Assembly: GCA_964368785.1 (NCBI GenBank)
Contig: CAYJCW010000003.1
Coordinates: 71,704-135,703, forward strand
Source of the DNA: an uncultured Candidatus Saccharibacteria bacterium
GTDB lineage: Bacteria > Patescibacteriota > Saccharimonadia > Saccharimonadales > Saccharimonadaceae
Length of the DNA: 64,000 nucleotides
Reading direction: 5' to 3'
Below are positions 1 through 64,000 of the stretch, piece after piece. How positions within the stretch are numbered: the stretch's first letter is position 1; each line of letters begins with the position of its first letter. The translations under genes and the position numbers were made by a program. The notes beneath the pieces are model-generated. The model saw only the letters and a list, made by a program, of their open reading frames with translations. It was not told where the DNA came from and made no database searches.

Positions 1-10
1 CGCGAAGTTA

Positions 11-39
11 TTGACATAAGCACGCTTATTTGATAGTAT
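11..39 (+). promoter_or_regulatory. sigma70-type promoter (TTGACA-17-TAGTAT, extended -10 TG)
   Basis: TTGACA at 11-16, TG at 31-32, TAGTAT at 34-39. Confidence 0.75.
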
Positions 40-45
40 TACGGT

Positions 46-97
46 ATAAGCCCTCGCACGGAGCAGGATGTTCCTACCGCGAGGACTTTCTTTTTTG
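46..97 (+). ncRNA. putative small hairpin RNA with U-tail (candidate RNA antitoxin)
   Basis: Starts 6 nt after -10; stems CCTCG/CGAGG, CGG/CCG and AGGA/TCCT, followed by a T-run; no ORF. Confidence 0.55.
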
Positions 98-136
98 TCA
101 TTCATATTTCTGACATCTGAGTAGCTTCATGTAAAC

Positions 137-166
137 AAAAAGCGGCACCATTACTGATGCCGCTTT
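137..166 (-). terminator. intrinsic terminator downstream of the 184-678 gene
   Basis: AAAGCGGCA (139-147) / TGCCGCTTT (158-166) stem with adjacent A/T run. Confidence 0.7.
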
Positions 167-183
167 CTGCTTTTGTCCGATCG

Positions 184-678
184 CTATCCTCCGATTCGTT
201 CTTTGACGTAGTCATGAAGTGATGTCTGTATTTCTTTAAACACAGCTCTTCCGTGACCACTGCCACCGATATGCCATCGCTTGATCTCTCGTATGTCGAA
301 TCCTTTCTCTCCACAATAGGCCTTGCCATCTTTGTAGTTGTAGATCGTTGCTATACCGTGTTCAGTTTCAACAATCCACTGTACATCCATCTTATTCTCA
401 GGCAGACGTGTGAATGGTTTGCCGTACACTGCCACGATATCTTCATAGCGTGCGAGGATGGAGCCGATTCCATGCGTACCGCTTATTACTTTCGCCATGT
501 CAGCATACTTTCGCTCATAGAGCCACTTTTTGTATGTACTGTAGTGCTCCATGATGTCCAAGATTACCTCACGGGAAAGATTGCTACACGCTTCGACTGC
601 TCGCACGTCGAACATATTCGTGACACCGCTGATGCGAACATCTTCGTATGCCTCGAAATCTTCTCGGGTTATGTCCAT
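184..678 (-). CDS. DUF5049-like N-terminal domain fused to an unknown domain, 164 aa
   Basis: SGVTNMFDV resembles the GxTNMFD motif of DUF5049 mobile-element proteins; AAGGAG RBS upstream. Confidence 0.6.
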   Translation of the reverse strand: MDITREDFEAYEDVRISGVTNMFDVRAVEACSNLSREVILDIMEHYSTYKKWLYERKYADMAKVISGTHGIGSILARYEDIVAVYGKPFTRLPENKMDVQWIVETEHGIATIYNYKDGKAYCGEKGFDIREIKRWHIGGSGHGRAVFKEIQTSLHDYVKERIGG

Positions 679-828
679 TGTTTATTACTCCTTTTCTAGA
701 GCATAGATAGCTCTCGTTTGTTAATAGTTCACCAATGCGAAGCGACAAATGTCGTCCGTAGAGGATGAGGCTATACTAATGAGGCTAAGAAGAAATGTGG
801 ATGAAAACGTCAATAATGTTTACAGCCG

Positions 829-859
829 AAAAGACAGCTCCGTATCTGGAGCTGTCTTT
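829..859 (-). terminator. intrinsic terminator after res
   Basis: AAAGACAGCTCC/GGAGCTGTCTTT 12-bp stem with 6-nt loop. Confidence 0.8.
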
Positions 860-883
860 GATTTTAGGCTATCTGCATGTGTA

Positions 884-3800
884 CTAGCTATTTACTGCCG
901 CGAGTAGATCGGCATAAGAACTTACTGCGCTATACTTCACTGTATCATCGCTAATCTTCTCAAAATGCCGCCTGGCACATTCGATCTTGGCTTTTTCGAC
1001 TTCACGAAGCTGCATCTCCATAGTATCGCCCTTTGTCTCCGCCACAAAGTAGATGTGTTTCACAGTACCTTCGCGGAACGTAATTGCCCAGTCGGGGTTA
1101 TATTTGCCCATCGGGGTGTTGATATAGAAGCCGCTTGGTAACTTGACATACAGCTCAACATTCTCAGCAATGTCCATCTCGCCAGCAAGATCACGCTCAA
1201 CACTCGAGTCGTAACGGACTTTATCAAAGAGGTGCTTCTTGGCATCAATCACGTTCCTGCCGTACTCACCGGAGATGGTTGGGTCGACAAAGATCTCCTC
1301 AGCATTCCACTCTTCGTCCAGCTTGTCATAGGTAATATGTTCAATGATCGTACTCGCTTTTTGCTCATCGATAAGTTTAATGGCTTCACGAATAAACTCT
1401 TCGGGGTTCACTCGAAACAGATTAAACACCACAGGCTCGATACGACCTAGGATTGTTGCCACTGTTCGCCTAGTTAGCTTCGTCATTGTGGCAATCTCGC
1501 CCACGAGGTCAAATGTCACGCCTCGTGATGCCACTTCTTCCAGTGTTACTTCACGCCCAAGAAGCTTTTTCATTTCTGGGCTGGTATCTTGTTTGGTAGA
1601 TTTTAGGTAGCCCTCGGTGATGACGACTTTGGTGGTTGCTACTCGTAGCTTCAAGTTCAGCGCCTTTATGCACGATTCTATCAGCTGCGATTCATCGAAC
1701 TGCACAGTATAGTAGGTTTTGGCGTTGATACGACTCCATAGCTCCTTAAACTCACGGCTGGCAAACTTCTCTTGGTCGAGGTTTAGCGTCGCTTTTGCGC
1801 GAGCATCGGACACCATCGGCTTCTTCTTCTTCTTCGGATCATAGACAGATTCTATCAGCAGCAGTGCGTTTTCAGCTTGTGTCGCTAGCTCGGGCGATAC
1901 AGCAGCGAGTACATCACCAATTTTCTCAGCACGAAGCTCTGGCGACCATTCGCTAAAGTCGTCGCTAATCTGGTCACCAGCCACGATACCACTACCGACA
2001 AGTCCAGCATAAATCAACGCAGCCTTGCTGATATCCAGCGCCACTTCTTCGCCAGCGTTATTCGTCCACACCTGCCCATTAAACAAATCTGGCGTAATCG
2101 CTTTCGGGCGATTCTTTATCACCTCGTAGAACTCATCCTGCAACGCCTTGGCAAATTCGTCGTAGCTTTCATTGGCAATCACCGTTAGTGCGTTTACTTC
2201 ATGCACGCCATGCGCGCCCAGCACATCAGCATCCATGCGCTCACCGTCACGATTCACGCTTAGTCGCAGTCCTCGGCCAATCTCTTGGCGCTTCTTGATG
2301 TCACCACTACTCATACGCAGCGTGCATATTTGGAATACATTCGGATTATCCCAACCTTCACGCAGTGCCGAGTGGCTAAAGACAAACCGCACCGGCTCTT
2401 CATGGCTCAGTAGTCGCTCCTTGTTCTTCATGATCAAGTCGTACGCGCCAGCATCAGACGATTCCGATTCGCCACGCTTTACTTCACTGTTTACCGCACG
2501 ACCTTTTTTATCTACCGAAAAGTACCCTGCATGAATACGATGCGCCTCATCACGTTGCAGGAACGTGCGGTATTCTTCGTCTTCACCGAATGGTAGCTGC
2601 TCAAAGAATCGGTCGAGTGCATTAGTATACTCTTCCTCAAACACCTTTGCATAGATGCCTTTTTGGTCATCGCTCTCGTAGTCTTTATACTTCGCCACTT
2701 CGTCGATAAAGAAGAGAGACAGCACCTTGATGCCTTTTTTGTATAGTTCACGTTCTTTTTCGAGGTGGCTCATAATTGTCTCGCGAATTTGAATGCGACG
2801 AATATCGCTCTCACTGGTATCACCAACCACTTCGCCAGGAGCAAGGCGCAAACCACCCGTAAACTCCACGTAGCCATCCCGTGCGTTAATATCGGAAATC
2901 ACGAAGCCATCACGGTACGCCTCGATCTCGCCAGAATGGTCATAGATATTATCGCCATGGGCAAATGTCTTGACTTTCTTGCTTATGCCGCTGCTGGTCG
3001 CAGTATTGTGCTCAAATACCACCGTTGCCGACGGGCTTTTGTTGGGATACACATTGATACGCTGTAGGTATAGGTAGCCGTTGGTTGCTGTTGTGCCGTG
3101 TATCGCGATGCCTTTGACGGTAATCTTTTTGACCAACTGACGCTGGTAGGCGTCGACAGCATCCAGTCGATACACCATGTTGAAGTTTTCTCGGTGCGTC
3201 GCAGAGTAGTTGACGTAAAATAGTGGATTAAACTTGCCGAGGCTGTCGCGCGTTACATTCTTACCACCAGTGACACCAATGACACTTTGTGGCTCGTCCA
3301 CAATCACGATAGGGTTCACAGCAGCAATCACGTCGATAGGGCGACGAGAGCGGAAGCTGTCGAGTTTCATATAGATACGCCGTGCGTCCTTGCCGCTGGC
3401 GTTAAACGCCTGCGTGTTGATAATCATGACGTTAATGCCAGGGTCATCGGCAAATTGCTCCAACTCGTTCAGTCGAGAGGAGTTGTAAACGAAGAATCGA
3501 CACGCCTTGCCGTATTCCTCGCGGAAATGATCGGCAGTCACCTGAAAGGTTTTTGCTACACCTTCGCGAATCGCCACACTCGGGACCACGATAATAAACT
3601 TACTCCAGCCATATCGAGCGTTCATCTCATACATCGTCTTGATATAGGTATAGGTTTTACCTGTACCTGTTTCCATCTCTACCGTAAATACCGGCTTTTC
3701 GACAGTTTGCTTGCTACCGTCGTCCCAGACTACTTTACTCGTCATCGTCTCGAGCCTGCTTGCTACAGGGGCAATGCCGTATTGTTTTTGCACAGCACGT

Positions 3801-4012
3801 AGGTTCTTTAGCAAATCTTCGGGACGCAAATGCACCTCTGGGTTTGCCCAGCCAGTTCGGGTCATGTCTATGGCAGTTGTCTGGTTGCTATTAGCAACAG
3901 CACCTTGATCTACAAGGAACTTGCGCGTCTCATTCGGCTGCCCCATAAACACATCGCACACTGCATTGGTAGCGTCTTCTTGGAACTTTTGATGTTTAAA
4001 ACGCAGTTTCAT
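884..4012 (-). CDS. res: Type III restriction enzyme, Res subunit
   Basis: VEMETGTGKT (motif I), IVDEPQS, SALREGWDNPNVFQIC, QEIGRGLRL; C-terminal YNPDWAI...VAETKG PD-(D/E)xK nuclease. Confidence 0.93.
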   Translation of the reverse strand: MKLRFKHQKFQEDATNAVCDVFMGQPNETRKFLVDQGAVANSNQTTAIDMTRTGWANPEVHLRPEDLLKNLRAVQKQYGIAPVASRLETMTSKVVWDDGSKQTVEKPVFTVEMETGTGKTYTYIKTMYEMNARYGWSKFIIVVPSVAIREGVAKTFQVTADHFREEYGKACRFFVYNSSRLNELEQFADDPGINVMIINTQAFNASGKDARRIYMKLDSFRSRRPIDVIAAVNPIVIVDEPQSVIGVTGGKNVTRDSLGKFNPLFYVNYSATHRENFNMVYRLDAVDAYQRQLVKKITVKGIAIHGTTATNGYLYLQRINVYPNKSPSATVVFEHNTATSSGISKKVKTFAHGDNIYDHSGEIEAYRDGFVISDINARDGYVEFTGGLRLAPGEVVGDTSESDIRRIQIRETIMSHLEKERELYKKGIKVLSLFFIDEVAKYKDYESDDQKGIYAKVFEEEYTNALDRFFEQLPFGEDEEYRTFLQRDEAHRIHAGYFSVDKKGRAVNSEVKRGESESSDAGAYDLIMKNKERLLSHEEPVRFVFSHSALREGWDNPNVFQICTLRMSSGDIKKRQEIGRGLRLSVNRDGERMDADVLGAHGVHEVNALTVIANESYDEFAKALQDEFYEVIKNRPKAITPDLFNGQVWTNNAGEEVALDISKAALIYAGLVGSGIVAGDQISDDFSEWSPELRAEKIGDVLAAVSPELATQAENALLLIESVYDPKKKKKPMVSDARAKATLNLDQEKFASREFKELWSRINAKTYYTVQFDESQLIESCIKALNLKLRVATTKVVITEGYLKSTKQDTSPEMKKLLGREVTLEEVASRGVTFDLVGEIATMTKLTRRTVATILGRIEPVVFNLFRVNPEEFIREAIKLIDEQKASTIIEHITYDKLDEEWNAEEIFVDPTISGEYGRNVIDAKKHLFDKVRYDSSVERDLAGEMDIAENVELYVKLPSGFYINTPMGKYNPDWAITFREGTVKHIYFVAETKGDTMEMQLREVEKAKIECARRHFEKISDDTVKYSAVSSYADLLAAVNS

Positions 4013-4016
4013 CTAG

Positions 4017-5915
4017 CTACACTACCTTCACCTTCGTATCAGGGCTAATGATGCGGAAATGCTCAGCGAGGTTGACCTTGGCTTGACTATCAGGGAATGA
4101 GGCTTCGCGGAATACGGCAGTTAGTGGGCGCATGGCGGCAATTGACTTGATGGTCGCTTCACTAATTTCGGGAGCAAAGCACGCCACGAGTCCCGACACT
4201 TCACCAAAGTAGTCGTATTTGTATACAACCCGGCCATCTAGCTGTACTGTTTCGAGTGGGCGATTGAGTTCAAGCGCAGACTGGGTTAATACGCCGAACA
4301 GGAGGTCGAGATCGCTACGATCTTCACGCACGTTATCTACCAAACTATCGAGCATCGATTGCTGCACGTCGGCAGCTGGGCGATAGACATCTTTGTGGTT
4401 GGTGTCGTCGATACGCAGGGCGCGGAAGCCATAGTCAACTTTGGCATCGGGGTGTTCGCTGGCAATCTTGTCGCCAGCCCGACGGATGCGCTCACGAGAG
4501 ATTTCGGGGATGGTTTTGTAGCCAGCTTTGAATGCTTCTGACTTTTCGTCGGTTTCTTCGGGCAGCTGCACCATGATCCATTTGCGGTTGCCGCCGTCTT
4601 CAACATTGAGTTGCATGACAGCGTGGGCGGTGGTGGCGGAGCCGGAGAAGAAGTCGAGCGTGATATAGTTATCTGTATCGAGCATTCTCATCATCTTAGA
4701 AATCATCTCGACCGGCTTCGGGAAGTCAAAAAGCTCAGAATTACCGAACAAATTCTTGGCTACAGTGCGTGCATTTTGATAATTTAGCTCTTTCTCATCC
4801 CAAACACTTTTAACCTTGGATAGTTTCTGAGTTCCATCAGTACTTTCTAGAGGGTCTATTCTGTATACATCGTATTCTTTCTTGCCATCTCTGGTGATTT
4901 CTTTTGCCACAAGCTCAGTGATTCGAGCGGACGATGTATCTTTACCCCAAGTCCATCGGCTTTCTTCTCCAGTTGGTCGCTTAGGTAGGACTTCAATCGT
5001 ATGGCTTTCGTCTTGCTCGATACTAACAGATAAATCTAATGGATTCACAAAAAATGAGAAATACATGTTCGGCCTATCTGAACGCTTCCAGTCACCGCCT
5101 CGTTTTCTCAACCCAAGCAATCTAGCTTTTCTACCGTCTGCTGTCGTATAATTGAACTCTGATTCGTCCTCTCGAGCAAGTCCGTTTAAGGACATCACAC
5201 CTTCCGCAGTCCTTGTGTAGCATAAAACATATTCGTGAACGCTTGATATGCCATAAGGTTCCTGCGAGCCACGAGGATTACTTATCGGAATAATTTGTCC
5301 TACATAATTAGATTCACTAAATACTTCGTCACATAGCTTCTTGAGATTTGCTTGCTCATCTTCTCCGATACTGATAAATATCACGCCATCTTCACTCAAA
5401 AGGTTCCGCGCTAGCTTGAGCCGTGGGTACATCATGCTTAGCCAGTCGCTGTGGTAGCGGCCGTTGCTTTTTTCGTTCTTTTTGAACTGAATATTGCCGT
5501 CTTCGTCACGGTAGTCGGTGTCGTCGTCGTACTGTTCGGTCGTCGCCTTGAAGTTGTCGTGGTACACAAAGTCTTTGCCGGTGTTGTATGGCGGGTCGAT
5601 GTAAATCATCTTGACCTTGCCGAGGTAGCTTTCTTGCAAAAGCTTGAGTGCGTCGAGGTTGTCGCCTTCGATAAAGAGGTTTTCGGTGGTATCCCAACTT
5701 TTGCTAGCATCGACATCAGGACGGAGGGTTTTGTTGATCGGTGCGCCAGCTTCGATGATGCTTTTGCGTTTGCCGACCCAAGTGAAGTCATACGCCTCAT
5801 CGTGGTCGTCGAGCTTATCTAGCGCCTCACCGAGACTCTCGAAGAATTCACGGCTTCCACGCCAGTCTACTTTGTCTAAATCTACCCGTTCTATGCCACT
5901 GCCGTCGCTCATCAA
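4017..5915 (-). CDS. mod: Type III R-M N6-adenine methyltransferase, Mod subunit
   Basis: FIEGDNLDALKLL, IYIDPPYNTG, DFFSGSATTAHAV; directly upstream of res. Confidence 0.93.
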   Translation of the reverse strand: MMSDGSGIERVDLDKVDWRGSREFFESLGEALDKLDDHDEAYDFTWVGKRKSIIEAGAPINKTLRPDVDASKSWDTTENLFIEGDNLDALKLLQESYLGKVKMIYIDPPYNTGKDFVYHDNFKATTEQYDDDTDYRDEDGNIQFKKNEKSNGRYHSDWLSMMYPRLKLARNLLSEDGVIFISIGEDEQANLKKLCDEVFSESNYVGQIIPISNPRGSQEPYGISSVHEYVLCYTRTAEGVMSLNGLAREDESEFNYTTADGRKARLLGLRKRGGDWKRSDRPNMYFSFFVNPLDLSVSIEQDESHTIEVLPKRPTGEESRWTWGKDTSSARITELVAKEITRDGKKEYDVYRIDPLESTDGTQKLSKVKSVWDEKELNYQNARTVAKNLFGNSELFDFPKPVEMISKMMRMLDTDNYITLDFFSGSATTAHAVMQLNVEDGGNRKWIMVQLPEETDEKSEAFKAGYKTIPEISRERIRRAGDKIASEHPDAKVDYGFRALRIDDTNHKDVYRPAADVQQSMLDSLVDNVREDRSDLDLLFGVLTQSALELNRPLETVQLDGRVVYKYDYFGEVSGLVACFAPEISEATIKSIAAMRPLTAVFREASFPDSQAKVNLAEHFRIISPDTKVKVV

Positions 5916-5975
5916 TTATCCCCTCACTTCTATTCACATTTTATGATGTAATCTGTGGCTATTATACCATGCAGC

Positions 5976-8900
5976 TTACGATTCTTCCTCTGTATACAGT
6001 GCGTTAAAGTTGGCCCAGTACGACTTTTCTGCATTGCTCTGTCGTCCATTTGCGAAAGCCGGAAGCGCATTGAAGATATCCTGCTTAGCTTGTGTATTGC
6101 TCCAGCTTTGCATCCTAGATAGCAGGTCGTCAAAATCCTTACGGTGATGACGATAATTAGGCTGAGCCGTTTGGAATGAATTGACAACAATCTGTATCAT
6201 CTGGGCATCCTGTGTCTCTGTAAGCAAACTAAACAGGAGATAGATATAGTCATTCTTCGGAGTGTCCTGAAATAGTGGGTAATAGTCGTTAATTACCTGG
6301 AAGGCAATACGATGCGCGGATGAGATAGATCGGCCAGGTTCTCTCAGCCACGCCAGTAGCTCAGTTGCTATGCGACGCCTGTCAGTATCTTCTAGGAACT
6401 GTAACTGAACGAGGAAGTTATAGCTAATGTCAGACTGCTCAGGATCGCCACTCATAATAAGAGACTTGATTTGCTCGAGTGCAGTCTTTAATTCTGCCGT
6501 ATCCGACTTAAGTAGTCTTGATGCAATGAAATCAAAGTACTTCGATTTAAATGTATAGCTGTTCGCTCCAGCTTTGTCGAGCAACTTGGCAAGCGTCTCC
6601 TTGCGAGCAGGCACCTTACTGAGAGTAGCTATGAAGTCAATGTCAAAATAATTATTTACTGGCACCCGAGATATCAGGTCATCAATGATAGCCTTCTTCT
6701 CTTCATCTGCGGCATTGTCATAAATATAGCGCAGAACAGTCGCGGACACAGAAAGCTGCGGTAGCACCGTCGGAAGTATAAGCCTGATAAATCGTTCTCT
6801 CGTAGGCTCATTCCAATAGTCAAGCGGTCGCTGAATCTGCGAGAGATCTGTAAAACTTTGGAAATACGACTTTATACTATCACGAACTGCCTGCTTGTCG
6901 GTCTCGTTTACATATTGGCGAATCCAATAGAGTGCTACTATTTGATCTGAGCGCTCCTCCCATTGTGAGGTGTACGGAATGGATTTAATAATATCGTTTG
7001 CTATCTCCGTTAGGGGTGCAGCTGCGCTCTTCATATCATTTGAAAAAGTTTTAGTAAGTGGCGTAATCGCTTCAACTATCTTTATTTTATTGTCACCATA
7101 TCTCGATGATGTAGCAGTATCCTGCTTGAGTAGTTCCGATATTCTGGAAACGATATCGATAACGAGACCGTGGTCTGAAACATATTCTTTGAAGGCTGCC
7201 ATGGTAGCAAGCTTTGTAGCAAGATTGTCAAAGTCAAACGATTTTATATAATCAGTAACCAGCTTCTCGGTAATGAAAGACTCCTGGCTCTTGTTGGTTG
7301 TGAATATCGCAAGCGTCTCTTCGTCCAATCCATACTTAGTCTCAAGGATTGAGCGGATATTCGTCATTTGCTGCTTGTTTAATACCGAGGGATTATCTTT
7401 GAAATTAGCAATAACACCACGCCTCAGAGTTGTAATAGTATTGCCAGTGTCTAGTGCTGAGATATACCGTTCGACAATATTACTCCTAAGCGAGCGATTG
7501 AGGTTTTTATTTGCTAATAGGCTAAATATATGGTCGAGCGTAAAGCCCTCATATTTCTGCCACAGTTCTGTATCGATTGTTTTTGCGACTTCGTTGACGT
7601 ACCGCCTACTGCTGATGTTGATACCGAGGCTGGCAATCACCTCAAGTTGCGTGTTTACGACATTGATTAAGATATTTTCTTGACCCGTATATTTCATCAC
7701 CAAGTCTGTCATAAACTCGACAAGCTTATCATGAGCCTCATTGTTCGCGGCTTCAATAGCCTCCGTGACATTTGCGGCAACGAACGCATTCTTTATATCG
7801 TTCGCGTTACTCAAGCCTCGCGAATCAGCTGGGTCTTTGAAATAAATGAAAGGCTCCGCATCATCAACAGTAATACGGCTTGTCTTCCGCATGAAATTCG
7901 TGAAGTCAGTAGCCCCACCAGTCTCACTGCCACCATTAGTAATATTTTCTGGACTGTGCCACGTCTCTTTGAGAGATTCGTATGCCTTAGGGAACTTCTG
8001 CCGGATGATAAGTACCTTTGCAAGATATGCTATGTTGCTATTTATAATATCCTTTACACCCGTGCCTTGGGTACTGATGACCATGGCTATAAGGTTATTT
8101 ATAAACTGAATTATCTCACGTGGATTTCTGGAAAAGGCAGCATTGATGACAAGAATGACATCTTCGTCATTGAGCTGCTTGCCAATCTCGCCAGTTTCCT
8201 TAAGTAAGGACTTAGTGTATTCCTCAAGGTCAGTATTGATGAAGTCTGGTATCCAGATAATGAGATTAAATATCTTCCTTAGATATTCTGCGGCACCGAA
8301 AGAATCGTCTTGGTCGTGACGCACTCCGTAAAAGTATTTTTCGACCTGAACCTCGATTGCGGTCGGATCACAAGGAACCAAGAATACGATATCACCGCTA
8401 CTACCGCTGTACATAAATGTCTTGATTGTAGAGAGCATGGTTATCGCAACGTCACCCTGTACACGATCTATATTGTCAAAGACAATAACAAGCTTCTTGT
8501 CTACGCGGCTAAGTATGTCGATAAATTTCTGCTCAAACTGCTCGGGGGAGTTTAACCGATCTTCTTGGCTAATCTCGGTTACAAGTTCTATACGTTGCTC
8601 TTGCTTGGCGAAGAAAGACTCGGTCACTATTTTTAGGACACTTTCCAGTATCGGCTTACCGAATGCTCCAAGGAAGGCAATACTCGTCACGATAGTAGTC
8701 AGCTGGAGTATAAACTGCGACGCAACATTATTAGGATAAAAAGTTACTAAAACGGATGCGCCAATAAGCAACAGGACAGTCACTATAAGTGGTAGATACT
8801 TCTTTAGATATGACAGTACCTTTGCTTTAGTTGTGAGTTCAGTGGTAGATTTTTCCTTCTTGGCTACCGACACGGTTTTAGAAGAATACAAGTTAACTAA

Positions 8901-9233
8901 AATGTCATCTGGTAGGTCGTATTTTTGACTTCGTAGATATTCAACAAGTTTGATAAGAAATGTCCGACGCAGCGTGTCTTCCTGGTACTTCCACGCGTCA
9001 AATATAAAAACAGGCATATCGAGATCGGGGTCGTTCTGCACCATTTCGACAACCGTGCTTTTACCCGTACCCCATGCGCCGAACAAACCGATAGTATGAG
9101 GTGATGTGCTATCTTTTAAGATCTTCTTCAAAGCTGGTGCAATCGTAGCGTGGTAGAAGCCCTCATAACTAACCTCGGACTTTTTCCGAGGCTCATCTTT
9201 CAAAAAGATAAACTCAGGTGGTTTCTTTTTCAT
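5976..9233 (-). CDS. KAP-family P-loop NTPase with two TM helices and a long helical C-terminus, 1085 aa
   Basis: TIGLFGAWGTGKS Walker A, FDAWKY, two hydrophobic helices, LVIVFDNIDR Walker B, YLRKIF and NPREI motifs. Confidence 0.85.
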   Translation of the reverse strand: MKKKPPEFIFLKDEPRKKSEVSYEGFYHATIAPALKKILKDSTSPHTIGLFGAWGTGKSTVVEMVQNDPDLDMPVFIFDAWKYQEDTLRRTFLIKLVEYLRSQKYDLPDDILVNLYSSKTVSVAKKEKSTTELTTKAKVLSYLKKYLPLIVTVLLLIGASVLVTFYPNNVASQFILQLTTIVTSIAFLGAFGKPILESVLKIVTESFFAKQEQRIELVTEISQEDRLNSPEQFEQKFIDILSRVDKKLVIVFDNIDRVQGDVAITMLSTIKTFMYSGSSGDIVFLVPCDPTAIEVQVEKYFYGVRHDQDDSFGAAEYLRKIFNLIIWIPDFINTDLEEYTKSLLKETGEIGKQLNDEDVILVINAAFSRNPREIIQFINNLIAMVISTQGTGVKDIINSNIAYLAKVLIIRQKFPKAYESLKETWHSPENITNGGSETGGATDFTNFMRKTSRITVDDAEPFIYFKDPADSRGLSNANDIKNAFVAANVTEAIEAANNEAHDKLVEFMTDLVMKYTGQENILINVVNTQLEVIASLGINISSRRYVNEVAKTIDTELWQKYEGFTLDHIFSLLANKNLNRSLRSNIVERYISALDTGNTITTLRRGVIANFKDNPSVLNKQQMTNIRSILETKYGLDEETLAIFTTNKSQESFITEKLVTDYIKSFDFDNLATKLATMAAFKEYVSDHGLVIDIVSRISELLKQDTATSSRYGDNKIKIVEAITPLTKTFSNDMKSAAAPLTEIANDIIKSIPYTSQWEERSDQIVALYWIRQYVNETDKQAVRDSIKSYFQSFTDLSQIQRPLDYWNEPTRERFIRLILPTVLPQLSVSATVLRYIYDNAADEEKKAIIDDLISRVPVNNYFDIDFIATLSKVPARKETLAKLLDKAGANSYTFKSKYFDFIASRLLKSDTAELKTALEQIKSLIMSGDPEQSDISYNFLVQLQFLEDTDRRRIATELLAWLREPGRSISSAHRIAFQVINDYYPLFQDTPKNDYIYLLFSLLTETQDAQMIQIVVNSFQTAQPNYRHHRKDFDDLLSRMQSWSNTQAKQDIFNALPAFANGRQSNAEKSYWANFNALYTEEES

Positions 9234-9294
9234 AATTTCCCTCGAACCAACCCACCCGTTGATACGCTAAATCTCATTATAGCAAGAAATACAA

Positions 9295-9939
9295 CTATTT
9301 CAGCAGTTTCTCAAGAGTGTACCGCTCTCGTGCCAGCTCCTGTTTTCTCGCCACACTCGGTTCGGCTGCAATCTTCTTATTAATATTTTCGATTTGCTTT
9401 TGAATCTTTTCTCGTTGCTTGGTGTCCTGTACCGCTTCGGCAATCGGTTTGGTAGGGTTAAAAGTTGGGGCGATCTGCTGTAAGAAGCTGACGTAGATAC
9501 CCTTGACAGATCTGCCCGATAGGGTGAGAGCGGGTGTGCTCCACGACGTTTCATAATACTGGATGATTTTACTTTTCTGAGCGTCTTTATAGCTAGGTTC
9601 TTTGTATGATATGGCGTACTTCGTCTCGCGATTCGAACGGACGATGCCGAACAGGATTGGTCGGGGAATAATACTATCGATCGTTTCGAGGACTTTTTTA
9701 CTTAGCTCTCTGCCTTTGAGTGATATTTCAATAACGTCCAGCTCGTCGTATGTGCCGCCCGATATATTCATAGTTCGCGGTGCAATCACCGCACGGAGTG
9801 TGACTTTTTCTATCTCATCGACAAAGAGCTGTCGCAAGCTATAGTCAACCGCACCAACCTTGTAGAACTTCTCCTTAGGGATGCTCACGTTCGTCAAAGC
9901 GGAGTCAGGGAGGTTAACTATGTTCACTATGGTCACCAT
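9295..9939 (-). CDS. DUF4391-family protein
   Basis: Size about 214 aa, IPKEKFY-like N-terminus, coiled-coil C-terminus (IENINKKIAAEPSVARKQEL); typical position between SNF2 helicase and mod. Confidence 0.75.
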   Translation of the reverse strand: MVTIVNIVNLPDSALTNVSIPKEKFYKVGAVDYSLRQLFVDEIEKVTLRAVIAPRTMNISGGTYDELDVIEISLKGRELSKKVLETIDSIIPRPILFGIVRSNRETKYAISYKEPSYKDAQKSKIIQYYETSWSTPALTLSGRSVKGIYVSFLQQIAPTFNPTKPIAEAVQDTKQREKIQKQIENINKKIAAEPSVARKQELARERYTLEKLLK

Positions 9940-11695
9940 ATTTCTCTCGTATTTTTTGACTGATCATTGCTCGTGGAATCTCGTACAGCTTTACGATCTC
10001 ACTCCGTAACCACTTCGTCCGTGCTTCGAGCGACTCAAGATTCCAGGTTTCACAGTTATCGGCAATCCATCTAGTTGTGTAGTTTTCTGCGCCACCGATA
10101 CCATCACGCTTGTTGAGGTTACCAGCAAAGGTAAGATTCTTGTTTGGCGTAGGTGGATAGCCAACAATAGCGATATTGGCAAGTTTGCCATAAAACCGCT
10201 GATTAATTGTTTCCCAGTCTTCGCCTAGCTCTTCCTTCCATGCATCATCAAGCCTAAAGCCGTAAATTGCTTTTGGCATGATGTGAGCAACCTTTTGATG
10301 GAGAGAGCGAGTGTTTCCATCGTGTGCAATATCGAGTTCACATAACAAGACCCTTGCCTTGCTATCGGAAATGTCTTCATTAGTAATAGCAAATTCAATC
10401 CTCTCATCAGTAACATTGCGAGATTTACTTGGGTCGCCCGCACCTTCCATGTACCAGAGATAGGCATCGTAAAAGGAGCTCATCTCGTAGTCTTTGTAGC
10501 ACTTGTATACTGCATTTGCCGTACTGTTAATGAGCTTGAAGCCTCCAGTGCCGCCAATCTCATCACGCCTCTGCTGTTTTCCAACCACCGTTAGTATATT
10601 GCGGAAATCGTTCCTCGTCAGCTCGCCTTGCTTGTAATACTCCAATAGTTGGATAAAGAATGACAGATGTGACACTGCGACACTGTGCGTAGACGATTCG
10701 CTCTTACCTTGCATGTCTTCGTCGAACACGCTCAACATCTTGTGCTTGGTGATATCATCTTTCCATAGTAGATAGATATAGTCGTCTAGAATTGACGTGA
10801 TGTCCGACCATACTGCACGCAACTGGTCTAGTGACTGGTCTGGCGTGACACTGCTGTAATATTCCTTGAACTTCTCGTAGGTATTCTTTTCGTTGATAAC
10901 TTTGTCGTTGTACTTAATGGTGAGGAACACTCGGAAGAACCCGGTGATAAGTTGCGCACCAACACCAACAAATTCGCCACTTCTTGTTAGTGACTTTTCA
11001 ATCTTGAGCCAGTAGTCGTGATACACCATATTGCGTGCTTCTTCGGAATTGAGCATCAGAGCGAAGTTGCGTATCTTATCTCCATCGGTGAGCGGCTCAC
11101 CTGTAGCGTTGATATTCTCGAACACTACTTGTGGATTGTCGTCTTCTGGCGTGAGCAGAATTGATATCATGTCGATACGTTCGAGCACATCAAGATAGGG
11201 GTCGATTTTATCGAGGTTGCTTATCTTACCTACGAAGAAGGTATACATATCAAAGAGCTTCGACTGCTCGTCAACTGGTACAGTTTTACGTCGTAATATT
11301 CTATCAAAGGTCTCTCTGTCAGATGTTGCTCCGCGCAAGATAACCTTTAGCTCGCCATCATCCTCGTTATACAAAAATGTTTTACCTAGCTCTTCAGCAG
11401 TGTACTTCCACGATTTGCGAGAATCGTCGAGTAAGGCATGGTAGCAAGCGGTAATGAATAATAGTGTCGTAGTGAGTCGTTGCTGACCGTCAATTACTAC
11501 ACGATTTATATCGTCCTGAAAGAATACGATGCTGCCGAAGTAATGGCGCTTCGAATTTGATACTGTATCGTGGATACTCTCCCAGAAAGCCAGACCCTGC
11601 ATAGGCTTCCATGCGTACGGTCGCTGAAAGTCTGGAATCTTGAAGAATTGCGACTCTGCGATGAAGCTATGGAGATTGGTCTGCACTGCTCGCAT
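9914..11695 (-). CDS. DUF262 + DUF1524-like protein (GmrSD/SspE-like)
   Basis: IPDFQRPYAW, VIDGQQRLTT, FENINATGEPLT; C-terminal HIMP...ANI region resembles a diverged DUF1524 HNH domain. Confidence 0.85.
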   Translation of the reverse strand: MRAVQTNLHSFIAESQFFKIPDFQRPYAWKPMQGLAFWESIHDTVSNSKRHYFGSIVFFQDDINRVVIDGQQRLTTTLLFITACYHALLDDSRKSWKYTAEELGKTFLYNEDDGELKVILRGATSDRETFDRILRRKTVPVDEQSKLFDMYTFFVGKISNLDKIDPYLDVLERIDMISILLTPEDDNPQVVFENINATGEPLTDGDKIRNFALMLNSEEARNMVYHDYWLKIEKSLTRSGEFVGVGAQLITGFFRVFLTIKYNDKVINEKNTYEKFKEYYSSVTPDQSLDQLRAVWSDITSILDDYIYLLWKDDITKHKMLSVFDEDMQGKSESSTHSVAVSHLSFFIQLLEYYKQGELTRNDFRNILTVVGKQQRRDEIGGTGGFKLINSTANAVYKCYKDYEMSSFYDAYLWYMEGAGDPSKSRNVTDERIEFAITNEDISDSKARVLLCELDIAHDGNTRSLHQKVAHIMPKAIYGFRLDDAWKEELGEDWETINQRFYGKLANIAIVGYPPTPNKNLTFAGNLNKRDGIGGAENYTTRWIADNCETWNLESLEARTKWLRSEIVKLYEIPRAMISQKIREKYGDHSEHS

Positions 11696-11703
11696 AATAG
11701 TTA

Positions 11704-14700
11704 TTAGTCCCTAATCACCAGGAAGTTAATAAGTTCAAAATCATCCAAGCCCGATACATCATTACTAAGCACGGTCGTTTCACCAATTCTGAAAATGCTG
11801 TCGATGTCTTTTTCGTTCTTGACGGTAATAATAGACTGAATAGCATTCGTCAGAAGATCGGTATATCTCGACATATCTTTGCCACTGTTCGTTTCTGCGT
11901 TAAACTTAGCAACCATATCACTATCTGGCGTATCAAAGCCCTTGCCGAGATGACGAAGCTTATTAAGCAGCTCTTTCGACTGCAAGTGATTGACAGCCAC
12001 ACGACCATCGTCAGCGATGTATACCAGGTAGAATGGATGCAAGCGATTCTGTCTATCAATATTTACGCCTTGGTTAACATTCTTGAGCACGAATATCACG
12101 CCAGGTGGCGTATCCTCGCTAGCGCGAGCAACAGCATGAATGCCAAACGGAAGTGCGTCGGCCTCACCGTACTTTCCCAGTAACTCTTGGAGATCAAGAT
12201 GGAACTCGTTCAATCCTAGATCCATTATAGAAACTCCACCGCTCATGTCTTCTAGATCAACCACCTCATTTTGGATCTTTTCAAGTTGACTCTTGCGATA
12301 CTCAAGCTCCGCATTGTCAGCTTCATCAATTGGATTATCGTTACCTGTGGCGGTAAGGTTTACCATACGCATGCGACCCTCGACACGCGCTTTGAGGTTG
12401 ATGTATTCGTCGAGCGAAATATTTGGCCAAAAGTTTGTTAGCTGAATGACATTATTTGTTGAGCCAATACGATCGACACGTCCAAAGCGTTGAATAATTC
12501 GCACGGGATTCCAGTGAATGTCGTAGTTTATAAGATAGTCACAGTCTTGAAGGTTCTGACCCTCCGAGATACAGTCGGTGCCAAAGAGGATGTCTATTTC
12601 GCCAGGGTTTTCATCAAACAGCATATCGCGGCCTTTTGATTTGGGGGAGAATAGCGTCAGTATCGTATTGAAATCTGGCTTGACCGTACGCGTGGTTGGA
12701 ATGGTCATTGCAGGGTTGCGCGTACCGGTCACAACGGCAGAATCAAGACCGAACTCATTCTTAATCTTACTCGCAAGTTCTCCATAGAGGTAATCTGCCG
12801 TATCGGCAAAGGCAGTAAATACGAGTACTTTTTTGTTGTTGCCGTTGAGTGGGTTGTGTATTTTGTCACGAATTATTTCGAGGAGCCGCTGCAGCTTGAG
12901 GTCGTGCTCGTCGGCAATTGGCGTGATCATTGCAAGTAGTTCATTGAGTGTCGCCTTGTCCTCTTCGAGCTTGGCACGCCAGCTTACGAGATCGATATCC
13001 GCGAAATCAATTTTAAGATCTTTGCCGACTGTCCATTCCGCTTCTTCTGGGTCTTCGTCGTACTCGATCGTATTGATATTTGACTGATTTACTGTCGTGC
13101 TCGTTGCGCGCCCCTGCTCGAATCGATCAATATCATCAGTAATACCGTCAATCAGATCATACATACGCTCGGAGGTCTTACGGAAGGCGTATACACTACT
13201 TTCGAGGCGCTTTAGCATATTTGTTATCATCAGGACATTACGACCGGTTTCACGGTTTGCCCAGCTACGACCCTTGGCACTTTCGAGGTCAACATATTTG
13301 CCGAGCTTTGATGGGAATACGTATCGCATCGGAGTGTATACATCCATATTGAGAGAGTCTATGCGATTAAAAATCTCGTCGAAAGTAACGCCCTCGATAT
13401 CAGTCAATTCTGGGCGCTCAGAGATAGGCTTAAGGCGTGTCGGGAATTTACCAACGTCTGATAGCGAATAATAGCGTTCGATATGTTTACGTGAACGTGC
13501 AATCGTTACACTGTCGAGCAGTTCGAAAAAGTCGAAGTGTAGCATGTCGAGAAGTGCCGATGTGGTTCGACTTTCTGGCGGAAGTTCATTCCAAGCCTTG
13601 AATGCGCTGCTCGCATCACGAAAAATCTTTTCAACTGGATTCTCGGTGCCTAGCGATGAATCGAGATGAGTTGAGTCGCCCTCTGCTGCGAGCATTAGCT
13701 GGTTACGTAGATCTGTGAATCTATTGTTGACAGGTGTCGCTGAAAGCATTAATACCTTTGTCTTTACGCCATCACGGATAATGCGATTCATGAGTTTCTG
13801 ATAGCGATTCTCATACTCATCGTCTTCCTTGCGATGAGTACTTAACTCACCGTTACGGAAATTGTGCGACTCGTCGATCACAACTAGGTCATAGTTGCCC
13901 CAGTTGAGGTTTTGTAGATCGATACCATTGCTGTCGCCACGCTCTCGACTCATATCAGTATGAAATAGGACATCATAGCGCAAACGATCTTCTGCTACCG
14001 GATTGTTTTTGTAGTTGCCCTTGAAGGTATTCCAGTTGTCTTTTAGCCGCTTCGGAACAAGTACAAGCACATTCTTGTTACGTGATTCGTAATATTTAAT
14101 TACACCAAGCGCAGAGAATGTCTTACCGAGACCTACGGAGTCAGCGAGAATACAACCATTGTGTTTTTCGAGCTTCGAAATACAACCAATAACGGCATCT
14201 TTTTGGAAGTCGTATAGCTTGCTCCAGATTACAGAATTCTTAAACCCGGTGGCTTCGTTTGGTAGGTAGTCGGCATTGAGGTCTTCAAGAAATTCGCTAA
14301 AGATATTGTACAGCGCAGCAAAATAGATAAGCTCTGGTGAATTCTCTTTGTATGCGGCTGTGATGTTTTCGAGTACTGATTCTGTAACGTCGGCAATCTT
14401 TTCGTCGTCATTCCATACAGACTCGAACGTGTCTATGAAATGTTGCGCCTGCGGTGAATAAACTTTCGTCGTGGTAGAGTATGCGTTGTGGCCTCTATCC
14501 GCTCCTAAGTCGGCCGTGGTGAAATTCATAAGAGGAGAATAGGCAGCGTCTTGTTCGCTGTTTTGTACGGACATAAAAGGCATCATTTGTTCGCCTGATA
14601 CGTTTGACCTAAACTTTACCTTCCGACGAATCCATTCAGCACACTCTTTGGCAATGGCTTGCTGGTTTAGCTCATTGCGAAGTTTTATCTCGAAGTCAGT

Positions 14701-14970
14701 ACCATACAAAGAGCGTTCGGCATTGAGACGTGGGATATAGAACTCCCGAGACTCTCGAGGTGCACGCTCGTTTGTAAATACTTCACCCGTAAACAGAAAA
14801 TTCAATTCGTCGACCTGCTCTAGCTCTCGCTTAAGCAACTGGTAAGCATAGATAGAAAAGCTGGCAGCAGCAATATCTACCTTACTGCCGGCACGAATTG
14901 TCATTTTAAGATCATCAATAACTCTGTTTGAAATATTATCGAAGAAGACTGGGTTGTTAGTTTGGTTCAT
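11704..14970 (-). CDS. SNF2-family helicase with N-terminal PLD-like domain, type III R-M associated
   Basis: LADSVGLGKT, VIDESHNFRN, LSATPVNN, GTDCISEGQNLQDC, QRFGRVDRIGS; N-terminal AASFSIYAY...FRSN. Confidence 0.9.
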   Translation of the reverse strand: MNQTNNPVFFDNISNRVIDDLKMTIRAGSKVDIAAASFSIYAYQLLKRELEQVDELNFLFTGEVFTNERAPRESREFYIPRLNAERSLYGTDFEIKLRNELNQQAIAKECAEWIRRKVKFRSNVSGEQMMPFMSVQNSEQDAAYSPLMNFTTADLGADRGHNAYSTTTKVYSPQAQHFIDTFESVWNDDEKIADVTESVLENITAAYKENSPELIYFAALYNIFSEFLEDLNADYLPNEATGFKNSVIWSKLYDFQKDAVIGCISKLEKHNGCILADSVGLGKTFSALGVIKYYESRNKNVLVLVPKRLKDNWNTFKGNYKNNPVAEDRLRYDVLFHTDMSRERGDSNGIDLQNLNWGNYDLVVIDESHNFRNGELSTHRKEDDEYENRYQKLMNRIIRDGVKTKVLMLSATPVNNRFTDLRNQLMLAAEGDSTHLDSSLGTENPVEKIFRDASSAFKAWNELPPESRTTSALLDMLHFDFFELLDSVTIARSRKHIERYYSLSDVGKFPTRLKPISERPELTDIEGVTFDEIFNRIDSLNMDVYTPMRYVFPSKLGKYVDLESAKGRSWANRETGRNVLMITNMLKRLESSVYAFRKTSERMYDLIDGITDDIDRFEQGRATSTTVNQSNINTIEYDEDPEEAEWTVGKDLKIDFADIDLVSWRAKLEEDKATLNELLAMITPIADEHDLKLQRLLEIIRDKIHNPLNGNNKKVLVFTAFADTADYLYGELASKIKNEFGLDSAVVTGTRNPAMTIPTTRTVKPDFNTILTLFSPKSKGRDMLFDENPGEIDILFGTDCISEGQNLQDCDYLINYDIHWNPVRIIQRFGRVDRIGSTNNVIQLTNFWPNISLDEYINLKARVEGRMRMVNLTATGNDNPIDEADNAELEYRKSQLEKIQNEVVDLEDMSGGVSIMDLGLNEFHLDLQELLGKYGEADALPFGIHAVARASEDTPPGVIFVLKNVNQGVNIDRQNRLHPFYLVYIADDGRVAVNHLQSKELLNKLRHLGKGFDTPDSDMVAKFNAETNSGKDMSRYTDLLTNAIQSIITVKNEKDIDSIFRIGETTVLSNDVSGLDDFELINFLVIRD

Positions 14971-15019
14971 CTGTGCATATTATACCCTGTTTTACAGATA
15001 AAAATAATCCGACGAACAA

Positions 15020-15083
15020 AGAAAAAAAGATTCATGCTTCCTCGCAGGCGAGTGGGGCATGAATCTTCCTGACTTGTATTGTA
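15020..15083 (-). ncRNA. putative small hairpin RNA or terminator with its own extended -10 promoter
   Basis: On the minus strand, TGcTACAAT (-10 at 15078-15083) then AAGATTCATGC/GCATGAATCTT 11-bp stem with inner CTCG/CGAG stem and a T-run. Confidence 0.45.
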
Positions 15084-15091
15084 GCAGATTG

Positions 15092-15508
15092 TTATTTTTC
15101 GTTTACAAACGCCTGTAGCGTTACCATCTCTTTAGTCATTTGGTCAGGCACATTTCGGAGATCAATTTCAATCCATGAGTCCATAACACCGTGTTCTTGG
15201 AGGTCGATCTTCTCGCCGCTAAAACAATCGTCGTCGAACCATAGGAATGGCTGCGAGAAATCAATAGCTTCGGTTTTCTTCAGGCTCCACGTTACCGGTT
15301 TGAACTCCTCAAGCCATGTGCGCAGATCTTGATGAGATGCTCGATTGAGATATTCAATCGCGTGAGTAGGGTCACCATTCATACAATGTGTTGTTAGCCA
15401 GTACACATCAAAGTGTTCGACTGCATACTGTATAAATTCAGCCGCACCAATCGCGAGGTTCTCTTCATTGGCGAGAAGTACGCCATCGATATCTAAATAA
15501 ATGTTCAT
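15092..15508 (-). CDS. HAD-superfamily domain protein (Swiss-Army-Knife RNA-repair-type HAD-like)
   Basis: MNIYLDIDGVL, WLTT, LWFDDD; start placed at ATG 15508, which overlaps the upstream stop. Confidence 0.75.
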   Translation of the reverse strand: MNIYLDIDGVLLANEENLAIGAAEFIQYAVEHFDVYWLTTHCMNGDPTHAIEYLNRASHQDLRTWLEEFKPVTWSLKKTEAIDFSQPFLWFDDDCFSGEKIDLQEHGVMDSWIEIDLRNVPDQMTKEMVTLQAFVNEK

Positions 15509-15774
15509 CAGTCTTTCATAGCCTCCTTTAGCCAATCTCCCTCGTCTTCGATAGGATATAACACCTTCTTACCGTCTCGTCGCCACTGATGTCTGCAATC
15601 GTTGCAGGAGTAATCTGGCTCGCTATCGTCAACCAGACAACCTCCAAGAATAACCCTGCCATCTTCAAGGTCTTTTTCGAGTTTCTTATCAAAAGCAGGC
15701 ATACCCATGAGTACAAGAGCAACGTGCGTTGATTTGCACGTCGGACAACTGAAGGATGAAGCATTACTTGTCAT
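15508..15774 (-). CDS. small Zn-ribbon protein, 88 aa
   Basis: CPTC...GGC...YSCNDC; overlaps both neighbouring genes. Confidence 0.65.
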   Translation of the reverse strand: MTSNASSFSCPTCKSTHVALVLMGMPAFDKKLEKDLEDGRVILGGCLVDDSEPDYSCNDCRHQWRRDGKKVLYPIEDEGDWLKEAMKD

Positions 15775-15931
15775 GGTTGATCGTCGGCAGAATTACGGTT
15801 ATCAGCTCGTCAGTCTCTTGCTGCGACATAGCTTGTTTCTTTGGCGGAGCAGCCTTCTTACTGCGCTTCTTTGCCGCACCGATGAGCACCAGTACTCCAA
15901 TAGTAGCGCCAAAAGCAATAAGCTCGATCAC
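15764..15931 (-). CDS. small single-TM protein, 55 aa (not in the ORF track)
   Basis: GTG start overlaps the DUF2779 stop, GAGGTG RBS; MIELIAFGATIGVLVLIGAAKKRSKKAAPPKKQAMSQQETDELITVILPTINHDK. Confidence 0.65.
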   Translation of the reverse strand: MIELIAFGATIGVLVLIGAAKKRSKKAAPPKKQAMSQQETDELITVILPTINHDK

Positions 15932-17421
15932 GATCGCACCTCAATTAGTTCTTTGAGCTTCTCGTAAATCGCTACCATCGCATACGTATCTAATCCACAA
16001 TACTCTCGCAGGTCAGCGAGTATCTGGTCTTTGTCGGGTCGCGTACCGTCAACAATTACTTCTCGCCACGAACGGCTGGCAGTCGAGCCTTCTTGAATAC
16101 CAAGAGTCTTATAGGACAGCTCAGGGCATAGTAGCGGCAGCACCTTCTTGATTGAATACTTACCCTTGAGCCGTTTATCGAGATACATTCGCTTGCTAAA
16201 TACGTCAGCGAGATCAACCGTACGCTTGTTGAGGTCTTCAAAAAACGGAGCATGCTCTGGATAGAGCTTGGCGTACTCTTTATGGCGTGAGCACTCGAAG
16301 GTCTTATTCCACACGATAATTGAGCCTATACTGCCAATATCTTGCTTCAGGTGGGCGATGACCCCCTCGGCAGGGTTTGTGTTCGTGTCGTGAAGATACT
16401 CGGTATGCGTCAGCGTACCGTCCTCTTGCATGATATGTAGCGAATATTGGAAGACAACCTGTTGGTACGGAAAAGTATGATCAAAAGGCGGAAAGATATG
16501 GTTGATCGACTCGTAATCAAGGAAATAGGCTGGAAACTCAATATCTCCAAGAAATGCCCGAATAGCTTCTTTATCGATAATAATCTCATCAAGCTTCGTC
16601 ACCCGTACTTGGTCTTGCTGATGAGCTTGTAGCTTGGTTGATTCTGGAATGTCGACGATGAGCTTTACTTCGTCATCTTCTAGGCTTCCTATCAGCTTGT
16701 CCGTGCCAGCGCCTTTATTAGAGGCAAGGTCGTAGATGCTATATTCAGGAATATCTGGATGAAGCTTATGGAAGATATCTCGGTATTCGCTCGCAGCACC
16801 AAGCCCAACGTAGCGGAGCGAGTCACTTGGCATTGTATCACTCTCGGCTGTCTTGGCGGCTTCTCGCATCTTCCCAGGGGCATTCAGAACTTCTTTGTTT
16901 ACTTTGTCGGTAACATCAGTAAACATCACGATATCTTCGAGCTTAATGTCACCGCTACGAAGATACTCTTTGTTAGCGTGCAGTACTTGGGCAGTTCGCA
17001 CAGGAAAGCCACTCCACTCGATAACCGTCTTCTGAAACGCAAGGTCGCAGATATGCTCTTTGTCTGGTGACGTAGTAGCTTTAATTTCTGTCAGCGTATA
17101 GGCATCGCCATCACTCGTAATGGCGTCGGCAATACACAGGAAGCCATCATAGAGGAAGGCTGCTTGTAAAATGGTGTCGACACCTTGCTTGAGCAGTGCT
17201 TTCGTTTCGTCCGCCCATTCTTGCATGTCTGCATAGTCGTTACGATCGAGACGTATTGCTTCGGGGAATATATGCTCGGCTAGCTTCTCGAACTCTCGCC
17301 CCTCGTCGATGATAGCCTGTGAGTTTTCGTCAGGTATTGGTAGAAAGTCTGGATCGTGTTTGCGAAGCCAGAGCCATGCTGGGTGTTTGAGGTAGGTTAT
17401 GTAGTCGGTTTTGGAAATCAT
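15928..17421 (-). CDS. DUF2779 domain protein (PD-(D/E)xK-like N-terminus plus RNase H-like domain)
   Basis: CIADAI...EIKAT; AYFLDYES, PYQQVVFQYSLH, YSIKKVLP, YCGLDTYAM. Confidence 0.8.
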   Translation of the reverse strand: MISKTDYITYLKHPAWLWLRKHDPDFLPIPDENSQAIIDEGREFEKLAEHIFPEAIRLDRNDYADMQEWADETKALLKQGVDTILQAAFLYDGFLCIADAITSDGDAYTLTEIKATTSPDKEHICDLAFQKTVIEWSGFPVRTAQVLHANKEYLRSGDIKLEDIVMFTDVTDKVNKEVLNAPGKMREAAKTAESDTMPSDSLRYVGLGAASEYRDIFHKLHPDIPEYSIYDLASNKGAGTDKLIGSLEDDEVKLIVDIPESTKLQAHQQDQVRVTKLDEIIIDKEAIRAFLGDIEFPAYFLDYESINHIFPPFDHTFPYQQVVFQYSLHIMQEDGTLTHTEYLHDTNTNPAEGVIAHLKQDIGSIGSIIVWNKTFECSRHKEYAKLYPEHAPFFEDLNKRTVDLADVFSKRMYLDKRLKGKYSIKKVLPLLCPELSYKTLGIQEGSTASRSWREVIVDGTRPDKDQILADLREYCGLDTYAMVAIYEKLKELIEVRS

Positions 17422-17441
17422 ATTTTACTCCTCAGAATGCC

Positions 17442-19736
17442 CTATCTTTTACTTAATGAAAGAAATACATCATCAATGCGTGAATTCTCATCCGATTTCA
17501 TTTCTCTTTGAGTCTCAAAGTCGTCATCGTCTTTAGAATAGAAGCTTGAGCCATCATAGTCTTCTGGCGGTTCAGCCCATGCATTAAACTCATTATCGAC
17601 GAAACTACTGTTAAGACCATAGCATTCCAATGTATCGTTCATCTCATCTTTAATATCGATATCCTTCTCACCGTCTGTTAACCGCTGTCGCACTTCTTCG
17701 CTAAGGATGTCTTCATAATACTCGTCCTGAGCTATTTTTTCGGCTATGCGATCCAAGACAAACTTTTTGATGCCGTAGCTCCATCCTATCTCAGCCACTG
17801 TTTTCATGTCTTCATAGGTACCGACAGCACCTACAACCGAGTGTACAAAATTATCTGCTACTTCATCTGGTAGGTCGTCGGAATCACAGTACGAATCAAA
17901 GGCATTAAGTGCAGCCGAAACGTCTTGAGTGTGAGGGACAGAAGACTGTAATGTCGCAAGCACAGCCTGAGAGAACTCTTGATTGACCTCCTCTATAGCA
18001 TCCGACACATCAGAGAGCCTCGATATGCTATCAAAAATATCAAAGCTCTCAGGAGTGCCTGAATTACCTAGCCATGGCAGCTGCTGCCAGCTACTAAGGA
18101 CTTTTTCCTTCATCGCTTCAACACCCGATTCATTTAGTACGATAGGAGTATAGCCAGATAACGAAGCACGTAATTCGTAACTGCTACTATCCGCACTGAT
18201 TGCGAATGGATGCGTAAGCTGGTTGAGGTATACGGCACTTCTAATGAGCTTTTCAACCGAGTGGTTGTGTCCACGATAATAGTGAGTGATAAAGTCGTAA
18301 ATAGTAGGGTTTAATACATCTACGATGATCTGATCATCTTTATCTTTTGATGTTTTCAGGAATGTGCTTTCAAGCACATCAATAGATCGACGCAGCTGCG
18401 TTTCGTCGATCGTATCATCAAAAGAAACTACTGCCTTATGTAGATATTCAAAGCGTACATTTCTTCCGATTGACATCATCACCAGCATAATATTGCGAGC
18501 ATTTTCGTCGATCTTATTCATATAGATATCCTCGTATAACATCCAAGGGTTATTGAATAGTTCGATTACCTTATCGCAAAATGATTCTGGCAGGCAATCC
18601 GACCAAAGCTTTTGCTTATTAATCGTTTCAATGAGGCGTGGATTATAGTTCCTATGTCTCACGATACTTCTATATACTTTTTTGTCGACAAAATATTCGA
18701 GGTGATCCTCTGGCATATCCGATACCGCGAGATGATTGTAGAGGATCTTGGCTTTTGTCACCAAGTCATATTCAGATAGATCTACAATATATTTCGCGTC
18801 AAGAAAGCCCTGATCTTTAAATACTTCGGTGCTTTGTTGAGCCTGATGAAGTATATACTCACGCGTCGTCATGATAAGTGCCTTATTTTTTCTTAGACGG
18901 CCTGCGTTTTCAATCAATGTCTTAAATATGCCATCTTCTCTGCGAGATAGCTTATCATCTAGGTAGTTACTACCAAGGAAGTCATCAAACAGGAAAATCT
19001 GCTTCTTGTCAGGGTCACTGCTCATCATCTCTAGGGCGTCGTTGATATCTTGCGGCAAAGCGACCAACTCATTAAAATCGCCCTCACCAAGCAAGTAGTA
19101 GCTCATAACGTCGGCAAGTGTCGTTTTTCCTACTCCAGGTTCGCCAGCAATGACAATAAACCCGTGCTCCTTAAGTGTTAACATAGCCTCATTAAAACTT
19201 GGGGTTGGGGAATAGGTTTCTAGCGTGTCGATAATCTTTTCTTTGATAAGACCACTATAATTAGACACCCTACTTGAAAGTATTGTTTGCAGTACATTGC
19301 TGCTTGCGATCCAGAGCTTATAATGCCTCTTCTCAACACTAGGATGCTTGTGTAATAAACTATTAAGCTGTTTGGGCGTAAGTATATCACTCGATTGTTT
19401 GATGTATGGCGAAAACAGTGTGACTATATCGTCTATCTTATCCTCTGTAAGGTCTAGCGATACTGAGAGGATGTACCTCTCGGGAGCAGGGCTCATCTCG
19501 TCCAGCTTGAGACGCTCTTTAGCTAAATTCGCCATAAGACCTGACACGCTTTTATAGCGCTTACATTGCACAACAATCGTGCGGTCGTTGTCGCATGCCG
19601 AATACCTTAGGTCGATACCACCATCCGCTCCATCCGCGAACGCCTGAAACGATACACTCATTTCTTCTGAAAGTAGATCTTTCGTGAATTCCTCGAACTC
19701 GCCCCATGTCAAAACATTAAAGTTATACTCATTCAT
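17442..19736 (-). CDS. Mrr-like restriction endonuclease fused to an nSTAND3-type NTPase
   Basis: FEEF..DLL, DGGIDL, VQCKRY; IAGEPGVGKTTLA, FDDFLG, TTREYI, NPRLIE. Confidence 0.8.
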   Translation of the reverse strand: MNEYNFNVLTWGEFEEFTKDLLSEEMSVSFQAFADGADGGIDLRYSACDNDRTIVVQCKRYKSVSGLMANLAKERLKLDEMSPAPERYILSVSLDLTEDKIDDIVTLFSPYIKQSSDILTPKQLNSLLHKHPSVEKRHYKLWIASSNVLQTILSSRVSNYSGLIKEKIIDTLETYSPTPSFNEAMLTLKEHGFIVIAGEPGVGKTTLADVMSYYLLGEGDFNELVALPQDINDALEMMSSDPDKKQIFLFDDFLGSNYLDDKLSRREDGIFKTLIENAGRLRKNKALIMTTREYILHQAQQSTEVFKDQGFLDAKYIVDLSEYDLVTKAKILYNHLAVSDMPEDHLEYFVDKKVYRSIVRHRNYNPRLIETINKQKLWSDCLPESFCDKVIELFNNPWMLYEDIYMNKIDENARNIMLVMMSIGRNVRFEYLHKAVVSFDDTIDETQLRRSIDVLESTFLKTSKDKDDQIIVDVLNPTIYDFITHYYRGHNHSVEKLIRSAVYLNQLTHPFAISADSSSYELRASLSGYTPIVLNESGVEAMKEKVLSSWQQLPWLGNSGTPESFDIFDSISRLSDVSDAIEEVNQEFSQAVLATLQSSVPHTQDVSAALNAFDSYCDSDDLPDEVADNFVHSVVGAVGTYEDMKTVAEIGWSYGIKKFVLDRIAEKIAQDEYYEDILSEEVRQRLTDGEKDIDIKDEMNDTLECYGLNSSFVDNEFNAWAEPPEDYDGSSFYSKDDDDFETQREMKSDENSRIDDVFLSLSKR

Positions 19737-19999
19737 TCTAAATCATATCGCGCGTAACGCAGTTATTAATCCCACTTGCTTTTCTTCGCTTATAGGTCAA
19801 TTATACAATGACTGCTAGGGTTTGACACGTAATCATCTCAGGTAAACAGTCGAAAAACACAAGAGGAGGCGATAAGAGGGGTCTTATTACAAAAGGACTC
19901 CTCTTATTCTCGTAATCTACAGAGATGACTGTGGCATCACCCCTGTTAAACTAGGGAGCTTCTACCTCTCAATTAAAATAATCCCAGTGAGTCCAATAT

Positions 20000-20052
20000 C
20001 TTAGGAACTAGTGCCGTAAGGCGTGAAGGTTCAAGTCCTTTCATCCGCACCA
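20000..20052 (+). tRNA. 3' half of tRNA-Leu(TAG), probable att site and not a complete tRNA
   Basis: CTTAGGA anticodon loop, ACTAG, long variable arm, GGTTCAAGTCC T-arm, TCATCCGCACCA end; 5' half absent. Confidence 0.85.
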
Positions 20053-20345
20053 TAAGAGCCCTACTGCAACTCTGGCCCTCTTGCGGCCCCTCGGGCAGCA
20101 GTAGCGCCCCTAAGAACTCATCCAGCAGGCCACCGGCAACGGTGGCCTGCGTTGTTGTTGCCCCTACGCCTCCGTGGCGCTCTGCCTCTGCCACCGCCAG
20201 TTCGCGGGCCAGCCCAGCATCTCCTGTCTCCTCGAGTGCCACCCATCCGCGCTGGGTCGCCAGCAGCTCCCGCATCGGTGTGTTCAGCTCGTCACCAACA
20301 ACTTCCTCGTTCACCACGTAGACATGCCTAAAGATGGCTTGGTTG

Positions 20346-20441
20346 AGTGTAAGTAACTCTCTCTTTTATATACATTTCTATTGAGATAGAAAAATACTTC
20401 TATCTGTAAAAATGTATGTAAAATGTTTGGTTACTTACACT
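20346..20441. repeat. long nested AT-rich inverted repeat
   Basis: AGTGTAAGTAAC/GTTACTTACACT (12 bp), TTTTATATACATTT/AAATGTATGTAAAA, AGATAGAA/TTCTATCT. Confidence 0.7.
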
Positions 20442-20574
20442 GAAATACCTACCCTAAAAAAGAGCTATCAAAAAAAGGCTTAAACCCTAAACTAATAAAC
20501 TAAGCCAAGCAAATGTCGGTAAATCTTAAGGTAGTAAAAGCCTCCCTCACTCATAGGGTTGAAACTTGGTAACA

Positions 20575-20622
20575 AAAGCAAAAGACGTGCTTGATTCAGT
20601 TCAGTATCTTGCACGTCTTTAT
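20575..20622 (-). ncRNA. putative hairpin sRNA, copy 2
   Basis: TGcTATACT (-10 at 20629-20634), 6 nt, then ATAAAGACGTGC...GCACGTCTTTTT. Confidence 0.6.
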
Positions 20623-20640
20623 GGTTCCAGTATAGCAGAA

Positions 20641-20687
20641 ATAAGAAAAGACGCGGTTGATACAGTACAGTAACGTGCGCGTCTTAT
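20641..20687 (-). ncRNA. putative hairpin sRNA, copy 1
   Basis: ATAAGACGCG...CGCGTCTTTTC; 32/40 nt identical to copy 2 with a compensatory pair change; TTGACA at 20720-20725 inside the toxin gene end. Confidence 0.6.
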
Positions 20688-20711
20688 CTATGTATTATGT
20701 TAGTAAAAAGC

Positions 20712-21101
20712 TTACAGTATGTCAATGATTTTTCGGTGCTTTGTGATGACTTTCAGTTGCTTTATGTCGTGTGGACCCGATACGAGATAATGGCGAATTC
20801 GAGCCTCTGCTTTCTTTTGATGTAGTTTAGCTCGGCGCAAGTCTATGACGATATTACGGGATTGCTTGCGAGCGGTGCGCAAATTATTGTCTATTGTTTT
20901 TCTACCGTCTCCTTTTGGACTTTTAATTTCCCATTTTGTACCATTCACGTCTATGTCTGGTGTTTTCTTCCGCTCAGGGCGCAAAAAGATTACGTCAGAC
21001 TTGAAGTAATACGCCAAAAGAACCGCAGCAGACATTTCGTGGTCTTTCGGTGAATCCTCGGGGTCAGTTCTGACGACGACTTCGTATTTTCTTTTTGGCA
21101 T
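20712..21101 (-). CDS. stand-alone CdiA_C-like PD-(D/E)xK nuclease (putative toxin), 129 aa
   Basis: KKTPDIDVNGTKWEIKSP, RKQSRNIVID; TGtTAAAAT 7 nt before the ATG. Confidence 0.7.
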   Translation of the reverse strand: MPKRKYEVVVRTDPEDSPKDHEMSAAVLLAYYFKSDVIFLRPERKKTPDIDVNGTKWEIKSPKGDGRKTIDNNLRTARKQSRNIVIDLRRAKLHQKKAEARIRHYLVSGPHDIKQLKVITKHRKIIDIL

Positions 21102-21191
21102 TAGGTCTATTTTAACATTTTACTTGTCAGTTTACGGACGTAACCGCATTACTTGCATTGGCGAAGCTGCGCTGGAGTTCGGTTCACGTAA

Positions 21192-21353
21192 AAGTTTAAA
21201 ATTGCACCAAGACTGAGCAAATTCAGGGAATCCGCCCAAGCGCTAGACATTGTCACCAAGCACAGTCTATCCAACGAGCAGCTTGACGCAATCGCCAACA
21301 TTATGCAAAAGTATAAAGGAATTAAGATTAACGTAATTGAGGCTCCCGAATGA
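21192..21353 (+). pseudogene. start-less 53-codon gene remnant, possibly a toxin C-terminal tip
   Basis: Open frame KFKIAPR...EQLDAIANIMQKYKGIKINVIEAPE; its TGA overlaps the next ATG. Confidence 0.35.
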
Positions 21354-21829
21354 ACAATGGGCAGACGCGAGAGAACGGCTATGCGGACATTTATGTAAGT
21401 AAATCAAATTCACTTGCCTATTTGTATCGCGTGGAGAAGGCTGGGCCGATTTCTTCAACACACACGTTTCTCCCCCAGGAGGAGGCGGAGACTCTAGGCT
21501 CCTTGGCGGTACGAGCGCTCAGCGCTTCGTTGCTGCTCTCCGAAGGCGGCTCTCCTGCGGGAGTCACGCCTCTGTCGTGGAAAGAACTTCTCGCACGTCT
21601 GGGTCAGTCGCAGAAGACGATTTACGCAAACGTTCCGATTGTCGGGTTTCGTAGCTTCACCGGTGGGTCAATCGATGTCGGCATTGATTTTTATTCCAAT
21701 ACAGGAAAACTGATCGACGCTCAGGATGTCACATTCTCGGCTGAAGAGATTTCTAACGCCGACCTCCCCTCGCTCCTCGATGCAACAATCACCCGGTTTG
21801 TCCACGAGTTTCACCAGCGTCAACCCTAG
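21350..21829 (+). CDS. hypothetical protein, 159 aa (possible orphan immunity protein)
   Basis: Protein-like ORF coupled to the remnant upstream. Confidence 0.55.
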   Translation: MNNGQTRENGYADIYVSKSNSLAYLYRVEKAGPISSTHTFLPQEEAETLGSLAVRALSASLLLSEGGSPAGVTPLSWKELLARLGQSQKTIYANVPIVGFRSFTGGSIDVGIDFYSNTGKLIDAQDVTFSAEEISNADLPSLLDATITRFVHEFHQRQP

Positions 21830-22091
21830 CCCCTCCGCTTCGCCCTACCCAGCCAAAGCCATGACGAGAAAACAGACGGCCAGTGTGGCTGCGATTGGTG
21901 TCATTGTGTACCGTTCCTGTTTGCTGCGACACCGGGCGTTTAGTATCGTTGCCAAGGGCAATGAGCGCTGCAATTGGTACCATGAGCCTTAGTATAACGC
22001 ATGCCGTACCGCAGGGGCAGTGGCGAAAAAGTGCATCGAACGCACCTTCTTCTTGTGTTATCATAAAAGGAATGAGAAAGAGGACGGGGAA

Positions 22092-23699
22092 ATGAACAAA
22101 ATTGCGGTTTATTTAAACGAACATCTGTTAGGCGAGGTAAGTGGCGCAAAAACCCTGCGCAAGCTTTATGCGACTGATGGAAGTATTTTAAGTATTACGC
22201 CAGAAATTGTGGCTCTTCCCCGGGTTACGAATGACATTCGTAAAATTGCTCGTTTTGCGTGGCAATTGGCCGAAAAAGGCCATGCGGTTGGGGTCGTGGT
22301 GCGCGGTGCTGGCTGTAATGCCACGGGGGCTGCAATTGGGAAGGGAATTGTCGTTGATACCGCACAGCACTTACACGGCATACTACAGGTTGCCCCAAAA
22401 GAAAAGCTTGTGCACGTGCAAGCTGGGGCTCGCCTTAAGCTCATTCACGAAACGCTACGATGGCAGGGGCTTACGGTTGCGGGCACCGCTGGTGAGGGCG
22501 GTATGGCTACGGTTGGTGGGGTTATTGCCGACGACGCCCATGGGGAGGGCGGCTCGCTCGCGGATGCCATTGAGCGCCTTGAGGTCGTGCTTGCGAACGG
22601 CGATCTCATTGAAACTGGGCGCATGTCTCGCCGTGAAATGAGTAAGAAACTCGGGCTTCAAACGCTTGAAGGCGAGATTTATCGAAAACTCGAAGGTCTG
22701 ATTGAAGACAACGAGTCCACGATTGCCGAACTTGCGGGTGACCCAACTCGCGATAATACAGGGTTTAAGCGCCTTTCTGAAGTGCGGGGCAAAGATGGCT
22801 CATTCGACCTTACCCCACTGTTTATAGGGAGCCAGGGCACGCTCGGTATTATATCCGAAGTAGTACTAAAGGTCGATTTTTATTCTGCAGCCAGTACCTA
22901 CGCTGCCGTGGCGGTAGACTCAATGCAAACGGCTCGTGACGTGGCAGAACGGCTTGCCGAGCTTGAGCCTTTCGAACTGTTGATATACGACGGCGAACTC
23001 TTTCGCCGTGCCCTAAAATATGGGGCGCATTTTGCTGCACTAGGGGATGTGAGTCAGGTAGGTGCGGTAGTGTTTGTGCAGTTTAACGATATAAGCGACC
23101 GTGCTCAGTCGGCAAAGCTTAAAAAGATGCGTAAGCTTATGGCGAAGGCAACTATTGGCATGGTCGACTCGACTGAACGGCCAGTGGAAGATTTTCACGC
23201 TATTACCATCGTTGCGCGTACTGCCCAGTTTGCAGGTGAAGATGACCAGGCTATGCTGCCTATATTGAATGGCGCTTCGGTACCATCGGGCCGCCAAGAA
23301 GAATTTGAGTCGTTGGTAGCCGGCCTCGCCACAAAGCATCATATCAAACTCCCACTTTCGCTGAATGTATTAGAAGCCACCTATAATGTGTATCCGGCGC
23401 TCAAGCTTTCATCGGTAAGCGATAAGCAAAAACTCTTTAAACTCCTTAATGAATATGCAGCAACGGTTGATAAATGCGGCGGCGCTTTCACAGCCAATGG
23501 CGCTGAAGGTCGCTTAAAGGCTTCGGCTGCATGGTCGGTGCTCGATGATTCCCAGGCAGCCCTTTATGAACAACTTCGGCTCATCTTTGACCCATTTGGC
23601 ACCCTTAACCCTGGGGTTAAGCAAAAGAACGAACTACGTAGCTTGGTTGCGGCACTTCGTACCGATTATGGCGTAGCGAGTGCCCTTTCGGAACTTTAG
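22092..23699 (+). CDS. FAD-binding oxidoreductase (GlcD/D-lactate dehydrogenase-like)
   Basis: VRGAGC, TVGGVIA, IGSQGTLGIISEV, FDPFGTLNPG. Confidence 0.85.
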   Translation: MNKIAVYLNEHLLGEVSGAKTLRKLYATDGSILSITPEIVALPRVTNDIRKIARFAWQLAEKGHAVGVVVRGAGCNATGAAIGKGIVVDTAQHLHGILQVAPKEKLVHVQAGARLKLIHETLRWQGLTVAGTAGEGGMATVGGVIADDAHGEGGSLADAIERLEVVLANGDLIETGRMSRREMSKKLGLQTLEGEIYRKLEGLIEDNESTIAELAGDPTRDNTGFKRLSEVRGKDGSFDLTPLFIGSQGTLGIISEVVLKVDFYSAASTYAAVAVDSMQTARDVAERLAELEPFELLIYDGELFRRALKYGAHFAALGDVSQVGAVVFVQFNDISDRAQSAKLKKMRKLMAKATIGMVDSTERPVEDFHAITIVARTAQFAGEDDQAMLPILNGASVPSGRQEEFESLVAGLATKHHIKLPLSLNVLEATYNVYPALKLSSVSDKQKLFKLLNEYAATVDKCGGAFTANGAEGRLKASAAWSVLDDSQAALYEQLRLIFDPFGTLNPGVKQKNELRSLVAALRTDYGVASALSEL

Positions 23700-23711
23700 G
23701 GGCAGGGGGCA

Positions 23712-24245
23712 ATGGCCACACCAGATACGCGTAATGTTATAGATAAATATCGCAACCAACCGGTCGCTGCTATTGTTGCCGATCTCGATACCAGCCGAAG
23801 CGAGCTTGAAGTGGCCGTTGAAAACCTTGAGCGCGATTTTAATATGGGCACTATTGTGCGCAACGCCAATGCTTTTAATGTGCGTAAAGTACATATTATT
23901 GGGCGTCGGCAATGGAATAAACGTGGTGCGATGAAAACAGATGCGTACCTGCATCTTGAGTATCATGCATCGCCCCAGGCTTTTGCCGCGGCAATGCAGA
24001 AGGCGGGTAAATCTGTGATTGCTATTGATATAGTGAAGGGAGCACACCCGCTTGGAACAATACCCCTTCCTCGAAACGCCGTGCTTGTATTTGGCTCTGA
24101 AGGCCCAGGGCTGAGCCACGAAATGTTAGAGCTTTCTGAACACGTACTCATGATTGAGCAATTCGGCTCAACGCGTTCGGTGAATGTTGGGGTGGCCTCT
24201 GGTATTGCTATGTATGCCTGGATTCAGCAACATCGACTTGCTTGA
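23712..24245 (+). CDS. TrmH/SpoU-family RNA methyltransferase
   Basis: NMGTIVRNANAF, FGSEGPGL, SVNVGVASGI. Confidence 0.9.
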   Translation: MATPDTRNVIDKYRNQPVAAIVADLDTSRSELEVAVENLERDFNMGTIVRNANAFNVRKVHIIGRRQWNKRGAMKTDAYLHLEYHASPQAFAAAMQKAGKSVIAIDIVKGAHPLGTIPLPRNAVLVFGSEGPGLSHEMLELSEHVLMIEQFGSTRSVNVGVASGIAMYAWIQQHRLA

Positions 24246-24274
24246 TGCCTCTGGAGTGTGTAACAATAGGGGTA

Positions 24275-25579
24275 ATGACAACACTATCCTCACAGCCGTA
24301 CAAGGGCACTCGCGATTATTTCCCTGAAGACAAACGTATTCAGAATTATATTTTCTCTGTTTGGCGAGCCGTCGTGGAGCGATTTGGGTATGAGGAATAC
24401 GGGGCGCCTATACTGGAGCCGCTCGAACTCTATGCGGCTAAAAGCGGCCAAGAATTGGTGAATGATCAAACCTACACCTTTACCGATCGCGGGGGCCGTA
24501 CTGTTGCTATTCGCCCCGAAATGACCCCTACCATCAGCCGTATGGTTGCTGCTCGTCGGCAAGAGTTGGCGTATCCGGCGCGCCTTTATTCTATTGCAAA
24601 TTTTATGCGCTACGAGCGCCCGCAGCGGGGTCGTGAGCGGGAGTTTTGGCAACTTAACGTTGATGTTTTTGGCGTGGACGCAGTTGCTGCCGATATTGAG
24701 ATTATTACCATTGCCGATGCAATTCTTAAAGAGTTTGGCGCACAGTTGGGCGATTATATCATTCGCATTAACAACCGTAAGTTCATTCATTTCATGATGG
24801 CCGAATACCTTGGGCTTAGCCCGGATGCTGCCCTTCAGATGGTCAAACTTTTTGATCGTCGTAATAAAATAACTGAGCAAGAATTCGAAGACCAAGTGCA
24901 GGCGATTCTTGGCGAAGCCCGTAAGGCCGACCTTGAGAATGTAAGGCAGATTGTGGCGGCAAAAACAATCGAAGCATTACCAGCTGAGCTGCAAAAAGCG
25001 GCTGCACTCGATGAGATCAAGGCTGTATTCGCCGGGCTCAAGGCAGCTGGCGTTGAGGGGGCAATTTTCGACGCTTCACTGATGCGCGGGCTTGATTACT
25101 ACACGGGCACCGTATTTGAGGTCTTTGATACTCACCCAGATAATAACCGTTCGCTTTTTGGCGGTGGCCGCTACGACGGTTTGGTGGGCCTTTTTGGCGC
25201 TGAACCTATCAGCGCCGTTGGCATGGCTCCGGGCAATACCATGATTGAAAACTTCCTTGCGGTGCGCGGGCTTCTTCCGGAAGATACTTCAAAAACCGAT
25301 ATCTATGTTGTGGCAATTGGTGATGTGCTCGCTGATGCAAATCAAGTAGCGCGAGAGCTCCGCCAAAGCGGGTTGAACGTTGAGGTTGATATAACGGGGC
25401 GAAAACTTGATAAGCAAATTAAAGCGGCGCTCAAGAAAAAGATTCCTTACCTACTTTTTGTAGGTGCCGACGAAGCTGCTGCCGGCGAGTATTCGTTGAA
25501 GCACCTCGAATCGGGCTTTGAAGAGAAGCTGATGCCAAAGGAAATTGTCGAAAAGCTCCTGCTCGAGCGCTCGGCTTAG
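24275..25579 (+). CDS. hisS: histidine--tRNA ligase
   Basis: KGTRDYFP, RPEMTP, YERPQRGREREFWQ, RGLDYYTG, GGGRYD. Confidence 0.97.
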   Translation: MTTLSSQPYKGTRDYFPEDKRIQNYIFSVWRAVVERFGYEEYGAPILEPLELYAAKSGQELVNDQTYTFTDRGGRTVAIRPEMTPTISRMVAARRQELAYPARLYSIANFMRYERPQRGREREFWQLNVDVFGVDAVAADIEIITIADAILKEFGAQLGDYIIRINNRKFIHFMMAEYLGLSPDAALQMVKLFDRRNKITEQEFEDQVQAILGEARKADLENVRQIVAAKTIEALPAELQKAAALDEIKAVFAGLKAAGVEGAIFDASLMRGLDYYTGTVFEVFDTHPDNNRSLFGGGRYDGLVGLFGAEPISAVGMAPGNTMIENFLAVRGLLPEDTSKTDIYVVAIGDVLADANQVARELRQSGLNVEVDITGRKLDKQIKAALKKKIPYLLFVGADEAAAGEYSLKHLESGFEEKLMPKEIVEKLLLERSA

Positions 25580-25616
25580 TTGCGGTTGGCCATCACCTCT
25601 GTTATACTAAGGGGTA

Positions 25617-26921
25617 ATGAAAACGACTGTAAAAAACCTATCCGACACCAAAGTACAATTAACGATTTCCGTCGATGCACCTGCACTTGCTGATGCCGAA
25701 AAAGTTGCCCTTAAAAAGCTCAGCGCTTCTGTTAAGGTTGACGGCTTCCGCAAAGGCAAAGTACCTGCCAGCGTAGCCGCAAAGCACATTAACCCACAGG
25801 CATTACAAGAGCAGCTGCTTGATGATGCTGTAAGTAAAGCCGTCGCTGAAGCGTTTCTTGCCGAAAAAATTCAAGCGCTCGACCGCCCCATGGTCGATAT
25901 TAAAAAGTATGTTCCGAATGAAATGTTAGAATTTACCGCCGAGGTCGAAGTGCTTCCAACAGTCACTCTTGGTGATTATAAAAAACTTGGCAAGAAAGCC
26001 GAAAAAGTTTCTGTTTCCGATAAGGAAGTAAACGAAATCATTGATCGTATGCTCCAAAGTGTTGCTGAAAAGACTGAGGTTGCTCGCGCCGCAAAAGAAG
26101 GTGACGAAACGGTCATCGACTTCGTCGGCAAAAAAGATGGCGTTGCCTTTGACGGTGGTGCGGGGAGTGACTACACGCTTACGCTTGGCTCTGGCCAATT
26201 TATTCCTGGTTTTGAAGAGGGTATTGTCGGCCACAAGGCGGGTGAAACATTCGATCTTGAGCTTGAATTTCCTAAAGACTACCACGCAAAAGATCTTGCT
26301 GGTGCCAAAGTAGTGTTTACAACAACGCTCAAAAAGGTGCTTGAGCCAAAACTCCCTGAACTTAATGATGAATTTGCCGCTAAAATGGGCCCTTACACCA
26401 ATGTTGAAGAGCTTAGGGCGGGTCTTCACGAGGAAATCCTTGCAAACAAAGAACGCGAAGCGGGCGATAAGCTTAAAGATGTTCTTATCGAAGCCCTTAT
26501 CGAAAAGAGCACCGTTCCGGTACCGGAAATTCTCGTATCTGACCAAATGCGCTCTATCGAACAAGACTTCTCGCAAAACCTTATGTACCGCGGCCTTGAC
26601 CTTGCAAGCTACCTAACGGCAAATAGCTTTAAGGATGAAGACGAATGGCGCGAAAAAGAAGTGAAGCCCGCGGCAGTTCGTCGCGTACAGGCAGGTCTTG
26701 CTCTTTCTGAATTAAGCAAGGTTGAAAAGATTACCGCAACTGATGCAGAAATTGATGAGCATGTAGAGGTGCATAAGCGCCAATATGCGAATAGCCCAGA
26801 GGCTTTGAAGCAGTTTGAGACCCCTGAGGTGCGTAACGATATTGCCAACCATTTTATTACCGAAAAAACGATTGAGCGTTTGGTGACGTTGAACGGCGGC
26901 ACGGTTACTCCACACAACTAG
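25617..26921 (+). CDS. tig: trigger factor
   Basis: GFRKGKVP, FDGGAG, FIPGFEE. Confidence 0.97.
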   Translation: MKTTVKNLSDTKVQLTISVDAPALADAEKVALKKLSASVKVDGFRKGKVPASVAAKHINPQALQEQLLDDAVSKAVAEAFLAEKIQALDRPMVDIKKYVPNEMLEFTAEVEVLPTVTLGDYKKLGKKAEKVSVSDKEVNEIIDRMLQSVAEKTEVARAAKEGDETVIDFVGKKDGVAFDGGAGSDYTLTLGSGQFIPGFEEGIVGHKAGETFDLELEFPKDYHAKDLAGAKVVFTTTLKKVLEPKLPELNDEFAAKMGPYTNVEELRAGLHEEILANKEREAGDKLKDVLIEALIEKSTVPVPEILVSDQMRSIEQDFSQNLMYRGLDLASYLTANSFKDEDEWREKEVKPAAVRRVQAGLALSELSKVEKITATDAEIDEHVEVHKRQYANSPEALKQFETPEVRNDIANHFITEKTIERLVTLNGGTVTPHN

Positions 26922-26945
26922 CGCAGCACGAGGCACTAATGCTAA

Positions 26946-26972
26946 TTAGCACTCCCTTGACGCGAGTGCTAA
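26946..26972 (+). promoter_or_regulatory. CIRCE element (HrcA operator) overlapping the clpP promoter
   Basis: Perfect TTAGCACTC-N9-GAGTGCTAA; TTGACG within the spacer; TACAAT at 26981. Confidence 0.92.
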
Positions 26973-27011
26973 TTTTTATATACAATAGAATAAGTAAAAA
27001 GAGGGAGTCCT

Positions 27012-27608
27012 ATGAACGCACCGAAAAATTATCTTGTTCCAACAGTTATAGAAAAATCACACGACGGCGAACGTGCCTTCGATATTTATTCACGACTTCT
27101 TAAAGACCGTATTATTTTCTTGGGCGAAGAAGTGAACCAACACACTGCCAATATTATTATTGCGCAGCTCTTGTACCTTGCCTATGAAGACCCCAAAAAA
27201 GATATTCAGCTATATATTAACAGCCCCGGCGGCAGTGTGTATGATGGGCTTGGTATTTACGATACGATTCAACATATTGCCCCTGACGTTCAGACCATTG
27301 GAATCGGGCTTCAGGCCAGTATGGGTGCCTTCTTGCTTTCAAGCGGCACAAAAGGCAAGCGTTTCGCGCTCCCTAATAGTCGTATTATGATTCACCAGCC
27401 TTCGAGCGGGACTCAGGGGAAGATTAGTGACCAAGAGATTACCCTTCGTGAAGGACTTTTCTTAAAACAGCGGCTTAATGAAATTCTTGCTAAAAATACT
27501 GGGCAAAAATTAAGTAAAGTTGAAAAAGACATGGATCGCGACTTTTGGATGAGCGCCGAGGAAGCGAAGGCGTACGGGATCATTGACGAGGTTATGGGGC
27601 GATTTTAG
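27012..27608 (+). CDS. clpP: ATP-dependent Clp protease proteolytic subunit
   Basis: [28 protein letters not shown]. Confidence 0.97.
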
Positions 27609-27816
27609 CCGCTGCCTCTTGACTATTTGCCCGGAACCCTTCACAATAGGTACCAAGAAGTAGTGTAGCCCTGGTTATTTATGCCTGCGAGAATGCGTAA
27701 ATGTCGCCTAAGTGGATCTGGCAGTCCCGTTTAGGCATCAGAGGTTAAGGGAATCTTCGGCGCCAAAGAAACCCCAAATATCAAACCCCAACTATAAATG
27801 AGAGGTCCATTTATTT

Positions 27817-30800
27817 ATGGCAAGTACTAACGGTACCAACACCAAGCGTGTGTTCTTTACGAGCGACGACAACGCGCTTCCGCTCCCTAACTTAATACAG
27901 CACCAGCGCGACAGCTGGAAAGAATTCGTTGAAACGGGTCTTGGCGAAATTTTTGCCGAATTAAACCCCATCGATGATTACACTGGTCAAAAGCTTGCCC
28001 TTCGTTTTGGCACATATGCATTTCAGGAGCCAAAGCATGCTGAAGTATTCGCAAAAGAAAACAACCTTACCTTTGATGCGCCGCTTCACGCAACGGTTGA
28101 ACTTACCAATAAAGTGACTGGTGAAGTAAAAGAGCAAGAAATCTACCTGGGCGACTACCCATGGATGACTGATCGCGGCACCTTTATTATTAACGGCACC
28201 GAACGTGTGGTTGTTTCACAGCTTATTCGCTCGTCCGGTGTGTTCTTTACTGCTGACCGTGCGGGTGTTCGTAACAACTACGGAGCCAAGCTTATCCCAG
28301 GCCGTGGTGCATGGCTCGAATTCGAAACTGCCTCAAACGGTACCATTTACGTAAAAATCGACCGTCGTCGTAAACTGCCTGTAACAACACTTTTCCGTGC
28401 ACTTGGCTACAACAAAACCAGCGAAATTAAAGACCTCTTCGCTGATGTTGACACCGGTGAAGTAAAGTACCTCGACGCAACCCTTGAAAAGGACCCAGCT
28501 CGCGGTACAAACGAAGCCTTGATTGAGGTCTACCGCCGCCTTCGCCCGGGCGACCTTGCCACTGTTGATAACGCTAAGCAAATGATTGAGCGCATGTTCT
28601 TTGATTTCAAGCGCTTCGACTATTCACGGGTTGGTCGCTACAAGCTTAACCAGCGCCTTGGCCTTGACGTTGCAAACACGGCCGAAAACCGGGTGTTCCA
28701 ACTGAGCGACCTTATTGCGATTGTTAAAGAGATTATTCGTCTTAACAACACCCAAGAAGCCCCAGACGACATCGATGCACTCTCGAACCGCCGCGTGAAG
28801 CTGGTTGGTGAGCTGGTGGCTCGCCAATTCCGCGTTGGCATGCTCCGTATGCAGCGTAATGCAATGGACCGCATGTCAATGTCGGACCTTGAAACCGTTA
28901 CTCCCTCACAACTTATTAATGCGCGCCCTGTTGTTGCTGCGGTTCGTGAATTCTTCGCCAGTTCCCAGCTTTCGCAGCTTATGGACGAGACCAACCCACT
29001 TGCAGAACTTGCACACAAGCGCCGCCTCTCATCAATGGGCCCCGGTGGTCTTTCGCGTGAGCGCGCTGGCTTTGATGTGCGCGACGCCCACCCAACGCAC
29101 TATGGCCGCCTTTGTTCGGTTGAAACGCCTGAAGGTGCAAACATTGGGCTTGTACTTAACCTTGCCGCTTACGCTCGAGTGAACGAGTATGGGTTTATTG
29201 AAACGCCTTATCTTAAGGTTAAAAACGGTAAAGTAAGCGACGAAGTTGTTTACCTTGATGCTTCACAAGAAGCAGTTGAAGTCATTGCCGATGCTGGTGC
29301 CGAACTGAATGAAGACGGTACCTTTAAAGACGAACGGGTTTCGGCGCGCAACGAACTTCTTCCTGAGCAAGTCGATGCCAGCGAAGTTACCTACATGGAC
29401 GCTGCCCATAAGCAGATTCTTGGTTCAACCGCAGCGCTTGTGCCATTTGTTGAAAAGAACCGTGTTGACCGCTCACTCATGGCGTCAAGCATGCAAAAGC
29501 AGGCAGTGCCGTTGCTTCAGCCAGAATCGCCAATTGTTGGTACCGGTATTGAGCACCTCATTGCTGAAAACACCAGCCAATTGGTGGTTGCCGAAGGTGA
29601 TGGTGAAGTTATTCGCGCTGATGGCGACGTGATTGAAGTGAAGTATAAAGAAGGGGTGAAAACGTACGAACCTGTACACTTTGTAAAGTCAAACGACGAC
29701 CGTTCTATTAACCAAAAAGTTCGGGTAACACGCGGCCAAAAAGTAAAGCAGGGCGACATTCTCATTGAAGGCGCTTCTGTTGCCGATGGCGAGATCGCTC
29801 TTGGTAAGGACCTTCTCGTAGCCTTTATGCCATGGTCTGGTTACAACATGGACGACGCAATCGTGCTTTCGCGCCGCCTCGTTTCTGACGACACGCTTAC
29901 GAGTGTGAACATTAAAGATTACACGGTTGAAGTGCGTGAAACCAAGCTTGGTCCAGAAATTGTCACTCGCGATATTCCAAACGTTTCCGAAGAATCACTT
30001 CGCCACCTCGACGAAAACGGCATTGTACAGCTTGGTTCTGAAGTGAAGGCTGGTGATGTACTCGTTGGTAAGATTACACCAAAGGGTGAGCAAGAACTCA
30101 GCTCTGAAGAGCGCCTTCTTCGTGCAATCTTCGGTGAAAAAGCCAAGGACGTTCGTGATACTTCACAACGTATGAACAACGCTGGTGGTGGCAAAGTTGT
30201 AGGGGTAAAGATTTTCAGTCGCGAAAATGGTCACGAGCTTAAGGCTGGTGTGCTGATGCAAATTCAAATCTTCGTTGCACAGCTTCGAAAGATTTCGGTT
30301 GGTGACAAGCTCGCCGGCCGTCACGGTAACAAGGGCGTTGTGGCACGGATTCTCCCTGTAGAAGATATGCCATTCCTTGAAGACGGTACGCCAGTTGATG
30401 TGGTCCTGAACCCGCTCGGTGTGCCAAGCCGTATGAATATTGGCCAGCTCTTTGAGACGCACCTTGGTATGGCTGCGCGCGCGCTTGGCTATAAAGTGGC
30501 AACGCCACCATTTAACGGTGTTCCAGACGCGGTCATCTCTGAAGAGCTTGAAAAAGCCGGTTTCGCCCGTGATGGTAAAAGCCAGCTCTTCGATGGCCGT
30601 ACCGGTGAAGCCTTTGAGGAACGAACCACTGTTGGTGTTATGCACATGCTGAAGCTCCACCACATGGTAAGTGACAAGATTCACGCCCGTTCAACCGGTC
30701 CATACACAATGGTTACCCAGCAGCCACTTGGTGGTAAGGCGCAAAATGGTGGTCAGCGCTTTGGTGAGATGGAGGTTTGGGCCCTTGAAGCATACGGTGC

Positions 30801-31185
30801 AGCCGCAACTCTTCAAGAAATGCTTACTATTAAGTCTGACGATGTTTATGGCCGGGCTAAGGCTTACGAATCGATTATTAAGGACGAACCAATTGTTGGT
30901 CCAAAACTCCCTGAGTCATTTAATGTGCTTGTAAAGGAACTTCAAGGCCTTGGGCTACGGGTTGACCTTATGGACGAGAGCGAAGATGCAATTGTTGATG
31001 CCGAGCATGTCATTGGAAGCGTTATTAATGGCCAACCGGTTGCCGCTTCGGCAATTGGCCTTGATGAAGACGATGATACTCCAACCGTCCTTGATGAAGC
31101 CGATGAACTGGGTGACATTACCGAGGAGGATGGCATGACTATCCAAGATATTGATGAAATTGAAGAAATTAAGGAGGAGGCGTAA
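27817..31185 (+). CDS. rpoB: RNA polymerase beta subunit
   Basis: INGTERVVVSQ, GDKLAGRHGNKGV, GQRFGEMEVWA. Confidence 0.99.
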   Translation: MASTNGTNTKRVFFTSDDNALPLPNLIQHQRDSWKEFVETGLGEIFAELNPIDDYTGQKLALRFGTYAFQEPKHAEVFAKENNLTFDAPLHATVELTNKVTGEVKEQEIYLGDYPWMTDRGTFIINGTERVVVSQLIRSSGVFFTADRAGVRNNYGAKLIPGRGAWLEFETASNGTIYVKIDRRRKLPVTTLFRALGYNKTSEIKDLFADVDTGEVKYLDATLEKDPARGTNEALIEVYRRLRPGDLATVDNAKQMIERMFFDFKRFDYSRVGRYKLNQRLGLDVANTAENRVFQLSDLIAIVKEIIRLNNTQEAPDDIDALSNRRVKLVGELVARQFRVGMLRMQRNAMDRMSMSDLETVTPSQLINARPVVAAVREFFASSQLSQLMDETNPLAELAHKRRLSSMGPGGLSRERAGFDVRDAHPTHYGRLCSVETPEGANIGLVLNLAAYARVNEYGFIETPYLKVKNGKVSDEVVYLDASQEAVEVIADAGAELNEDGTFKDERVSARNELLPEQVDASEVTYMDAAHKQILGSTAALVPFVEKNRVDRSLMASSMQKQAVPLLQPESPIVGTGIEHLIAENTSQLVVAEGDGEVIRADGDVIEVKYKEGVKTYEPVHFVKSNDDRSINQKVRVTRGQKVKQGDILIEGASVADGEIALGKDLLVAFMPWSGYNMDDAIVLSRRLVSDDTLTSVNIKDYTVEVRETKLGPEIVTRDIPNVSEESLRHLDENGIVQLGSEVKAGDVLVGKITPKGEQELSSEERLLRAIFGEKAKDVRDTSQRMNNAGGGKVVGVKIFSRENGHELKAGVLMQIQIFVAQLRKISVGDKLAGRHGNKGVVARILPVEDMPFLEDGTPVDVVLNPLGVPSRMNIGQLFETHLGMAARALGYKVATPPFNGVPDAVISEELEKAGFARDGKSQLFDGRTGEAFEERTTVGVMHMLKLHHMVSDKIHARSTGPYTMVTQQPLGGKAQNGGQRFGEMEVWALEAYGAAATLQEMLTIKSDDVYGRAKAYESIIKDEPIVGPKLPESFNVLVKELQGLGLRVDLMDESEDAIVDAEHVIGSVINGQPVAASAIGLDEDDDTPTVLDEADELGDITEEDGMTIQDIDEIEEIKEEA

Positions 31186-31187
31186 CT

Positions 31188-34100
31188 ATGTCACGTGTCG
31201 TAATTAACAGCAACAATGGCATCGCTGACTTTGACGCTATTCGTCTTAGTGTCGCCAGCCCAGACGATATTCTCAAATGGAGCTACGGTGAAGTCACAAA
31301 GCCTGAAACAATTAACTACCGTACCCAAAAACCTGAGCGCGATGGTCTTTTTTGTGAGCGAATTTTCGGTCCAGTAAAAGACATTAATCCCCACGATTCA
31401 AAGCTCAAGGGTGTTCGTTCGCGTGAAGCAGCTGTCGATAAAAACGGTGACCTTGTTACTAAGGCAATCGTGCGCCGTGAGCGTATGGGGCACATTAGCC
31501 TTGCCGCACCAGTTGCACACATCTGGTTTATGCGCGGTACCCCAAGTGCAATGTCACTTCTCCTTGGCATTACCGTTCGCAACCTTGAGCGTATTGCTTA
31601 CTTTGCGACGTATGTTGTGCTTAAGGTAGACGAAGAAGCTCGTGATAAGTTCCTTGCTGACCTTGAAGCTGAAACTGAAGCTGGCCGTGCAGCAATCAAG
31701 ATTCATTACGAGAAAGAGGCCGAAGCAGAAGGTGCCGACGTAAAAGCACTTGCCGAAGCCCAAACTCGTGAGCTTGAAGATCTTGAAGAAAACTACACTA
31801 CCAAAAAAACCCAACTTGAAAGCCTCAACCACAGTGCGCTTTTGAGCGAGGTAGACTATCGCAACCTTCCTGAGGAATATCAAGACATTGTTGAAGTTGG
31901 CATGGGTGGCCAAGCACTTAAGGCACTCCTTGATGGTATTGACCTTGATGCGCTTATTGCTGAGCTTACTGAAGAAGTTGAAGGTGCGAAGGGCCAGCGC
32001 GAGAAGAAGCTCCTTAAGCGTCTTAAGATGCTTGAGGGAATGCAATCTGCTGGTATTCAGCCAAGTGCGCTCACTCTTACGGTTCTTCCGGTGATCCCTC
32101 CGGACCTTCGCCCGATGGTGCAGCTTACCGGTGGTCGTTTTGCAACCTCCGACCTTAACGACCTTTACCGCCGTGTGATTAACCGTAACAACCGTTTGAA
32201 GAAACTGGTTGAGCTTAACGCGCCTGAGGTGATTCGCCGCAACGAAATGCGTATGCTCCAAGAGGCAGTTGACGCACTCGTTGACAACTCAGCCGCTCGT
32301 GGTGGTCGTGCAGTCAACGCGACTGGTGGCCGTCGCCGCCTCAAGTCAATCTCTGACATGCTTAAGGGTAAGCAGGGTCGTTTCCGCCAGAACCTTCTTG
32401 GTAAGCGTGTTGACTACTCTGGTCGTTCAGTGATTGTGGTTGGTCCTAAGCTTAAGATTAACGAATGTGGTCTGCCGAAGCAAATGGCGCTTGAGCTCTT
32501 CAAGCCATTCGTTATCAGCTGGCTTATTCGTGGCGAGCATGCGCACAACATCCGTTCGGCAACTCGTCTGATTGAAGCTGGCGAGGCGATCGTTTGGGAT
32601 GCGCTTGATGCCGTCATTGAGGGCAAATACGTGCTGCTTAACCGCGCACCGTCACTGCACCGTCTTTCGATTCAGGCCTTTCAACCGCGTCTTGTTGAAG
32701 GTAAGGCTATTCAGCTTCACCCGCTCGTAGCGAACGGCTTCAACGCCGACTACGACGGTGACCAGATGGCCGTTCACCTTCCACTATCACGCCAGGCACA
32801 GCAGGAAGCTCGCGAGCTCATGAGCGCAACAGCTAACCTTCTAAAGCCAGCGGATGGTGCGCCGGTCCTTTCGGTTGCCCAAGACATCGTACTTGGTAAC
32901 TATTACCTCACGTACAATAAGGCAAGCGCACAAACCGATGTGGTAAAACCCTATAGCTCAGTATACGAAGCCGAGATGGCCTATGATAGCGGCATGATAC
33001 AGCTACAGACCCCCATTCGTGTATTTGCAAAGGGTGAGATTCGCAACACTACGCTGGGTCGCGTCTTCTTTAACGAAATTCTTCCAAAAGAATACCCGTA
33101 TGACGACAATCCCCAGAACAGCAAGCAGCTCAAGAAAGTATTGAACGACATATTCCTTAAGTATGGCGCTGAAGTAACCGCAAAGACGGCTGACCGCATG
33201 AAGGGGCTGGCCTTCCGCTTTGCAACTGTTTCTGCTGTATCAACCAGCAAGGATGATTACGTTCACTTTGAAGAGACCGATGAGATGATTGCTGAAGGTG
33301 ACGCGAAAACGACACTTATTAGCGAACAGTATGACCAAGGGCTCATTACCGAAGAAGAGCGATACAACCTTACTATTGCCAACTGGCGTGGAGTAAGTCG
33401 CAACATCGAGGCATTTCTCAAAGAAAAGCTTAAAGACATGGATACGAGCGTATCGGTAATGGTTAACTCTGGTGCCCGTGGTAACATTTCAAACGTCGTG
33501 CTTGCAAGTGCCATGATTGGTATTATGGTCGACGCTGCGAACCATCAGATCGAGCTTCCGATTCGTTCAAGCTACAAAAAGGGTCTCTCAAGCCTTGAAC
33601 AGTTCGTGGCAACACGAGGTTCACGCAAGGGCTTGATTGACACCGCGCTTAAGACGGCCGATTCAGGATACCTTACTCGTCGTCTGGTTGACGTTTCTCA
33701 GGATGTGTTTACTGTTGAAGACGAAGCTGGTGATGATGACGGATTCACTATCTACCGTGCTGAAACCGAGCTTACAATGATCGACTTCGGTAATCGTCTC
33801 TATGGACGCTACGCCGCTGAAGACATTGCGGGTCACGTGAAGAAGAACGAGCTCATTACTCGTGAAATCGCGAACGCAATTGAGGATGACCAAGACATTA
33901 CCGAAGTAAAGATTCAGTCTGTGCTTTCAACTAAGAACCTTCGTGGTGTGCCACGCCGCAGCTACGGGATTGACATGTCGACTAACCAGCTTGTGGCTGA
34001 TGCGCAGCCAGTTGGGGTGATTGCCGCTCAATCTGTTGGTGAACCGGGTACTCAGCTGACACTTAATACCTTCCACAAGGGTGGTGTGCAGGAAGGTGAC

Positions 34101-35042
34101 ATCACCCAGGGTCTCCCTCGTGTAGAAGAGCTCTTTGAAGCTCGTAACCCGAAGGGTCAAGCATACATCACTGAAGTAACGGGTGTCGTAGAAGCTTGGG
34201 AAGATGGCAAGAAGTATGTGGTTCAAGTCACTCCAGAAGCTGGCCATATTGAGCGCATTCCGCTTGAAGGCCGCGTGGCGAATGTCAAGAACGGCGCAAA
34301 CGTTAAGGTGGGTGATGTTCTTGCGAGTGGCGAAAGCGAAAGCAAGCCAATCGTTTCACCATTCGATGGCGTCGTTGAAGTAACCGAAGACCACCTCGTA
34401 CTTGCAGCAAACGCTGGTTCGCCAGTTCGCTACGAAGTTCCTGGTACGATGCAGCTATTGGTAAAGAGCGGTGATGTTGTTGAAGCTGGTGACCGCCTTA
34501 CTAGCGGTTCACTCAACCTCCACGACCTCATGCGCCTTAAGGGTATTGAAGCAACGCAGCGGTACATCATTAACGAAGTGCTCCGTATTTACGCGGCGCA
34601 GGGTCAAGATGTTGCCGACAAGCACCTCGAGATCATCGTTCGCCAAATGTTCAGCCGTGTTCAGGTTGAAGACCCAGGTGACAGTACATTTGTTACTGGC
34701 GACATCGTCTCTCGTGCCGCAGTTGTTGAAGCAAACGACAAGCTCGCTACCGAAGGTAAAGAGCAAATTGCTTACACTCAATTGCTTCTTGGTATCACTA
34801 AGGTGTCGATCTGGTCTGACAGCTGGCTTTCTGCCGCATCATTCCAAGACACGACCCGTGTGCTTATCAATGCAGCCGTCAGTGGTCGCTCAGACACCCT
34901 TCACGGCCTTAAGGAAAACGTGATTATTGGTCGCAAGATTCCTGTAGGAACCGGTGTGCACAGCGCAACTGCACTTGACACACTTGAGGGTGATGGGGAA
35001 GTTGAGGCGGATATCGCTGAAGCTATTGAGCTGGCTGCCTAG
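31188..35042 (+). CDS. rpoC: RNA polymerase beta' subunit
   Basis: [37 protein letters not shown]. Confidence 0.99.
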
Positions 35043-35062
35043 CCGCCAAAATCAAACGCACC

Positions 35063-35094
35063 CACAAGAAGCCCTTATAGCAGGGCTTCTTGTG
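35063..35094 (+). terminator. terminator hairpin after rpoC
   Basis: CACAAGAAGCCCT/AGGGCTTCTTGTG 13-bp inverted repeat. Confidence 0.75.
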
Positions 35095-35108
35095 ATATAG
35101 TGTTAATG

Positions 35109-36122
35109 ATGAACCAACTTAACTATGATGCGCTCACGGCACCATTGACCAAACAAGACCTGCGAAATTATACAGCAAGCAGGGGAGCTGCGGGTGTAGT
35201 CGGTAGGTTTTTTGCAGGGTTTGTCGTTATCGTTGGGGTGGTCGTGCTAATAAGCATGGCAGTAGTAACGATGAATGCTATTCGTCTTGGTGACGCGCCT
35301 GGGCGGGTGGGCTCGTTTGTTGGTATCAGTATTCCCATAGTCATTGCTCTTGTGATTGCCTTCTCGGTGCGGGCAGAAACTCGGCGGCTGGCTCGCTTGT
35401 ACAAATTTTCGCAGATGAACGGTATTACTATGGCCGTGAATACACCCGGTGCGCCGTACGACGGCCTGATATTCAACCAAGGCCATAGTAAACGGGTGCG
35501 GTTGGCACTATCGTTTCCGGGTGATATAGAAGTGGGGAACTACGAATATGTCACCGGGAGCGGAAAAAGCCGCACAACGCATACGTGGGGCTATGTTGCT
35601 GCCAAGCTCCCTCGGCGTTTACCTCATATGGTACTCGATGCTAAGAAAAATAACTTCTTTGGTACCTTTAGTAACCTGCCAGCTGGATTCGGTAAAGATC
35701 AAGTGCTTCATCTGCAGGGTACTTTTAGTGATCATTTTACCCTTTACGCCCCAAAAGAATACGAGCGGGATGCCTTCTATGTGTTCACCCCAGATGTTAT
35801 GGCGGCGCTTGTTGACGCTGGCGGCCGGTATGATATAGAAGTCATTGACGATATGATTTTTCTGTATGCCCATCTCGGTATGAAAATGGATACCGAACAG
35901 CATCTCCGAGATCTTCTGGCAATCACCCAGCGTATAAAAGGTGAGCTTCATGACCAGACCGACTATTATACCGACGAGCGAGTGGGTGATAGGGCACTCA
36001 ATAGCATTGCCACTCCAGGTCGTCGGCTTAAGTCGCGCCTTGCCTGGTCAACGGTTGTGATGCTCATCCTTTTTATGCTCTATGCCGCCTGGATGATTAT
36101 TTCGAATATACTTTCACTGTAA
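35109..36122 (+). CDS. hypothetical membrane protein (three TM helices)
   Basis: Two N-terminal TMs, F...F.LY-type soluble domain, C-terminal TM. Confidence 0.75.
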   Translation: MNQLNYDALTAPLTKQDLRNYTASRGAAGVVGRFFAGFVVIVGVVVLISMAVVTMNAIRLGDAPGRVGSFVGISIPIVIALVIAFSVRAETRRLARLYKFSQMNGITMAVNTPGAPYDGLIFNQGHSKRVRLALSFPGDIEVGNYEYVTGSGKSRTTHTWGYVAAKLPRRLPHMVLDAKKNNFFGTFSNLPAGFGKDQVLHLQGTFSDHFTLYAPKEYERDAFYVFTPDVMAALVDAGGRYDIEVIDDMIFLYAHLGMKMDTEQHLRDLLAITQRIKGELHDQTDYYTDERVGDRALNSIATPGRRLKSRLAWSTVVMLILFMLYAAWMIISNILSL

Positions 36123-36411
36123 TAAACATTACGAAAAAGAACCGATACATCATCACTTAAAAATTCCCCGTAGCTTTACATAACCGCTAAAATTTGCTAT
36201 AATAAAAGGTGAGTTTCCGTTCATTCGTATTTGGTACCGTGTACAAGGCCATTACGCTGAAATGAACACCGTTTTGAAAGGATTGCTGAACCTTTTAAAG
36301 CACCCAGCATATAAAAATTCTTTTAATGTTGGTTTGTGGCCGGTGCAAGCTGTGCCACGCTGTATAACTAGAGGTGTCATCAAACTAAAGTAAGAGGAAG
36401 TTCATTGTTCT

Positions 36412-36825
36412 ATGCCAACAATCAACCAGTTAGTGCGCAAACCGCGCAAAACCGCTGCTCGTAAAAGCAAGTCGCCTGCGCTTGGTCGTATCCACAACGC
36501 ATTAAAAACGCGTTACTACAACCAAGAAGCTCCGCTGAAGCGTGGCGTCGCCATTAAAGTAACCACCAAAACTCCAAAAAAGCCTAACTCAGCGCTCCGT
36601 AAAGTCGCTCGTATCCGTCTTACTAACGGTCACGAAGTATGGGCCTACATTGGCGGTGAAGGTCACAACCTCCAAGAACACGCCGTCGTGCTCGTTCGTG
36701 GCGGCCGTGTGCCCGACCTTCCAGGTGTTCGCTACCACATCGTTCGTGGTGCGCTCGACCTCCAGGGTGTACAAAACCGTAAGCAGGGCCGTTCTAAGTA
36801 CGGTGCGAAGAAAGAAGGGAAGTAG
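36412..36825 (+). CDS. rpsL: 30S ribosomal protein S12
   Basis: [20 protein letters not shown]. Confidence 0.99.
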
Positions 36826-36827
36826 TC

Positions 36828-37307
36828 ATGCCACGTAAGAAAACCGTAAGTCTACAACGTCGCCTTTCACCAGATCGCCGCTACCAAAGCGTTCTTGTGC
36901 AGCGTCTTATTAACAAATCAATGTTGAACGGTAAAAAGCTTGTTGCTGAACGCGCAGTCTACAGTGCCCTTGAAGCCGCCGCTAAAAAGCTCGACAGCGA
37001 AAACCCGCTTGAAGTATTCGAAAAAGCGCTTAAAAACGTTTCGCCAAACTTCGAAGTTAAATCTCGCCGTGTCGGTGGTGCAAACTACCAAATTCCATTC
37101 CCGGTTGCTGGCCACCGCCAATTGCACTACGCCTTTTCATGGCTTGTGCAAAGTGCACGTGCTCGCTCGGGTATGCCTTACGAGCAACGCCTTGCCCTTG
37201 AAATCGTTGATGCTTACAACGAAACTGGTGCAGCCTTCAAGAAGAAGGAAGACACCCACAAGATGGCCGAAGCAAACCGCGCTTTTGCGCACTTCGCCCG
37301 CGGTTAG
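36828..37307 (+). CDS. rpsG: 30S ribosomal protein S7
   Basis: EVKSRRVGGANYQIP, HKMAEANRAFAH. Confidence 0.99.
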   Translation: MPRKKTVSLQRRLSPDRRYQSVLVQRLINKSMLNGKKLVAERAVYSALEAAAKKLDSENPLEVFEKALKNVSPNFEVKSRRVGGANYQIPFPVAGHRQLHYAFSWLVQSARARSGMPYEQRLALEIVDAYNETGAAFKKKEDTHKMAEANRAFAHFARG

Positions 37308-37321
37308 TACGTGTCATTCTG

Positions 37322-37353
37322 TTAAAACAAGCCTCATGGGGGGCTTGTTTTAA
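37322..37353. terminator. bidirectional terminator between rpsG and the convergent fem gene
   Basis: TTAAAACAAGCC/GGCTTGTTTTAA inverted repeat. Confidence 0.8.
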
Positions 37354-37375
37354 TGTATATCGACTGTCGCTCGTT

Positions 37376-38431
37376 TTATTTTTTAAGCATGCGGCGCAGC
37401 ACGTTTTTTGGCGCACGCAGGGCTTTTTGGGCATGATGTTTAGCAGGGTTAACTACCTTTACAAACCCCCCCACGTATTCTTCGACCACCCCGCGGAAGC
37501 CACTTTTGTAGACAAGCAGCGGATTTTTAGTAAAATGCCCGGTTACGCCGTAAAAATTATAACGCTTCACCCCATGAGCAATGGCTCGTTTCATAACATA
37601 GTGCTGCAAAAAATGCCCGCCGTATAGTTGTCGATAGCGTGAATCTGCACCAGAATGAAAATAAGCCAGCTCTTTCGGATGTGATACAAAAATACCCGCC
37701 GAAATAGGAATCTTTTGGTCATAATACATGACTAAAAATTCGACCGCATCACCGTAGGCTGTGAATAGGTGCTCGTAGTAGCTCAGTGGTCGGTTATGGA
37801 CTTCATTACGTTCGTTTGAGCTGTCAATCAGCGCCTTGATAATGGCAAGTTCGTCATACGCGAGCTTTCTAACTGAATATCGCTCAGCCTCAAGCTTACG
37901 GATAGTTTGGCGGGTAGTTTGACGGTACGAGCTCAAGAGCTCGGCCTCTGTGTGGAGCTGAGACAGGTCTTTCACAAACACCCATCGATTTGCTGTGTAG
38001 TCATAGTTGGTAGTAAACCCTTTGTGCTTCCAGCCGGCCTTAGCAAATAGCGCCGGCACTTCTGGGGCGGGGCCGTCGATCACCTGGCCGCTAGCATCAC
38101 GGGTTTGGTAGACACTGTTTGGATAAATTTCAATTGCGGAGCCGCCAATACGCTTCACGTAGTCACTTATGAGGCCCAAGAACTCAGTGGCCAAGGCCTC
38201 GTTTTTAAAATCAAGGAGGGGGCCGAGAGCTATCTCATACCTACCGCGCTTACCGGCCAAGATACAGGCCCCAACGACAGTTGCGTCATCTTTGAGCAGC
38301 AAAGGGTGCGTATCCCATCCAAGTGCTTCTCGAAAAGGAATCATTGCCCCTACTTGGTAAAAGCTTCCAGAGGGGTGGTGAAGCGCATAGGTATCAAAAT
38401 CGTGTGGCGAGACTAAAGAGAGGCGTACCAT
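37376..38431 (-). CDS. FemABX-family peptidoglycan bridge aminoacyltransferase
   Basis: GPLLDF, RYNFYGVTG, YKSGFRGVVEEYVG; start placed at ATG 38431, 6 nt after TATAAT. Confidence 0.85.
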   Translation of the reverse strand: MVRLSLVSPHDFDTYALHHPSGSFYQVGAMIPFREALGWDTHPLLLKDDATVVGACILAGKRGRYEIALGPLLDFKNEALATEFLGLISDYVKRIGGSAIEIYPNSVYQTRDASGQVIDGPAPEVPALFAKAGWKHKGFTTNYDYTANRWVFVKDLSQLHTEAELLSSYRQTTRQTIRKLEAERYSVRKLAYDELAIIKALIDSSNERNEVHNRPLSYYEHLFTAYGDAVEFLVMYYDQKIPISAGIFVSHPKELAYFHSGADSRYRQLYGGHFLQHYVMKRAIAHGVKRYNFYGVTGHFTKNPLLVYKSGFRGVVEEYVGGFVKVVNPAKHHAQKALRAPKNVLRRMLKK

Positions 38432-38473
38432 ACAGCTATTATACCAGCTCGAAGGGTCTGGTATGATGAATAT

Positions 38474-39481
38474 ATGGTATGTCCCGAAGAGCAGTGGTGG
38501 GGACGCGAGCGGCCGTCGCACCCTGAGCTAAGCCAGGTAGCGCCGGAGCAGCTTTTTGCATGGGTGCAAGCCGACATTGCAAAGCACCGTCGGATATATG
38601 GCGCCGACCAAGCTCGTTTTGGCGAGTACGTAAGCCAACGGGCCTACGACCTTGAGCAGTACCTTACCAGTCACTTTGCCGCCCTTCCCGAAGTGAGTAT
38701 TGAAACTTTCGACGCAACACGCACGGTTCAGCTTACTAACCCGGGTATCGGTGTGTATGTGCTACGGGCTGCTCAAATGGCGGCGGAAGAAGCAGAGGGT
38801 GCCCCCTATGCGGGGGTGGCGGTACAAGGCCGGTTGTTTGGATTTTACAAAGGGGCTATGGGTGATTTTCGGATGTATATTGAAGACGCAAGCCGCAACC
38901 AGCAGCAGTTACCGGGCGGGCTGTACACGCCTTTGGTATCTGTAGCAGTAGAGGGGTCACGGATTGAATACGTACTAACGCCCGAGCAAGAGCGGGCAGC
39001 ATTCCAGGCCCGGGTAGATGAGCATATTGCACAGATTGCCGACTATCAGCGCCGCGAACTGGTTCAGGGGTTGTACCACGGGCTTCTTAACCGCCTTGAT
39101 GCATCGTCGCAGCCACCGGCAACGCGACTAAAGAATGTGTCGCATGCTATTGCTAAGATAACGGGTGCAGGCATTGCTGAAGATGAGCCGCTGATGAACG
39201 TTCTTCTTGACATGGTGCATGCCAACCTGGGGCTTGTAGCGCCGCAAACCATTGAGGCAGCTCAGTATCGCCTTCTCATTGGCGCATCGGGGTATAAAGC
39301 AGAAACGGCGGCGCGTTTCGAGGGAGTCACCCCTGCCCTTGGGTTCTTTGGCGATATGCGTCACCGTTCCTTTGGTCTATTGTTTTTCAATGCACAGGAG
39401 CAGGGGATTCAAATCCCAGCCGAGAGTGTGACGCACCTTGCACCCTATCAGCCGCCGGAAAGGGGCGGAAGCTCTAGCTAA
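38474..39481 (+). CDS. hypothetical protein, 335 aa
   Basis: Long ORF; TATGAT 6 nt before the ATG. Confidence 0.7.
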   Translation: MVCPEEQWWGRERPSHPELSQVAPEQLFAWVQADIAKHRRIYGADQARFGEYVSQRAYDLEQYLTSHFAALPEVSIETFDATRTVQLTNPGIGVYVLRAAQMAAEEAEGAPYAGVAVQGRLFGFYKGAMGDFRMYIEDASRNQQQLPGGLYTPLVSVAVEGSRIEYVLTPEQERAAFQARVDEHIAQIADYQRRELVQGLYHGLLNRLDASSQPPATRLKNVSHAIAKITGAGIAEDEPLMNVLLDMVHANLGLVAPQTIEAAQYRLLIGASGYKAETAARFEGVTPALGFFGDMRHRSFGLLFFNAQEQGIQIPAESVTHLAPYQPPERGGSSS

Positions 39482-39591
39482 TAGAGAAGGGGTCTGTTAT
39501 AATAGCTGTAAAGCGCTATTTTTCTATGGCCAAAAATAATTAATAGCTCGGTGCGGCGCGCTCCGAGGTAAAGAAAGAGAGCAAGAGAGAC

Positions 39592-41685
39592 ATGGCTCAA
39601 GCAATCGTCCCGCTTAAGGACTATCGTAATATCGGTATTATCGCCCACATAGACGCGGGTAAAACAACCACAACCGAGGGTATTTTGTACCGTACGGGTA
39701 TTAACCATAAAATTGGTGAAGTCCGTGGTGATGGCGATGGCGCAACCACCGACTGGATGGCGCAAGAAAAAGAGCGCGGTATTACTATTACCTCTGCTGC
39801 CGTTACGTGCTTCTGGAAGGGCTGCAAAATCAACATCATCGACACCCCTGGTCACATCGACTTTACCGCCGAGGTAGAGCGTTCACTTCGCGTGCTTGAC
39901 GGTGCTGTCACTGTGTTTGACGGTAAAATGGGTGTTGAAGCGCAAACTGAGACCGTGTGGCGCCAAGCCAACAAGTACGGCGTGCCTCGTATTTGTTTCA
40001 TTAACAAAATTAACCAAATCGGTGGTGATTTCTACAAGTCTCTCGATAGCATTCACAACCGCCTCTCAAAGCACGCGCTCCCCGTACACCTTCCTATTGG
40101 TTTTGAAAAAGACATCAACGGTCTAGTCGACCTACTTGACATGAAGGCCTACACCTACAACGACTACACCGACAAAGAGCTCCAGGTAGGCGATATCCCA
40201 GCCGATATGCTCGACAAAGCAAAGCATGCCCGCAGCCTTTTGGTTGAGGCAGCGGTTGAAGCTGAAGACGAACTTTTTGAGCGCTTCCTTGAAGAAGGTG
40301 AAGACTCAATCACTCTTGAAGAATTAAAGCGTGCTCTTCGTAAGCGTATTCTTGCCGGTGATTTCTTCCTTGTAACGGGTGGTGATGGCCGTGGGGTGAT
40401 TGTTGAAAAAGTACTCGACCTTGTGGCAGATTTCTTGCCATCTCCGCTTGATATCGAGGCGATACAAGGGACGAACCCAAAAACAGGCGACCTTGTTGAG
40501 CGCAAGCCTGCCGATAGCGAGCCACTTGCAGCGCTGGCCTTCAAAATTGCGACTGACCCATTTGTTGGGCGGCTTATCTTTGTGCGCGTTTACTCAGGTA
40601 AAATTACTGCTGGAAGTTATGTACTAAATACAACCACTGGCGAAAAAGAGCGCATTGGCCGTATCGTTCGTATGCATGCCGACAAACGTGAAGATATCGA
40701 CTTTGTGGGAGCTGGCGACATTGCTGCCGTTGTCGGTCTAAAGAGCACCTTTACAGGCCACACGCTTGCCGACCCAGCACACCCAATTGTGCTTGAATCA
40801 ATCGAATTCCCCGAACCGCCCGTATCGATTGCAGTTGAACCTAAAACCAAGGCCGACCAAGAAAAAATGGGTATTGCACTCCAACGCCTTGCCGAAGAAG
40901 ACCCAACCTTCCGTATTCATACCGATGAAGAAACCGGGCAAACGATTATGTCGGGTATGGGTGAGCTTCACCTCGACATCCTCGTTGACCGCATGAAGCG
41001 CGAATTTAATGTAGAAGCCAACGTAGGTGAGCCTCAGGTTGCCTTCCGTGAAACAATTCGTGGTGTTGCTGAAGCACAAGGTAAGCACGCGAAACAATCG
41101 GGTGGCCGTGGCCAATATGGTGATGTGTGGATTCGCTTTGAACCGACCGAAACCGGTGAAGGCTTTGAATGGGGCGACGAAATTAAAGGTGGTGTCGTAC
41201 CTCAAGAGTATCGTGCACCAGTAATGAAGGGCGTGAAAGATACCCTTGATAGCGGAGTTATTGCCGGGTACCCCATGATTGGCGTAAAAGCAACCCTTTA
41301 CGACGGCTCCTACCACGATGTTGACTCCAGCGAACTTGCCTTTAACCTTGCCGGTGTTCTAGCCGTTAAAGCGGGTATTCCAAAGGCTAAGCCGGTTATT
41401 CTTGAACCAGTCATGAAGGTGGAAGTTTCGACCCCTGAAGACTTCATGGGTGATATCATCGGCGACCTTAACTCTCGTCGTGGCCGTATTGACGCCATGG
41501 AAGATATCCCTGGGGGTGCAAAGCTTGTTCGGGCCTACGTTCCACTTGCGAGTTTGTTCGGGTACACCAACGACATTCGCTCAATGAGCCAGGGCCGTGC
41601 AGCTTCAACCATGGAACTTGCTCAGTACGAAGAAGTACCACCAAACGTTGCGCAGGAAATCATTGCCAAGCGTACGAACAAGTAG
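39592..41685 (+). CDS. fusA: elongation factor G
   Basis: [29 protein letters not shown]. Confidence 0.99.
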
Positions 41686-41771
41686 TGCCTGCCTTATCTT
41701 TCTTTTCCTGAGGGGCGGTTATTTCGCCTCGGCACCGTGCTATACTTAAAGCAGGTAACAAAGGAGAATAT

Positions 41772-42734
41772 ATGAGGCTAAAGCAAACACGTACCACTGC
41801 TCTTGCGAGTGTATTACTCGTTGCTGGTCTTGTGTTTGGCACGGTGATAACGACGCCAAGCGCAGACGCTGCTCGGGTACGGATACAAGGCGCTGGGCAA
41901 GCGGCCAACGCAAATGATATAAAAGTCATCGATGCTTTTACTGATAGCTACGAGCAGTTTATTGACGGTGTCGCTCAAGCAAGCGCGACAACCGGCCCTT
42001 CAAATGCCTATACAGTGCTGACCGCCAATAACGACACGTTGCAGGCACATTCGTTTAAAGAGCTAAATGATGCCTATAAAACGGCAACTGACGCAGTCAA
42101 ACAAGAGGCGCGGGCCATTGTAAGCCTTGCTGGTGAAGTTAATGCCGATTCGGCTGCGCAAATTACCAACAAGAGCACCACCGTTGCACGGCTTAATGAT
42201 GCGATGGATGTCTATAATACTCGACTTACGGCCATGACATCGGCCGTTGAAAAGTATAACCAAGATAAGAAAACCCAAACCGAAAACAGCAACCGCATTA
42301 CCGGTATTGTCGTTGGTGCTATTATAGGTGTGATCGTACTTCTTGTTGTTATAGGCCTTGTGGTCGGGGGTAAAAAACGAAAAACAGCTGCTACAACACT
42401 GTTTAACGGCGATCCGTCGGTGGCTGCTATTGATGCGTCGTATCGAAAGGCTGTTTCGTCACTTTACAATGGCTTGCTTCGCTATGAAAAAGATATGAAG
42501 CAGCCAGAAAACAAAACCTTGCTTGAGCTTGATGTTAAGTCGAGCTATGACCCTTATATTGCCGCCGCAACCCATGAGTCGCTCGGCAAGTATCGGGCGG
42601 TTGCGAGCGAGTATGCTGCCCTCATTGCTTACGCGAACGGCCGGCGCGAGGATGCACTTCGCCATCTTGACCAAGCCGCGGCCTACCTTGGTCATCGTCA
42701 GTTCTACACTGAAACAGCTCGTTCAATCCAGTAA
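41772..42734 (+). CDS. hypothetical secreted or membrane-anchored helical protein
   Basis: Signal peptide, coiled-coil ectodomain, TM (IVVGAIIGVIVLLVVIGLVV); AAGGAG RBS. Confidence 0.75.
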   Translation: MRLKQTRTTALASVLLVAGLVFGTVITTPSADAARVRIQGAGQAANANDIKVIDAFTDSYEQFIDGVAQASATTGPSNAYTVLTANNDTLQAHSFKELNDAYKTATDAVKQEARAIVSLAGEVNADSAAQITNKSTTVARLNDAMDVYNTRLTAMTSAVEKYNQDKKTQTENSNRITGIVVGAIIGVIVLLVVIGLVVGGKKRKTAATTLFNGDPSVAAIDASYRKAVSSLYNGLLRYEKDMKQPENKTLLELDVKSSYDPYIAAATHESLGKYRAVASEYAALIAYANGRREDALRHLDQAAAYLGHRQFYTETARSIQ

Positions 42735-42783
42735 AATGATTTTAGTATAGGACAACTTAAGAATTGCTCCGTATCATAAGAGT

Positions 42784-43425
42784 ATGGAGCAATTTTTATA
42801 CGAACGACCACGCGAAAAACTACAACATCGGGGTGCTAGTTTTTTAACTGTGCCAGAGTTGCTGCAAATTGTTATTGGCTCGGGGACGGCCAAAGTTTCA
42901 GGGGCGCGTCTTGCAAAGCGGGCTGCAAAAATGCTTGACTCCCAGCCGCCCATGTATGCAAACCTTCGGGCAATAGAGGGGTTGGGCCATGCTAAAGCTT
43001 GCCAAATTCTCGCCGCGCTCGAGCTTGGGGCGCGGTATGCCAAAGCTGCTTCCATGCCTGTTCGGTCTTCTGCCACCCCCGCTTCGGCACTCGTGGCTGC
43101 GGCTCGCAGCGGTGCCCCGCAGGGCATTGTCGCTTGTTTTTATGATGGGTCCGCTGCAATCATTGAAACAGTCCGCTATCAGGGCGGCTCATCGGCACAT
43201 CTTGCACACGCCCAGAAAAGCATTCTCAACGATGCATTTAGGGTGTCGGCACATGCTGTCGAGCTCGCAGTAAAAGAGGCCAAGGGGGCGTTGTACCCGA
43301 GCCATCAGCTCCTTGCCTTTACTCGGGCGCTTGCAACGGTGTTTGGCTACTTCCAGGTTAAACTCATCGATGTTTGGGGCGTCACCAAAACCGAAAGCCG
43401 CTCTTACCGCAAGGAGCTTCCCTAA
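42784..43425 (+). CDS. RadC/UPF0758-like protein with degenerate JAB domain
   Basis: RPREKL...ELLQIVIGSG, HhH GLGHAKA..I.AALELG; no HNHPSG motif. Confidence 0.75.
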   Translation: MEQFLYERPREKLQHRGASFLTVPELLQIVIGSGTAKVSGARLAKRAAKMLDSQPPMYANLRAIEGLGHAKACQILAALELGARYAKAASMPVRSSATPASALVAAARSGAPQGIVACFYDGSAAIIETVRYQGGSSAHLAHAQKSILNDAFRVSAHAVELAVKEAKGALYPSHQLLAFTRALATVFGYFQVKLIDVWGVTKTESRSYRKELP

Positions 43426-44078
43426 TGGAAGGCAGCGGTTTACATACGCCACCGTTTGGCGTGCGCCGCGTGCTCCATTGGTACGAAAAAGCGCATATCG
43501 ATTACGCAGTACAGTATATGCATCTTTACGTTGCCTATAACGCGTGGTACAAAGAGGCGACGGGTGAGGTAAGCGACAGGGAAGCGATTAATAAGCTCAA
43601 GCGCCGTTATGTACTGTGGGCCGATTATTGCGATGGCAAAACCCTGCAAAGCCTTCGCCCCTACATGAAGCGCCTCGCCGAAGCAACCCAGCGGCACCCC
43701 GCCAAACGGGGGCTTAATACTCACTGGAATGGGGAACTTGCCAACGATGAAGACTGGCGTTCACTTATTGAATACTGGTATACCATCCGCTGCCTCATTG
43801 TTCATGGCGAAGAGGTACAAGAAGACGATGCATTTTATGCGTATGAAACACTATCCCTTTTCATGGGCGAGCTGATTGCAAGAATGCGGGCCTGCATGGA
43901 ACGCTTTGACCCACGGGATGTACGGCAACTGTCGCAACTAGCCGAAGAAGACGACCGACGGTCAGCCAGGTTTGTGAACCTGCAACGAAAACTCTACCTT
44001 GCCTATGTAGCCAGCCCTGATGTGTGGCAGGTCGATATGCAACCTGTAGCTGACGAAAAAGGGGAGTGTTCATTATAG
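43425..44078 (+). CDS. putative HEPN-domain protein
   Basis: LYVAYNAWY and IRCLIVHG (Rx4H); the ATG overlaps the upstream TAA. Confidence 0.65.
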   Translation: MEGSGLHTPPFGVRRVLHWYEKAHIDYAVQYMHLYVAYNAWYKEATGEVSDREAINKLKRRYVLWADYCDGKTLQSLRPYMKRLAEATQRHPAKRGLNTHWNGELANDEDWRSLIEYWYTIRCLIVHGEEVQEDDAFYAYETLSLFMGELIARMRACMERFDPRDVRQLSQLAEEDDRRSARFVNLQRKLYLAYVASPDVWQVDMQPVADEKGECSL

Positions 44079-44213
44079 GCATATCAAATTACTACCATAT
44101 GCCTGTAATCTGTTTACAGCAAAGAGAAAACGAGCTATAATAAATGCATACGTCGTGGAGTCTTATTATTAGGCTTGCACACGAAATATAATTTAAAGGA
44201 GAACTAACACAAC

Positions 44214-45395
44214 ATGGCAGATTTCGACCGAAGCAAGCCACACGTAAACGTTGGTACCATGGGTCACGTTGACCACGGTAAAACCAGCCTTACTGCTGCA
44301 ATTACGCACGTACTTGCAAAGCGCCTACCAAGCGACGTCAACAAAGCTCGTAACTACGACGAAATTGACAATGCACCAGAAGAAAAAGCACGTGGTATTA
44401 CCATTGCTTCGTCTCACCAAGAATACGAATCAGAAAAGCGTCACTACGCTCACGTTGACATGCCAGGCCACGCTGACTACGTTAAGAACATGATTACCGG
44501 TGCTGCACAGGTAGATGGTGCCGTTCTTGTGGTTGCTGCAACCGATGGTCCTCTTCCACAAACTCGCGAGCACGTGCTTCTTGCTAAGCAAGTCGGTGTG
44601 CCTAAGATTGTGGTATTCCTTAACAAAATGGATATCGCTGATCCAGAACTCGTTGAACTTGTTGAAATGGACATCCGTGAACTTCTTGCGAAGAACGGCT
44701 TCGACGAAGACGCTCCTATCATCAAGGGCTCTGCTACCAAGGCACTCGAAGGCGACGAAAAGTACGAAGACGCGGTTATGGAACTCGTTCACGCTATGGA
44801 CGAATACATTCCAGAGCCACCACGGGAAATGGACAAGCCATTCCTTATGCCTATCGAGGATGTGTTCTCAATTAAGGGCCGTGGTACCGTTGCGACTGGT
44901 CGTATCGAACAGGGTGTTGTTAACCTAAACGACGAAGTTGAAATTGTTGGCCTTAAAGACACTCAAAAATCAGTGGTTACAGGTATCGAAGCTTTCAAGA
45001 AAAACCTCGACAAGGGTCAAGCGGGCGACAACGCTGGTCTTCTCCTTCGTGGTATTGAACGTGAGCAAATCGAACGTGGTCAAGTACTTGCTAAGCCAGG
45101 TTCAATTACTCCGCACACTGAGTTTGAAGCTGAAGTGTACATCCTTAAGAAGGAAGAAGGCGGTCGCCACACTCCATTCTCTAAGGGTTACAAGCCACAG
45201 TTCTACTTCCGTACAACTGACGTTACCGGTGAAGTTGAGCTTCCTGCAGACAAGGAACTCGTTATTCCTGGTGACACCCTTACCTTCAAGGTAAACCTCC
45301 TCGCACCTATTGCTATGGAGCAGGGCCTTAACTTCGCTATCCGCGAAGGTGGTAAAACTGTTGGTGCTGGTGTTGTTACGAAGATTGTTAAGTAA
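44214..45395 (+). CDS. tuf: elongation factor Tu
   Basis: [24 protein letters not shown]. Confidence 0.99.
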
Positions 45396-45412
45396 GTAAC
45401 CCGCACACACTT

Positions 45413-45440
45413 AAAACGCCCCGTTTTTGGGGCGTTTTTT
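45413..45440 (+). terminator. terminator after tuf
   Basis: AAAACGCCCC/GGGGCGTTTT plus T-run. Confidence 0.8.
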
Positions 45441-45454
45441 GTATACTAAGAAGA

Positions 45455-46258
45455 ATGAAGAAGACGGCAACAAAGAGGAGCCACAAAAAGACACTATGCT
45501 ACGGGATATTTATTGGGGCAATACTTCTTTATCTTGGTATTGGTGCGTCGCTTTATGTACGCAAACTGCAAGAAGTAAGCCAAGCTGCTGCTACGGCGAA
45601 TAGCCATAGTGCGGAGGCGAAAGCGCTGGTGGAGCAGCGGCAAAAAGCGCAGGCAGTTGCCGAACAGAAAGCGAAAGAAGCGGCAGAAAAGAAAGCGCGC
45701 CATAGTGATCCGGCATCTATTCTTGTGCTTGTTAATAAAAAACACCCCCTTACACCTATGAATTTCGCACCTGCCGATTTAGTAACGGTAAACGGTGCAT
45801 TATTAAGCGCCAAGGCAGCCACCCACTATAGCCAAATGCAGGCCGCCGCTGCCGCCGAAGGCCAGCCGTTTCAGGTGACGAGTAGCTACCGTTCTTACGA
45901 GGGCCAGGTGATGACGTACAATCATCGGGTAGGCCAAAGTGGGCAGTCTGTTGCCGATACCTATAGTGCCCGCCCGGGGTTCAGCGAGCACCAAACCGGG
46001 TTCGTTATTGACGTTGCCGCTGGTGGGTGTGTGCTTGATTGTTTTGGGTCGACTACCCAGTATCAATGGTTCAAGCAAAACGCCCCAAACTACGGGTTCA
46101 TACAGCGGTATTGGGCGGGCAGCGAGGCGATAACTGGCTACAAAGCAGAGGAGTGGCACTATCGTTACGTGGGAGTGGAAGTTGCCCAAGACATGCAGCA
46201 AAAGGGCATCAAAACCCTTGAAGAGTACTGGGGGTTTGAAGGCGGCGACTACCAATAA
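45455..46258 (+). CDS. membrane-anchored M15B D-alanyl-D-alanine carboxypeptidase (VanY-like)
   Basis: N-terminal TM, SYRSY..Q, SARPGFSEHQTG, EEWHYRY. Confidence 0.9.
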   Translation: MKKTATKRSHKKTLCYGIFIGAILLYLGIGASLYVRKLQEVSQAAATANSHSAEAKALVEQRQKAQAVAEQKAKEAAEKKARHSDPASILVLVNKKHPLTPMNFAPADLVTVNGALLSAKAATHYSQMQAAAAAEGQPFQVTSSYRSYEGQVMTYNHRVGQSGQSVADTYSARPGFSEHQTGFVIDVAAGGCVLDCFGSTTQYQWFKQNAPNYGFIQRYWAGSEAITGYKAEEWHYRYVGVEVAQDMQQKGIKTLEEYWGFEGGDYQ

Positions 46259-46421
46259 GCTTGTAAAAACGCCCCAATAGTGCTATAATAAAAAGGTACT
46301 ATATTTTAAGTATCAAGATAATTCGGCCAGAGGTGAGTGTCCATAGTAACAGCAACACCGTTCGAGCAGAAGTGACTTGGTCGCCCGCTTGGCGATAAAA
46401 GCAAGAAAGGTTTCTCCTCTT

Positions 46422-46745
46422 ATGGCAGAAGCAAAGCAAGAAGGCCTTCGTATTCGAATTCGCCTTAAGGCCTACGACCACAAGGTCATTGACCAATCAG
46501 CAAAACAAATTATCGATACGGCAATTCGCACGGGTGCAGCCATTGCCGGCCCAGTACCCTTGCCAACACGCCGGAGTACATTTACCGTTGTCAAGTCACC
46601 ACACGTGTACAAAAAAGGTGGTGAAGCATTTGAGATGCGCGTTCATAAGCGCCTCATCGATATTACCAACGCAACGCCAAAAACCATCGATAGCCTTCAA
46701 AACCTCAGCCTTCCCGCTGGTGTTGATGCTGAAATCCGCATGTAG
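46422..46745 (+). CDS. rpsJ: 30S ribosomal protein S10
   Basis: [27 protein letters not shown]. Confidence 0.98.
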
Positions 46746-46811
46746 GCAGTAGGGTAGGGAGAGGGTCGGCCGCCCGCCGCCTTTTCGTACCGCGCGCCTC
46801 TTGGCAGAACC

Positions 46812-46846
46812 AAAAGCCCCTGTGCAATTATGCAAGGGGCTTTTTC
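46812..46846. terminator. terminator after rpsJ
   Basis: AAAAGCCCC/GGGGCTTTT. Confidence 0.7.
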
Positions 46847-46866
46847 GTTAACAAACGCGCAGGTGC

Positions 46867-47250
46867 CTAGTTAGCTTCAATCAAGGCTTGTTGCGCGTCA
46901 AGAATGGCAACTACTTCGTACTGTAGTTTAAGAATCCATAGCTGCACGAAAATGATAACAGCAACCAACAGAATCCAATAAATGGTTTGCTCGGTAATAC
47001 GGAAGCTCGTGAAGGGCCGTGGGTTGCGGTCAAGATGAAATGAACGTACCGCTGCCTGCTTCTTGGCGGGAGCCTTGCGCGCCATTCCTGCGGGTTTTGT
47101 ACTTGCTTTCCGCGTGCTGGTTGTTTTAGTAGCGACAGTCCGAGAGGCGCCTTTTACCGCTGCTTTTGAGGCAGTCTTTTTTATCGGAGCTTTTGCGCCC
47201 GGTTTTTTTGCAGTTGTTTTTGTGGCTGAAGCCTTCTTTGTTGTCGCCAT
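46867..47250 (-). CDS. Lys/Ala-rich (histone H1-like) N-terminus plus C-terminal TM protein
   Basis: ATTKKASATKTTAKK repeats; IYWILLVAVIIFVQLWIL helix. Confidence 0.75.
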   Translation of the reverse strand: MATTKKASATKTTAKKPGAKAPIKKTASKAAVKGASRTVATKTTSTRKASTKPAGMARKAPAKKQAAVRSFHLDRNPRPFTSFRITEQTIYWILLVAVIIFVQLWILKLQYEVVAILDAQQALIEAN

Positions 47251-47534
47251 AGATACCCTTTTCAAGCTAATTTTAAAAATTTCTTACTTTATAGTATGCC
47301 GAATGACGCTCATAAACACAAGTGGTTTCAAGGAGCGGCTTTAAGGCAAAGAAGGCGAGGCTCAGCCTCGACGTGCCAAATACCTCTCTATTTGCTTGAC
47401 GAGCAGCGCAATTTATGCTAACCTTAAAGAGGTAACTTTACTAGAAATAACAGACGATTCTTGGTGAATTGGCAAGTCCAGCAGGCTGAAAAGCCGACGG
47501 ATACTACCAGCCACCAAGAATTTTAAGTGGGAGA

Positions 47535-48158
47535 ATGAAGAGCATGAAAGCACTTCTCGGTACCAAAATTGGTATGACCCAAATCATCAGTGAGGATGGC
47601 AAAACAGTTCCTGTGACGCTTATTCAAGCTGGGCCTGTAACAGTGACTCAGGTAAAAACCGTCGAAACCGACGGTTACAACGCTGTTCAAGTGGGCTTCG
47701 ATGAGGGTAAGAACCTGAGCAAGGCCGTGGCTGGACACCTTAAGGCAGCCAATGTAACTCCGAAGCATATTCGCGAGTTCCGCACAGAAGACGTGTCAGA
47801 AGCACTGACCGTCGGAACCACAATCGATGTAACCGCTTTCGAGCTTGGTGACGTAGTGAACGCTACGGGCATCAGCAAGGGTAAGGGGTTTGCAGGTAAT
47901 ATTAAACGCCACAACTTCAACCGACATAAAAAGACTCACGGTGGCAAAGGTAATACTCGCCGCCCTGGTTCAATCGGTTCGATGTACCCTCAGAAGGTCT
48001 TCAAGGGTAAGCGCATGGCGGGCCGTATGGGCCACGAACAAGTTACAGTAAAGAACTTGGTAGTGAGCTACATCGATGTTGAGAACAATCTCATCGGCCT
48101 TAAGGGCGCTGTTCCTGGTCCCAAGAAGGGTCTCATTGTTATCGGAGGGAAAGCATAA
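47535..48158 (+). CDS. rplC: 50S ribosomal protein L3
   Basis: [21 protein letters not shown]. Confidence 0.98.
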
Positions 48159-48778
48159 TGGCTGAAGCAACAAAAACTCCAGCAAAGGCCGCAACACTTC
48201 CGAAAGAAGTCTTTGCAGTAGACGTGAAGAGTCACGACCTACTCAAGCTTGCATACGATGCCTATCTTGCAAACGCTCGTTTGAGCAGTGCAACGACCAA
48301 AACTCGCGGTGAAGTGAGTGGTGGTGGTAAGAAGCCATGGAAGCAAAAAGGTACTGGTCGTGCACGATTTGGTTCATCTCGTAACCCAATCTGGCGTGGC
48401 GGTGGTATCGTGTTTGGCCCCCGTGGCAACGAAAACTACAAGAAGAAACTTCCAGTAGCGGCAAAGCGCCAAGCACTTCGCCAGGCACTGACGCTTGCAA
48501 ATGAAGCAAAAAAGGTGCATATCCTTGACGTAAAAACGACAGGTAAAACTGCCGAAGTAGCGAAATTCCTTGCCGACAATAAGTTTACTCGTAAGGCACT
48601 GATTGTTGTTGAAGCAAAAACACCCGAACTCCTTCGTGCTACCAACAACCTCGAAAATGTCCTGCTTGTAAGCACAAAGTACCTGACGGTCTACCACATT
48701 CTTAATGCAGACCACATCGTCCTTTCTGCGGCATCGCTCCCAACGCTTAAAAGCTGGCTTGTAAAGGAGGAGGTGTAA
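48158..48778 (+). CDS. rplD: 50S ribosomal protein L4
   Basis: [20 protein letters not shown]. Confidence 0.98.
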
Positions 48779-48779
48779 C

Positions 48780-49124
48780 ATGGCTAAGAATCTTTCAACC
48801 ATTCTCGTTACTCCAGTAACGACTGAAAAGGCCTATGGCCTCAGTCAAAACAACATTTACGTATTTAACGTACCGGTTCAGGCAAACAAAAACGAAATCG
48901 CAGCTGCTATTAAAAGCCAATACGATGTCGAAATTGCCGCTATCAAGACACTTGTGCAATCGGGTAAGGCTGTTCGTTTTAGCCGTGGTAAAAACCGCTA
49001 CCCAGGTACAACCACTCGCCGTGATAGTAAAAAGGCGTACGTTACCCTCGCTGCAGGCAGCTCACTGGCTATTTTTGAACAGCCAGCTGAAGAAGCACCA
49101 AAGGCGAAGGAGGAGAAGAAGTAA
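48780..49124 (+). CDS. rplW: 50S ribosomal protein L23
   Basis: PVTTEKA, KKAYVTL; operon position. Confidence 0.95.
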   Translation: MAKNLSTILVTPVTTEKAYGLSQNNIYVFNVPVQANKNEIAAAIKSQYDVEIAAIKTLVQSGKAVRFSRGKNRYPGTTTRRDSKKAYVTLAAGSSLAIFEQPAEEAPKAKEEKK

Positions 49125-49963
49125 TGGCGATTAAGCAGTACAACCCAACAACGCCTGCTCGTCGTGGTATGACCTCTCAGGATTTGAGCGACATTACCAC
49201 TCGTAAGCCCCTTAAGAGCCTTACCAAGAGCAAAAAGCAAAACGCTGGCCGTAACAATGCTGGCCGCATTACCGTCCGTCACCGCGGCGGTGGAGTAAAG
49301 CGCCACTACCGTTTGATGAACCATAACCTGCCAGCGGGCATGGTGGTTACCGTTGAGCACATCGAGTACGACCCTAACCGTTCAGCTCGTATCGCTCGTG
49401 TGAAAGACCAAAACGGTCTTTACCACTACATCCTTGCAGATACTTCAATGACTGTAGGCAAGGTAATTAAAAGCGGTGCTGATGCTCCTATCGAGCAATC
49501 AAACCGCATGCCACTTGAAAACATTCCAGTGGGTACTCAAATTTACGCAATTGAACTTCACCCAGGTAAGGGCGCGCAAATTGTTCGTTCTGCTGGTACA
49601 AAAGCTCAGTTGATGGCTAAAGAAGGTGACTACGCGCTTGTACGTCTTCCTTCTGGCGAAGTCCGCAAGTTCCGTCTTGAGGCTACCGCTGCTATCGGTG
49701 TTGTCGGTAACGTTCAGCATCAAAATATTAAGATTGGTTCAGCAGGTCGCAAGCGACGCAAGGGTATTCGCCCAACCGTACGTGGTGTCGTTATGAACGC
49801 CGCAGATCACCCTCACGGTGGTGGTGACGGTGGTCGTCACGGTGCTGGTAAGGCGCCTCGCACACCTTGGGGTCAACTCACCCTTGGGTACCGCACCCGC
49901 CGCCGTAAGGACGTTGCTGGCCTGATTGTAAGGACGCGCCACGACGCGAAGAGGAAGAAGTAG
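49124..49963 (+). CDS. rplB: 50S ribosomal protein L2
   Basis: [20 protein letters not shown]. Confidence 0.98.
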
Positions 49964-49967
49964 TATC

Positions 49968-50231
49968 ATGAGTCGATCACTTAAAAAAGGTCCATTTATT
50001 GACTTCAAGCTCGCGAAGAAAGTAGCGGCCTTGGGTCTCGAAGACCGAACAGTAATTAAAACCTGGGCTCGTGCCAGTACGATTACCCCAGAAATGGTGG
50101 GTCGTACAATTGCCGTGCATAACGGTAAGGTGCACGTACCGGTGCTTATCTCGGAAAACATGGTTGGCCACAAGCTCGGTGAGTTTAGCCCAACACGTAA
50201 GTTCCGTAAGCACGGAGGAAAGGCTAAGTAG
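49968..50231 (+). CDS. rpsS: 30S ribosomal protein S19
   Basis: [21 protein letters not shown]. Confidence 0.98.
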
Positions 50232-50232
50232 T

Positions 50233-50685
50233 ATGGCAGAAGTATCAAAGGTACGCTCATACGCAAAAGGCGTTGACCAAGCCCCCCGTAAGGTTGGGCT
50301 GGTTGCAAGCTTGGTGCGTGGCCGTTCAGTAGCTGATGCTATTGTTATCCTTACTCACACCCCAAAGCGCGCAGCATTGCCGGTACGTAAGGCAATCGAA
50401 AGCGCACAGGCAAATGCAGTCAATAACCATGGGTTTGACGGTAAAACTCTTGTTATTGAAACGCTCTCAGTTACCGTCGGTACTCGCTTGAAGCGATTTA
50501 ACCCTGCAAGCCGAGGCCGAGCATTGCCGTACCAAAAGAAGACGTCGAACATCTTGGTAGAGGTAACGGGCGAGTTGAAACCAAAGAAGGCTCCAGTGAA
50601 GGCTGCCGAGGCGAAGGCTGAGGCACCTGTAAAGGCTGCTAAAAAGCCTACTGCGAAGCCAGCGAAGAAAGAGGAGAAGAAATAA
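50233..50685 (+). CDS. rplV: 50S ribosomal protein L22 with a K/A-rich tail
   Basis: APRKVGLVA, AIESAQANA, PASRGRA. Confidence 0.96.
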   Translation: MAEVSKVRSYAKGVDQAPRKVGLVASLVRGRSVADAIVILTHTPKRAALPVRKAIESAQANAVNNHGFDGKTLVIETLSVTVGTRLKRFNPASRGRALPYQKKTSNILVEVTGELKPKKAPVKAAEAKAEAPVKAAKKPTAKPAKKEEKK

Positions 50686-51317
50686 TGGGACAGAAGGTTA
50701 ATCCAACTAGTTTCCGTCTTCAAGTTCACAAGAACTGGGACTCACGCTGGTTTGCCCACAAAAAAGACTTTTCTCGCCTGCTCATTGAAGATATTAAAAT
50801 TCGTGAGTTGGTTGAAAAGCGTTTCGAAAGTCGGCCAACGATTGCTCGTATCGAGATCGAACGCTCCGCCAACCTTGTGACGATTACGATCCATACTGCC
50901 AAGGCGGGTGTCGTGATTGGTCGTGGTGGCGCGGGCGTTACCGAACTCAAGGCTCAGATTGAAAAGATTGCGTCGCTTCCGGTTCGTATTAACATCGAAG
51001 AAGTAAAGCGCCCCGACCTTTCGGCTAAGCTTGTTGCTGAAAATATTGCACACCAACTTGAGCGCCGCTCGAACTTCCGGCGTGCGACTAAGATGGCCGC
51101 TCAGAACGTTATGACTGCTGGGGCTAAGGGTGTTCGTATCCAAGTTGCTGGGCGTCTTAATAATGCCGAAATGGCTCGCCGCGAAAAGGTAAGTGAGGGT
51201 TCAGTACCTCTCCATACCCTTCGTGCCGATGTTGATTTTCACACTGCGCGTGCCGCACTGCCTGGTGCTGGAATCGTTGGGGTGAAGGTCTGGATTTACA
51301 AGGGTGAAAGGGGCTAA
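50685..51317 (+). CDS. rpsC: 30S ribosomal protein S3
   Basis: [23 protein letters not shown]. Confidence 0.98.
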
Positions 51318-51322
51318 TCGAT

Positions 51323-51736
51323 ATGTTGTTACCACGAAAAACCAAGTATCGAAAAGTTCGCAAGGGCACCAATGAGGGCAACGCTACCCGCGGTAATTAC
51401 ATCGCTTTTGGTGACTACGCGTTGCAATCACAGTCAAACAACGATATTACCTCACGCCAAATTGAGTCCGCTCGTCAGGCGATGACTCGTTACATTAAGC
51501 GTGGTGGTAAAATCTGGATTCGCATCTTCCCGCACACTCCACGTACTCGTAAGCCGCAGGATGTGAAGATGGGAAGCGGTAAGGGTAATCCAGAATTCTT
51601 CGTTGCTAAGGTGAAGGCGGGCACTGTGCTTTTCGAAATGAAGGGCGTGCCAGAAGAAATTGCTCGCGAAGCTATGCGTCTTGCATCACACAAACTTCCA
51701 GTGAAAACTAAATTCATCGTGAAGGAGCAAGCATAA
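51323..51736 (+). CDS. rplP: 50S ribosomal protein L16
   Basis: [16 protein letters not shown]. Confidence 0.98.
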
Positions 51737-51975
51737 TGGCTGACGCGAAGAAAACCACGAAAAAAGCGACCGTAAAGGCTGCTGAGGTGAAGACCCTCGA
51801 TCAACTTCAAGAAGAGTTGGCGCAACTTCGCAACGACTACCGTGAATCACAGCGGAGCCACCAAATGGGCGAACTTGTGAACCCGCGCGTCCTTACCGTA
51901 CAGCGTAAAGCAATTGCTCGCGCCTTGACTGCGATTTCAGTCGCATCTAAGGAAGCCGTAAAGGAGGAAAACTAA
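51736..51975 (+). CDS. rpmC: 50S ribosomal protein L29
   Basis: NPRVL..RKAIARALT; operon position. Confidence 0.9.
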   Translation: MADAKKTTKKATVKAAEVKTLDQLQEELAQLRNDYRESQRSHQMGELVNPRVLTVQRKAIARALTAISVASKEAVKEEN

Positions 51976-51976
51976 T

Positions 51977-52285
51977 ATGGCAAAGACATTGACCGGTATT
52001 GTCACCTCTGATAAGGCTGACAAGACAATCGTGATTACGGTAACCAGCCGTGAAACACACCCTATTTATGGTAAGCAGTACTCTGTAAACCGTAAGTACA
52101 TTGCTCACGACGAGCAAAACGAGGCCCACGAAGGCGACCGGGTAACGATTAAAGAAGTTCGTCCTATTTCAAAGCACAAGTCGTTTACGCTTCAAAGCAT
52201 TGACGAACGTTCACACGGAAGCATTGAGCTAAAGAGTGACGGAGAAGAAGCACTTGCAGCGAAGGCTGAAAGCGAGGCAAAGTAA
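51977..52285 (+). CDS. rpsQ: 30S ribosomal protein S17
   Basis: [22 protein letters not shown]. Confidence 0.96.
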
Positions 52286-52286
52286 T

Positions 52287-52655
52287 ATGATTCAGCAAGA
52301 AACTCGCCTTAAAGTGACCGACAACAGCGGTGCAAAGGAAATCCTTTGTATCCGCGTACTCGGGGGTACAGGCCGTCGCTATGCTGCGGTTGGTGACATC
52401 ATTGTTGCCACCGTAAAAGACGCCAACCCAACCGGAAATGTGAAGAAGAAGTCAGTCGTAAAAGCTGTCGTGGTTCGCACCAAGAACCAAATTAAGCGTA
52501 AGGATGGCAGTACCATTGCCTTCGACGATAATGCGGCAGTGATTATTAACGACGATAAAACCCCTAAGGGTACTCGTGTGTTTGGCCCTGTGCCACGTGA
52601 ACTTCGTGACCTTGGCTACGCCAAAATTATTAGCTTAGCGCCGGAGGTACTCTAA
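52287..52655 (+). CDS. rplN: 50S ribosomal protein L14
   Basis: [31 protein letters not shown]. Confidence 0.98.
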
Positions 52656-52656
52656 T

Positions 52657-52986
52657 ATGCCTGCAATGAAGCGTATTAAAAAAGGTGACACCGTAAAGAT
52701 TATCAGTGGTGCCGATAAGGGTACGACTGCAAAGGTGCTGGCGGTACTTACCACCAAGGGCGCCGTGCTTCTTGAAGGCATCGGCCAAAAACACCGGCAT
52801 GTTAAGCCAAGCCAACTTAACCCTCGTGGTGGCTCAAAGGACATTCACGTTCCAGTGCCACTGTCCAAGGTTGCATTGGTGGTAGATGAAAAATCTGGCA
52901 AAACTAGCCGTGTTGGGTATGTAAAAAATGATGACGGCAGCGTTATTCGTGTGGCGCGCGCACTCAAGAATAAGGAGATTAAATAA
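52657..52986 (+). CDS. rplX: 50S ribosomal protein L24
   Basis: IKKGDTVKIISGADKG. Confidence 0.96.
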   Translation: MPAMKRIKKGDTVKIISGADKGTTAKVLAVLTTKGAVLLEGIGQKHRHVKPSQLNPRGGSKDIHVPVPLSKVALVVDEKSGKTSRVGYVKNDDGSVIRVARALKNKEIK

Positions 52987-52988
52987 CT

Positions 52989-53108
52989 ATGGACAGCATG
53001 ATATTGTTAGTTATTCTTTTAGGAGTGACAATTGTTACCACGGTTGTCGTCGCGATTTCTGTCTCAATGAGCAAGAAATCTAAGAAAGATGATAAGGAGA
53101 ATAAGTAG
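52989..53108 (+). CDS. 39-aa single-TM peptide inside the spc operon (not in the ORF track)
   Basis: MDSMILLVILLGVTIVTTVVVAISVSMSKKSKKDDKENK; AAGGAG upstream; fills the whole rplX-rplE gap. Confidence 0.7.
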   Translation: MDSMILLVILLGVTIVTTVVVAISVSMSKKSKKDDKENK

Positions 53109-53109
53109 T

Positions 53110-53703
53110 ATGGCGAAACCAGCCACTCATACCGCTCCTCGCCTGAAAGCCTTGTATAGCGACACGTTCGCCAAGGAACTTCAAGCCGAACTCGGTCTCG
53201 AAAACATCAACCAGGTTCCAAAGCTTGAAAAAATTATTGTCAGTGCAGGAATTGGTAAAAATAAAGATGACAAGCAGCACTATGAAGTAGTGCGCAATAC
53301 CATCACTAAAGTAACCGGCCAGTCACCCGTTGACCGTATGGCTCGTAAGTCAATTGCTGGCTTTAAGATTCGTGCCGGCATGAACCGAGTAGGTATTAAT
53401 GTCACCCTTCGGGGTGCTCGCATGTACGAGTTTCTTGACCGCCTTGTCAACGTGAGCCTTCCCCGTGTTCGTGACTTCCACGGCATTAGCAATAAGGCTT
53501 TCGACAAGGGCGGTAACTACAACCTTGGTATCGTTGAGCAATCGATTTTCCCAGAGCTCACTTTTGAAGAAACGCAGCGTGCACACGGCCTTCAAATTAC
53601 CTTCGTTATTAAGAACGGAAGTAAAGAAGCAAGCAAGGCCCTGCTTGTGAAATTCGGTATGCCGTTTGAAAAGGAAAGCAAGAAAGAAGGAGGCGCACGC
53701 TAA
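53110..53703 (+). CDS. rplE: 50S ribosomal protein L5
   Basis: [16 protein letters not shown]. Confidence 0.98.
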
Positions 53704-53972
53704 TGCCTAAAGTATCTGCAATTGCTCGCGACGAAAAGCGTAAGAAGATGATTCAAAAATACGCTGCTAAGCGGGCTGAACTAAAAGAACTTGGCGACCT
53801 TGATGGCCTTCAAAAGCTACCTCGGAATAGCTCGCCGACTCGCTGGAAGAACCGCGACGCGCTTCATGGCCGCCCTCATGGGTACATGCGCCGCTTTGGT
53901 TTGAGCCGTATTAACTTTCGAGAAAAAGCATCGAAGGGTGAAATCCCCGGTGTAACTAAGAGTAGCTGGTAG
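53703..53972 (+). CDS. rpsN: 30S ribosomal protein S14, zinc-independent C- form
   Basis: [23 protein letters not shown]; no Cys. Confidence 0.96.
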
Positions 53973-53991
53973 AGAAAGGAGAGAACGAACT

Positions 53992-54393
53992 ATGTCACTA
54001 CAAACTACTGACCCAATCGCCGACCTCCTGACTCGTATTCGTAACGCAGTTATGGTTGGTAAGAACGAAATCACTGTTCCTTCAAGCAAGCTTAAGGTGG
54101 TGGTAGCTGAAGAACTCAAAAAGGCTGGCTACGTTGACGCCGTGAAGGTAGAAAGCGCAAAGCCTCGCGATATTTTGGTGGTTACCATTAACAAGCCAGG
54201 GGAGAGCTCAACAATAAACGAAATCAAGCGCCTTTCAAAGCCTGGACGCCGTGTGTATGTTAGTGCAAACGATATCCCTCGGGTAAAAAGCGGCCGCGGT
54301 ATCGTCTTGGTGAGCACCTCTAAGGGCGTTGTGACCGGCCAAGAGGCTGTTAAGCAGCGGCTTGGCGGTGAACTTCTTTTGAGCGTTTATTAG
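53992..54393 (+). CDS. rpsH: 30S ribosomal protein S8
   Basis: DPIADLLTRIRNA, SKPGRRVY, GGELL. Confidence 0.98.
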   Translation: MSLQTTDPIADLLTRIRNAVMVGKNEITVPSSKLKVVVAEELKKAGYVDAVKVESAKPRDILVVTINKPGESSTINEIKRLSKPGRRVYVSANDIPRVKSGRGIVLVSTSKGVVTGQEAVKQRLGGELLLSVY

Positions 54394-54409
54394 AGTAGCT
54401 GCTTTATAC

Positions 54410-54441
54410 AAAAAAGAACCTCGGTCTGCGGGGTTCTTTTT
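54410..54441. terminator. bidirectional terminator after rpsH
   Basis: AAAAAGAACC/GGTTCTTTTT. Confidence 0.8.
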
Positions 54442-54442
54442 A

Positions 54443-56887
54443 TTATTGTTTCCCCGCCTCTTTTTGCTGCGTATACCCACATCCATACCAAAAGTTGCTA
54501 CACCCATAAAATTCACCATTCGTACCACTGCGCATAATAAGGTATCCGCTATGGCAGGCTGGACAACGTGTCTGGCTCTCCTTGTTTTCGGGCTCAAGCG
54601 GGTCTAGGTTGAGTTCATCGACAAATGGTGATGGATTGTGCTCTGTGCAAATAATCGTCGTCGAAAGTTTTGCCCGGGTAAGCGCTACGTAAAAAAGACG
54701 GCGCTCTTCTGCGTTTGGGTACTCGTCTTTATGAGCAAGCAATAGGTGAAGGACAGGATCATCTTCTCGCATGGCTGGTATGCCCCTTGTACCACCGTTG
54801 CCGTTAAGGATAAACGCATAATCACAGGTTAACCCTTTCGAGGCATGCATGGTCATGAACTCGAGCGTCAGGCGAAAGCCGGTTCGTGTATCGGTCCATT
54901 CAACCATCGTGCCCATTTCATTAAGGGCACGGAATTGCAGACGAGGGTCTTGGTAGCCAAGAAGACGCTGAATATCATGCTTATAGCGGCCAATGAGAAA
55001 AATTGTCCTATGTCGTAGACCGTCTGTTCCTACAGTATCAATAAGTCGCTGGAGTTCCTCGCCAAGCGCGGTCGCATCATTATCCAAACCTGCCGTGCGG
55101 TTAACGGCTAATTTTGTCGTGGCAGGAAGTGTACTGTAGGGATTTTTTTGCACCTGCGAAGAGTTCTTCGTAATAAATGTGGTTGTCGCGCCAAGGAGCG
55201 GATTGTTAAAGCGGTGCGTTTGCTCAATAACGCTATGGCGAGTTGTGCGGGCGAATCGTTTCTCAAAATCGTTCAGCAATGTTAAATCGCTCCCGGCAAA
55301 GCGGAAAATAGATTGCCAGTCATCACCAACGGCAAATAATTTTGAGCGAGGGTTGCGGTCGAGAAGTGCTCTTAGGAGCCGGTATCGCGCGCCGGAAAGA
55401 TCTTGTACTTCATCAACCAAGATATAGTCATACTCCATTACGCCGGCTGGAAGCAACGGAAGCGTCTGCGCTGCGGTAACGATCATATCCGAAAAGTCGA
55501 TTGCATCAGCTTCTTGAAGTGAGGTCTCGTATAGTTCATAGATTTCTTCAAACAAAGCAAGAAAAGCATTCGTTCTGGCGCGCTGATAAACGTTTGGCAG
55601 TTCATGAAGACGCTTTCGAATGGTGGCTAGGCTAAATTCACTGGTTTTTAATAATCCAAGAAAAGAAATGAGGAGTGTATTAAATGCTGCCACCTCTGTG
55701 CTGTATGATTGATGAATAAGGGCGGCAATTTCTGACTCTTGTCGACGAATAATATGCACACCTTGAGCCTTCAGGCGTTTTTCGAGATTTTGAAGAACGG
55801 TTCCCTCTTGAAATTCATAACTAAACGTTTCAATAAGGCGCGTGCCGCCCTGACTATGATACTCGCGGTTCCATTTCATTTTACGGCGATAGTATTTGTA
55901 GTCTATATCAGGACGCGTTTTTCCTTGACGATTAATACCCTGATGCTCAAGATAGACAGGTTCTTTATATTGAGTAATAGTGAAATCGGGTTTGTAATTA
56001 CTATTTCCCGGAAAAGGCTTTTCATATTCGTAAGGAATAGAATTAATAAATAAGAAATTTGCAATAATTTGCTCTTCTTTTGAACGCACCCTCTCGCCGT
56101 GGTAGGTTTGCTTGTCTTGAGAGTAAGTACTTTTGTTCATCGACACGGGTTTTAGCGTATGAGTTTGAAAGACCCGGTTTCTTTGGACAAGCTCCTCAAG
56201 GGTCTTTACTTCAATGGGCGGTGTAGGCATCGAGAAGTAATTGAGAATATAGTCATTATAACGCCGCGCAAATGTCTCGCTATTTTCTATGCGGTCTTTA
56301 ATAATCTCGGTAAGCATAGCTTGCTGTTGAGTTTGGCTGACAACTTTGGCTTTCTTACCTAAAATGGTATTTCCAAGCGCGTGAAAAGTCTTGCCATCGA
56401 CAGCAATACCTAGCCTCTTAAGCCGCTCGGCAAGTTCATCAGCGCTTGCTTTGGTGAACGAAATAGTTAAAATACGCGCTGGGTTAATATGGAGTTCCTC
56501 CACAAGGTATTGGCACTTGGCAAGCAGGCTCAGTGTTTTACCACTCCCGGCTGCTGCCATAACGAGCTGCGCATCTTCAGTGGCTACGACGGCTTCGATC
56601 TGTTGGGCATCAAGGGGGCGCCCCTCTATAATAAAAGGCCGTTGCTGGGCAGCGGCAATTACCTTTTGGTTATGAGTCTGGCGCGTAGATTCGCTCCCAA
56701 GACGGTATGCCGCTCGCCTCGCCGCAGCGGTTGCTATAAACGAAAGGGGATGATGAAAAAATGCGCGTAAAGAGTGCGCTGCGGTGGGCTGAGGCGAGCG
56801 TGCCTCGGCAAGTTCTGAGAAACTAATAAATCGCTCGGTAGCATAAAGCTTTTGGAGTGCATCGGTGGGAGGGGGTGTAAGGGGCAT
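54443..56887 (-). CDS. UvrD/helicase IV-like SF1 helicase with nuclease-like insert and C-terminal topoisomerase-type Zn ribbon
   Basis: AAAGSGKT, ILVDEVQD, VGDDWQSIFRF, HASKGL, EERRLFYVALTRAK; YEYE...YKPDF...EHQG insert; CPAC...CSNF..C. Confidence 0.88.
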   Translation of the reverse strand: MPLTPPPTDALQKLYATERFISFSELAEARSPQPTAAHSLRAFFHHPLSFIATAAARRAAYRLGSESTRQTHNQKVIAAAQQRPFIIEGRPLDAQQIEAVVATEDAQLVMAAAGSGKTLSLLAKCQYLVEELHINPARILTISFTKASADELAERLKRLGIAVDGKTFHALGNTILGKKAKVVSQTQQQAMLTEIIKDRIENSETFARRYNDYILNYFSMPTPPIEVKTLEELVQRNRVFQTHTLKPVSMNKSTYSQDKQTYHGERVRSKEEQIIANFLFINSIPYEYEKPFPGNSNYKPDFTITQYKEPVYLEHQGINRQGKTRPDIDYKYYRRKMKWNREYHSQGGTRLIETFSYEFQEGTVLQNLEKRLKAQGVHIIRRQESEIAALIHQSYSTEVAAFNTLLISFLGLLKTSEFSLATIRKRLHELPNVYQRARTNAFLALFEEIYELYETSLQEADAIDFSDMIVTAAQTLPLLPAGVMEYDYILVDEVQDLSGARYRLLRALLDRNPRSKLFAVGDDWQSIFRFAGSDLTLLNDFEKRFARTTRHSVIEQTHRFNNPLLGATTTFITKNSSQVQKNPYSTLPATTKLAVNRTAGLDNDATALGEELQRLIDTVGTDGLRHRTIFLIGRYKHDIQRLLGYQDPRLQFRALNEMGTMVEWTDTRTGFRLTLEFMTMHASKGLTCDYAFILNGNGGTRGIPAMREDDPVLHLLLAHKDEYPNAEERRLFYVALTRAKLSTTIICTEHNPSPFVDELNLDPLEPENKESQTRCPACHSGYLIMRSGTNGEFYGCSNFWYGCGYTQQKEAGKQ

Positions 56888-56896
56888 GCGGTGTCT

Positions 56897-57388
56897 CTAA
56901 AAGGTCAAGCTATCTATTTCTTGCTGAATGGAGTGAAGCTCGTGCTCCATGGCCTGACTGCGCTGTTGCTCTTGCTGGTCGACCTCGTGTTGAAACTGCC
57001 CAAGCTGTTCGTCAAGCTGCCGAATTGTATTGGGGTCTTGTGCGTTTTGCCGTTGGCGCTCAAGGTCGCGCCGTTTTGTTCGCATATCGGCTTCAAAATG
57101 TGCTTTATCGTTCTGGAAGGTGTTCCGCACGCTTGCCTGCTTTGCGTGAAGGCGGTCAATGTACGTGTGCGTATCTTGAATTTGCTGTTTGAGTGCCGCG
57201 ATATCTCGTTCGAGCTGTGCTTTATGGTCTTTCTCGCGGCCTAGGTACCCACCAACGGCGGCGCCAAGAAGAGGGTTTTTAGTAAGCGCTGCTCCGATGC
57301 CCGCTCCGGTAAGCTTATTACCGACCGACTCAAGTTCCCGTTCTTTTTCGTGTAAACGGTCTTCTAGCTTTTGGATACTTTCTCTCAT
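56897..57388 (-). CDS. glycine-zipper plus coiled-coil protein
   Basis: GAGIGAA...GAAVGGYLG; Q/E-rich heptads; GGAGG RBS. Confidence 0.75.
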   Translation of the reverse strand: MRESIQKLEDRLHEKERELESVGNKLTGAGIGAALTKNPLLGAAVGGYLGREKDHKAQLERDIAALKQQIQDTHTYIDRLHAKQASVRNTFQNDKAHFEADMRTKRRDLERQRQNAQDPNTIRQLDEQLGQFQHEVDQQEQQRSQAMEHELHSIQQEIDSLTF

Positions 57389-57430
57389 GGCCCTCCTTTG
57401 TTTCTAGTATACCGTAAAGTGAGCACTATG

Positions 57431-57994
57431 CTATGTCGGACTCTTTTTTACGGCGTTAGCAAGTGTATCACCGATTGCATTGCCATATATTGAGGCAGGA
57501 ATATGGTTGCTCATAGTGCCAATAACGCTGAGCCTACCAAGCTGGTGCGATGCACTCATGAAGTGGGACCCATAACGAAAGGCAACTTCATAGGCCTTGC
57601 TAAGCGGCGTACGCTTTTCGGGGAGTGCGGTGTACATAATGCGTGCCAAAGCGTGGGTCCACAGGTAATAGGTGTCACCAGCGGCATCCTGGTAAGGCAC
57701 GGTATCGCTGGTAGATTTTGCGGCAGTGAGCGACGCCTGCCATTCACGCATAAGAGTGAGTGCCGTATCTTCTGACATGTGCGGTAGGCCATCAATGGCA
57801 GGGGAATCTCTCCATCGGGCAAAATGCCTGCTGGCAATAAATAAGTTCCACACTGCAGAAGGTATAGTCGGGGCGTGTTCAAGAGCAAGTCGCAGTTGTT
57901 CTGATGGCGTAACGGGCCCGTGCTTTGCTTGGTCGATAATTGCTTCGTGTAGGCTATCAACAACTTCGTAAGGGGTAGACATTGCCGTGGCCAA
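57431..57994 (-). CDS. hypothetical protein, start uncertain
   Basis: 187-aa ORF; the frame stays open well upstream without ATG/GTG/TTG. Confidence 0.55.
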   Translation of the reverse strand: MATAMSTPYEVVDSLHEAIIDQAKHGPVTPSEQLRLALEHAPTIPSAVWNLFIASRHFARWRDSPAIDGLPHMSEDTALTLMREWQASLTAAKSTSDTVPYQDAAGDTYYLWTHALARIMYTALPEKRTPLSKAYEVAFRYGSHFMSASHQLGRLSVIGTMSNHIPASIYGNAIGDTLANAVKKSPT

Positions 57995-58285
57995 GCCGTT
58001 ACGGTCACTAAATTGAAAGAGAACGTTTGCAAACCAGCTTTGCTGTTTGGTGGTAAGGGGGTCTGTTGAGGAAAGGGGAAGGAAGCTCTCAAGGTGTTGG
58101 CTTATCGTTTGAAGTGTGTCATCGAGCGGCGGGTGTGCGGGCTGCTTGACTGTTTCGTCCCAGTCGGCACGAACTGTTCGGTAGAGGGGTCGAAAAGGAG
58201 GAAGAGCAAAGGAAGCGGCGGTTATTCCGATATGTGCAAGCGGTAATTCGGCTGGCCGACAAGGGGGGTGGTATACTGGGCTAAT

Positions 58286-59302
58286 ATGGCTACACGCAAC
58301 CGGATACGCAGAAGAGACATGGCCGCAATCGGCAGCATACTTGCTGCGCTGCTGCTCTTGGCGGTGATTATGCTAAGTATGCATATGGGTGCCCTGCGGT
58401 CTCGAATAGCCCAGCTCGAGCTCAAGTTGAGCGCCACTGAAAAGCAGGTGATGCTTCAACGCAACGCTTTTTGTTCCGACGCCTACACCTATCGGGCGGG
58501 GAATATGACGACCCGCCATACTATTGACGTTGACGGCCAGCTGCGGAACTACATTGTACATACACCACTCCATTATGACCCGAGCGTTCGGTATCCGGTG
58601 ATATTGAGTTTTGATGGCATCGACGGCAGCGGTAGCCAAATGGAGGAATATTCTGGTCTTAATAGCTTGCCGGCGCTTGTCGTGTACCCCGACTCGTTGC
58701 CAGGAATCCAAGGTTTTACTGCCTGGCAAGGAGCGCCTTACTCATTGCAAGGCGATTATGATATTCAGTTCGTGCGTCAACTCCTCGACACTCTCCCGTC
58801 GCAGTACTGTGCTGATAGCGCAAACATCTTTGCTGTGGGGATGTCTAACGGTGGGGGCTTTGCTGTTCTTGCGGGGTGCGCGCTTTCTGGGCAGATTAAG
58901 GCTATTGCGAGTGTCTCTGGCGCCTATTACACTCCATGCCAAAATACAAAGCGGCAGCCATCGCTCCTTCTTATACATGGTATGCGTGATCAGCAGGTTC
59001 CCTTTGAAGGCTCAACCCGCAAACGGTTGCCAAAGGTGCTTTATTGGGCCGAGCAGCAGGCAAAGGCACGTCATTGCCGAGCGGCCACAAAAGTGGCAAA
59101 AGATGCAAGCGACACAAAAGATGCTGCCACACGGCGTTACGTGTGGTATGGTTGCGTGAACGACTCAACTGTACGCCTGATTGTATTCCGCGACCAAGAG
59201 CACGGTTGGCTCATGAAGCCTCAAAAGTTCAGAAGTGCATCCGAGAAGCCGCAGAGCGTGACCAGATATATTTGGGAATTTTTTCAGGGGGAGGCAGGGT
59301 GA
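58286..59302 (+). CDS. membrane-anchored alpha/beta hydrolase (PHB depolymerase/LpqC-like esterase)
   Basis: N-terminal TM, VVYPD, D..F, GMSNGG nucleophile elbow, IHGMRD, EHGW. Confidence 0.85.
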   Translation: MATRNRIRRRDMAAIGSILAALLLLAVIMLSMHMGALRSRIAQLELKLSATEKQVMLQRNAFCSDAYTYRAGNMTTRHTIDVDGQLRNYIVHTPLHYDPSVRYPVILSFDGIDGSGSQMEEYSGLNSLPALVVYPDSLPGIQGFTAWQGAPYSLQGDYDIQFVRQLLDTLPSQYCADSANIFAVGMSNGGGFAVLAGCALSGQIKAIASVSGAYYTPCQNTKRQPSLLLIHGMRDQQVPFEGSTRKRLPKVLYWAEQQAKARHCRAATKVAKDASDTKDAATRRYVWYGCVNDSTVRLIVFRDQEHGWLMKPQKFRSASEKPQSVTRYIWEFFQGEAG

Positions 59303-59496
59303 TGCGCGGGCGGAATTGCTTTTTCCAGATAAATCTGCTAAACTAAGTAAGATAACAAATTGCGAGTGAAATCAGGGAGATTTTGCGAGGTATTGTCTAT
59401 CCTAAAGCCAGTGCAAGGCACTGTTGCCCAAGGCAGATGATACAAAGCCTTAGAAACAAAAATCCCTATCTTGCTTGCCATAACGAAAGGTAAGAC

Positions 59497-60030
59497 ATGA
59501 GTCGAATCGGAAAACTACCTATTGACGTACCAGCTGGTGTGACAATTACGGTCGGCGAGAGTGAAATTACTGTCGAGGGTGCCAAAGGCAAGCTCGTTGT
59601 ACCTCACCTCAGCGACGTAACCGTCACTGTTGACGCGGGTGTGGCAACGGTAACACGTAAAGATGACGAGCGTATCGCCAAGGCCCAACATGGCCTTCAG
59701 CGTGCGCTTCTTAACAACGCCGTTGTTGGCGTTACCCAGGGCTACGAAAAGAAGCTCGAAGTAAACGGAGTCGGGTTCCGCGTAGAAGGCGGCGGCCAAG
59801 AAATTAAGTTGGCTCTCGGGTTCTCGCACCCTGTTACGTACAAGGCAGGCGAGGGTGTGCAACTTGAAGTAAATAAAATGGAAATCACTGTAAAGGGTAT
59901 CGACAAGCAACTTGTTGGCCAAACCGCAGCCGAAATCCGCGCTCTCAAGAAGCCTGAGCCGTACAAGGGCAAGGGTATTAAATACGCTGATGAAGTTATT
60001 CTTCGTAAAGCAGGAAAGGCAGGGAAGTAA
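59497..60030 (+). CDS. rplF: 50S ribosomal protein L6
   Basis: MSRIGKLPI, LGFSHP, PEPYKGKGI. Confidence 0.98.
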   Translation: MSRIGKLPIDVPAGVTITVGESEITVEGAKGKLVVPHLSDVTVTVDAGVATVTRKDDERIAKAQHGLQRALLNNAVVGVTQGYEKKLEVNGVGFRVEGGGQEIKLALGFSHPVTYKAGEGVQLEVNKMEITVKGIDKQLVGQTAAEIRALKKPEPYKGKGIKYADEVILRKAGKAGK

Positions 60031-60032
60031 TC

Positions 60033-60386
60033 ATGGCAAGTCTTGACAAGAAGATTCTTAACCGTAGCCTTCGTGCTGCACGGGTACGCGCTAAGGTAAG
60101 TGGCACCGCCGAGCGTCCACGCCTTACCGTCACCATTAGTAACAAGCATATTACTGCACAACTCATTGATGATGTGAAGCAACACACTATCGTCGCTGCA
60201 ACTACCGTTGGCATTAAGCAAGCCGGTACAATGACCGAGCAAGCTGCGGCTATTGGTATGGAAATTGCTAAGAAGGCGAAAAAAGCAAAAATCACCTCAA
60301 TCGTGTTCGACCGTAACGGTCGCCAGTACGCACAACGTCTTGCAGCCCTCGCCGATGCTGCTCGTAAGGAAGGACTAGAGTTTTAA
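60033..60386 (+). CDS. rplR: 50S ribosomal protein L18
   Basis: RPRLTV..SNKHITAQ, FDRNG, ARKEGLEF. Confidence 0.97.
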   Translation: MASLDKKILNRSLRAARVRAKVSGTAERPRLTVTISNKHITAQLIDDVKQHTIVAATTVGIKQAGTMTEQAAAIGMEIAKKAKKAKITSIVFDRNGRQYAQRLAALADAARKEGLEF

Positions 60387-60388
60387 TC

Positions 60389-60967
60389 ATGGCAGAAGTA
60401 CAACGAAACAACGCTCGTGGCGGAAACAATCGTGGCCGCCGCGACCAAGCTCCCGAGGAGCCAAAACAATTTGAAGAACTCGTTATCAACATTGACCGCG
60501 TGTCACGTGTGGTAAAAGGTGGGCGCCGTTTCCGTTTCAAGGCACTCGTGGTTGTGGGTGACCGCAAAAACCGCGTTGGTGTTGGTGTTGCAAAGGGTGC
60601 CGATGTACAGGTGGCTGTACAAAAAGCAACTGATGTAGCAAAGAAAAACCTTATCACCATTCCGATTGTTAACGAAACCATTCCTCATGAAAACGAAGTG
60701 AAGTTCTCTGGTGCACAAGTGCTCCTTAAGCCAGCTGCCCCAGGTACCGGTATCATTGCCGGTGGTGTAGTTCGTTCAATCATTGGGGTAACCGGTATCC
60801 GCAACTTGCTTTCAAAGTCACTTAACTCTACCAATAAGGTAAATATCGCGTACGCTACTATTGAAGCGCTTCGCGGCCTTGTACCAAAAGAAGAGTGGCT
60901 GAACGCTTCACCTCGCAAAACAGCTAAGACCGTAGCGAAGAAAGCGGATGCGAAGGAGGCCAAATAA
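60389..60967 (+). CDS. rpsE: 30S ribosomal protein S5
   Basis: RVSRVVKGGRRFRF, PAAPGTGIIAGG. Confidence 0.98.
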   Translation: MAEVQRNNARGGNNRGRRDQAPEEPKQFEELVINIDRVSRVVKGGRRFRFKALVVVGDRKNRVGVGVAKGADVQVAVQKATDVAKKNLITIPIVNETIPHENEVKFSGAQVLLKPAAPGTGIIAGGVVRSIIGVTGIRNLLSKSLNSTNKVNIAYATIEALRGLVPKEEWLNASPRKTAKTVAKKADAKEAK

Positions 60968-61449
60968 TGACTAAGTACAACGAACTCCTTGCTGGAGCAA
61001 ACAAAGACAAGAAGCGTGTTGGCCGTGGTATTTCAGCGGGCGGTGGTAAGACTGCGGGCCGTGGTACCAAGGGCCAAAATGCACGTACGGGTAAAAAGCT
61101 TCGCGCAACCTTCCAGGGTGGCCAGCGCACACTTGTGCGGGCAGTGCCTAAGGCGCGCGGTTTCAAGAGCCTCCGCACTCCAGCGCAGGTTGTCTACCTC
61201 GATACGCTTAACAGCTTTGAAGGAAAGGCGGTTGATAACGAAGCGCTCTTTCAGCAGGGGTACATCTCAACTCCCTTCCACACGGTAAAGGTTATTACTC
61301 GTGGTGAACTTTCTAAGGCGCTTACTGTAAAAGTTGCTGGTGCAAGTAAATCTTCGCAGGAAGCTATCGTGAAGGCTGGTGGTACCTTTGAAAAGACTGC
61401 CGTGCCTCTAAAGAAGAGTACGAAGGCTGCGGAAGCGGCTGATAAGTAG
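60967..61449 (+). CDS. rplO: 50S ribosomal protein L15 (no rpmD gene before it)
   Basis: RVGRGISAGGGKTAGRGTKGQ, FQGGQ. Confidence 0.97.
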   Translation: MTKYNELLAGANKDKKRVGRGISAGGGKTAGRGTKGQNARTGKKLRATFQGGQRTLVRAVPKARGFKSLRTPAQVVYLDTLNSFEGKAVDNEALFQQGYISTPFHTVKVITRGELSKALTVKVAGASKSSQEAIVKAGGTFEKTAVPLKKSTKAAEAADK

Positions 61450-61456
61450 AGCTTTC

Positions 61457-61497
61457 TTAAATTTGAAGAGCCCCAAGGTGGGGCTCTTCAAATTTAA
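61457..61497. terminator. perfect 18-bp inverted repeat after rplO
   Basis: TTAAATTTGAAGAGCCCC-AAGGT-GGGGCTCTTCAAATTTAA. Confidence 0.8.
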
Positions 61498-61515
61498 TGA
61501 ATCAGAGGGCGATAA

Positions 61516-61544
61516 TTGACAGTATTTAGCGCCTGTGCTACAAT
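61516..61544 (+). promoter_or_regulatory. near-consensus promoter (TTGACA-17-TACAAT, extended -10) firing into the 3' end of the NYN gene
   Basis: TTGACA at 61516-21, TG at 61536-37, TACAAT at 61539-44. Confidence 0.85.
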
Positions 61545-61550
61545 GAAGGC

Positions 61551-61605
61551 ATAAAGACGAAGGCGATCCGAACGGTTAATTACCTAAGGAGGACCTTCTT
61601 TTTTT
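61551..61605 (+). ncRNA. putative sRNA antisense to the NYN gene 3' end
   Basis: Starts ATAAAGACG; GAAGG/CCTTC closing stem followed by T7; no ORF. Confidence 0.6.
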
Positions 61606-62118
61606 GTGTTCAATTTTCTTCTTCACGCTAGAATTATTAAGGTAATCAAAGTATTTTGGTTCCAGGGTTCTGTAAAGTGAAGATGCATACCTCTTATTCG
61701 GGAAAAGAATTTTTTCAAACCGTCTCTCGCTAATCAGGAATTTTACCAGCGATTTATAATCGCCATCACCAGAAACAAGCACAACCTTGTCGAAAGCCTC
61801 TTTGAGATAAAGACGCTTCATTGCATTAAAGATGATGTCAGAGTCGACATTGCCTTTTTTGGTTCCAAGCATTGCACTATTATGCTCACGGAATATAAGT
61901 ATGAAGCCGGCCTTATGAATCGATTCGTATAGCCGGTCATATTCTTCGCCGGATTGGACGTACCCTAGGTAGTAGTAAGCATCTATAACGTGATACTTTT
62001 CTAATAAGTAACGCCGAAATCGTGTTAGGTCAATACTCCATTTAGGGCTACTTTTTGCAGTGCCCATATACAGATTTTGACCATCAATGTATGCGATATT
62101 CTTTACGTTTTCTGGCAT
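61576..62118 (-). CDS. NYN-domain (LabA/DUF88, PIN-like) putative RNase
   Basis: AYIDGQNL, KKGNVDSDI, LVSGDGDY. Confidence 0.9.
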   Translation of the reverse strand: MPENVKNIAYIDGQNLYMGTAKSSPKWSIDLTRFRRYLLEKYHVIDAYYYLGYVQSGEEYDRLYESIHKAGFILIFREHNSAMLGTKKGNVDSDIIFNAMKRLYLKEAFDKVVLVSGDGDYKSLVKFLISERRFEKILFPNKRYASSLYRTLEPKYFDYLNNSSVKKKIEHKKRRSSLGN

Positions 62119-62283
62119 AATAACCTCTAGCTCTATTATATCAGCTTATTCTCAGCATCGTGGTAAAATAAAAAGAAGCAATGCATCTACCCTGACGAGG
62201 TGAAATAGTGTACTATAGAAGAAGAACTTGAGAGTAATCTAATTTCGGGGTAATCTGGAAACCAAAAGGAAGTCTAGCGTCTG

Positions 62284-63696
62284 ATGAACTGGAAAACAAT
62301 CTTCAAATCATTCAAAAATAAGGATATGCAACGGCGCCTGCTTATTGTGCTAGGCTTAATTGTCGTGTACCGTTTGCTGGCGCATGTGCCCATCCCAATG
62401 GCTGAACCAACCCAGTTACGCGAAGTGCTGAATAGCTTGGTGACCGGCAGCGATTTTGGCGGCTTCTTGAACCTTCTTTCGGGGGGTGCGTTGGCGAGCT
62501 TCTCAATTGTATTGGTCGGGCTCACGCCGTTTATTACCGCCTCAATTATTTCCCAGCTGCTTACAAAAGCGATTCCTCGCCTTGAAGAGCTTCACAAAGA
62601 CGGCGAAACGGGTCGTCGTAAAATTAACCAGTGGACTCGTGTTATGACCATTCCGTTGGCAATCGTCCAGTCGATTGCCTTCATCTTCATTCTTCGCCAA
62701 ACCGTACTAGCGGGGAATACTACGGTACTCGCCGACCCAACAGCTATGGAGTGGACCGTTGCCATCACCGCCATGTCGGCCGGTGCGGTGCTGCTTATGT
62801 GGCTCGGTGAGCTTATGACCGAGCAGGGGGTGGGTAATGGTATTAGCCTGCTCATCTTTGCGGGTATTATTAGCCAGCTGCCGTCAATGGTTTCGTCAAT
62901 TGTGCCGGTGCTTTTTGATACATCAGCGGGCGGGTTGGCTGTATTTAACTGGTTTACAATTCCTGTTAATCCGGCTGTTTTTTGGCCGCTGCTTGCAATC
63001 TTGCTGGTGTCGCTCGTTCTATTGTACTTTTTGGTGAAGGTGAACGAAGCGCAGCGTATTATTACTATTAACTATGCTAAGCGGGTGCACGGTAATAGTA
63101 GCTACGGGGGGGTAAAAAGTATTCTACCGGTAAAACTCATCGCTGCAGGGGTGATTCCCGTAATTTTTGCGGTGGCGTTTCTATCGCTTCCCGCCTTTGT
63201 AGGGCAGGTGCTAAAAGCAACCGGCAATCCGGCCTATCTCGAGCTTGCGAATAACCTGATTGTTTGGTTCCAGGCACCAAACCCAGGGGCCTTTACCGGT
63301 ACAGAGCTTCAGGCCTTTATTTACCCAGCCGCCTATTTCCTCTTGGTTATTTTCTTTACCTACTTTTACACGGGCATTGTATTTAACGCCAGCGAAATTG
63401 CCGAAAATCTTCAAAAGCAAGGTGGCTTTATTGAAGGGGTTCGCCCAGGCAAAACCACTGAAAAATACCTGTCTCGAACGGTAAATCGCTTAATCCTTTT
63501 TGGTTCACTAGTGCTTGGTTTTATCGCCATTACTCCATTTATTGCCGAGTACTTGCTCTTCAATATTTCGGGCATTTCGGGGCTTAACTTGGCTATTGGT
63601 GGTACGGGGCTGCTTATTGTAGTAACGGTTGGCCTTGAGGCGCTGCGCCAAATTAATTCGCGTGCCCTTATGGTTACTTACGACGATTACAAGTAA
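62284..63696 (+). CDS. secY: preprotein translocase subunit SecY
   Basis: GLTPFITASII, GVGNGISLLIF, AGVIPVIFA, GFIEGVRPG. Confidence 0.98.
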   Translation: MNWKTIFKSFKNKDMQRRLLIVLGLIVVYRLLAHVPIPMAEPTQLREVLNSLVTGSDFGGFLNLLSGGALASFSIVLVGLTPFITASIISQLLTKAIPRLEELHKDGETGRRKINQWTRVMTIPLAIVQSIAFIFILRQTVLAGNTTVLADPTAMEWTVAITAMSAGAVLLMWLGELMTEQGVGNGISLLIFAGIISQLPSMVSSIVPVLFDTSAGGLAVFNWFTIPVNPAVFWPLLAILLVSLVLLYFLVKVNEAQRIITINYAKRVHGNSSYGGVKSILPVKLIAAGVIPVIFAVAFLSLPAFVGQVLKATGNPAYLELANNLIVWFQAPNPGAFTGTELQAFIYPAAYFLLVIFFTYFYTGIVFNASEIAENLQKQGGFIEGVRPGKTTEKYLSRTVNRLILFGSLVLGFIAITPFIAEYLLFNISGISGLNLAIGGTGLLIVVTVGLEALRQINSRALMVTYDDYK

Positions 63697-63745
63697 AAGG
63701 CTTTACTGTTTATTTCGTTTGGTGTATAATAAACTACTGTAACTT

Positions 63746-63976
63746 ATGGCCAGTACTAAAGAGGTAATCAAGATGAAGGGCAAGGTAGTGGAAGCACTGC
63801 CTAATACCCAATTTAAGGTTGAGCTCGAGAATGGCTTAAGCATCATCGCGCACATAAGCGGAAAAATGCGTAAAAACTATATCCGTTTAGTGCCTGGTGA
63901 TATGGTGGACGTTGAGATGACCCCTTACGACCTTACGAAGGGACGAATCACCTACCGCCACAAAGACCAATTTTAA
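63746..63976 (+). CDS. infA: translation initiation factor IF-1
   Basis: [23 protein letters not shown]-like [10 protein letters not shown]. Confidence 0.98.
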
Positions 63977-64000
63977 CTGGAGGAATTCTTGAGCTCATGA

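Follow-up and report, generated by a model that had tools for sequence, protein, structure and literature searches.

The start of the window (the whole stretch of DNA analysed here, 64,000 nucleotides long) carries the end of a gene for a small toxin-like nuclease, and the last codons of this gene include a predicted promoter directed at a structured RNA, whose gene follows directly on the same strand. Such a combination of toxin and RNA recurs in hundreds of relatives. From the comparison of about 150 related loci, mostly from Candidatus Saccharibacteria, we are highly confident that the nuclease and the small RNA (sRNA) form a conserved and functionally coupled module, which most likely represents an undescribed kind of RNA-neutralised toxin-antitoxin (TA, defence) module. 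The RNA is probably a direct-binding antitoxin, in a type III-like module with an inverted gene order and a new toxin fold. Transcription from A46, the toxicity of the protein, the RNA-protein interaction and the role in defence are what we infer from these sequence comparisons.

Frame 1 of the window begins with the last 10 codons of the toxin 1 gene (positions 1-33, + strand), which read R E V I D I S T L I and terminate with the TGA at 31-33, as the original prediction had described. The upstream flank, expected to hold a coding sequence ending at this stop, is present on a 9.6-kb metagenome contig (L001) that overlaps the window start and was located via the 164-aa protein encoded at 184-678 (-). 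This contig contains a complete ORF of 134 aa that terminates exactly at window position 33, and the remainder of the gene, left of the window, lies at L001:5602-6006 (minus strand in the locus). The product had been predicted to be another nuclease toxin, and it is indeed a homologue of such toxins: CdiA_C (PF18451, E = 1.5e-13) is the sole Pfam family that toxin 1 matches. The PD-(D/E)XK signature (SPD...ExK) is intact in toxin 1 and common to the second toxin of the window, encoded at 20712-21101 (-), with which toxin 1 shares about 32% identity. The comparison of the homologues reveals that the residues H20, E21, D50, E59, K61, N74, Q81 and R91 are invariant. An AlphaFold (AF2) model of a homologue 92% identical to toxin 1 (pLDDT 89) displays a single significant match in the PDB, the structure 4g6v_A of CdiA-CT(1026b) (E = 8.8e-6, TM 0.67), to which a profile-to-PDB sequence search also points weakly. 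The tRNase CdiA-CT of Burkholderia pseudomallei 1026b cleaves tRNA-Ala in its acceptor stem, and it needs an immunity partner, the protein CdiI, which blocks it by binding its active site (PMC9086364). By homology, toxin 1 is classified as a small stand-alone CdiA_C / PD-(D/E)XK nuclease homologue, predicted to be tRNase-like. Both toxins of the window are basic, with pI values of 9.8 and 10.2. In about 29 loci, -10-like boxes (TAAAAT, TATACT, TACAAT) are found 7-12 nt before the toxin ATG, without a Shine-Dalgarno sequence; the own promoter of toxin 1 (L001:6007-6030) consists of an extended -10 only, 7 nt ahead of the ATG. Because the -10 box sits so close to the ATG, the toxin mRNAs are probably leaderless and would have no ribosome-binding site (RBS) to mask.

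The window-start site itself reads as a near-consensus promoter of the sigma-70 type. Its -35 box TTGACA (11-16, +) is supplied by the Ile-Asp-Ile codons ATT GAC ATA, and its extended -10 TGaTAGTAT (31-39, +) takes the TG from the stop codon TGA, the hexamer TAGTAT being located at 34-39. The spacer is 17 nt, so both boxes and their spacing agree with what had been predicted, and the scan score is 10/12 plus the TG. The full pattern TTGACA-N14-TGnTANNNT occurs at two sites in the 64-kb window versus 0.03 expected from shuffles; the only other one, TTGACA...TGCTACAAT at 61516-61544 (+), is located upstream of the secY region. From this geometry, transcription is predicted to start at A46 (45-47, +), 7 nt past the -10, with the outer stem of the RNA 2 nt further on. 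Nearly all homologues display TTGACA, a 17-nt spacer and TAnnAT, usually with the TG, and their -10 ends 19-22 nt ahead of the RNA core (CGG), so that the start site would fall at the foot of the hairpin.

The codon usage of these genes argues that this promoter is selected at the DNA level, beyond the conservation of the IDI motif in the protein, since synonymous codons are fixed and the box is kept despite changes of the C-terminus or of the frame. Within the C-terminal I-D-I, 25 of 25 genes use ATT for Ile, versus 44% of their other Ile codons (p = 3.7e-9), and 25 of 28 use GAC for Asp, versus 48% elsewhere in those genes (p = 2.7e-5). TGA serves as the stop codon in 23 of 32 cases. In L006 the stop codon TAG forms part of the -10, and in L010 a frame shift prolongs the ORF through the promoter, which is kept. 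TTGAC is read in a different frame in L024, in L027 and in the clade whose proteins end with ILTIK, and the promoter is located past the stop codon in the members from Clostridia. The second RNA copy of L014 and the orphan RNA of L053 have their own promoter each.

Downstream of the promoter, a multi-stem RNA of about 50 nt with a U-tail had been predicted. The sequence from 44 to 98 folds as a two-stem hairpin (-17.9 kcal/mol, z = -2.4), followed by the U-tract TTTCTTTTTT (87-96, +) that completes an intrinsic terminator. The hairpin (48-88, +), delimited by folding, by alignment and by the covariance model R1, is referred to as the class A RNA. It consists of an outer stem (48-57/79-88) and an inner stem (60-64/70-74), separated by the internal loops AC (58-59) on the 5' side and UACC (75-78) on the 3' side, with the apical loop AGGAU at 65-69. 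The U-tract terminator is predicted to end both the sRNA and the toxin mRNA; the distance from the stop codon to the terminator is only about 65 nt, and a convergent gene follows. At 142-174 follows a second terminator hairpin, GCGGCA...TGCCGC, which carries T-runs on either strand and is bidirectional; it would serve this convergent gene of 164 aa and can be a back-stop on the + strand.

The class A set contains 80 homologues of toxin 1, all small and stand-alone, and 27 loci that come almost all from MAGs of Candidatus Saccharibacteria. Each element is composed of a variable outer stem, a near-invariant core and usually a T-run. The core sequence ACGGAGCAG(G/U)AUGUUCCUACC is near-invariant across proteins that are only about 50% identical. 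In an alignment of 26 sequences, the proposed structure (10-bp outer stem, 2/4-nt internal loop, 5-bp inner stem and 5-nt loop) is paired in 93% of cells versus 38-51% with partners slid, 8 pairs display compensatory changes and 0/500 shuffles match the observed covariation score; as for the other statistics of the module, these counts are taken among related sequences and thus overstate independence. RNAalifold gives essentially the same fold on this alignment. The covariance model recovers the window copy with 71.6 bits (E = 7e-16, positions 40-101) and no second class A copy in the 64-kb window. Three loci from MAGs labelled as Actinobacteria (Coriobacteriales/Eggerthellaceae; L042, L058, L071) carry class A RNAs with GC-rich outer stems and without a T-run after the hairpin. 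An exchange of class A between an Actinobacteria host and its epibiont is conceivable, because Saccharibacteria live as epibionts of Actinobacteria.

The architecture of the window start had been likened to that at 20581-20725, where a protein ends with RKIIDIL; the likeness holds for the design, and the RNA belongs to a different class with two hairpins. Toxin 2 (20712-21101, -; 129 aa) matches CdiA_C with E = 2.9e-18, its -35 box TTGACA is located at 20720-20725 (-), and it is followed by two class B hairpins at 20648-20685 (-) and 20582-20619 (-), both bearing U-tails. More than 244 homologues of toxin 2 were detected, from which 78 loci were fetched. The class B RNA displays an outer stem AAGACG.../...CGUCUU and a 3-bp inner stem around the loop ACUGWAYUGW; it is 92% paired, 11 of its 12 pairs are compensatory, and it often occurs, as in the window (20582-20685), in two tandem copies. 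A third protein clade, with members from Endomicrobia, Elusimicrobia, Clostridia and other Saccharibacteria, carries the class C core CCACUGCUGGAUAGCGGAGG, and minor classes are also present besides A, B and C. RNA class and protein clade agree on a neighbour-joining tree; L030 and L035 depart from this only in appearance, since each carries an additional orphan class A RNA behind the hairpin that belongs to another toxin. Across 239 kb of class B/C loci, the class A model yields one match. When 1.84 billion representative proteins were searched with a profile, 1,414 clusters were recovered at E <= 1e-3, among them 698 at E <= 1e-10, and nearly all of the best 150 of the 1,414 clusters have a length of 95-180 aa. 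Individual loci display other arrangements: two tandem toxins from different clades with one RNA apiece (L004:4001-5100), two class A RNAs of which the second is promoter-bearing (L014:4395-4553), and, shortly before the start of a class C-type toxin, a weak class A-like match on the other strand (L132:1317-1378, -).

The RNA and the toxin are found together in nearly all cases. A recognisable RNA is located downstream in 26 of the 27 class A loci found through the protein, the exception (L028) being ambiguous, and a hairpin RNA accompanies about 107 of the 108 unique full-length toxin ORFs, of which 93 were classed automatically and 14 of the other 15 show variant hairpins on inspection. A DNA-pattern scan for the class A core detected about 38 real copies, with a toxin immediately upstream in all but five; of these five, one lies at a contig end, one has a degenerate remnant of the toxin and three are orphans with a promoter-like remnant. 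Orphan RNAs are present in L053, L065 and L069, besides the extra copies in L030 and L035. The RNA is kept beside disrupted toxins in L022, L050 and L073, and it is duplicated in L014, L085, L097 and the second copy of the window. The locus L073 (8510-9010, -) belongs to a 39-kb viral contig of IMG/VR, on which the toxin is apparently frameshifted and the promoter and RNA are intact. As this is the sole real class A match in IMG/VR, the idea that phages carry orphan RNAs as anti-defence was rejected; class C has no match in IMG/VR. Orphan RNAs and dead toxins that retain their RNA represent the asymmetry to be expected if the RNA is an antitoxin.

Among the genomes compared, no conserved protein partner is found next to the toxin. 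One module copy is located between ftsZ and a TetR gene and another among unrelated genes; in some genomes the module stands among housekeeping rather than defence genes. Toxin 1 is flanked by two paralogous genes, the convergent gene of 164 aa (184-678, -) and a gene of 166 aa (L001:6257-6757, + in the locus), whose products share 32% identity over about 115 aa and display a weak N-terminal match to DUF5049. They were rejected as partners of the module, being absent beside it at every other locus. The two modules of the window stand on either side of a 19-kb defence island (884-19736, -). This island encodes the type III restriction proteins Res (884-4012) and Mod (4017-5915), a KAP NTPase (5976-9233), DUF4391 (9295-9939), GmrSD (9914-11695), an SNF2/ResIII helicase (11704-14970), DUF2779 (15928-17421) and nSTAND3+Mrr_cat (17442-19736), all on the minus strand. 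It adjoins the core genes hisS, tig, rpoBC, fusA, tuf and secY, from 21 kb onward. At the border of the island, the sequence GGTTCAAGTCCTTTCATCCGCACCA (20028-20052, +), which occurs once in the window, resembles a tRNA T-arm, 3' acceptor strand and CCA; neither ARAGORN nor Rfam calls a tRNA or tmRNA at this site, which may be the remnant of an integration site. An AT-rich imperfect inverted repeat of about 110 nt (20333-20458) is located between the class B RNAs and a GC-rich ORF (19973-20317), and it has only spurious matches to Rfam miRNA precursors. Elsewhere, tRNA genes are directly beside several modules (L003:3836-3918 and 4486-4559; L077:1293-1374; L020), a position that is consistent with an insertion of the modules at tRNA hot spots.

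From these observations we propose a module of two parts, a basic stand-alone PD-(D/E)XK nuclease of ~130 aa, probably translated from a leaderless mRNA, and a structured RNA of roughly 50 nt immediately downstream of the toxin on the same strand. The RNA would have two sources: the 3' end of each toxin mRNA, and its own near-consensus promoter in the last codons of the toxin, which would supply an excess. Because each toxin mRNA carries one copy and the internal promoter adds more, the RNA would outnumber the toxin at all times. The same stoichiometric logic is achieved in ToxIN by an upstream repeat array and a leaky terminator. The RNA would bind its cognate nuclease directly and hold it inactive, in the manner of a type III antitoxin. 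If its supply drops, for example by transcription shut-off in phage infection or by loss of the locus, the nuclease would be freed and would cut tRNA or other RNA, resulting in cell arrest.

Some points stand against this reading of the RNA as an antitoxin. A covariation of the outer stem is also expected of a plain terminator, and the architecture (downstream, single unit, no processed array) is unlike that of every characterised type III system. The relatedness of the sequences behind the statistics and the housekeeping surroundings of the module in some genomes also count against it. Among the alternatives, it is rather unlikely that the complex is the working unit, with the RNA as a required scaffold, an activator or a bait attacked by phages. 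In favour of such a cofactor or sensor ribonucleoprotein are again the co-occurrence of RNA and protein and the congruence with the clades, and the invariant loops suggest a specific contact with the protein; however, a nuclease of a toxin family that has no other immunity factor would need inhibition, and the orphan RNAs and the disrupted toxins retaining their RNA fit an antidote better. We give little credence to a non-toxic RNA-processing enzyme encoded beside its substrate or product RNA, with a housekeeping or mobile-element function. PD-(D/E)XK enzymes have many roles and some copies are located among core genes, but the distribution is patchy and multi-copy, the genes are often disrupted, both a defence island and a viral contig carry the module, and its closest relatives are toxins.

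A type I-like control, in which the sRNA represses the synthesis of the toxin by pairing with its mRNA, appears quite improbable. Type I systems likewise use small RNA antitoxins, encoded next to the toxin genes or overlapping them; against this, the RNA is encoded on the same strand as the toxin and is therefore not antisense. In addition, duplexes of the sRNA with the 5' region of the toxin are energetically no more favourable than those of shuffled RNA (mean z = -0.22, 29 loci), the probably leaderless mRNA, with its -10 box 7-12 nt before the ATG, would offer no RBS to mask, and the conserved bases are located in the loops of a stable hairpin. Least credible of all is a plain terminator behind an incidental promoter that comes from the conserved I-D-I peptide, because, although a hairpin with a U-tract is an intrinsic terminator and the IDI motif is conserved in the protein, a terminator does not keep its internal and apical loops invariant beside proteins that share about 50% identity, the synonymous positions are fixed as ATT GAC, the -35 box is in another frame or past the stop codon in other clades, and the second RNA copy (L014) and an orphan (L053) bear promoters.

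With the RNA read as a direct-binding antitoxin, we tentatively extend the proposal to a large, unrecognised "RNA-immunity" superfamily composed of the stand-alone CdiA_C nucleases and their downstream hairpins. A tRNase domain of the polymorphic toxins, which in other settings depends on a protein for immunity, would be held in check here by an sRNA that mimics the substrate in the substrate site, with at least three to five co-diversifying RNA classes. Such a superfamily, which we regard as possible rather than probable, would have its main distribution in Saccharibacteria, which are ultra-small CPR bacteria, and in further uncultured lineages from gut, rumen, termite and wastewater. A mimicry of tRNA at the level of the sequence was rejected, the longest words in common with 38 tRNAs being no longer than for shuffled cores; the 9-mer GCUGGAUAG, common to class C and to the D-loop of tRNA-Arg, is within the shuffled range.

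The databases hold no counterpart of the module RNAs. At the gathering score, Rfam gives no match to them in the whole window; positions 1-250 give only noise at E <= 10, 19700-20750 give nothing real at permissive E-values, and 12 loci spanning the classes A to C give only tRNAs. A comparison with Rfam, including the abiF motif, had been suggested for the RNA at the window start; since the searches returned only tRNAs and noise and no Rfam family matches, the abiF identity was abandoned. PADLOC and NCBIfam have no family for the module proteins, and the sole match in PHROGs is to a family of phage head proteins, in their toxin-like C-terminal part. At the DNA level, E. coli genomes and phage collections hold nothing similar, and an exact 35-mer has no match among the GTDB representatives, which places the source genome outside that set. 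In literature searches, neither the core sequence nor a CdiA_C protein with an RNA partner was found.

If the RNA is the antidote, the module would represent a hitherto undescribed family of toxins that are neutralised by RNA and have a new fold. The wiring of the module would be inverted and very compact, with a promoter internal to the ORF, a stop codon within the -10 and one common terminator. A toxin domain of contact-dependent inhibition (CDI) would have been domesticated as an intracellular module with RNA immunity, and Saccharibacteria (CPR) and other uncultured lineages, for which few defence or addiction systems are known, would gain an additional one. Together with the about 1,400 protein clusters, the co-diversifying classes A, B and C are a natural data set for learning the code by which RNA and protein recognise each other, and the RNA classes could supply three or more new Rfam families.

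Three kinds of known systems are comparable to the module. The 3'UTR-derived sRNAs of the DapZ/MicL type have a promoter within the 3' end of the upstream CDS and share the terminator of the mRNA. They are Hfq-dependent regulators that base-pair with unrelated mRNAs, whereas the module RNA is linked to one protein family and co-diversifies with it.

CdiA-CT(1026b)/CdiI (PDB 4G6V) has in common with the module toxin the nuclease fold and the catalytic constellation Glu/Asp/Asp(Glu)/Lys, and it is a tRNase toxin that requires neutralisation in its producer. The module proteins contain the CdiA_C PD-(D/E)XK domain (PF18451, 4g6v_A), but as complete ORFs of 134 and 129 aa, that is, free-standing cytoplasmic proteins of about 130 aa and not the tip of a secreted CdiA of several thousand residues. 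No cdiI-like ORF is found downstream, and the RNA takes the position that an immunity gene would have.

The type III TA systems (ToxIN, CptIN, TenpIN; AbiF/RCd22, AvcID) combine a toxin, usually an RNase, with a cis-encoded structured RNA in excess, and they resemble the module by their cognate RNA-protein pairs, their defence contexts and their carriage by phages. In AbiF/RCd22, a structured RNA without repeats neutralises the toxin through direct binding (10.1101/2025.04.15.648962). The module likewise has an adjacent, toxin-specific structured RNA, which is supported by covariation and whose class tracks the clade. Its toxin, a homologue of a tRNase toxin with conserved catalytic residues, may be an endoribonuclease. 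In contrast to the upstream tandem repeat array with its terminator, processed by the toxin, the module RNA is downstream, with at most two copies per toxin and typically a single one, and has its own promoter. This promoter is located inside the toxin ORF, and the hairpin is bounded by its own promoter and terminator. The toxin is not of the ToxN/CptN/TenpN (AbiQ-like) kind, Pfam yielding CdiA_C only, and its CdiA_C / PD-(D/E)XK fold also differs from Abi_2 and from a deaminase. Taken together, the module fits best among the RNA-antitoxin systems, as a variant whose toxin fold is new and whose gene order is inverted.

Follow-up and report, generated by a model that had tools for sequence, protein, structure and literature searches.

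The window analyzed here, a 64,000-nt stretch of DNA from an uncultured Candidatus Saccharibacteria bacterium, contains four short elements (S1–S4) whose sequences we confirmed at the positions given below. Each consists of a −10 box, an ATAA(A)G motif at the 5′ end, and a stem followed by a U-tail, as the initial annotation had described for four sRNA candidates. Each also adjoins a nuclease gene, of the CdiA_C type for S1–S3 and of the NYN type for S4. The two CdiA_C modules flank a 20-kb defence island; their own flanking genes are unrelated.

The CdiA_C gene next to S2 and S3 (20712–21101, minus strand) encodes a standalone 129-residue CdiA-CT(Bp1026b)-like nuclease of the PD-(D/E)xK fold (PF18451). 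In its own promoter, the −10 box is followed by 7 nt and then the ATG, and the mRNA is apparently leaderless. The predicted S2 promoter (20697–20725, minus strand) comprises a TTGACA at −35 (20725–20720), located in the toxin codons for I-D-I, a spacer of 17 nt, and a TAACAT −10 box (20702–20697); the same layout is found in L002, L003, L014 and L016. A CATAAT at 6 nt had been taken as the −10 box. With TAACAT in that role, the gap to AUAAG is 9 nt, as in the relatives, and the proposed 6-nt spacing thus fails for the S2 family. The candidate S2 RNA (20640–20689, minus strand) has AUAAGACG at 20687, the loop GUUACUGUACUGUAUCAAC, and a hairpin with a U-tail that extends to about 20640. S3 (20573–20637, minus strand) has an extended −10 TGc-TATACT (20637–20629; box 20634–20629) followed, after 6 nt, by AUAAAGACG at 20622, the loop GAUACUGAACUGAAUCAAG, and an RNA spanning 20622–20573. 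With a covariance model built from the S2/S3 family, S2 scores 70.5 bits (E = 8.8e-15) and S3 65.8 bits. S2 is of the type found after this toxin clade in relatives. S3 is of the type that is the first RNA behind the toxins of L004, L006, L010, L012 and L015. Elsewhere this type accompanies another CdiA_C clade, so that S3 in the window is probably an additional, orphan copy.

The window begins within the gene next to S1, of which only the last 10 codons and the TGA stop (1–33, plus strand) are included. Its counterpart, recovered from another assembly (L001:5602–6006, minus strand), encodes a 134-residue CdiA_C protein of the PD-(D/E)xK fold that matches PF18451 and shares 40% identity with the other CdiA_C protein of the window, so that S1, too, lies beside a nuclease gene. 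The predicted S1 promoter (11–39, plus strand), conserved in L153–L160, consists of a TTGACA (11–16) encoded by the toxin codons I-D-I (ATT GAC ATA), a 17-nt spacer, and an extended −10 TGa-TAGTAT (31–39; TAGTAT 34–39) whose TG comes from the TGA stop of the gene. Based on its fold and homologs, the candidate S1 RNA is ∼50 nt long (46–97, plus strand), with AUAAG at 46, 6 nt past the −10 box, an outer stem, an invariant ACGGAGCAGGAUGUUCCUACC, and a U-tail to about 97.

S4 lies on the plus strand and converges on a gene for a 180-residue LabA/DUF88-type NYN-domain protein (61576–62118, minus strand; PF01936, E = 1.9e-16), which is reversed between rplO and secY. Its predicted promoter (61516–61544), conserved in nearly all family members, contains TTGACA (61516), a 17-nt spacer, and TGc-TACAAT (box 61539–61544). 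The candidate RNA (∼55 nt, 61551–61606) starts with AUAAAGACG at 61551, 6 nt past the −10 box, and contains the core CCGAACGGUUAAUUACCUAAGG (61568–61589), a covarying stem, and a U7 tail. The NYN gene does end next to S4, as proposed, but S4 is not a simple neighbor: the two are convergent, and the last 10 codons of NYN contain both the 3′ stem arm of S4 and its U-tract. Bases 61576–61606 are antisense to the NYN coding sequence, and the C-terminus of the protein (KKRRSSLGN and the stop) is encoded by the complement of the 3′ arm and core of S4.

The composite pattern of a −10-like box, N6, ATAA(A)G, a stable hairpin, and a T-run is present at 5 sites in the window, compared to a mean of 0.03 and a maximum of 1 in 100 dinucleotide shuffles of the window. 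The fifth site (19907–19850, minus strand) emerged from this pattern search and lies beyond the four described initially. Folding energies are −17.9 (S1), −13.4 (S2) and −16.4 kcal/mol (S3), with z-scores of −3.0 (S1) to −4.9, and −14.3 kcal/mol for S4, whose z-score of −1.6 is weak taken alone. Searches with Rfam 15 at the gathering score gave no match in the whole window, and those at E-values up to 10 around S1, S2/S3 and S4 gave chance-level matches only; the window contains no tRNA or tmRNA genes. We found no prior description of these RNAs in the literature on PF18451, Saccharibacteria sRNAs and toxin–antitoxin (TA) systems, NYN proteins with sRNAs, or CdiA-CT with RNA antitoxins. From these and the comparisons below, S1–S4 are predicted to be genes of three conserved, short (45–55 nt) sRNA families rather than one, all of them previously undescribed and lacking an Rfam 15 match. 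That the three represent real, dedicated sRNA genes is very probable.

The 129-residue CdiA_C protein matches PF18451 with an E-value of 2.9e-18 and 66.2 bits (gathering cut-off 26.6), and its AF2 model (pLDDT 91.6) has 4g6v_A as the sole significant Foldseek match, which covers the whole length (E = 1.6e-6, TM-score 0.66). His21, Glu22, Asp49, Glu58 and Lys60 are invariant in 38 sequences, with E, D, E and K as the catalytic set. The CdiA_C proteins are all standalone, with 125–147 residues, and have no match among the PADLOC defence-system models. The characterized members of PF18451 are tRNases, with activity and toxicity known for Bp1026b and SitA3 only (PMC9990079, PMC9086364).

Of 23 species-level genomes that encode a CdiA_C homolog, 21 have an S2/S3-type hairpin 20–45 nt past the stop codon, behind a −10 box; the other two carry divergent CdiA_C paralogs and other hairpins. 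A downstream RNA is present after all 26 CdiA_C ORFs in the first set of loci, as well as in all eight S1-type loci, and altogether a conserved RNA adjoins 34 of the 34 CdiA_C genes examined. The S2/S3 family has an invariant loop and strong covariation, with compensatory changes in 10 of 13 pairs (alignment A2, 28 sequences) and 89.6% of cells paired, compared to 30–62% in slid controls. In the S1-type alignment (A4, 7 homologs), 96% of cells are paired and five pairs show compensatory changes. The S1 family is a sister to the S2/S3 family, and its gene is likewise a CdiA_C paralog. In both, a TTGACA −35 lies within the last toxin codons (I-D-I), and the −10 boxes, often TGn-extended, are held at a fixed distance despite a diverging spacer. 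The type of RNA loop tracks the toxin clade. An all-against-all BLAST of 25 CdiA_C loci identified no conserved protein neighbor of at least 60 residues within 1.5 kb, which fits an RNA as the partner or antitoxin of CdiA_C. The loop sequences of the S2/S3 type (CUGAA, CUGUA, GAAUC) may mimic a tRNA T-loop or anticodon loop. Scans of viral sequences with two patterns for the CdiA_C-type RNA loops gave no match, and four matches to a third pattern were rejected as chance occurrences in coding DNA; with one loop pattern, a real S1-type module with a split toxin gene was found.

The S4-type RNA is nearly identical beside NYN homologs of 68–80% identity in unrelated contexts; this gene-to-RNA comparison covered the window and four homolog sets, all with at least 68% identity. 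In L025, the NYN stop codon is shifted and the RNA is kept through compensatory stem changes. The 22-nt core has at least 120 metagenome matches, although its invariance is overstated because the scan demanded an exact core. Among the matches listed, a convergent NYN gene with an overlapped 3′ end accompanies 87 of 117 testable RNAs (74%, a sample value), and the remaining 30 (26%) have unrelated genes beside them, so that the RNA may have an independent cellular role. Stem positions 3–10 are paired in 76–98% of the sequences among the matches listed, with GC/AU swaps, and the position of the 5′ end is constant at +7. An S4-type hairpin with its own promoter and without an NYN gene is present on a genuine phage fragment, an arrangement that recalls phage-encoded antitoxin mimics. 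The NYN protein itself has 4076 homologs and only weak partial matches in PADLOC; we know of no LabA-type NYN protein established as a toxin. The core or its complement resembles the 3′ end of 16S rRNA (CCUCCUUA…GGAUC), which is suggestive only. A small ORF in S4 (a Shine-Dalgarno-like sequence plus GTG) was rejected since it is not conserved, with, for example, no GTG in L026.

The conserved promoters, covarying hairpins and U-tails agree with the proposal that these are independent sRNA genes, and unrelated nuclease folds (PD-(D/E)xK and NYN) do pair with similarly built RNAs through a specific gene-family linkage, which recurs in dozens to more than 100 unrelated genomic contexts. Other elements of the initial annotation require revision. 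The arrangement is not a CPR-only strategy, as the CdiA_C type also occurs in a Coriobacteriales MAG (L017) and with an Adlercreutzia protein (P0348). Nor does one 5′ signature unite the four elements. The S2/S3 covariance model separates S4 and S1 from S2 and S3: S4 scores 11.5 bits (E = 3.4), within the 10–14 bits of ordinary terminators with AAAAGAC…GUCUUUU stems, and S1 is not listed. A preference in sequence at the transcription start, which had been named as a possible trivial cause, does contribute, as 58 unrelated promoters likewise have A most often at +7 (53%); nothing beyond this A is shared. Furthermore, AAAG in the 5′ arm is base-paired to CUUU in the terminator tail, so that the 5′ motif is not independent of the stem and U-tail. 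The shared ATAA(A)G would then be mostly a convergent by-product of how the RNAs are built: transcription would start at the +7 A, and pairing with the beginning of the U-tail and with a 3′ arm rich in pyrimidines would require a purine-rich 5′ arm (AAAG-GACG). It is very improbable that the four sites form one RNA family, or that the motif is a functional 5′ tag read by a common factor. Such a reading could draw on the identity of AUAAAGACG in S3 and S4, and on a GACG near the 5′ end that is conserved in both the CdiA_C-type and NYN-type families. However, the covariance scores contradict it, as does the pairing of the motif with the 3′ arm and tail. The families also have unrelated loops and cores, and their consensus 5′ ends differ, being (A/U)AAAG(A/G)(C/U)G at a variable 6–9 nt from the −10 box for the CdiA_C type, AUYMMGACGA for the NYN type, and (A)AGCC for the S1 type.

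Other explanations dispense with a separate RNA altogether. The hairpins could be mere intrinsic terminators, bidirectional in the case of S4, and the promoters accidental, with TTGACA arising, for instance, from I-D-I codons. The toxin mRNA must indeed end at these hairpins, the −35 elements of S1 and S2 are coding sequence, and generic terminators of this genome share the AAAGAC…GUCUUU architecture. A ATAAAGACG…CGTCTTTTTT hairpin at 54690–54734, which we rejected as a family member, even arises by chance, as it is in-frame within a helicase gene. However, terminator loops are normally not invariant, whereas in these families conservation is highest in the loops and cores, and the stems covary. 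The fixed position of the −10 boxes despite spacer divergence is also not expected of accidental promoters, and a −10 box is retained by second copies (S3 and that of L157) and orphans (L024 and the second copy of L014) that have no gene upstream. The U-tract of S4 is on the strand opposite that of the NYN gene, which has only a poor U-run, and in L124 three tandem S4-type hairpins follow one promoter with no gene to terminate. We therefore regard the terminator explanation as improbable, even though a terminator with a loop conserved for some other reason is compatible with the sequences. An origin at the DNA level, with the conserved sequences being ends of mobile elements or recombination or operator sites, would suit the many unrelated contexts of the modules and a conserved upstream block that is common to some CdiA_C loci. 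It is hardly credible given the compensatory changes with G-U tolerance, which are strand-specific signatures of RNA, and the directional layout of promoter and U-tail; moreover, we noticed neither inverted nor direct repeats at the flanks.

A more serious question is whether the RNAs, if real, are antidotes. The nucleases might instead use them as cofactors, guides, activators or substrates, for instance to target or license cleavage or to process the RNA itself, and the NYN type could be a housekeeping regulator, such as a Shine-Dalgarno-like decoy. Strict pairing and co-diversification suit any obligate RNA–protein partnership, and the NYN-type RNAs that lack an adjacent NYN gene, together with the UAAGGAG(G) in the S4 core region, would be at home in such a scheme. 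The loci themselves point in another direction. The RNA outlives decay of the toxin gene, being kept where that gene is broken or a remnant (L011, L024, and the second copy in L014), and no intact CdiA_C gene without an RNA was found among the genes examined; an antidote, unlike a cofactor, should show this asymmetry. The modules are also mobile and lie at the edges of a defence island, and a phage with the NYN-type RNA alone is easier to explain if the RNA is a neutralizer. In addition, the closest relatives of the toxin domain act alone on tRNA and are neutralized by a dedicated partner (PMC9086364). A role other than antidote thus seems unlikely, though it retains appreciable weight.

We favor, at about even confidence, a model of three sRNA families, each dedicated to a nuclease gene, in which a single hairpin would be both the intrinsic terminator of the RNA and an RNA antidote. 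An antitoxin role is as plausible as not for the CdiA_C RNAs and more tentative for the NYN RNA. The comparisons themselves establish the elements with their promoters, conservation and covariation, the linkage to genes, and the fold of the toxin; transcription, toxicity, RNA–protein binding and neutralization are what we infer from them in this model. For the CdiA_C type, a standalone ∼130-residue homolog of the CdiA-CT(II)Bp1026b tRNase would be made from an apparently leaderless mRNA. As no terminator is present between the CdiA_C gene and the RNA, the toxin mRNA is expected to read into the hairpin and to carry one copy at its 3′ end. The second promoter, with its −35 in the last toxin codons, would yield extra free RNA, and the RNA should consequently always equal or exceed the toxin message. 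The RNA would bind the CdiA_C nuclease as a pseudo-substrate and inhibit it in the manner of a type III antitoxin, with additional tandem copies such as S3 acting as orphan antidotes. For the NYN type, the strongly promoted S4, with its invariant 22-nt core, converges on the RNase gene and overlaps its 3′ end; it may restrain NYN by pairing in antisense with the mRNA 3′ end, through binding of its core to the protein, or in both ways.

A 2022 preprint on the TM7x transcriptome reported no validated small RNA in Saccharibacteria. The three families would thus offer abundant and easily testable sRNAs in a phylum-level group whose genomes are tiny and leave little room between genes. The loci also illustrate an unusual genome economy, with a promoter in the last toxin codons, a stop codon that provides the TG for the extended −10 box, and a protein tail encoded by an arm of a terminator, and their clean covariation provides ready covariance models for the annotation of CPR genomes. 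If the RNAs neutralize the nucleases, RNA antitoxins would extend past the ToxN-type fold, and a toxin domain of contact-dependent inhibition would have been re-used inside cells, with an RNA replacing CdiI. More broadly, it is possible, though somewhat doubtful, that Saccharibacteria, other Patescibacteria and at least one lineage of Actinomycetota possess at least three families of two-gene toxin/RNA-antidote modules with nuclease folds new to RNA antitoxins, a PD-(D/E)xK tRNase of the CdiA-CT type and a LabA-type NYN RNase. The RNA would be a hairpin pseudo-substrate, with the promoter in the last toxin codons or the terminator encoding the C-terminus; orphan and phage RNAs would then be cross-protecting or anti-defence antidotes, and defence islands would have such modules at their borders.

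Among the closest parallels are type III TA systems (ToxIN, CptIN and TenpIN), in which the partner of an endonuclease toxin is a small RNA with a defined structure, tandem repeats are possible, and phages may carry look-alikes of the antitoxin. Known type III antitoxins are located upstream of the toxin gene, with which they are co-transcribed across an intervening terminator, consist of 2–5 repeats of 34–36 nt, and bind and neutralize the RNase of the ToxN/AbiQ fold that processes these repeats. The modules described here share with them a nuclease paired with an RNA, the lack of a conserved protein partner in the case of CdiA_C, and a layout that should give an excess of RNA. In contrast, the RNA is downstream of (CdiA_C) or convergent with (NYN) the toxin gene and has its own promoter, located in the last toxin codons for the CdiA_C type; in place of a repeat array there are 1–2 hairpins, each with a terminator at its end, and the nuclease is of the PD-(D/E)xK or NYN fold, not ToxN/AbiQ. 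The CdiA_C protein has the same domain, fold and catalytic E/D/E/K residues as CdiA-CT(II)Bp1026b of the CdiI complex (PDB 4G6V; PF18451) and SitA3. Unlike the polymorphic toxins CdiA, Rhs and SitA, it is a protein of ∼130 residues alone, with no delivery domain and no CdiI-like gene beside it, and a conserved RNA takes the place of the immunity gene found in CdiI pairs.

In the type I systems txpA/RatA and bsrG/SR4 of B. subtilis, an antisense RNA overlaps the 3′ end of the toxin mRNA. S4 and the NYN gene are likewise convergent, with 3′ ends that overlap by ∼30 nt or more. However, the NYN protein is a 180-residue soluble RNase rather than a small hydrophobic membrane peptide, the structured and invariant core of S4 is conserved far past the needs of pairing, and the S4 type also occurs away from NYN genes and in tandem arrays. 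Comparative genomics has also identified other short conserved hairpins that accompany a single protein family, whose function is unknown or that of a nuclease, such as the DUF2693 RNA; this was the only motif of the kind among the Rfam matches at E-values up to 10 (11 bits versus a gathering score of 81). Finally, a promoter inside the upstream coding sequence and a terminator shared with the parent mRNA are features of 3′UTR-derived sRNAs such as DapZ and MicL. Those are enterobacterial RNAs that act in trans by Hfq-dependent base-pairing, whereas the RNAs here are nearly bare hairpins with a conserved loop that co-diversify with the upstream protein.

Four small RNA candidates, each described in the initial annotation as a -10 box, a 6-nt gap, ATAA(A)G and a hairpin, agree with the sequence. 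S1 (plus strand) has TTGACA at 11-16, a 17-nt spacer, TGa-TAGTAT ending at 39, 6 nt and AUAAGCCC at 46, followed by a hairpin and U6. On the minus strand, S2 starts with AUAAGACG at 20687, and S3 has TGc-TATACT at 20634-20629, 6 nt and AUAAAGACG at 20622. S4 (plus strand) has TTGACA at 61516, 17 nt, TGc-TACAAT, 6 nt and AUAAAGACG at 61551. The constant gap holds for S1, S3 and S4 but not for S2, where the -10 box with the canonical 17-nt spacer to the -35 box is TAACAT and the distance to AUAAG is 9 nt, as it also is in the relatives of S2. S1-S3 fold far beyond shuffled sequences (z -3.0 to -4.9); the S4 fold, taken alone, is weak (z -1.6). A scripted composite scan (-10-like box, N6, ATAA(A)G, stable hairpin and T-run) returned five sites in the window, against a mean of 0.03 and a maximum of 1 in 100 dinucleotide shuffles. 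The fifth site (19907-19850, minus strand), absent from the initial annotation, belongs to an element at 19850-19919 in which TAGATT and a 6-nt gap precede AUAAGAGGAG... and a hairpin (-16.3 kcal/mol, z -3.9) that ends in a U-run. It directly follows an unannotated 114-aa ORF (19973-20317) and may merely be its terminator.

The gene ahead of position 46 lies outside the window and was identified from its copy in L001, an independent assembly carrying the first gene of the window. It encodes a 134-aa PF18451 (CdiA_C) protein that shares 40% identity with the 129-aa CdiA_C protein encoded ahead of S2 and S3 (20712-21101, minus strand). The -35 TTGACA of S1 and S2 coincides with codons I-D-I (ATT GAC ATA) near the C-terminus of the CdiA_C genes, and the TG of the extended -10 box comes, in S1-type modules, from the TGA stop codon. 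The two CdiA_C-RNA modules are inverted, both facing inward, and flank a ~20-kb defence island (window 1 to ~21.1 kb) that encodes a type III R-M res subunit (884-4012) and methylase (4017-5915), a KAP NTPase (5976-9233), DUF4391 (9295-9939), GmrSD (9914-11695), an SNF2 helicase (11704-14970), DUF2779 (15928-17421) and nSTAND3+Mrr (17442-19736).

The CdiA_C protein of the window matches PF18451 with an E-value of 2.9e-18, and His21, Glu22, Asp49, Glu58 and Lys60 are invariant among 38 CdiA_C sequences, whose subfamilies share 27-35% identity. Its AF2 model (pLDDT 91.6) has one significant fold match in the PDB, 4g6v_A (E 1.6e-6, TM 0.66), the CdiA-CT(II) toxin of B. pseudomallei 1026b. That toxin is a Mg-dependent tRNase that cleaves the tRNA-Ala acceptor stem and is blocked by the protein CdiI, which plugs its active site (PMC9086364). 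SitA3, the other characterised PF18451 member, is likewise a tRNase (PMC9990079). The window proteins consist of the toxin domain alone, with the delivery region absent. CdiA_C genes (L002-L021; window 21102-21125, minus strand) have an extended -10 box, ~7 nt and ATG without a Shine-Dalgarno sequence, and the mRNAs thus appear leaderless from this arrangement. A conserved block, GGCTCAC..ATAGAGGAAGTTATAACC..AAGCATGACCTAACAG..TGGTATAGT, lies ~100 nt upstream of the start in L003, L014, L019, L020 and L021, and is found again behind the RNA in the tandem modules of L014 and L020; it may be a common promoter/operator or mark where a mobile unit ends.

Scanning the CdiA_C alignment against one genome per GTDB species identified 23 loci, mostly from Saccharimonadales, with some labelled Kaiserbacteria or Nomurabacteria and one from a Coriobacteriales MAG. 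At 21 of these, a homolog of the S2/S3 hairpin, behind a -10 box that is often TGn-extended, occurs within 20-45 nt downstream of the stop codon. In an alignment of 28 such sequences, the outer stem has 9-10 bp (AAAGNCGNG.../...CNCGNCUUU) and the inner stem 3 bp, with an internal loop between them and a nearly invariant loop, A/G-CUG-W-A-Y-UG-W-A/C. Compensatory changes are present in 10 of 13 pairs, and 89.6% of the cells are paired, compared to 30-62% when the partners are slid. With the covariance model of this family, the score is 70.5 bits for S2 and 65.8 bits for S3. The RNA loop type tracks the toxin clade: the S2-type loop follows the clade of the window's own CdiA_C (L002, L003, L014, L016) and the S3-type loop follows another (L004, L006, L010, L012, L015). 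S3, whose RNA type belongs to a different toxin clade, is therefore most plausibly an orphan second copy that has kept a -10 box for itself. Tandem second copies are also found in L008, L009, L016 and L020, those in L008, L009 and L016 without their own promoter. The module is not confined to Patescibacteria, since Actinomycetota have it too (the Coriobacteriales MAG locus L017, which retains an S2/S3-type RNA, and the Adlercreutzia protein P0348). Some Actinomycetota are known hosts of Saccharibacteria, so the module could conceivably have passed between host and epibiont.

Homologs of the L001 paralog, retrieved with five queries, gave eight S1-type loci. In all eight, TTGACA falls within the I-D-I codons and the -10 box lies at the stop codon or overlaps it; in seven, the stop is a TGA that abuts the -10 box. 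The consensus RNA is (A)AGCC-NN-CGC ACGGAGCAG[G/U]AUG[U/C]UCCUACC GCG-NN-GGCUU-U(n); in an alignment of only seven sequences, 96% of the cells are paired and five pairs have changed on both sides. Divergent CdiA_C paralogs (L013:960-1367, L022, L023) have their own hairpins behind similar promoters, so that a downstream promoter-plus-hairpin unit is found at 34/34 CdiA_C genes examined. No conserved protein neighbour emerged from an all-against-all comparison of ORFs of at least 60 aa within 1.5 kb at 25 loci, and the neighbours of the window's two modules are unrelated to each other. The RNA and its promoter are kept where the toxin gene is broken (L011) or truncated (L024), and a second set in L014 follows a mere 20-nt remnant of the gene end; no intact toxin gene without the RNA was seen among those examined. 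This asymmetry is the pattern of toxin-antidote pairs.

S4 had been placed next to the 3′ end of a nuclease gene. A 180-aa NYN (LabA/DUF88) gene is indeed there (61576-62118, minus strand), inserted backwards between rplO and secY, but S4 is convergent to it and overlaps its end: read on the opposite strand, the S4 core, 3′ stem arm and U-tract supply the last 10 codons and stop of NYN (...KKRRSSLGN*). A perfect palindromic hairpin without a U-run, AAATTTGAAGAGCCCCAAGGTGGGGCTCTTCAAATTT (61450-61500, plus strand), separates rplO from the S4 promoter and probably terminates or delimits the ribosomal-protein operon that the NYN-RNA insertion interrupts before secY. NYN homologs with 68-80% identity occur in unrelated contexts (for example among glycosyltransferases, beside DUF2726 or as tandem NYN pairs), all with a near-identical element on the opposite strand: a TGn-extended -10 box, 6 nt and AU[A/U]AAGACGAAGGCGAU-CCGAACGG[U/C]UAAUUACCUAAGG-AGGACCUUCUUUUUUU. 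Viewed from gene to RNA, the comparison covers the window and four further homolog sets, none below 68% identity; a more distant homolog, L161, has the core variant CCAAACGGCUAACUACCUAAGG. In L025 the NYN stop codon is elsewhere, yet compensatory changes preserve the hairpin; it is thus the RNA, and not the protein tail, that is constrained.

A scan of metagenome contigs, which required an exact core match, found at least 120 stretches. Nearly all matches listed have TTGACA, 17 nt, TGnTAnnAT and a 5′ end AUYMMGACGA, and 100% of them have A at exactly +7. Among their 104 unique sequences, flank positions 3-10 are paired in 76-98%, with GC/AU swaps, and position 2 is A·G in most. Core positions 9/15 in the same sequences are C/A (42), U/A (35) or U/G (27), never C/G, and are therefore not a Watson-Crick pair. 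A convergent NYN gene abuts or overlaps the RNA at 87 of the 117 testable sites among the matches listed and is absent from 30, where the neighbours vary (a KilA-N-like protein, an IS200-type transposase, NUDIX, HAD, a RelE-like protein). In L083, a convergent 284-aa KilA-N-like ORF ends in ...ENGSLGN*, as NYN proteins do, its last codons and stop being read from the strand opposite the RNA core. Apparently any gene that abuts the RNA gene receives a C-terminus and stop codon from it. At L124:4330-4545, a single promoter precedes three tandem NYN-type hairpins, two with core variants, and then a fourth of another kind that has a terminator, an array-like arrangement on a 12-kb contig with no NYN gene. 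The contig L032 (the same as L128) is a fragment judged genuine phage (terminase, portal, protease/scaffold, endolysin, Erf, exonuclease) with no NYN gene. At 8640-8700 (minus strand) it has an NYN-type core in a different closing stem, with its own promoter and no U-tail, which could be an antitoxin mimic.

The shared 5′ motif had suggested a common feature of the four RNAs, a reading that does not survive comparison with background. The S2/S3 model scores S4 at 11.5 bits (E 3.4) and S1 is absent from its matches, while ordinary terminators with AAAAGAC...GUCUUUU stems reach 10-14 bits (826-866, 45408-45444, 15019-15072, 134-174). A terminator-like hairpin in the same range, ATAAAGACG...CGTCTTTTTT (54690-54734, minus strand; motif ...AEERRLFYVALTRA), lies within the CDS of an 814-aa helicase, an example of the motif arising by chance in a coding region. 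Among 58 unrelated strong promoters from the same loci, A is the commonest base at +7 (53%) and T reaches 48% at +6, with no conservation beyond these positions. In every family the 5′-end AAAG/GACG pairs with CGUC/CUUU at the tail start; an RNA that is just a terminator hairpin from its own first base must therefore start with A, then purines. The likeness among S1-S4 is convergent architecture, neither homology nor a common tag.

Comparative sequence analysis thus establishes three conserved, structured elements with predicted promoters and terminators, strictly linked to two nuclease families, and a predicted RNA type that co-diversifies with the toxin clade. These are very probably real, dedicated sRNA genes. 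The chances that the CdiA_C-linked RNAs are antitoxins are about even; the same role for the NYN-linked RNA is a more tentative suggestion, and rather doubtful. In the proposed mechanism, the CdiA_C proteins would be toxic RNases, which the hairpins would bind and inhibit as pseudo-substrates in the manner of type III antitoxins; each toxin mRNA would carry one RNA copy, and the embedded promoter would yield more. The NYN RNA might restrain NYN through antisense pairing with the 3′ end of its mRNA, through contact of the invariant core with the protein, or in both ways. No family in Rfam 15 matches any of the three RNA families, we found no paper describing them, and, according to a TM7x transcriptome preprint, no sRNA had yet been validated in TM7x. 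Compared to known systems, the modules differ from type I toxin-antitoxin pairs, as the toxin is not a peptide, and from type III pairs in RNA position, repeats and toxin fold; what they have in common with type III is the proposed RNA antitoxin.

Follow-up and report, generated by a model that had tools for sequence, protein, structure and literature searches.

A hairpin RNA with its own promoter follows a stand-alone CdiA_C-type nuclease gene in Saccharibacteria and may act as its antitoxin

Results

A nuclease gene followed by two hairpin RNAs

The window (the whole 64-kb stretch of Saccharibacteria DNA analyzed here) carries a gene for a small nuclease and putative toxin and, directly behind it on the same strand, two hairpin RNAs (Table 1). 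This module adjoins a 20-kb defence island. Its genomic position varies even between relatives that are 77–83% identical, it often lies beside tRNA genes, and one genome bin holds two modules. An ORF divergent from the nuclease gene has no family match and, outside the same strain, does not occur with the module. A GC-skew minimum and a strand switch lie near 21 kb in an AT-rich region; we rejected a replication origin there because matches to the DnaA box are not enriched, with none within 20–22 kb. A -10 box lies 6–9 nt ahead of the nuclease ATG in most homologous loci, and in the window a -10-like box was found in this place by inspection of the sequence. The nuclease mRNA is probably leaderless or near-leaderless, with no Shine-Dalgarno sequence.

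Table 1. Features of the nuclease–RNA locus in the window
Feature	Position	Strand	Basis and remarks
Nuclease ORF, putative toxin	20712-21101	-	129 aa, stand-alone, CdiA_C / cd13442-type PD-(D/E)xK domain
-10-like box TAAAAT, preceded by TGT	21109-21114	-	Sequence inspection; 7 nt upstream of nuclease ATG
-35 box TTGACA, proximal RNA	20720-20725	-	Promoter scan; encoded by nuclease I-D-I codons
-10 box TAACAT, proximal RNA	20697-20702	-	Promoter scan; 17 nt past -35 box
Proximal small RNA, ~50 nt, "type B"	20638-20692	-	Covariance model, 68.5 bits, and fold
40-nt unit, proximal	20646-20685	-	
Extended -10 box TGCTATACT, distal RNA	20629-20637	-	Sequence; 7-8 nt ahead of distal hairpin
Distal small RNA, ~50 nt, "type A"	20572-20626	-	Covariance model, 69.6 bits
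40-nt unit, distal	20580-20619	-	
Divergent ORF, 159 aa	21350-21829		

The protein is a CdiA-CT-like nuclease by profile and predicted fold

The 129-aa ORF matches the Pfam family CdiA_C (PF18451) with an E value of 2.9e-18 and 66.2 bits (cut-off 26.6), and the match, which covers residues 46–125, spans the entire 81-position model. CdiA_C is the sole Pfam family above the cut-off, and families of the ToxN type are unmatched. Because a sequence search against the PDB gave only a marginal match to 4g6v (E 0.78), a fold search was required. With an AF2 model of the nuclease (pLDDT 88.6, pTM 0.82) as the query, the top Foldseek match in the PDB was 4g6v_A, the CdiA-CT of Bp1026b (E 1.9e-6, probability 1.00, TM 0.62); the remaining matches all had E values of at least 0.09. 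Residues E22, P48-D49, E58, and K60 are invariant across 32 nuclease homologs, and in the alignment with 4g6v_A the PD pair falls on the PD of that protein and E58 falls on its second Asp.

By HMM match and predicted fold, the protein is a PD-(D/E)xK nuclease resembling CdiA-CT(1026b), and we found no signal peptide, delivery domain (N-terminal or other), or MuF domain in it. The sequence-only reading, made from the letters of this DNA, had proposed a nuclease of this class without a secretion domain and with a fold other than that of ToxN, and both proposals agree with these results. With ~24% identity and a TM of 0.62, CdiA-CT 1026b is only remotely similar, too little to indicate the substrate; the likely targets are tRNA or other RNA. 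Homologs are mostly 120–140 aa long, and identity is 65–91% among the 120 matches listed and falls to ~40% among Saccharibacteria loci. A profile search of the nuclease gave 1129 clusters at 50% identity, the best-scoring 150 of which are nearly all stand-alone proteins of similar size.

The two RNAs of the window

The hairpins were first noticed as two 40-nt units, which are 83% identical and spaced by 66 nt; the sequence-only reading gave the spacing correctly, but its coordinates were off by one and it counted 32 rather than 33 identities in the 40 positions. Both units form hairpins, each of -16.4 kcal/mol (z about -3.8), and none of 200 shuffled sequences was as stable. The loops are ACUGAACUGAAUCAA and ACUGUACUGUAUCAA, U-runs follow both, and the stems (AAGACGUGC/GCACGUCUU vs AAGACGCG/CGCGUCUU) differ by a compensatory change of U-A to C-G; this change and the T-runs are present in both hairpins, as had been described. 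In the proximal RNA, the outer stem AAGACGCG/CGCGUCUU is followed inward by an internal loop, a short inner stem, and the apical loop ACUGUACUGU, and the RNA ends in a U-tract. The distal RNA has the stem AAAGACGUGC/GCACGUCUUU, an AA/AA internal loop, the inner stem GAU/AUC, the loop ACUGAACUGA, and likewise a U-tract.

A promoter of its own had also been claimed for each copy, and each has one: the promoter scan places TTGACA and TAACAT 17 nt apart ahead of the proximal RNA, and the extended -10 box TGCTATACT is evident from the sequence ahead of the distal RNA. When the 64-kb window was searched with a covariance model of 37 homologous hairpins, these two RNAs were the only matches; the antisense strand scored 18.5 bits vs ~69 bits for the sense strand. 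The proximal RNA is likely to be the cognate partner of the window's nuclease, and its hairpin would also terminate the nuclease transcript.

Promoter and hairpin recur behind the gene

The sequence-only reading had listed homologs without the hairpins among the findings that would refute it, and the homologs did not refute it. Of 45 homologous loci, nearly all of them from Saccharibacteria genome bins, 44 have the promoter, hairpin, and U-tract immediately after the nuclease gene. A hairpin of the R1 type stands right after the stop codon in all 28 other family-1 loci, and in 15 more distant Saccharibacteria-type loci other RNAs with a hairpin and U-tract occupy the same position; these distant subfamilies are too divergent for joint alignment and were folded singly. 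In most loci, a -35-like hexamer is found 13–16 nt ahead of the stop codon's end (at -13 or -14 in all of L001–L023 and L025–L027), the spacing from -35 to -10 is 16–18 nt, and a TG extension is frequent. At least 10 of 12 promoter consensus positions are matched in 64% of the loci vs 1.4% of random 75-nt segments. A single RNA unit is present in most loci, and there is no sign in these loci that RNA is processed from a repeat array: each unit is a complete transcription unit.

The structure is that of a sense-strand RNA

A covariance check on the 3' flanks of homologs had been proposed, and we carried it out. In the hairpin alignment 90.4% of the cells are paired (at most 61.5% in slid controls), with compensatory changes in 10 of the 13 stem pairs. 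The observed values were reached by none of 500 shuffles for four of five measures and by one of 500 for the other, further pair types; RNAalifold agrees with the hairpin structure. The outer stem encloses ~20 nt with an invariant motif, the inner stem covaries (GAU/AUC, GGU/ACC, GGC/GCC, GGG/CCC), and the apical loop is near-invariant, with the 10-nt consensus ACUGWAYUGW made up of two YUGW half-sites. The seven pairs of the core stem contain 21 G.U but no A.C, and this asymmetry, together with the low covariance score of the antisense strand, indicates that the structure forms in the sense-strand RNA. A palindrome acting at the DNA level and an antisense transcript were rejected on the same two grounds.

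No conserved protein partner

Across the 45 loci, we clustered ORFs of at least 70 aa within 2.5 kb of the nuclease gene and ORFs of 20–90 aa within ~400 nt, and found no conserved protein partner on either side except for translations of the RNA hairpin itself; the lack of a downstream partner, first seen in the window, thus extends to small ORFs and to the homologs. No secretion genes linked to the nuclease were found. An Rfam 15 covariance search of the window gave no match at gathering thresholds, an E-value search of 20300–21400 gave just miRNA-like chance matches, all to another, AT-rich hairpin, and the nuclease matches no PADLOC model. A literature search returned no report of an RNA partner for CdiA-type toxins or of type III systems in Saccharibacteria. 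The linkage of gene and RNA, the covariation, and the lack of a conserved protein partner make it well supported, on comparative sequence grounds, that a toxin-type nuclease has an RNA partner here, as the sequence-only reading had it; the analogy that it drew with the repeated RNAs of type III systems needs correction.

RNA types, orphans, and pseudogenes

In 272 of 300 locus pairs, conservation is higher in the RNA than in the coding DNA, and RNA identity follows gene identity (Spearman 0.48). The proximal RNA of the window is 95–97% identical to the RNAs of loci L003, L018, and L020, the loci whose nucleases come closest to that of the window. The distal RNA shares 95–97% identity with those of L006, L007, and L019; at the DNA level, the genes of these loci are only 64–69% identical to the window's gene. 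By these identities, the distal RNA is an orphan-like copy of the RNA type of another nuclease clade, not a tandem duplicate, and the view that the two units are equivalent repeats of one antitoxin has to be given up, as they belong to two different RNA types.

Multi-unit arrays mix RNA types in other loci as well. About 10 orphan RNAs retain promoters, and some of them adjoin remnants of the 3' end of the gene; orphan RNAs elsewhere keep extended -10 boxes that resemble TGCTATACT. Intact RNAs also stand beside four nuclease genes that carry single-base nonsense codons. Orphans, pseudogenes, mixed arrays, and a variable position together suggest the pattern of decay seen in toxin–antitoxin (TA) modules, although simple gene decay would equally leave orphan RNAs and pseudogenes for a while.

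Hairpins behind phage MuF toxins

The domain cd13442 has been named as a MuF toxin domain, for which small immunity ORFs are expected downstream (PMC5576092). On viral contigs, we found the same nuclease domain at the C terminus of MuF proteins (Mu F / SPP1 gp7-like). Most of these MuF-nuclease loci have a conserved multi-tier hairpin immediately after the stop codon, and there is mostly no immunity ORF; at a few phage loci (L141, L144), a downstream ORF could encode a protein immunity factor. In one MuF clade the promoter straddles the stop codon, as it does in the window. The MuF hairpins differ from the Saccharibacteria RNAs in having a CCCACCWGG core and another size, and the MuF nuclease domain is fused to a virion protein, whereas the Saccharibacteria nuclease stands alone.

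Discussion

Type III TA systems combine a toxin of the ToxN, CptN, or TenpN type (AbiQ-like) with a tandem-repeat RNA that lies upstream and is cut into units by the toxin. The module described here resembles these systems (ToxIN, CptIN, TenpIN) in that the gene of an endonuclease-type protein adjoins a small structured non-coding RNA with no protein antitoxin, in its occurrence in mobile elements and defence contexts, and in the expected excess of RNA over toxin; by our proposal it would also share the inactivation of the protein by bound RNA and its release on RNA loss. Its layout differs from that of every characterized type III system: the RNA lies downstream and consists of self-contained units rather than an array processed by the toxin, and the nuclease has a PD-(D/E)xK fold, not a ToxN/AbiQ-like one.

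AvcID pairs a deoxycytidylate deaminase toxin with the small RNA AvcI (PMC10511110). It provides a type III-style precedent for a toxin that is not a ToxN-like RNase and for an antitoxin that is a single small RNA instead of a processed repeat array, but its deaminase is unrelated, and neither its RNA nor its protein is related in sequence or structure to those found here. The gene layout of AvcID reportedly differs from that of the nuclease–RNA module as well.

The protein itself is closest to CdiA-CT(II)/CdiI of B. pseudomallei 1026b (4G6V), with which it shares a domain family by HMM, a PD-(D/E)xK core, and its only significant fold match. CdiA-CT 1026b cleaves tRNA-Ala in the acceptor stem, and its partner neutralizes this tRNase by contacting the active site (PMC9086364). 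That domain is the tip of a large secreted CdiA, whereas here it is a free 129-aa protein with an RNA as its conserved partner; the loci contain no large CdiA, CdiB, or CdiI, and no conserved neighboring protein of any size.

We lean, a little beyond even, toward the explanation that the nuclease and the hairpin RNA form a type III-like toxin/RNA-antitoxin module in which both the toxin fold and the RNA layout are new. A leaderless gene would encode the small CdiA-CT(1026b)-like PD-(D/E)xK nuclease, and a strong promoter with its -35 box in the last codons of that gene would make the ~50-nt hairpin RNA in excess, with transcription ending at the U-tract of the RNA; the nuclease transcript would end at this hairpin too. 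The nuclease would bind the apical loop with its two YUGW half-sites and the purine-rich internal loop, and the RNA, probably lying within the substrate cleft or across it, would serve as a pseudo-substrate and keep the enzyme inactive. If transcription stopped or the RNA were degraded, as might happen during phage infection, the RNA, being short-lived, would be lost and the freed nuclease would arrest the cell. Additional RNA types, such as the distal copy in the window, may neutralize non-cognate nucleases as orphan immunity genes do. The toxicity of the protein, its binding and neutralization by the RNA, the lability of the RNA, and any role in defence are what we infer.

We regard it as unlikely that the RNA is instead a positive cofactor, forming with the nuclease an RNP enzyme to which it would give specificity, stability, or activation (for example through a kissing loop with a conserved target RNA). 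Such an enzyme would account for the strict co-occurrence of gene and RNA, the independent and probably strong expression of the RNA, its near-invariant loop nucleotides, and the way in which RNA identity tracks gene identity, and the protein conservation, which is unusually high for an accessory toxin, would also fit a beneficial RNP enzyme. It would not readily account for promoter-bearing orphan RNAs with no nuclease gene in the surrounding DNA examined, for intact RNAs next to nonsense-mutated nucleases, or for heterologous RNA types in arrays; furthermore, a 10-nt loop that is nearly identical in all genomes cannot be a programmable guide. The relatives of known function, CdiA-CT 1026b and E479, work without an RNA cofactor, and each is neutralized at the active site by a partner (PMC9086364).

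The hairpins might also be immunity RNAs directed against incoming nucleases from phage particles, neighbors, or transferred DNA, the resident nuclease being a weapon or a phage-derived cassette. In CdiA and phage MuF proteins, the domain does form a polymorphic-toxin cassette (PMC5576092), the MuF-nuclease genes on viral contigs are followed by conserved hairpins, and the orphan and heterologous RNA arrays resemble clusters of orphan immunity genes. However, the Saccharibacteria protein has none of the parts needed for export (no signal peptide, delivery domain, MuF domain, or linked secretion genes), and we consider this role quite improbable. It has in common with the antitoxin explanation that an RNA neutralizes the nuclease, and differs in biological role only.

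A plain intrinsic terminator has a G+C-rich stem, a loop of 3–8 nt, and a U-tract, with no constraint on the loop and no promoter of its own. A hairpin and U-tract after a stop codon look like such an element, and the -35 box is partly fixed by the coding of I-D/E-I, so that the hairpin could be a cis-acting 3' element only (a terminator or mRNA stabilizer) and the apparent promoter a by-product of the C-terminal codons. We think this very unlikely: the -10 box, which is non-coding, is conserved in its spacing and often has the TG extension; orphan copies far from a nuclease gene, or with no gene upstream, retain it; terminators need neither the near-invariant loop nor the covarying inner stem; and the terminator scan calls none of these sites, with second and third copies sitting behind the first terminator. 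The stem and U-tract probably do terminate transcription in addition, and since the hairpin doubles as the terminator of the gene, part of its conservation could be cis-acting.

We give almost no credence to a type I-like antisense regulator of the nuclease mRNA or to a DNA-level site of a mobile cassette for recombination or nuclease recognition, even though the module is mobile, lies in variable contexts that often include tRNA genes, and has a hairpin that is an inverted repeat in DNA as well, because RNA–mRNA duplex energies are no better than those of shuffled controls (mean z +0.48) with no consistent target position, an apparently leaderless mRNA leaves no 5' UTR to target, and the G.U/A.C asymmetry, the one-sided U-tract, and the scores of 69 vs 18 bits by strand count against a DNA site.

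Beyond the antitoxin explanation, we suggest with considerable reserve that an RNA partner might be a general restraint on cd13442/CdiA_C nucleases, in stand-alone modules and phage MuF toxins alike (the latter with a conserved hairpin RNA gene where the immunity gene would be), and that the YUGW half-sites of the loop could form a pseudo-substrate for a tRNA-cutting enzyme, possibly one that mimics an anticodon loop. Reading CUGAA as Phe and CUGUA as Tyr anticodon mimics is speculation. If the broader suggestion were true, a polymorphic-toxin domain would for the first time have an RNA as its "immunity factor", and orphan RNA arrays would correspond to orphan immunity genes.

If the RNA neutralizes the nuclease, a new and widespread family would join the few known systems that pair a protein toxin with an RNA antitoxin (type III). 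Its RNA design would be simpler, a single self-contained hairpin gene of ~50 nt with its promoter within the last codons of the toxin. A classic polymorphic-toxin domain that is normally blocked by a protein could then be blocked by RNA, which would change the search for immunity genes near toxins, including the MuF toxins of phages. Because both parts are small, the pair is easy to test and might serve as a compact nuclease switch under RNA control. For Saccharibacteria, whose accessory biology is poorly known, the module would represent a defence- or addiction-type system specific to the group.

Results

The nuclease and its RNA units

Behind the nuclease gene lie two 40-nt units that are 83% identical and 66 nt apart, each of which folds as a hairpin (z ~ -3.8) with a U-run behind it. 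The gene-adjacent unit is preceded by TTGACA-17-TAACAT, the -35 box of which falls within the nuclease codons for I-D-I, and upstream of the second (distal) unit stands TGCTATACT. These are the paired hairpins, U-runs, and promoter-like boxes that the sequence-only reading had reported, and that observation is confirmed.

The same reading had correctly described the protein as a CdiA_C-like nuclease. It matches the whole Pfam CdiA_C model (PF18451; E 2.9e-18), and its AlphaFold2 model, for which the input alignment held 32 homologs, is confident (pLDDT 88.6). Compared with solved structures, this model gives a single significant match, to chain A of 4G6V, the CdiA-CT toxin of Burkholderia pseudomallei 1026b (E 1.9e-6, TM 0.62; second-best match, E 0.09), and the PD residues of the two proteins are aligned. 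Residues E22, P48-D49, E58, and K60 are invariant across the family. By HMM, fold, and catalytic residues, the nuclease belongs to the CdiA_C/cd13442 domain family; despite this domain, we reject its membership of a CDI system. The 1026b toxin is a tRNase; it cleaves tRNA-Ala in the acceptor stem, and its immunity protein inhibits it at the active site (PMC9086364). Searching 1.84 billion representatives with a profile yielded 1129 clusters at E <= 0.001, and nearly all of the best 150 of these have a length of 120-140 aa. Relatives number in the hundreds, and those that are named are almost all from Candidatus Saccharibacteria/Saccharimonadales.

When homologous loci were compared, no recurring protein family was found within 2.5 kb of the nuclease gene, and no recurring small ORF within 400 nt except spurious translations of the hairpin, which upholds the earlier statement that the gene has no downstream protein partner. 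The -10 box of the nuclease gene lies 6-9 nt upstream of the ATG in most loci, and most homologous loci have no Shine-Dalgarno sequence before the gene; together, these features suggest that the nuclease mRNA is probably leaderless.

Features of the window and of homologous loci
Feature	Position	Strand	Remarks
Nuclease ORF	20712-21101	-	129 aa, basic protein
Nuclease-gene upstream segment	21102-21114	-	-10 box close to ATG, most homologous loci alike
Defence-gene run	884-19736	-	20 kb, all genes on same strand
Type III restriction enzyme + methylase	884-5915	-	
QatA-like ATPase	5976-9233	-	
DUF262-type Orf5/HEC-06	9914-11695	-	
HKD+Snf2 helicase	11704-14970	-	
DUF2779 protein	15928-17421	-	
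Mrr-nuclease + nSTAND3 NTPase	17442-19736	-	end-to-end match to PADLOC candidate PDC-S73
tRNA-Leu(UAG) gene 3' fragment	19998-20052	+	anticodon loop to CCA, 5' half missing
G+C-rich segment	20053-20340		short; unlike flanks
Strong terminator-like hairpin	20125-20150	+	within G+C-rich segment
AT-rich inverted repeat	20343-20444		38-nt arms, 76% complementary, 26-nt spacer
Divergent ORF	21350-21829	+	159 aa; no Pfam or PADLOC match
Second, distant CdiA_C-type gene	L161:635-1110		contig also carries close relative of window's gene
Viral MuF loci	L128-L144, L162-L177		e.g. L163:1881-2010, L165:1881-2080
tRNA-adjacent loci	L014, L015, L027, L095, L003, L024, L151		

Conservation of the layout and of the RNA structure

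We inspected the 3' flanks of 44 loci taken from species-representative genomes (45 with the window). All 28 loci of the window's subfamily (40-76% protein identity) have the same layout: a -35-like hexamer 13-14 nt ahead of the end of the stop codon, a spacer of 16-18 nt, a -10 box, frequently with a TG extension, and, 7-10 nt beyond it, the hairpin AAAGACGYG...CRCGUCUUUU. Fifteen more distant loci of Saccharibacteria type have a promoter at the same place and hairpins of different sequence that end in U-tracts. Promoter matches of at least 10/12 occur in 64% of the 45 loci vs 1.4% of random segments. Hairpins were thus found behind all of the homologous genes except that of a Mycobacterium relative (L044), the only one of the 45 loci without a comparable promoter and hairpin RNA. 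Relatives at 77-83% protein identity to the window's nuclease have quite different neighbourhoods, and in each the RNA lies ~20 nt past the stop codon. The distant CdiA_C gene of L161 also has a promoter overlapping its last codons, followed by a longer, GNRA-rich RNA (~90 nt, three hairpins with GAAA tetraloops), an indication that nuclease and RNA partner may diversify jointly.

Thirty-seven hairpins could be aligned without difficulty. For a structure of a 10-bp outer stem, a 2x2 to 4x4 internal loop, a 3-bp inner stem, and a 10-nt loop, 90.4% of the cells pair and 10 of the 13 pairs show compensatory changes, the inner stem varying among GAU/AUC, GGU/ACC, GGC/GCC, and GGG/CCC. For four of five measures none of 500 shuffles reached the observed value (for the fifth, further pair types, one did), pairing fell to 29-62% when the partner was slid by 1-3 columns, and RNAalifold recovers the same helices. 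Almost no variation is seen in the loop ACUGWAYUGW, in the G and C that flank it, or in AUCAA, and in 272 of 300 locus pairs conservation is higher for the RNA than for the coding DNA. The family is not in Rfam.

Across the seven core outer pairs, 21 cells are G.U and none is A.C, a bias expected from pairing in sense-strand RNA but not from DNA or the antisense strand. The covariance model gives the two copies of the window 69.6 and 68.5 bits and their antisense 18.5 bits, with no further match in the 64-kb window; all copies found by nhmmer are on the gene's strand, nearly all directly 3' of the gene. The small RNA is no more complementary to the nuclease mRNA than shuffled controls are.

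Orphan RNAs and mixed arrays

Single-base nonsense codons interrupt four nuclease genes at conserved residues, and the RNAs of these genes are intact. A pattern scan of 185,579 species genomes recovered further Saccharibacteria copies of the RNA, ~10 of them with no upstream nuclease gene and the -10 box retained; some orphans adjoin remnants of the nuclease gene's 3' end (e.g., '...KIIDF*', '...TQKITDIL*'). The proximal RNA of the window shares 95-97% identity with those of L003, L018, and L020, the loci with the genes most similar to the window's, and the distal RNA shares 95-97% identity with those of L006, L007, and L019, which belong to a different nuclease clade. Judged by such identities, arrays combine different RNA types. 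Two modules occur in a single genome bin in two cases (L007 and L011; L002 and L051).

Genomic surroundings

It is common for modules and orphan RNAs to have a tRNA gene (Asn, Gly, Leu, or His) no more than a few hundred bases away, a pattern that fits insertion at integration hot spots. The window's module adjoins a 20-kb defence-gene island. ARAGORN detects no tRNA in the whole 64 kb; the tRNA-Leu fragment aligns with the intact tRNA-Leu of L003 and looks like a displaced att-site copy at the right-hand edge of an integrated element, the defence island to its left. The inverted repeat, which sits between this fragment and the distal RNA and has only chance, miRNA-like Rfam matches, could be a mobile-element end or an att-associated structure. 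The G+C-rich segment may be foreign DNA left behind where the island ends; a 114-aa ORF there (19973-20317, minus strand) has no Pfam match. The divergent ORF accompanies the module in same-strain contigs (L147-L150) alone; other homologous loci lack it, so it is probably not part of the module. Cumulative GC skew reaches its minimum at ~21000-22000, where gene orientation changes from minus (left) to plus (right); a test for DnaA-box-like sites does not support a replication origin there, as such sites show no enrichment and are absent from 20-22 kb.

Discussion

The comparative predictions of the earlier proposal, an RNA-neutralised toxin, are borne out, and the proposal is partly supported at the level of sequence comparison. 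We favour, with somewhat more confidence than doubt, a mechanism like that of type III toxin/antitoxin systems. An action of the RNA on the protein is suggested by a toxin-type nuclease that has no protein partner, by an RNA that has no antisense target, is structurally constrained, and is independently and probably strongly transcribed, and by RNAs that outlive nuclease genes and form heterologous collections. The conserved loop and internal loop of the hairpin would bind the nuclease and keep it inactive, perhaps by occupying, as a pseudo-substrate, the cleft that corresponds to the CdiI site on the 1026b toxin, and a drop in RNA supply would release the nuclease. The internal promoter would secure an excess of RNA, and the first hairpin may also terminate the nuclease transcript.

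That the RNA is instead a positive cofactor of an RNP enzyme is doubtful, as this fits poorly with the orphan RNAs and heterologous arrays. The RNAs might serve as immunity factors against incoming nucleases, which would keep the core toxin/antitoxin mechanism and change its role; we consider this unlikely. A hairpin that is merely a terminator or stabiliser is improbable given the conserved -10 box and loop, the inner-stem covariation, and the orphans. An antisense or DNA-level role is highly improbable, being contradicted by the G.U/A.C asymmetry, the strand-specific covariance score, and the lack of mRNA complementarity.

The arrangement may extend to phages. In viral contigs, the nuclease domain forms the C terminus of 250-565-aa MuF-type proteins (Mu F/SPP1 gp7-like). 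Phage polymorphic toxins of this class are already described, with cd13442 among their domains (PMC5576092). At most such loci, no credible ORF occupies the 100-250 nt that separate the toxin stop codon from the following gene, which is often scaffold-like; a conserved three-tier hairpin and then a terminator stand there instead. The outer stem covaries (GAAGCCAG / GAAGACGGC / GAAGGCGAC) around a conserved core, CCCACCWGG...CGGG, and in one clade (e.g., L163) a promoter, TTGAAC-17-TACAAT, straddles the stop codon exactly as the window's promoter does. In L141 and L144, a downstream ORF (125 and 139 aa, respectively) takes the place of the hairpin and could encode a protein immunity factor. The alignment contains only four distinct sequences, so we regard the MuF hairpin as a lead rather than a result; it suggests that the cd13442/CdiA_C nuclease clade may have RNA partners in general.

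In the literature searched, we found no description of an RNA partner for CdiA-type nucleases or of the hairpin RNA itself. AvcID indicates that type III-style control extends beyond ToxN-like toxins (PMC10511110).

Follow-up and report, generated by a model that had tools for sequence, protein, structure and literature searches.

The window, which is the whole stretch of 64,000 nucleotides that we analyzed, contains rpoC, the gene for the RNA polymerase β′ subunit, at 31188 to 35042 on the + strand. We assigned it by translation and by a phmmer search. Its operon partner rpoB, encoding the β subunit, lies directly upstream on the same strand (27817 to 31185, +; translation read by eye), and the two genes are adjacent, with rpoB ending at 31185 and rpoC starting at 31188. 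We found that residues 12 to 1258 of the 1,284-amino-acid RpoC match more than 100 solved β′ chains with an E value of 0 (phmmer). RpoC carries the catalytic motif in the form NADYDGD at residues 519 to 525 (family form, NADFDGD), and N519, A520, D521, D523, G524, and D525 are invariant across the clade. PF04997, PF00623, PF04983, PF05000, and PF04998 were found in close homologs of the protein. RpoC has a total of two Cys residues, C56 and C427, and neither is a zinc ligand.

Both zinc sites of β′ are treated as universal and essential. In Escherichia coli their Cys4 ligands are C70/C72/C85/C88 and C814/C888/C895/C898, and the second site is needed for the folding and assembly of the subunit. 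The earlier note had claimed that the RpoC encoded here lacks the Cys residues of both sites. Translation and alignment to the solved chains 8i23_D and 7l7b_D bore this out, and the strings quoted in the note are exact (residues 64 to 91, 844 to 848, and 911 to 927; its interval, 31353 to 33968, corresponds to residues 56 to 927). Canonical β′ subunits (8i23_D, 7l7b_D, and 6kon_D from Mycobacterium tuberculosis) have the same domain order, are about 45 to 50% identical to the study RpoC, are equal to it in length through both sites, and carry the same basic N-terminal tip residues. In contrast to them, the study RpoC has all eight ligand Cys residues of both sites substituted in place, with no indel. 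Because all eight are replaced, no Cys4 zinc site is possible.

Such a sequence might be an artifact, that is, a pseudogene, a misassembly, or a copy made redundant by a second functional rpoC elsewhere. However, the reading frame is unbroken over all 1,284 residues and the catalytic motif is kept. The gene is present in a single copy in the genome (901 kb, 8 contigs, 99% complete), and hundreds of independent assemblies share the Cys-less sequence type. We found nothing in its favor. This explanation is effectively refuted already, and we give it next to no probability.

Replacement of the ligands at both sites

The counterpart of the N-terminal zinc-binding domain (site 1) spans residues 64 to 91 (31377 to 31460, +) in a gap-free alignment to solved chains. 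In the phmmer/HMMER alignment to 8i23_D and 7l7b_D, the four Cys positions are occupied by P68 (31389 to 31391), D70 (31395 to 31397), V83 (31434 to 31436), and N86 (31443 to 31445), all on the + strand. The CxC...CxxC of the N-terminal Cys4 domain, which nearly all members of the family have, is absent, and yet the protein is clearly a member of the family by descent. Within the order Saccharimonadales, mean column identity is 0.94 over residues 64 to 91, compared with 0.81 for the whole of RpoC. D65, I66, N67, P68, R77, R79, A82, D84, G87, V90, and T91 are invariant in an alignment of 52 sequences that takes in the most divergent Cys-less clusters. The segment also retains its length and the basic tip residues K72, K74, R77, R79, and K85, which occupy the places of K, K, R, K/R, and K in zinc-binding forms. 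In E. coli, the basic tip surface of the N-terminal zinc domain grips put RNA (PMC9378689). The high conservation and the retained basic residues indicate that the domain was re-engineered rather than abandoned, and the Cys-less segment is clearly under purifying selection.

The second site has a different history. In the alignment to the same two chains, the Cys of E(T/D)DCG is replaced by A847 (ligand position 1; 33726 to 33728, +), so that residues 844 to 848 read EDEAG where EDDCG is expected. The Cys residues of SVLTCxxxxGVCxxCYG (ligand positions 2 to 4; 33930 to 33962, +) are replaced by T915 (33930 to 33932), P922 (33951 to 33953), and S925 (33960 to 33962), and no C...C...CxxC precedes AAQSxGEPG in this protein. 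Ligands 3 and 4 have lost their Cys in every one of 12 aligned sequences from the order. Relic Cys residues persist at ligand 1 in 3 of the 12 and at ligand 2 in 7 of the 12, and in the study genus all four are lost. Column identity in the site 2 region is 0.73 to 0.79, below the RpoC average of 0.81, and thus site 2 looks like a lost feature, not a redesigned one. The region has decayed stepwise within the order and is drifting still. We also found that site 2 alone has been lost in four unrelated clusters whose site 1 is intact (P0174, P0175, P0185, and P0211), which indicates that loss of this site is recurrent in bacteria. In these four clusters, the site 2 Cys residues are often replaced by the same residues as here (GxS/TxxSYG), but unlike the study RpoC, they keep the four N-terminal Cys residues. 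In the study genus, Pro also replaces the first Cys of the site 2 CxxC knuckle.

A zinc ion or another metal might still be bound with His, Asp, Asn, or Glu as ligands, and the earlier note had itself set a rebuilding of the metal sites by His, Asp, or Glu against its own reading. H69, D70, E80, and D84 are located within or close to the former site 1, most of them are nearly invariant, and three of them (H69, D70, and D84) could act as weak ligands. However, two of the four site 1 positions are an invariant Pro (position 1) and an invariant Val (position 3), and position 4 varies among N, E, K, Q, and S in the Cys-less clusters. Two families have N instead of H69 and cluster P0126 has F, and the conservation of D84 is just as high in zinc-binding forms. 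None of the site 2 residues (A, T, P, and S) is a candidate ligand. The invariant Pro and Val, the variable position 4, and the composition of site 2 make a rebuilt tetrahedral metal site very unlikely. We rejected a rebuilt His/Asp site on the first two of these grounds, and we consider it highly improbable that metal is retained at all. The ligand substitutions instead lend good support to the earlier note's view of an apparently zinc-free RNA polymerase. In our reading, the sole β′ subunit of this Saccharimonadales (Saccharibacteria/TM7) bacterium quite probably functions without either of the structural zinc ions of RNA polymerase.

Distribution of the Cys-less subunit

The earlier note had proposed aligning RpoC across candidate phyla radiation (CPR) lineages. 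We found that the order is Cys-less, while 19 other families of the class and the other Patescibacteria sampled have the four Cys residues. At 30 of 30 loci, drawn from the study genus and from nine further families of Saccharimonadales, site 1 is Cys-less and nearly invariant, even though overall RpoC identity drops to 63 to 66% across these loci. A phylum draw of 301 genomes was searched with a 64-amino-acid query. Complete matches from the order were 78 to 100% identical to the query, and the rest were at most 66% identical. When we read 30 of the phylum-draw genomes by sequence, 14 of which belonged to the order, we found KDINP(H/N)D...DKNGE inside the order and CxC...CxxC outside it.

A class draw of 151 genomes gave the same picture. 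All 46 same-order genomes (16 families) were Cys-less, with identities of at least 78%, and the others reached at most 64%. We took a single genome each from 20 further families in the class; 19 were readable, and all 19 keep the four site 1 Cys residues. The sampled genomes of other Patescibacteria classes retain them as well, and the full-length RpoC proteins of two class outgroups (G209 and G288) have all eight ligand Cys residues, with both sites intact.

A degenerate DNA pattern for FGPxKDINPHD matched at least 119 species records. Nearly all of the records listed are named Saccharibacteria, Saccharimonadales, Saccharimonadaceae, Saccharimonas, Nanosynbacter, or Nanoperiomorbaceae. Among the matches listed, some carry generic names and three are oddly labeled. 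Contigs labeled Dongiaceae, Dormiibacterota, and Nomurabacteria encode RpoC proteins that are 62 to 91% identical to the study RpoC, and because of this identity we read them as mislabeled or misbinned Saccharimonadales. The Cys-less state does not reflect chance variation. Among the best 150 cluster representatives (clustered at 50% identity), site 1 reads CCCC in 139. It is Cys-less in 4, all of the Saccharimonadales type; in 6, the region is absent or the alignment is too weak to score; and the remaining representative reads CCCE, possibly through an alignment shift.

Among the sequences sampled, loss of site 1, and joint loss of both sites, occurs only in the Saccharimonadales type. The Cys-less RpoC is an order-wide ancestral trait that was fixed on the order stem. 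A full-text literature search returned no description of a Cys-less β′ subunit, although absence there is not proof, and a 2024 survey of β/β′ architecture does not describe one (PMC11515920). We regard the Cys-less RpoC as a new form, shared by a whole lineage, of an enzyme that is very well known.

Zinc sites in other core proteins and possible causes of their loss

Besides RpoC, the earlier note had pointed to a Cys-free S14 and a RadC without its metal motif and had read the three together as systematic zinc sparing. C+ and C− forms of ribosomal proteins, among them L31, L33, L36, and S14, were reportedly described by Makarova, Ponomarev, and Koonin in 2001. We found that rpsN (53703 to 53972, +) encodes the C− form of ribosomal protein S14, as shown by a PF00253 match and by its sequence of 89 amino acids with no Cys. 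S14, L31, L33, and L36 of the study genome lack Cys and L28 has one, each as a single C− copy; L32 was not found in this genome with PF01783. A census of C+ and C− forms, also suggested in the earlier note, returned only C− L31, L33, L36, and S14 in genomes of the order, with the exception of L33 in one genome (G191).

The extent of the losses outside the order differs from protein to protein. L36 is Cys-less in 12 of 12 genomes of the order and in 0 of 21 outside it, where a C3H site is present in 16 of 16 readable outgroups and in 5 of 5 genomes of the sister families f148, f151, and f157. In L36, CxxC is replaced by SPDD. L31 has the C− form in 12 of 12 order genomes, compared with Cys4 in 18 of 18 outside. 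RecR has lost three of its four Cys residues in 10 of 10 order genomes and keeps all four in 18 of 18 outside. The 89-amino-acid C− form of S14 is present in 12 of 12 order genomes. A long C− form is found in the sister families as well, and the other 16 genomes have a 61-amino-acid Cys4 form. The CHC2 zinc site of the primase DnaG is lost in 10 of 10 order genomes and in three sister families and is retained in 5 other genomes of the class and 10 of the phylum. L33 is C− in 11 of 12 order genomes, G191 having three Cys residues. Outside the order, L33 is C− in both class outgroups and Cys4 in 14 others. LigA is mosaic, with the site kept in 4 of 10 order genomes, 2 of 8 class genomes, and 8 of 8 phylum genomes.

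These distributions suggest that L33 lost its site first, at the class level, followed by S14 and primase in the order and its sister families and then by RpoC, L36, L31, and RecR on the order stem, a sequence that is built on kinship labels and shared character states rather than on a rooted tree. RpoC thus appears to have lost its zinc sites late in a series of such replacements that affected proteins of transcription, translation, and replication.

Zinc-site removal is not genome-wide. CxxC-like motif pairs remain in 20 open reading frames of the study genome, and Cys clusters are kept in LeuRS, UvrA, DnaJ, Fpg, PriA, RadA, a Fur-family regulator, a prepilin peptidase, and a serine-recombinase ribbon. 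Within the window, the C4 ribbon of a UvrD-like helicase is intact. The earlier note was right that the RadC-like protein has no metal motif (HxHPSG/JAMM), but the protein is better read as a putatively inactive JAB domain than as evidence of zinc sparing. We also rejected the idea that only abundant proteins lose zinc, since low-copy RecR and primase lost their sites and DnaJ keeps its own.

Zur-regulated C+ and C− ribosomal paralogs have been reviewed (PMC6103462, PMC9825181). As in the study RpoC, a Cys-free version replaces a zinc ribbon or knuckle in the C− ribosomal forms, and function is kept. In contrast to that switch, the study RpoC has no zinc-binding paralog, and the zinc-free form is constitutive and the sole copy. 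We found no coexisting C+ paralog with a Zur switch; there is one rpoC and a single C− copy each of S14, L31, L33, L36, and L28. RpoC and L36 were changed in place, whereas S14 and L31 are different-length forms.

Zinc economy, protection from thiol oxidation, and a neutral ratchet are all conceivable causes of the losses. The trend itself is real: the wider losses (L36, L31, RecR, S14, DnaG, and L33) support placing RpoC in a broader loss of zinc sites, and they do so more strongly than the earlier note could, which called the pattern systematic. The many Cys clusters that are kept speak against the term, and importer counts do not support zinc shortage as the cause. A ZIP or ZnuA importer is present in 8 of 12 order genomes, compared with 15 of 18 outgroup genomes (ZIP in 7 of 12 and ZnuA in 1 of 12 in the order; ZIP in 10 of 18 and ZnuA in 5 of 18 outside). 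The study genome has neither by those Pfam models. We rejected importer loss as a correlate, as the frequency of importers is no lower in the order than elsewhere. Since zinc importers do not differ from those of the outgroups, zinc sparing as a cause is unproven.

The importer counts weaken a story of pure zinc shortage and to that extent favor hardening against oxidants or thiol stress. Cys4-zinc sites are oxidant labile, and losing them from essential machines would benefit a lineage that has no strong thiol buffers and lives on aerobic hosts. However, many Cys4 sites stay in place (UvrA, DnaJ, Fpg, PriA, and RadA). A general Cys economy would be a related driver. Cys makes up a low 0.63% of the proteome in the study genome. 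In a small sample of only about 3,000 residues per genome, in which the spreads overlap, it makes up 0.61% in the order, compared with 0.82 to 0.96% outside. Economy of this kind is also contradicted by RpoC itself, where non-ligand Cys residues are not reduced: class outgroups have 10 or 11 Cys residues, 8 of them ligands, compared with 2 here. We regard oxidant hardening or Cys economy, in place of zinc economy, as a tentative possibility.

Alternatively, the sites may have been lost without any benefit, by drift in small populations with reduced genomes, once contacts that already existed or that compensated for the loss had made zinc dispensable. The losses are stepwise and partly mosaic (LigA, and L33 of G191), as such a ratchet would predict. 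Site 2 of RpoC likewise shows slow decay, relic Cys residues, and conservation below average, and it was independently lost in four unrelated clusters that retain site 1. In contrast, at least four independent proteins changed on one branch, all of their sites having been kept by hundreds of other Patescibacteria lineages whose genomes are just as small. The new N-terminal sequence of RpoC is also strongly constrained. We therefore consider a neutral ratchet rather unlikely as the explanation.

Models of the apparently zinc-free subunit and their meaning

The sequences N-P-H-D and D-K-N-G are strong autonomous turn formers, the first through an Asx-Pro turn and the second through an Asn-Gly type I′ turn. 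Judging from sequence only, we propose that the zinc knuckles of site 1 may have been replaced by self-forming tight turns at N67-P68-H69-D70 and D84-K85-N86-G87. New acid-base pairs, in which D70, E80, and D88 would face R77 and R79, possibly assist. The N-terminal element would still line the RNA exit channel and contact nucleic acid. At site 2, ordinary packing would have taken the place of the zinc staple.

A precedent for such a replacement is the LID of adenylate kinase, which holds a Cys4-zinc site in many Gram-positive bacteria and a hydrogen bond network of His, Ser, Asp, and Thr in E. coli. As in RpoC, polar residues take over the positions of a purely structural Cys4 knuckle, with fold and function kept. 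Adenylate kinase, however, is a small monomeric enzyme whose replacement was shown structurally, whereas the network proposed for RpoC is inferred.

The AlphaFold modeling that the earlier note had suggested gave a mixed answer. With an alignment of Cys-less sequences only, RpoC residues 1 to 1200 were modeled poorly, with a pLDDT of 64.7, and residues 1 to 105 were below 50. With a mixed alignment, residues 1 to 350 modeled well; the clamp had a pLDDT of 86, and the model matched mycobacterial β′ with a TM score of 0.75. Residues 61 to 90 reached only 50 to 74 in this model. Given this low confidence in both models, the zinc-free N-terminal element could be a flexible loop.

The first zinc site of β′ modulates termination and antitermination, and it docks put RNA, Q proteins, and Rho (PMC9378689, PMC9908020). 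In an engineered Thermus thermophilus RNA polymerase, in which residues 57 to 80 of β′ were replaced by AAA, the core assembles and elongates, and the enzyme with its N-terminal zinc domain deleted still releases RNA with Rho (PMC9908020). Because this deletion enzyme works, a polymerase without a zinc-bound N-terminal domain is biochemically plausible. The Thermus construct was made by deletion in the laboratory and retains its second zinc site; in the study RpoC, by contrast, the domain is full length and both sites are lost. As to a possible loss of Rho as a partner of the N-terminal domain, Rho_RNA_bind was not found by Pfam model search, a result that covers the study genome only.

A large natural clade that lacks both sites under purifying selection would mean that neither site is intrinsically required. 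The practical warning is that annotation and metalloproteome prediction assume the β′ zinc sites. The Saccharimonadales β′ offers a ready sequence solution to graft, and some members of the order grow in coculture. If the reading is true, this β′ subunit needs no zinc to fold and assemble, which work on model organisms had deemed impossible, and the lineage would let one study in nature what purpose the "universal" zinc sites of the polymerase serve.

It is also a rare case of a lineage that records in which order its core machinery lost metal sites, and it bears on elemental economy, oxidative robustness, and the evolution of reduced epibiont genomes. We put at about even the broader proposal that the whole order, including the cultivable oral Nanosynbacter, runs its machines of transcription, translation, priming, and RecR repair without structural zinc, a state that would have been reached by ordered replacements ending with RNA polymerase.

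Zinc sites, insertion, and surroundings of RpoC

We found that the second zinc site has been lost, and the N-terminal Cys4 domain kept, in four unrelated clusters of β′ proteins defined at 50% identity (representatives P0174, P0175, P0185, and P0211). The residues that replace the second site in these four are convergent and read GxS/TxxSYG. In the window, RpoC carries a two-helix insertion at residues about 148 to 212 (window 31629-31823, plus strand), with helices at 149 to 179 and 185 to 211 in the predicted structure model. Mycobacterial and Streptomyces chains aligned through this segment, whereas Clostridial and Bacillus chains did not; the segment resembles the clamp insertion of actinobacteria. 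Between rpoC and the next ORFs lies a gene for a cysteine-free predicted membrane protein of 340 amino acids (window 35100-36122, plus strand), for which we found no Pfam match.

Saccharimonadales-type rpoC, 62 to 91% identical, was also found in three contig records, DATMTU010000041.1, DATLRC010000006.1, and JAIROX010000005.1 (loci L263, L288, and L299), labeled Dongiaceae, Dormiibacterota, and Nomurabacteria. Because they carry this type of rpoC, these records are probably misbinned or mislabeled.

Other genes of the window and genome

The RadC-like protein (window 42784-43425, plus strand) matched UPF0758_N and, weakly, JAB. It reads LAVKEAKG at the position expected to hold HxHPSG and thus lacks the JAMM metal motif. 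Its gene is overlapped by that of a 234-amino-acid partner (window 43374-44078, plus strand), which had no Pfam match. The C-terminal topoisomerase-type C4 zinc ribbon is intact in a UvrD-type helicase of 814 amino acids (window 54443-56887, minus strand), whose gene directly follows rpsN and rpsH of the ribosomal protein cluster on the opposite strand. Two unannotated ORFs come after it (window 56897-57388 and 57431-57994).

Outside the window, the leucyl-tRNA synthetase of the same genome (988 amino acids; locus L061, G000:C1:6766-9732, minus strand) contains an inserted NUDIX domain (PF00293, E value of 2.5e-12) at residues 413 to 539, just after the editing domain. Across this whole 99%-complete genome, there was no match with the models for ribosomal protein L32 (PF01783), the Rho RNA-binding domain (PF07497), ZIP (PF02535), or ZnuA (PF01297).

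L33 and L36 variants in the compared genomes

Two of the compared genomes, G243 and G303, encode L36 proteins with insertions of 8 to 9 residues (loci L115/L116), and the G243 insertion includes two cysteines. The L33 of a third genome, G191 (locus L139), has three of the four cysteines and may represent an intermediate state.
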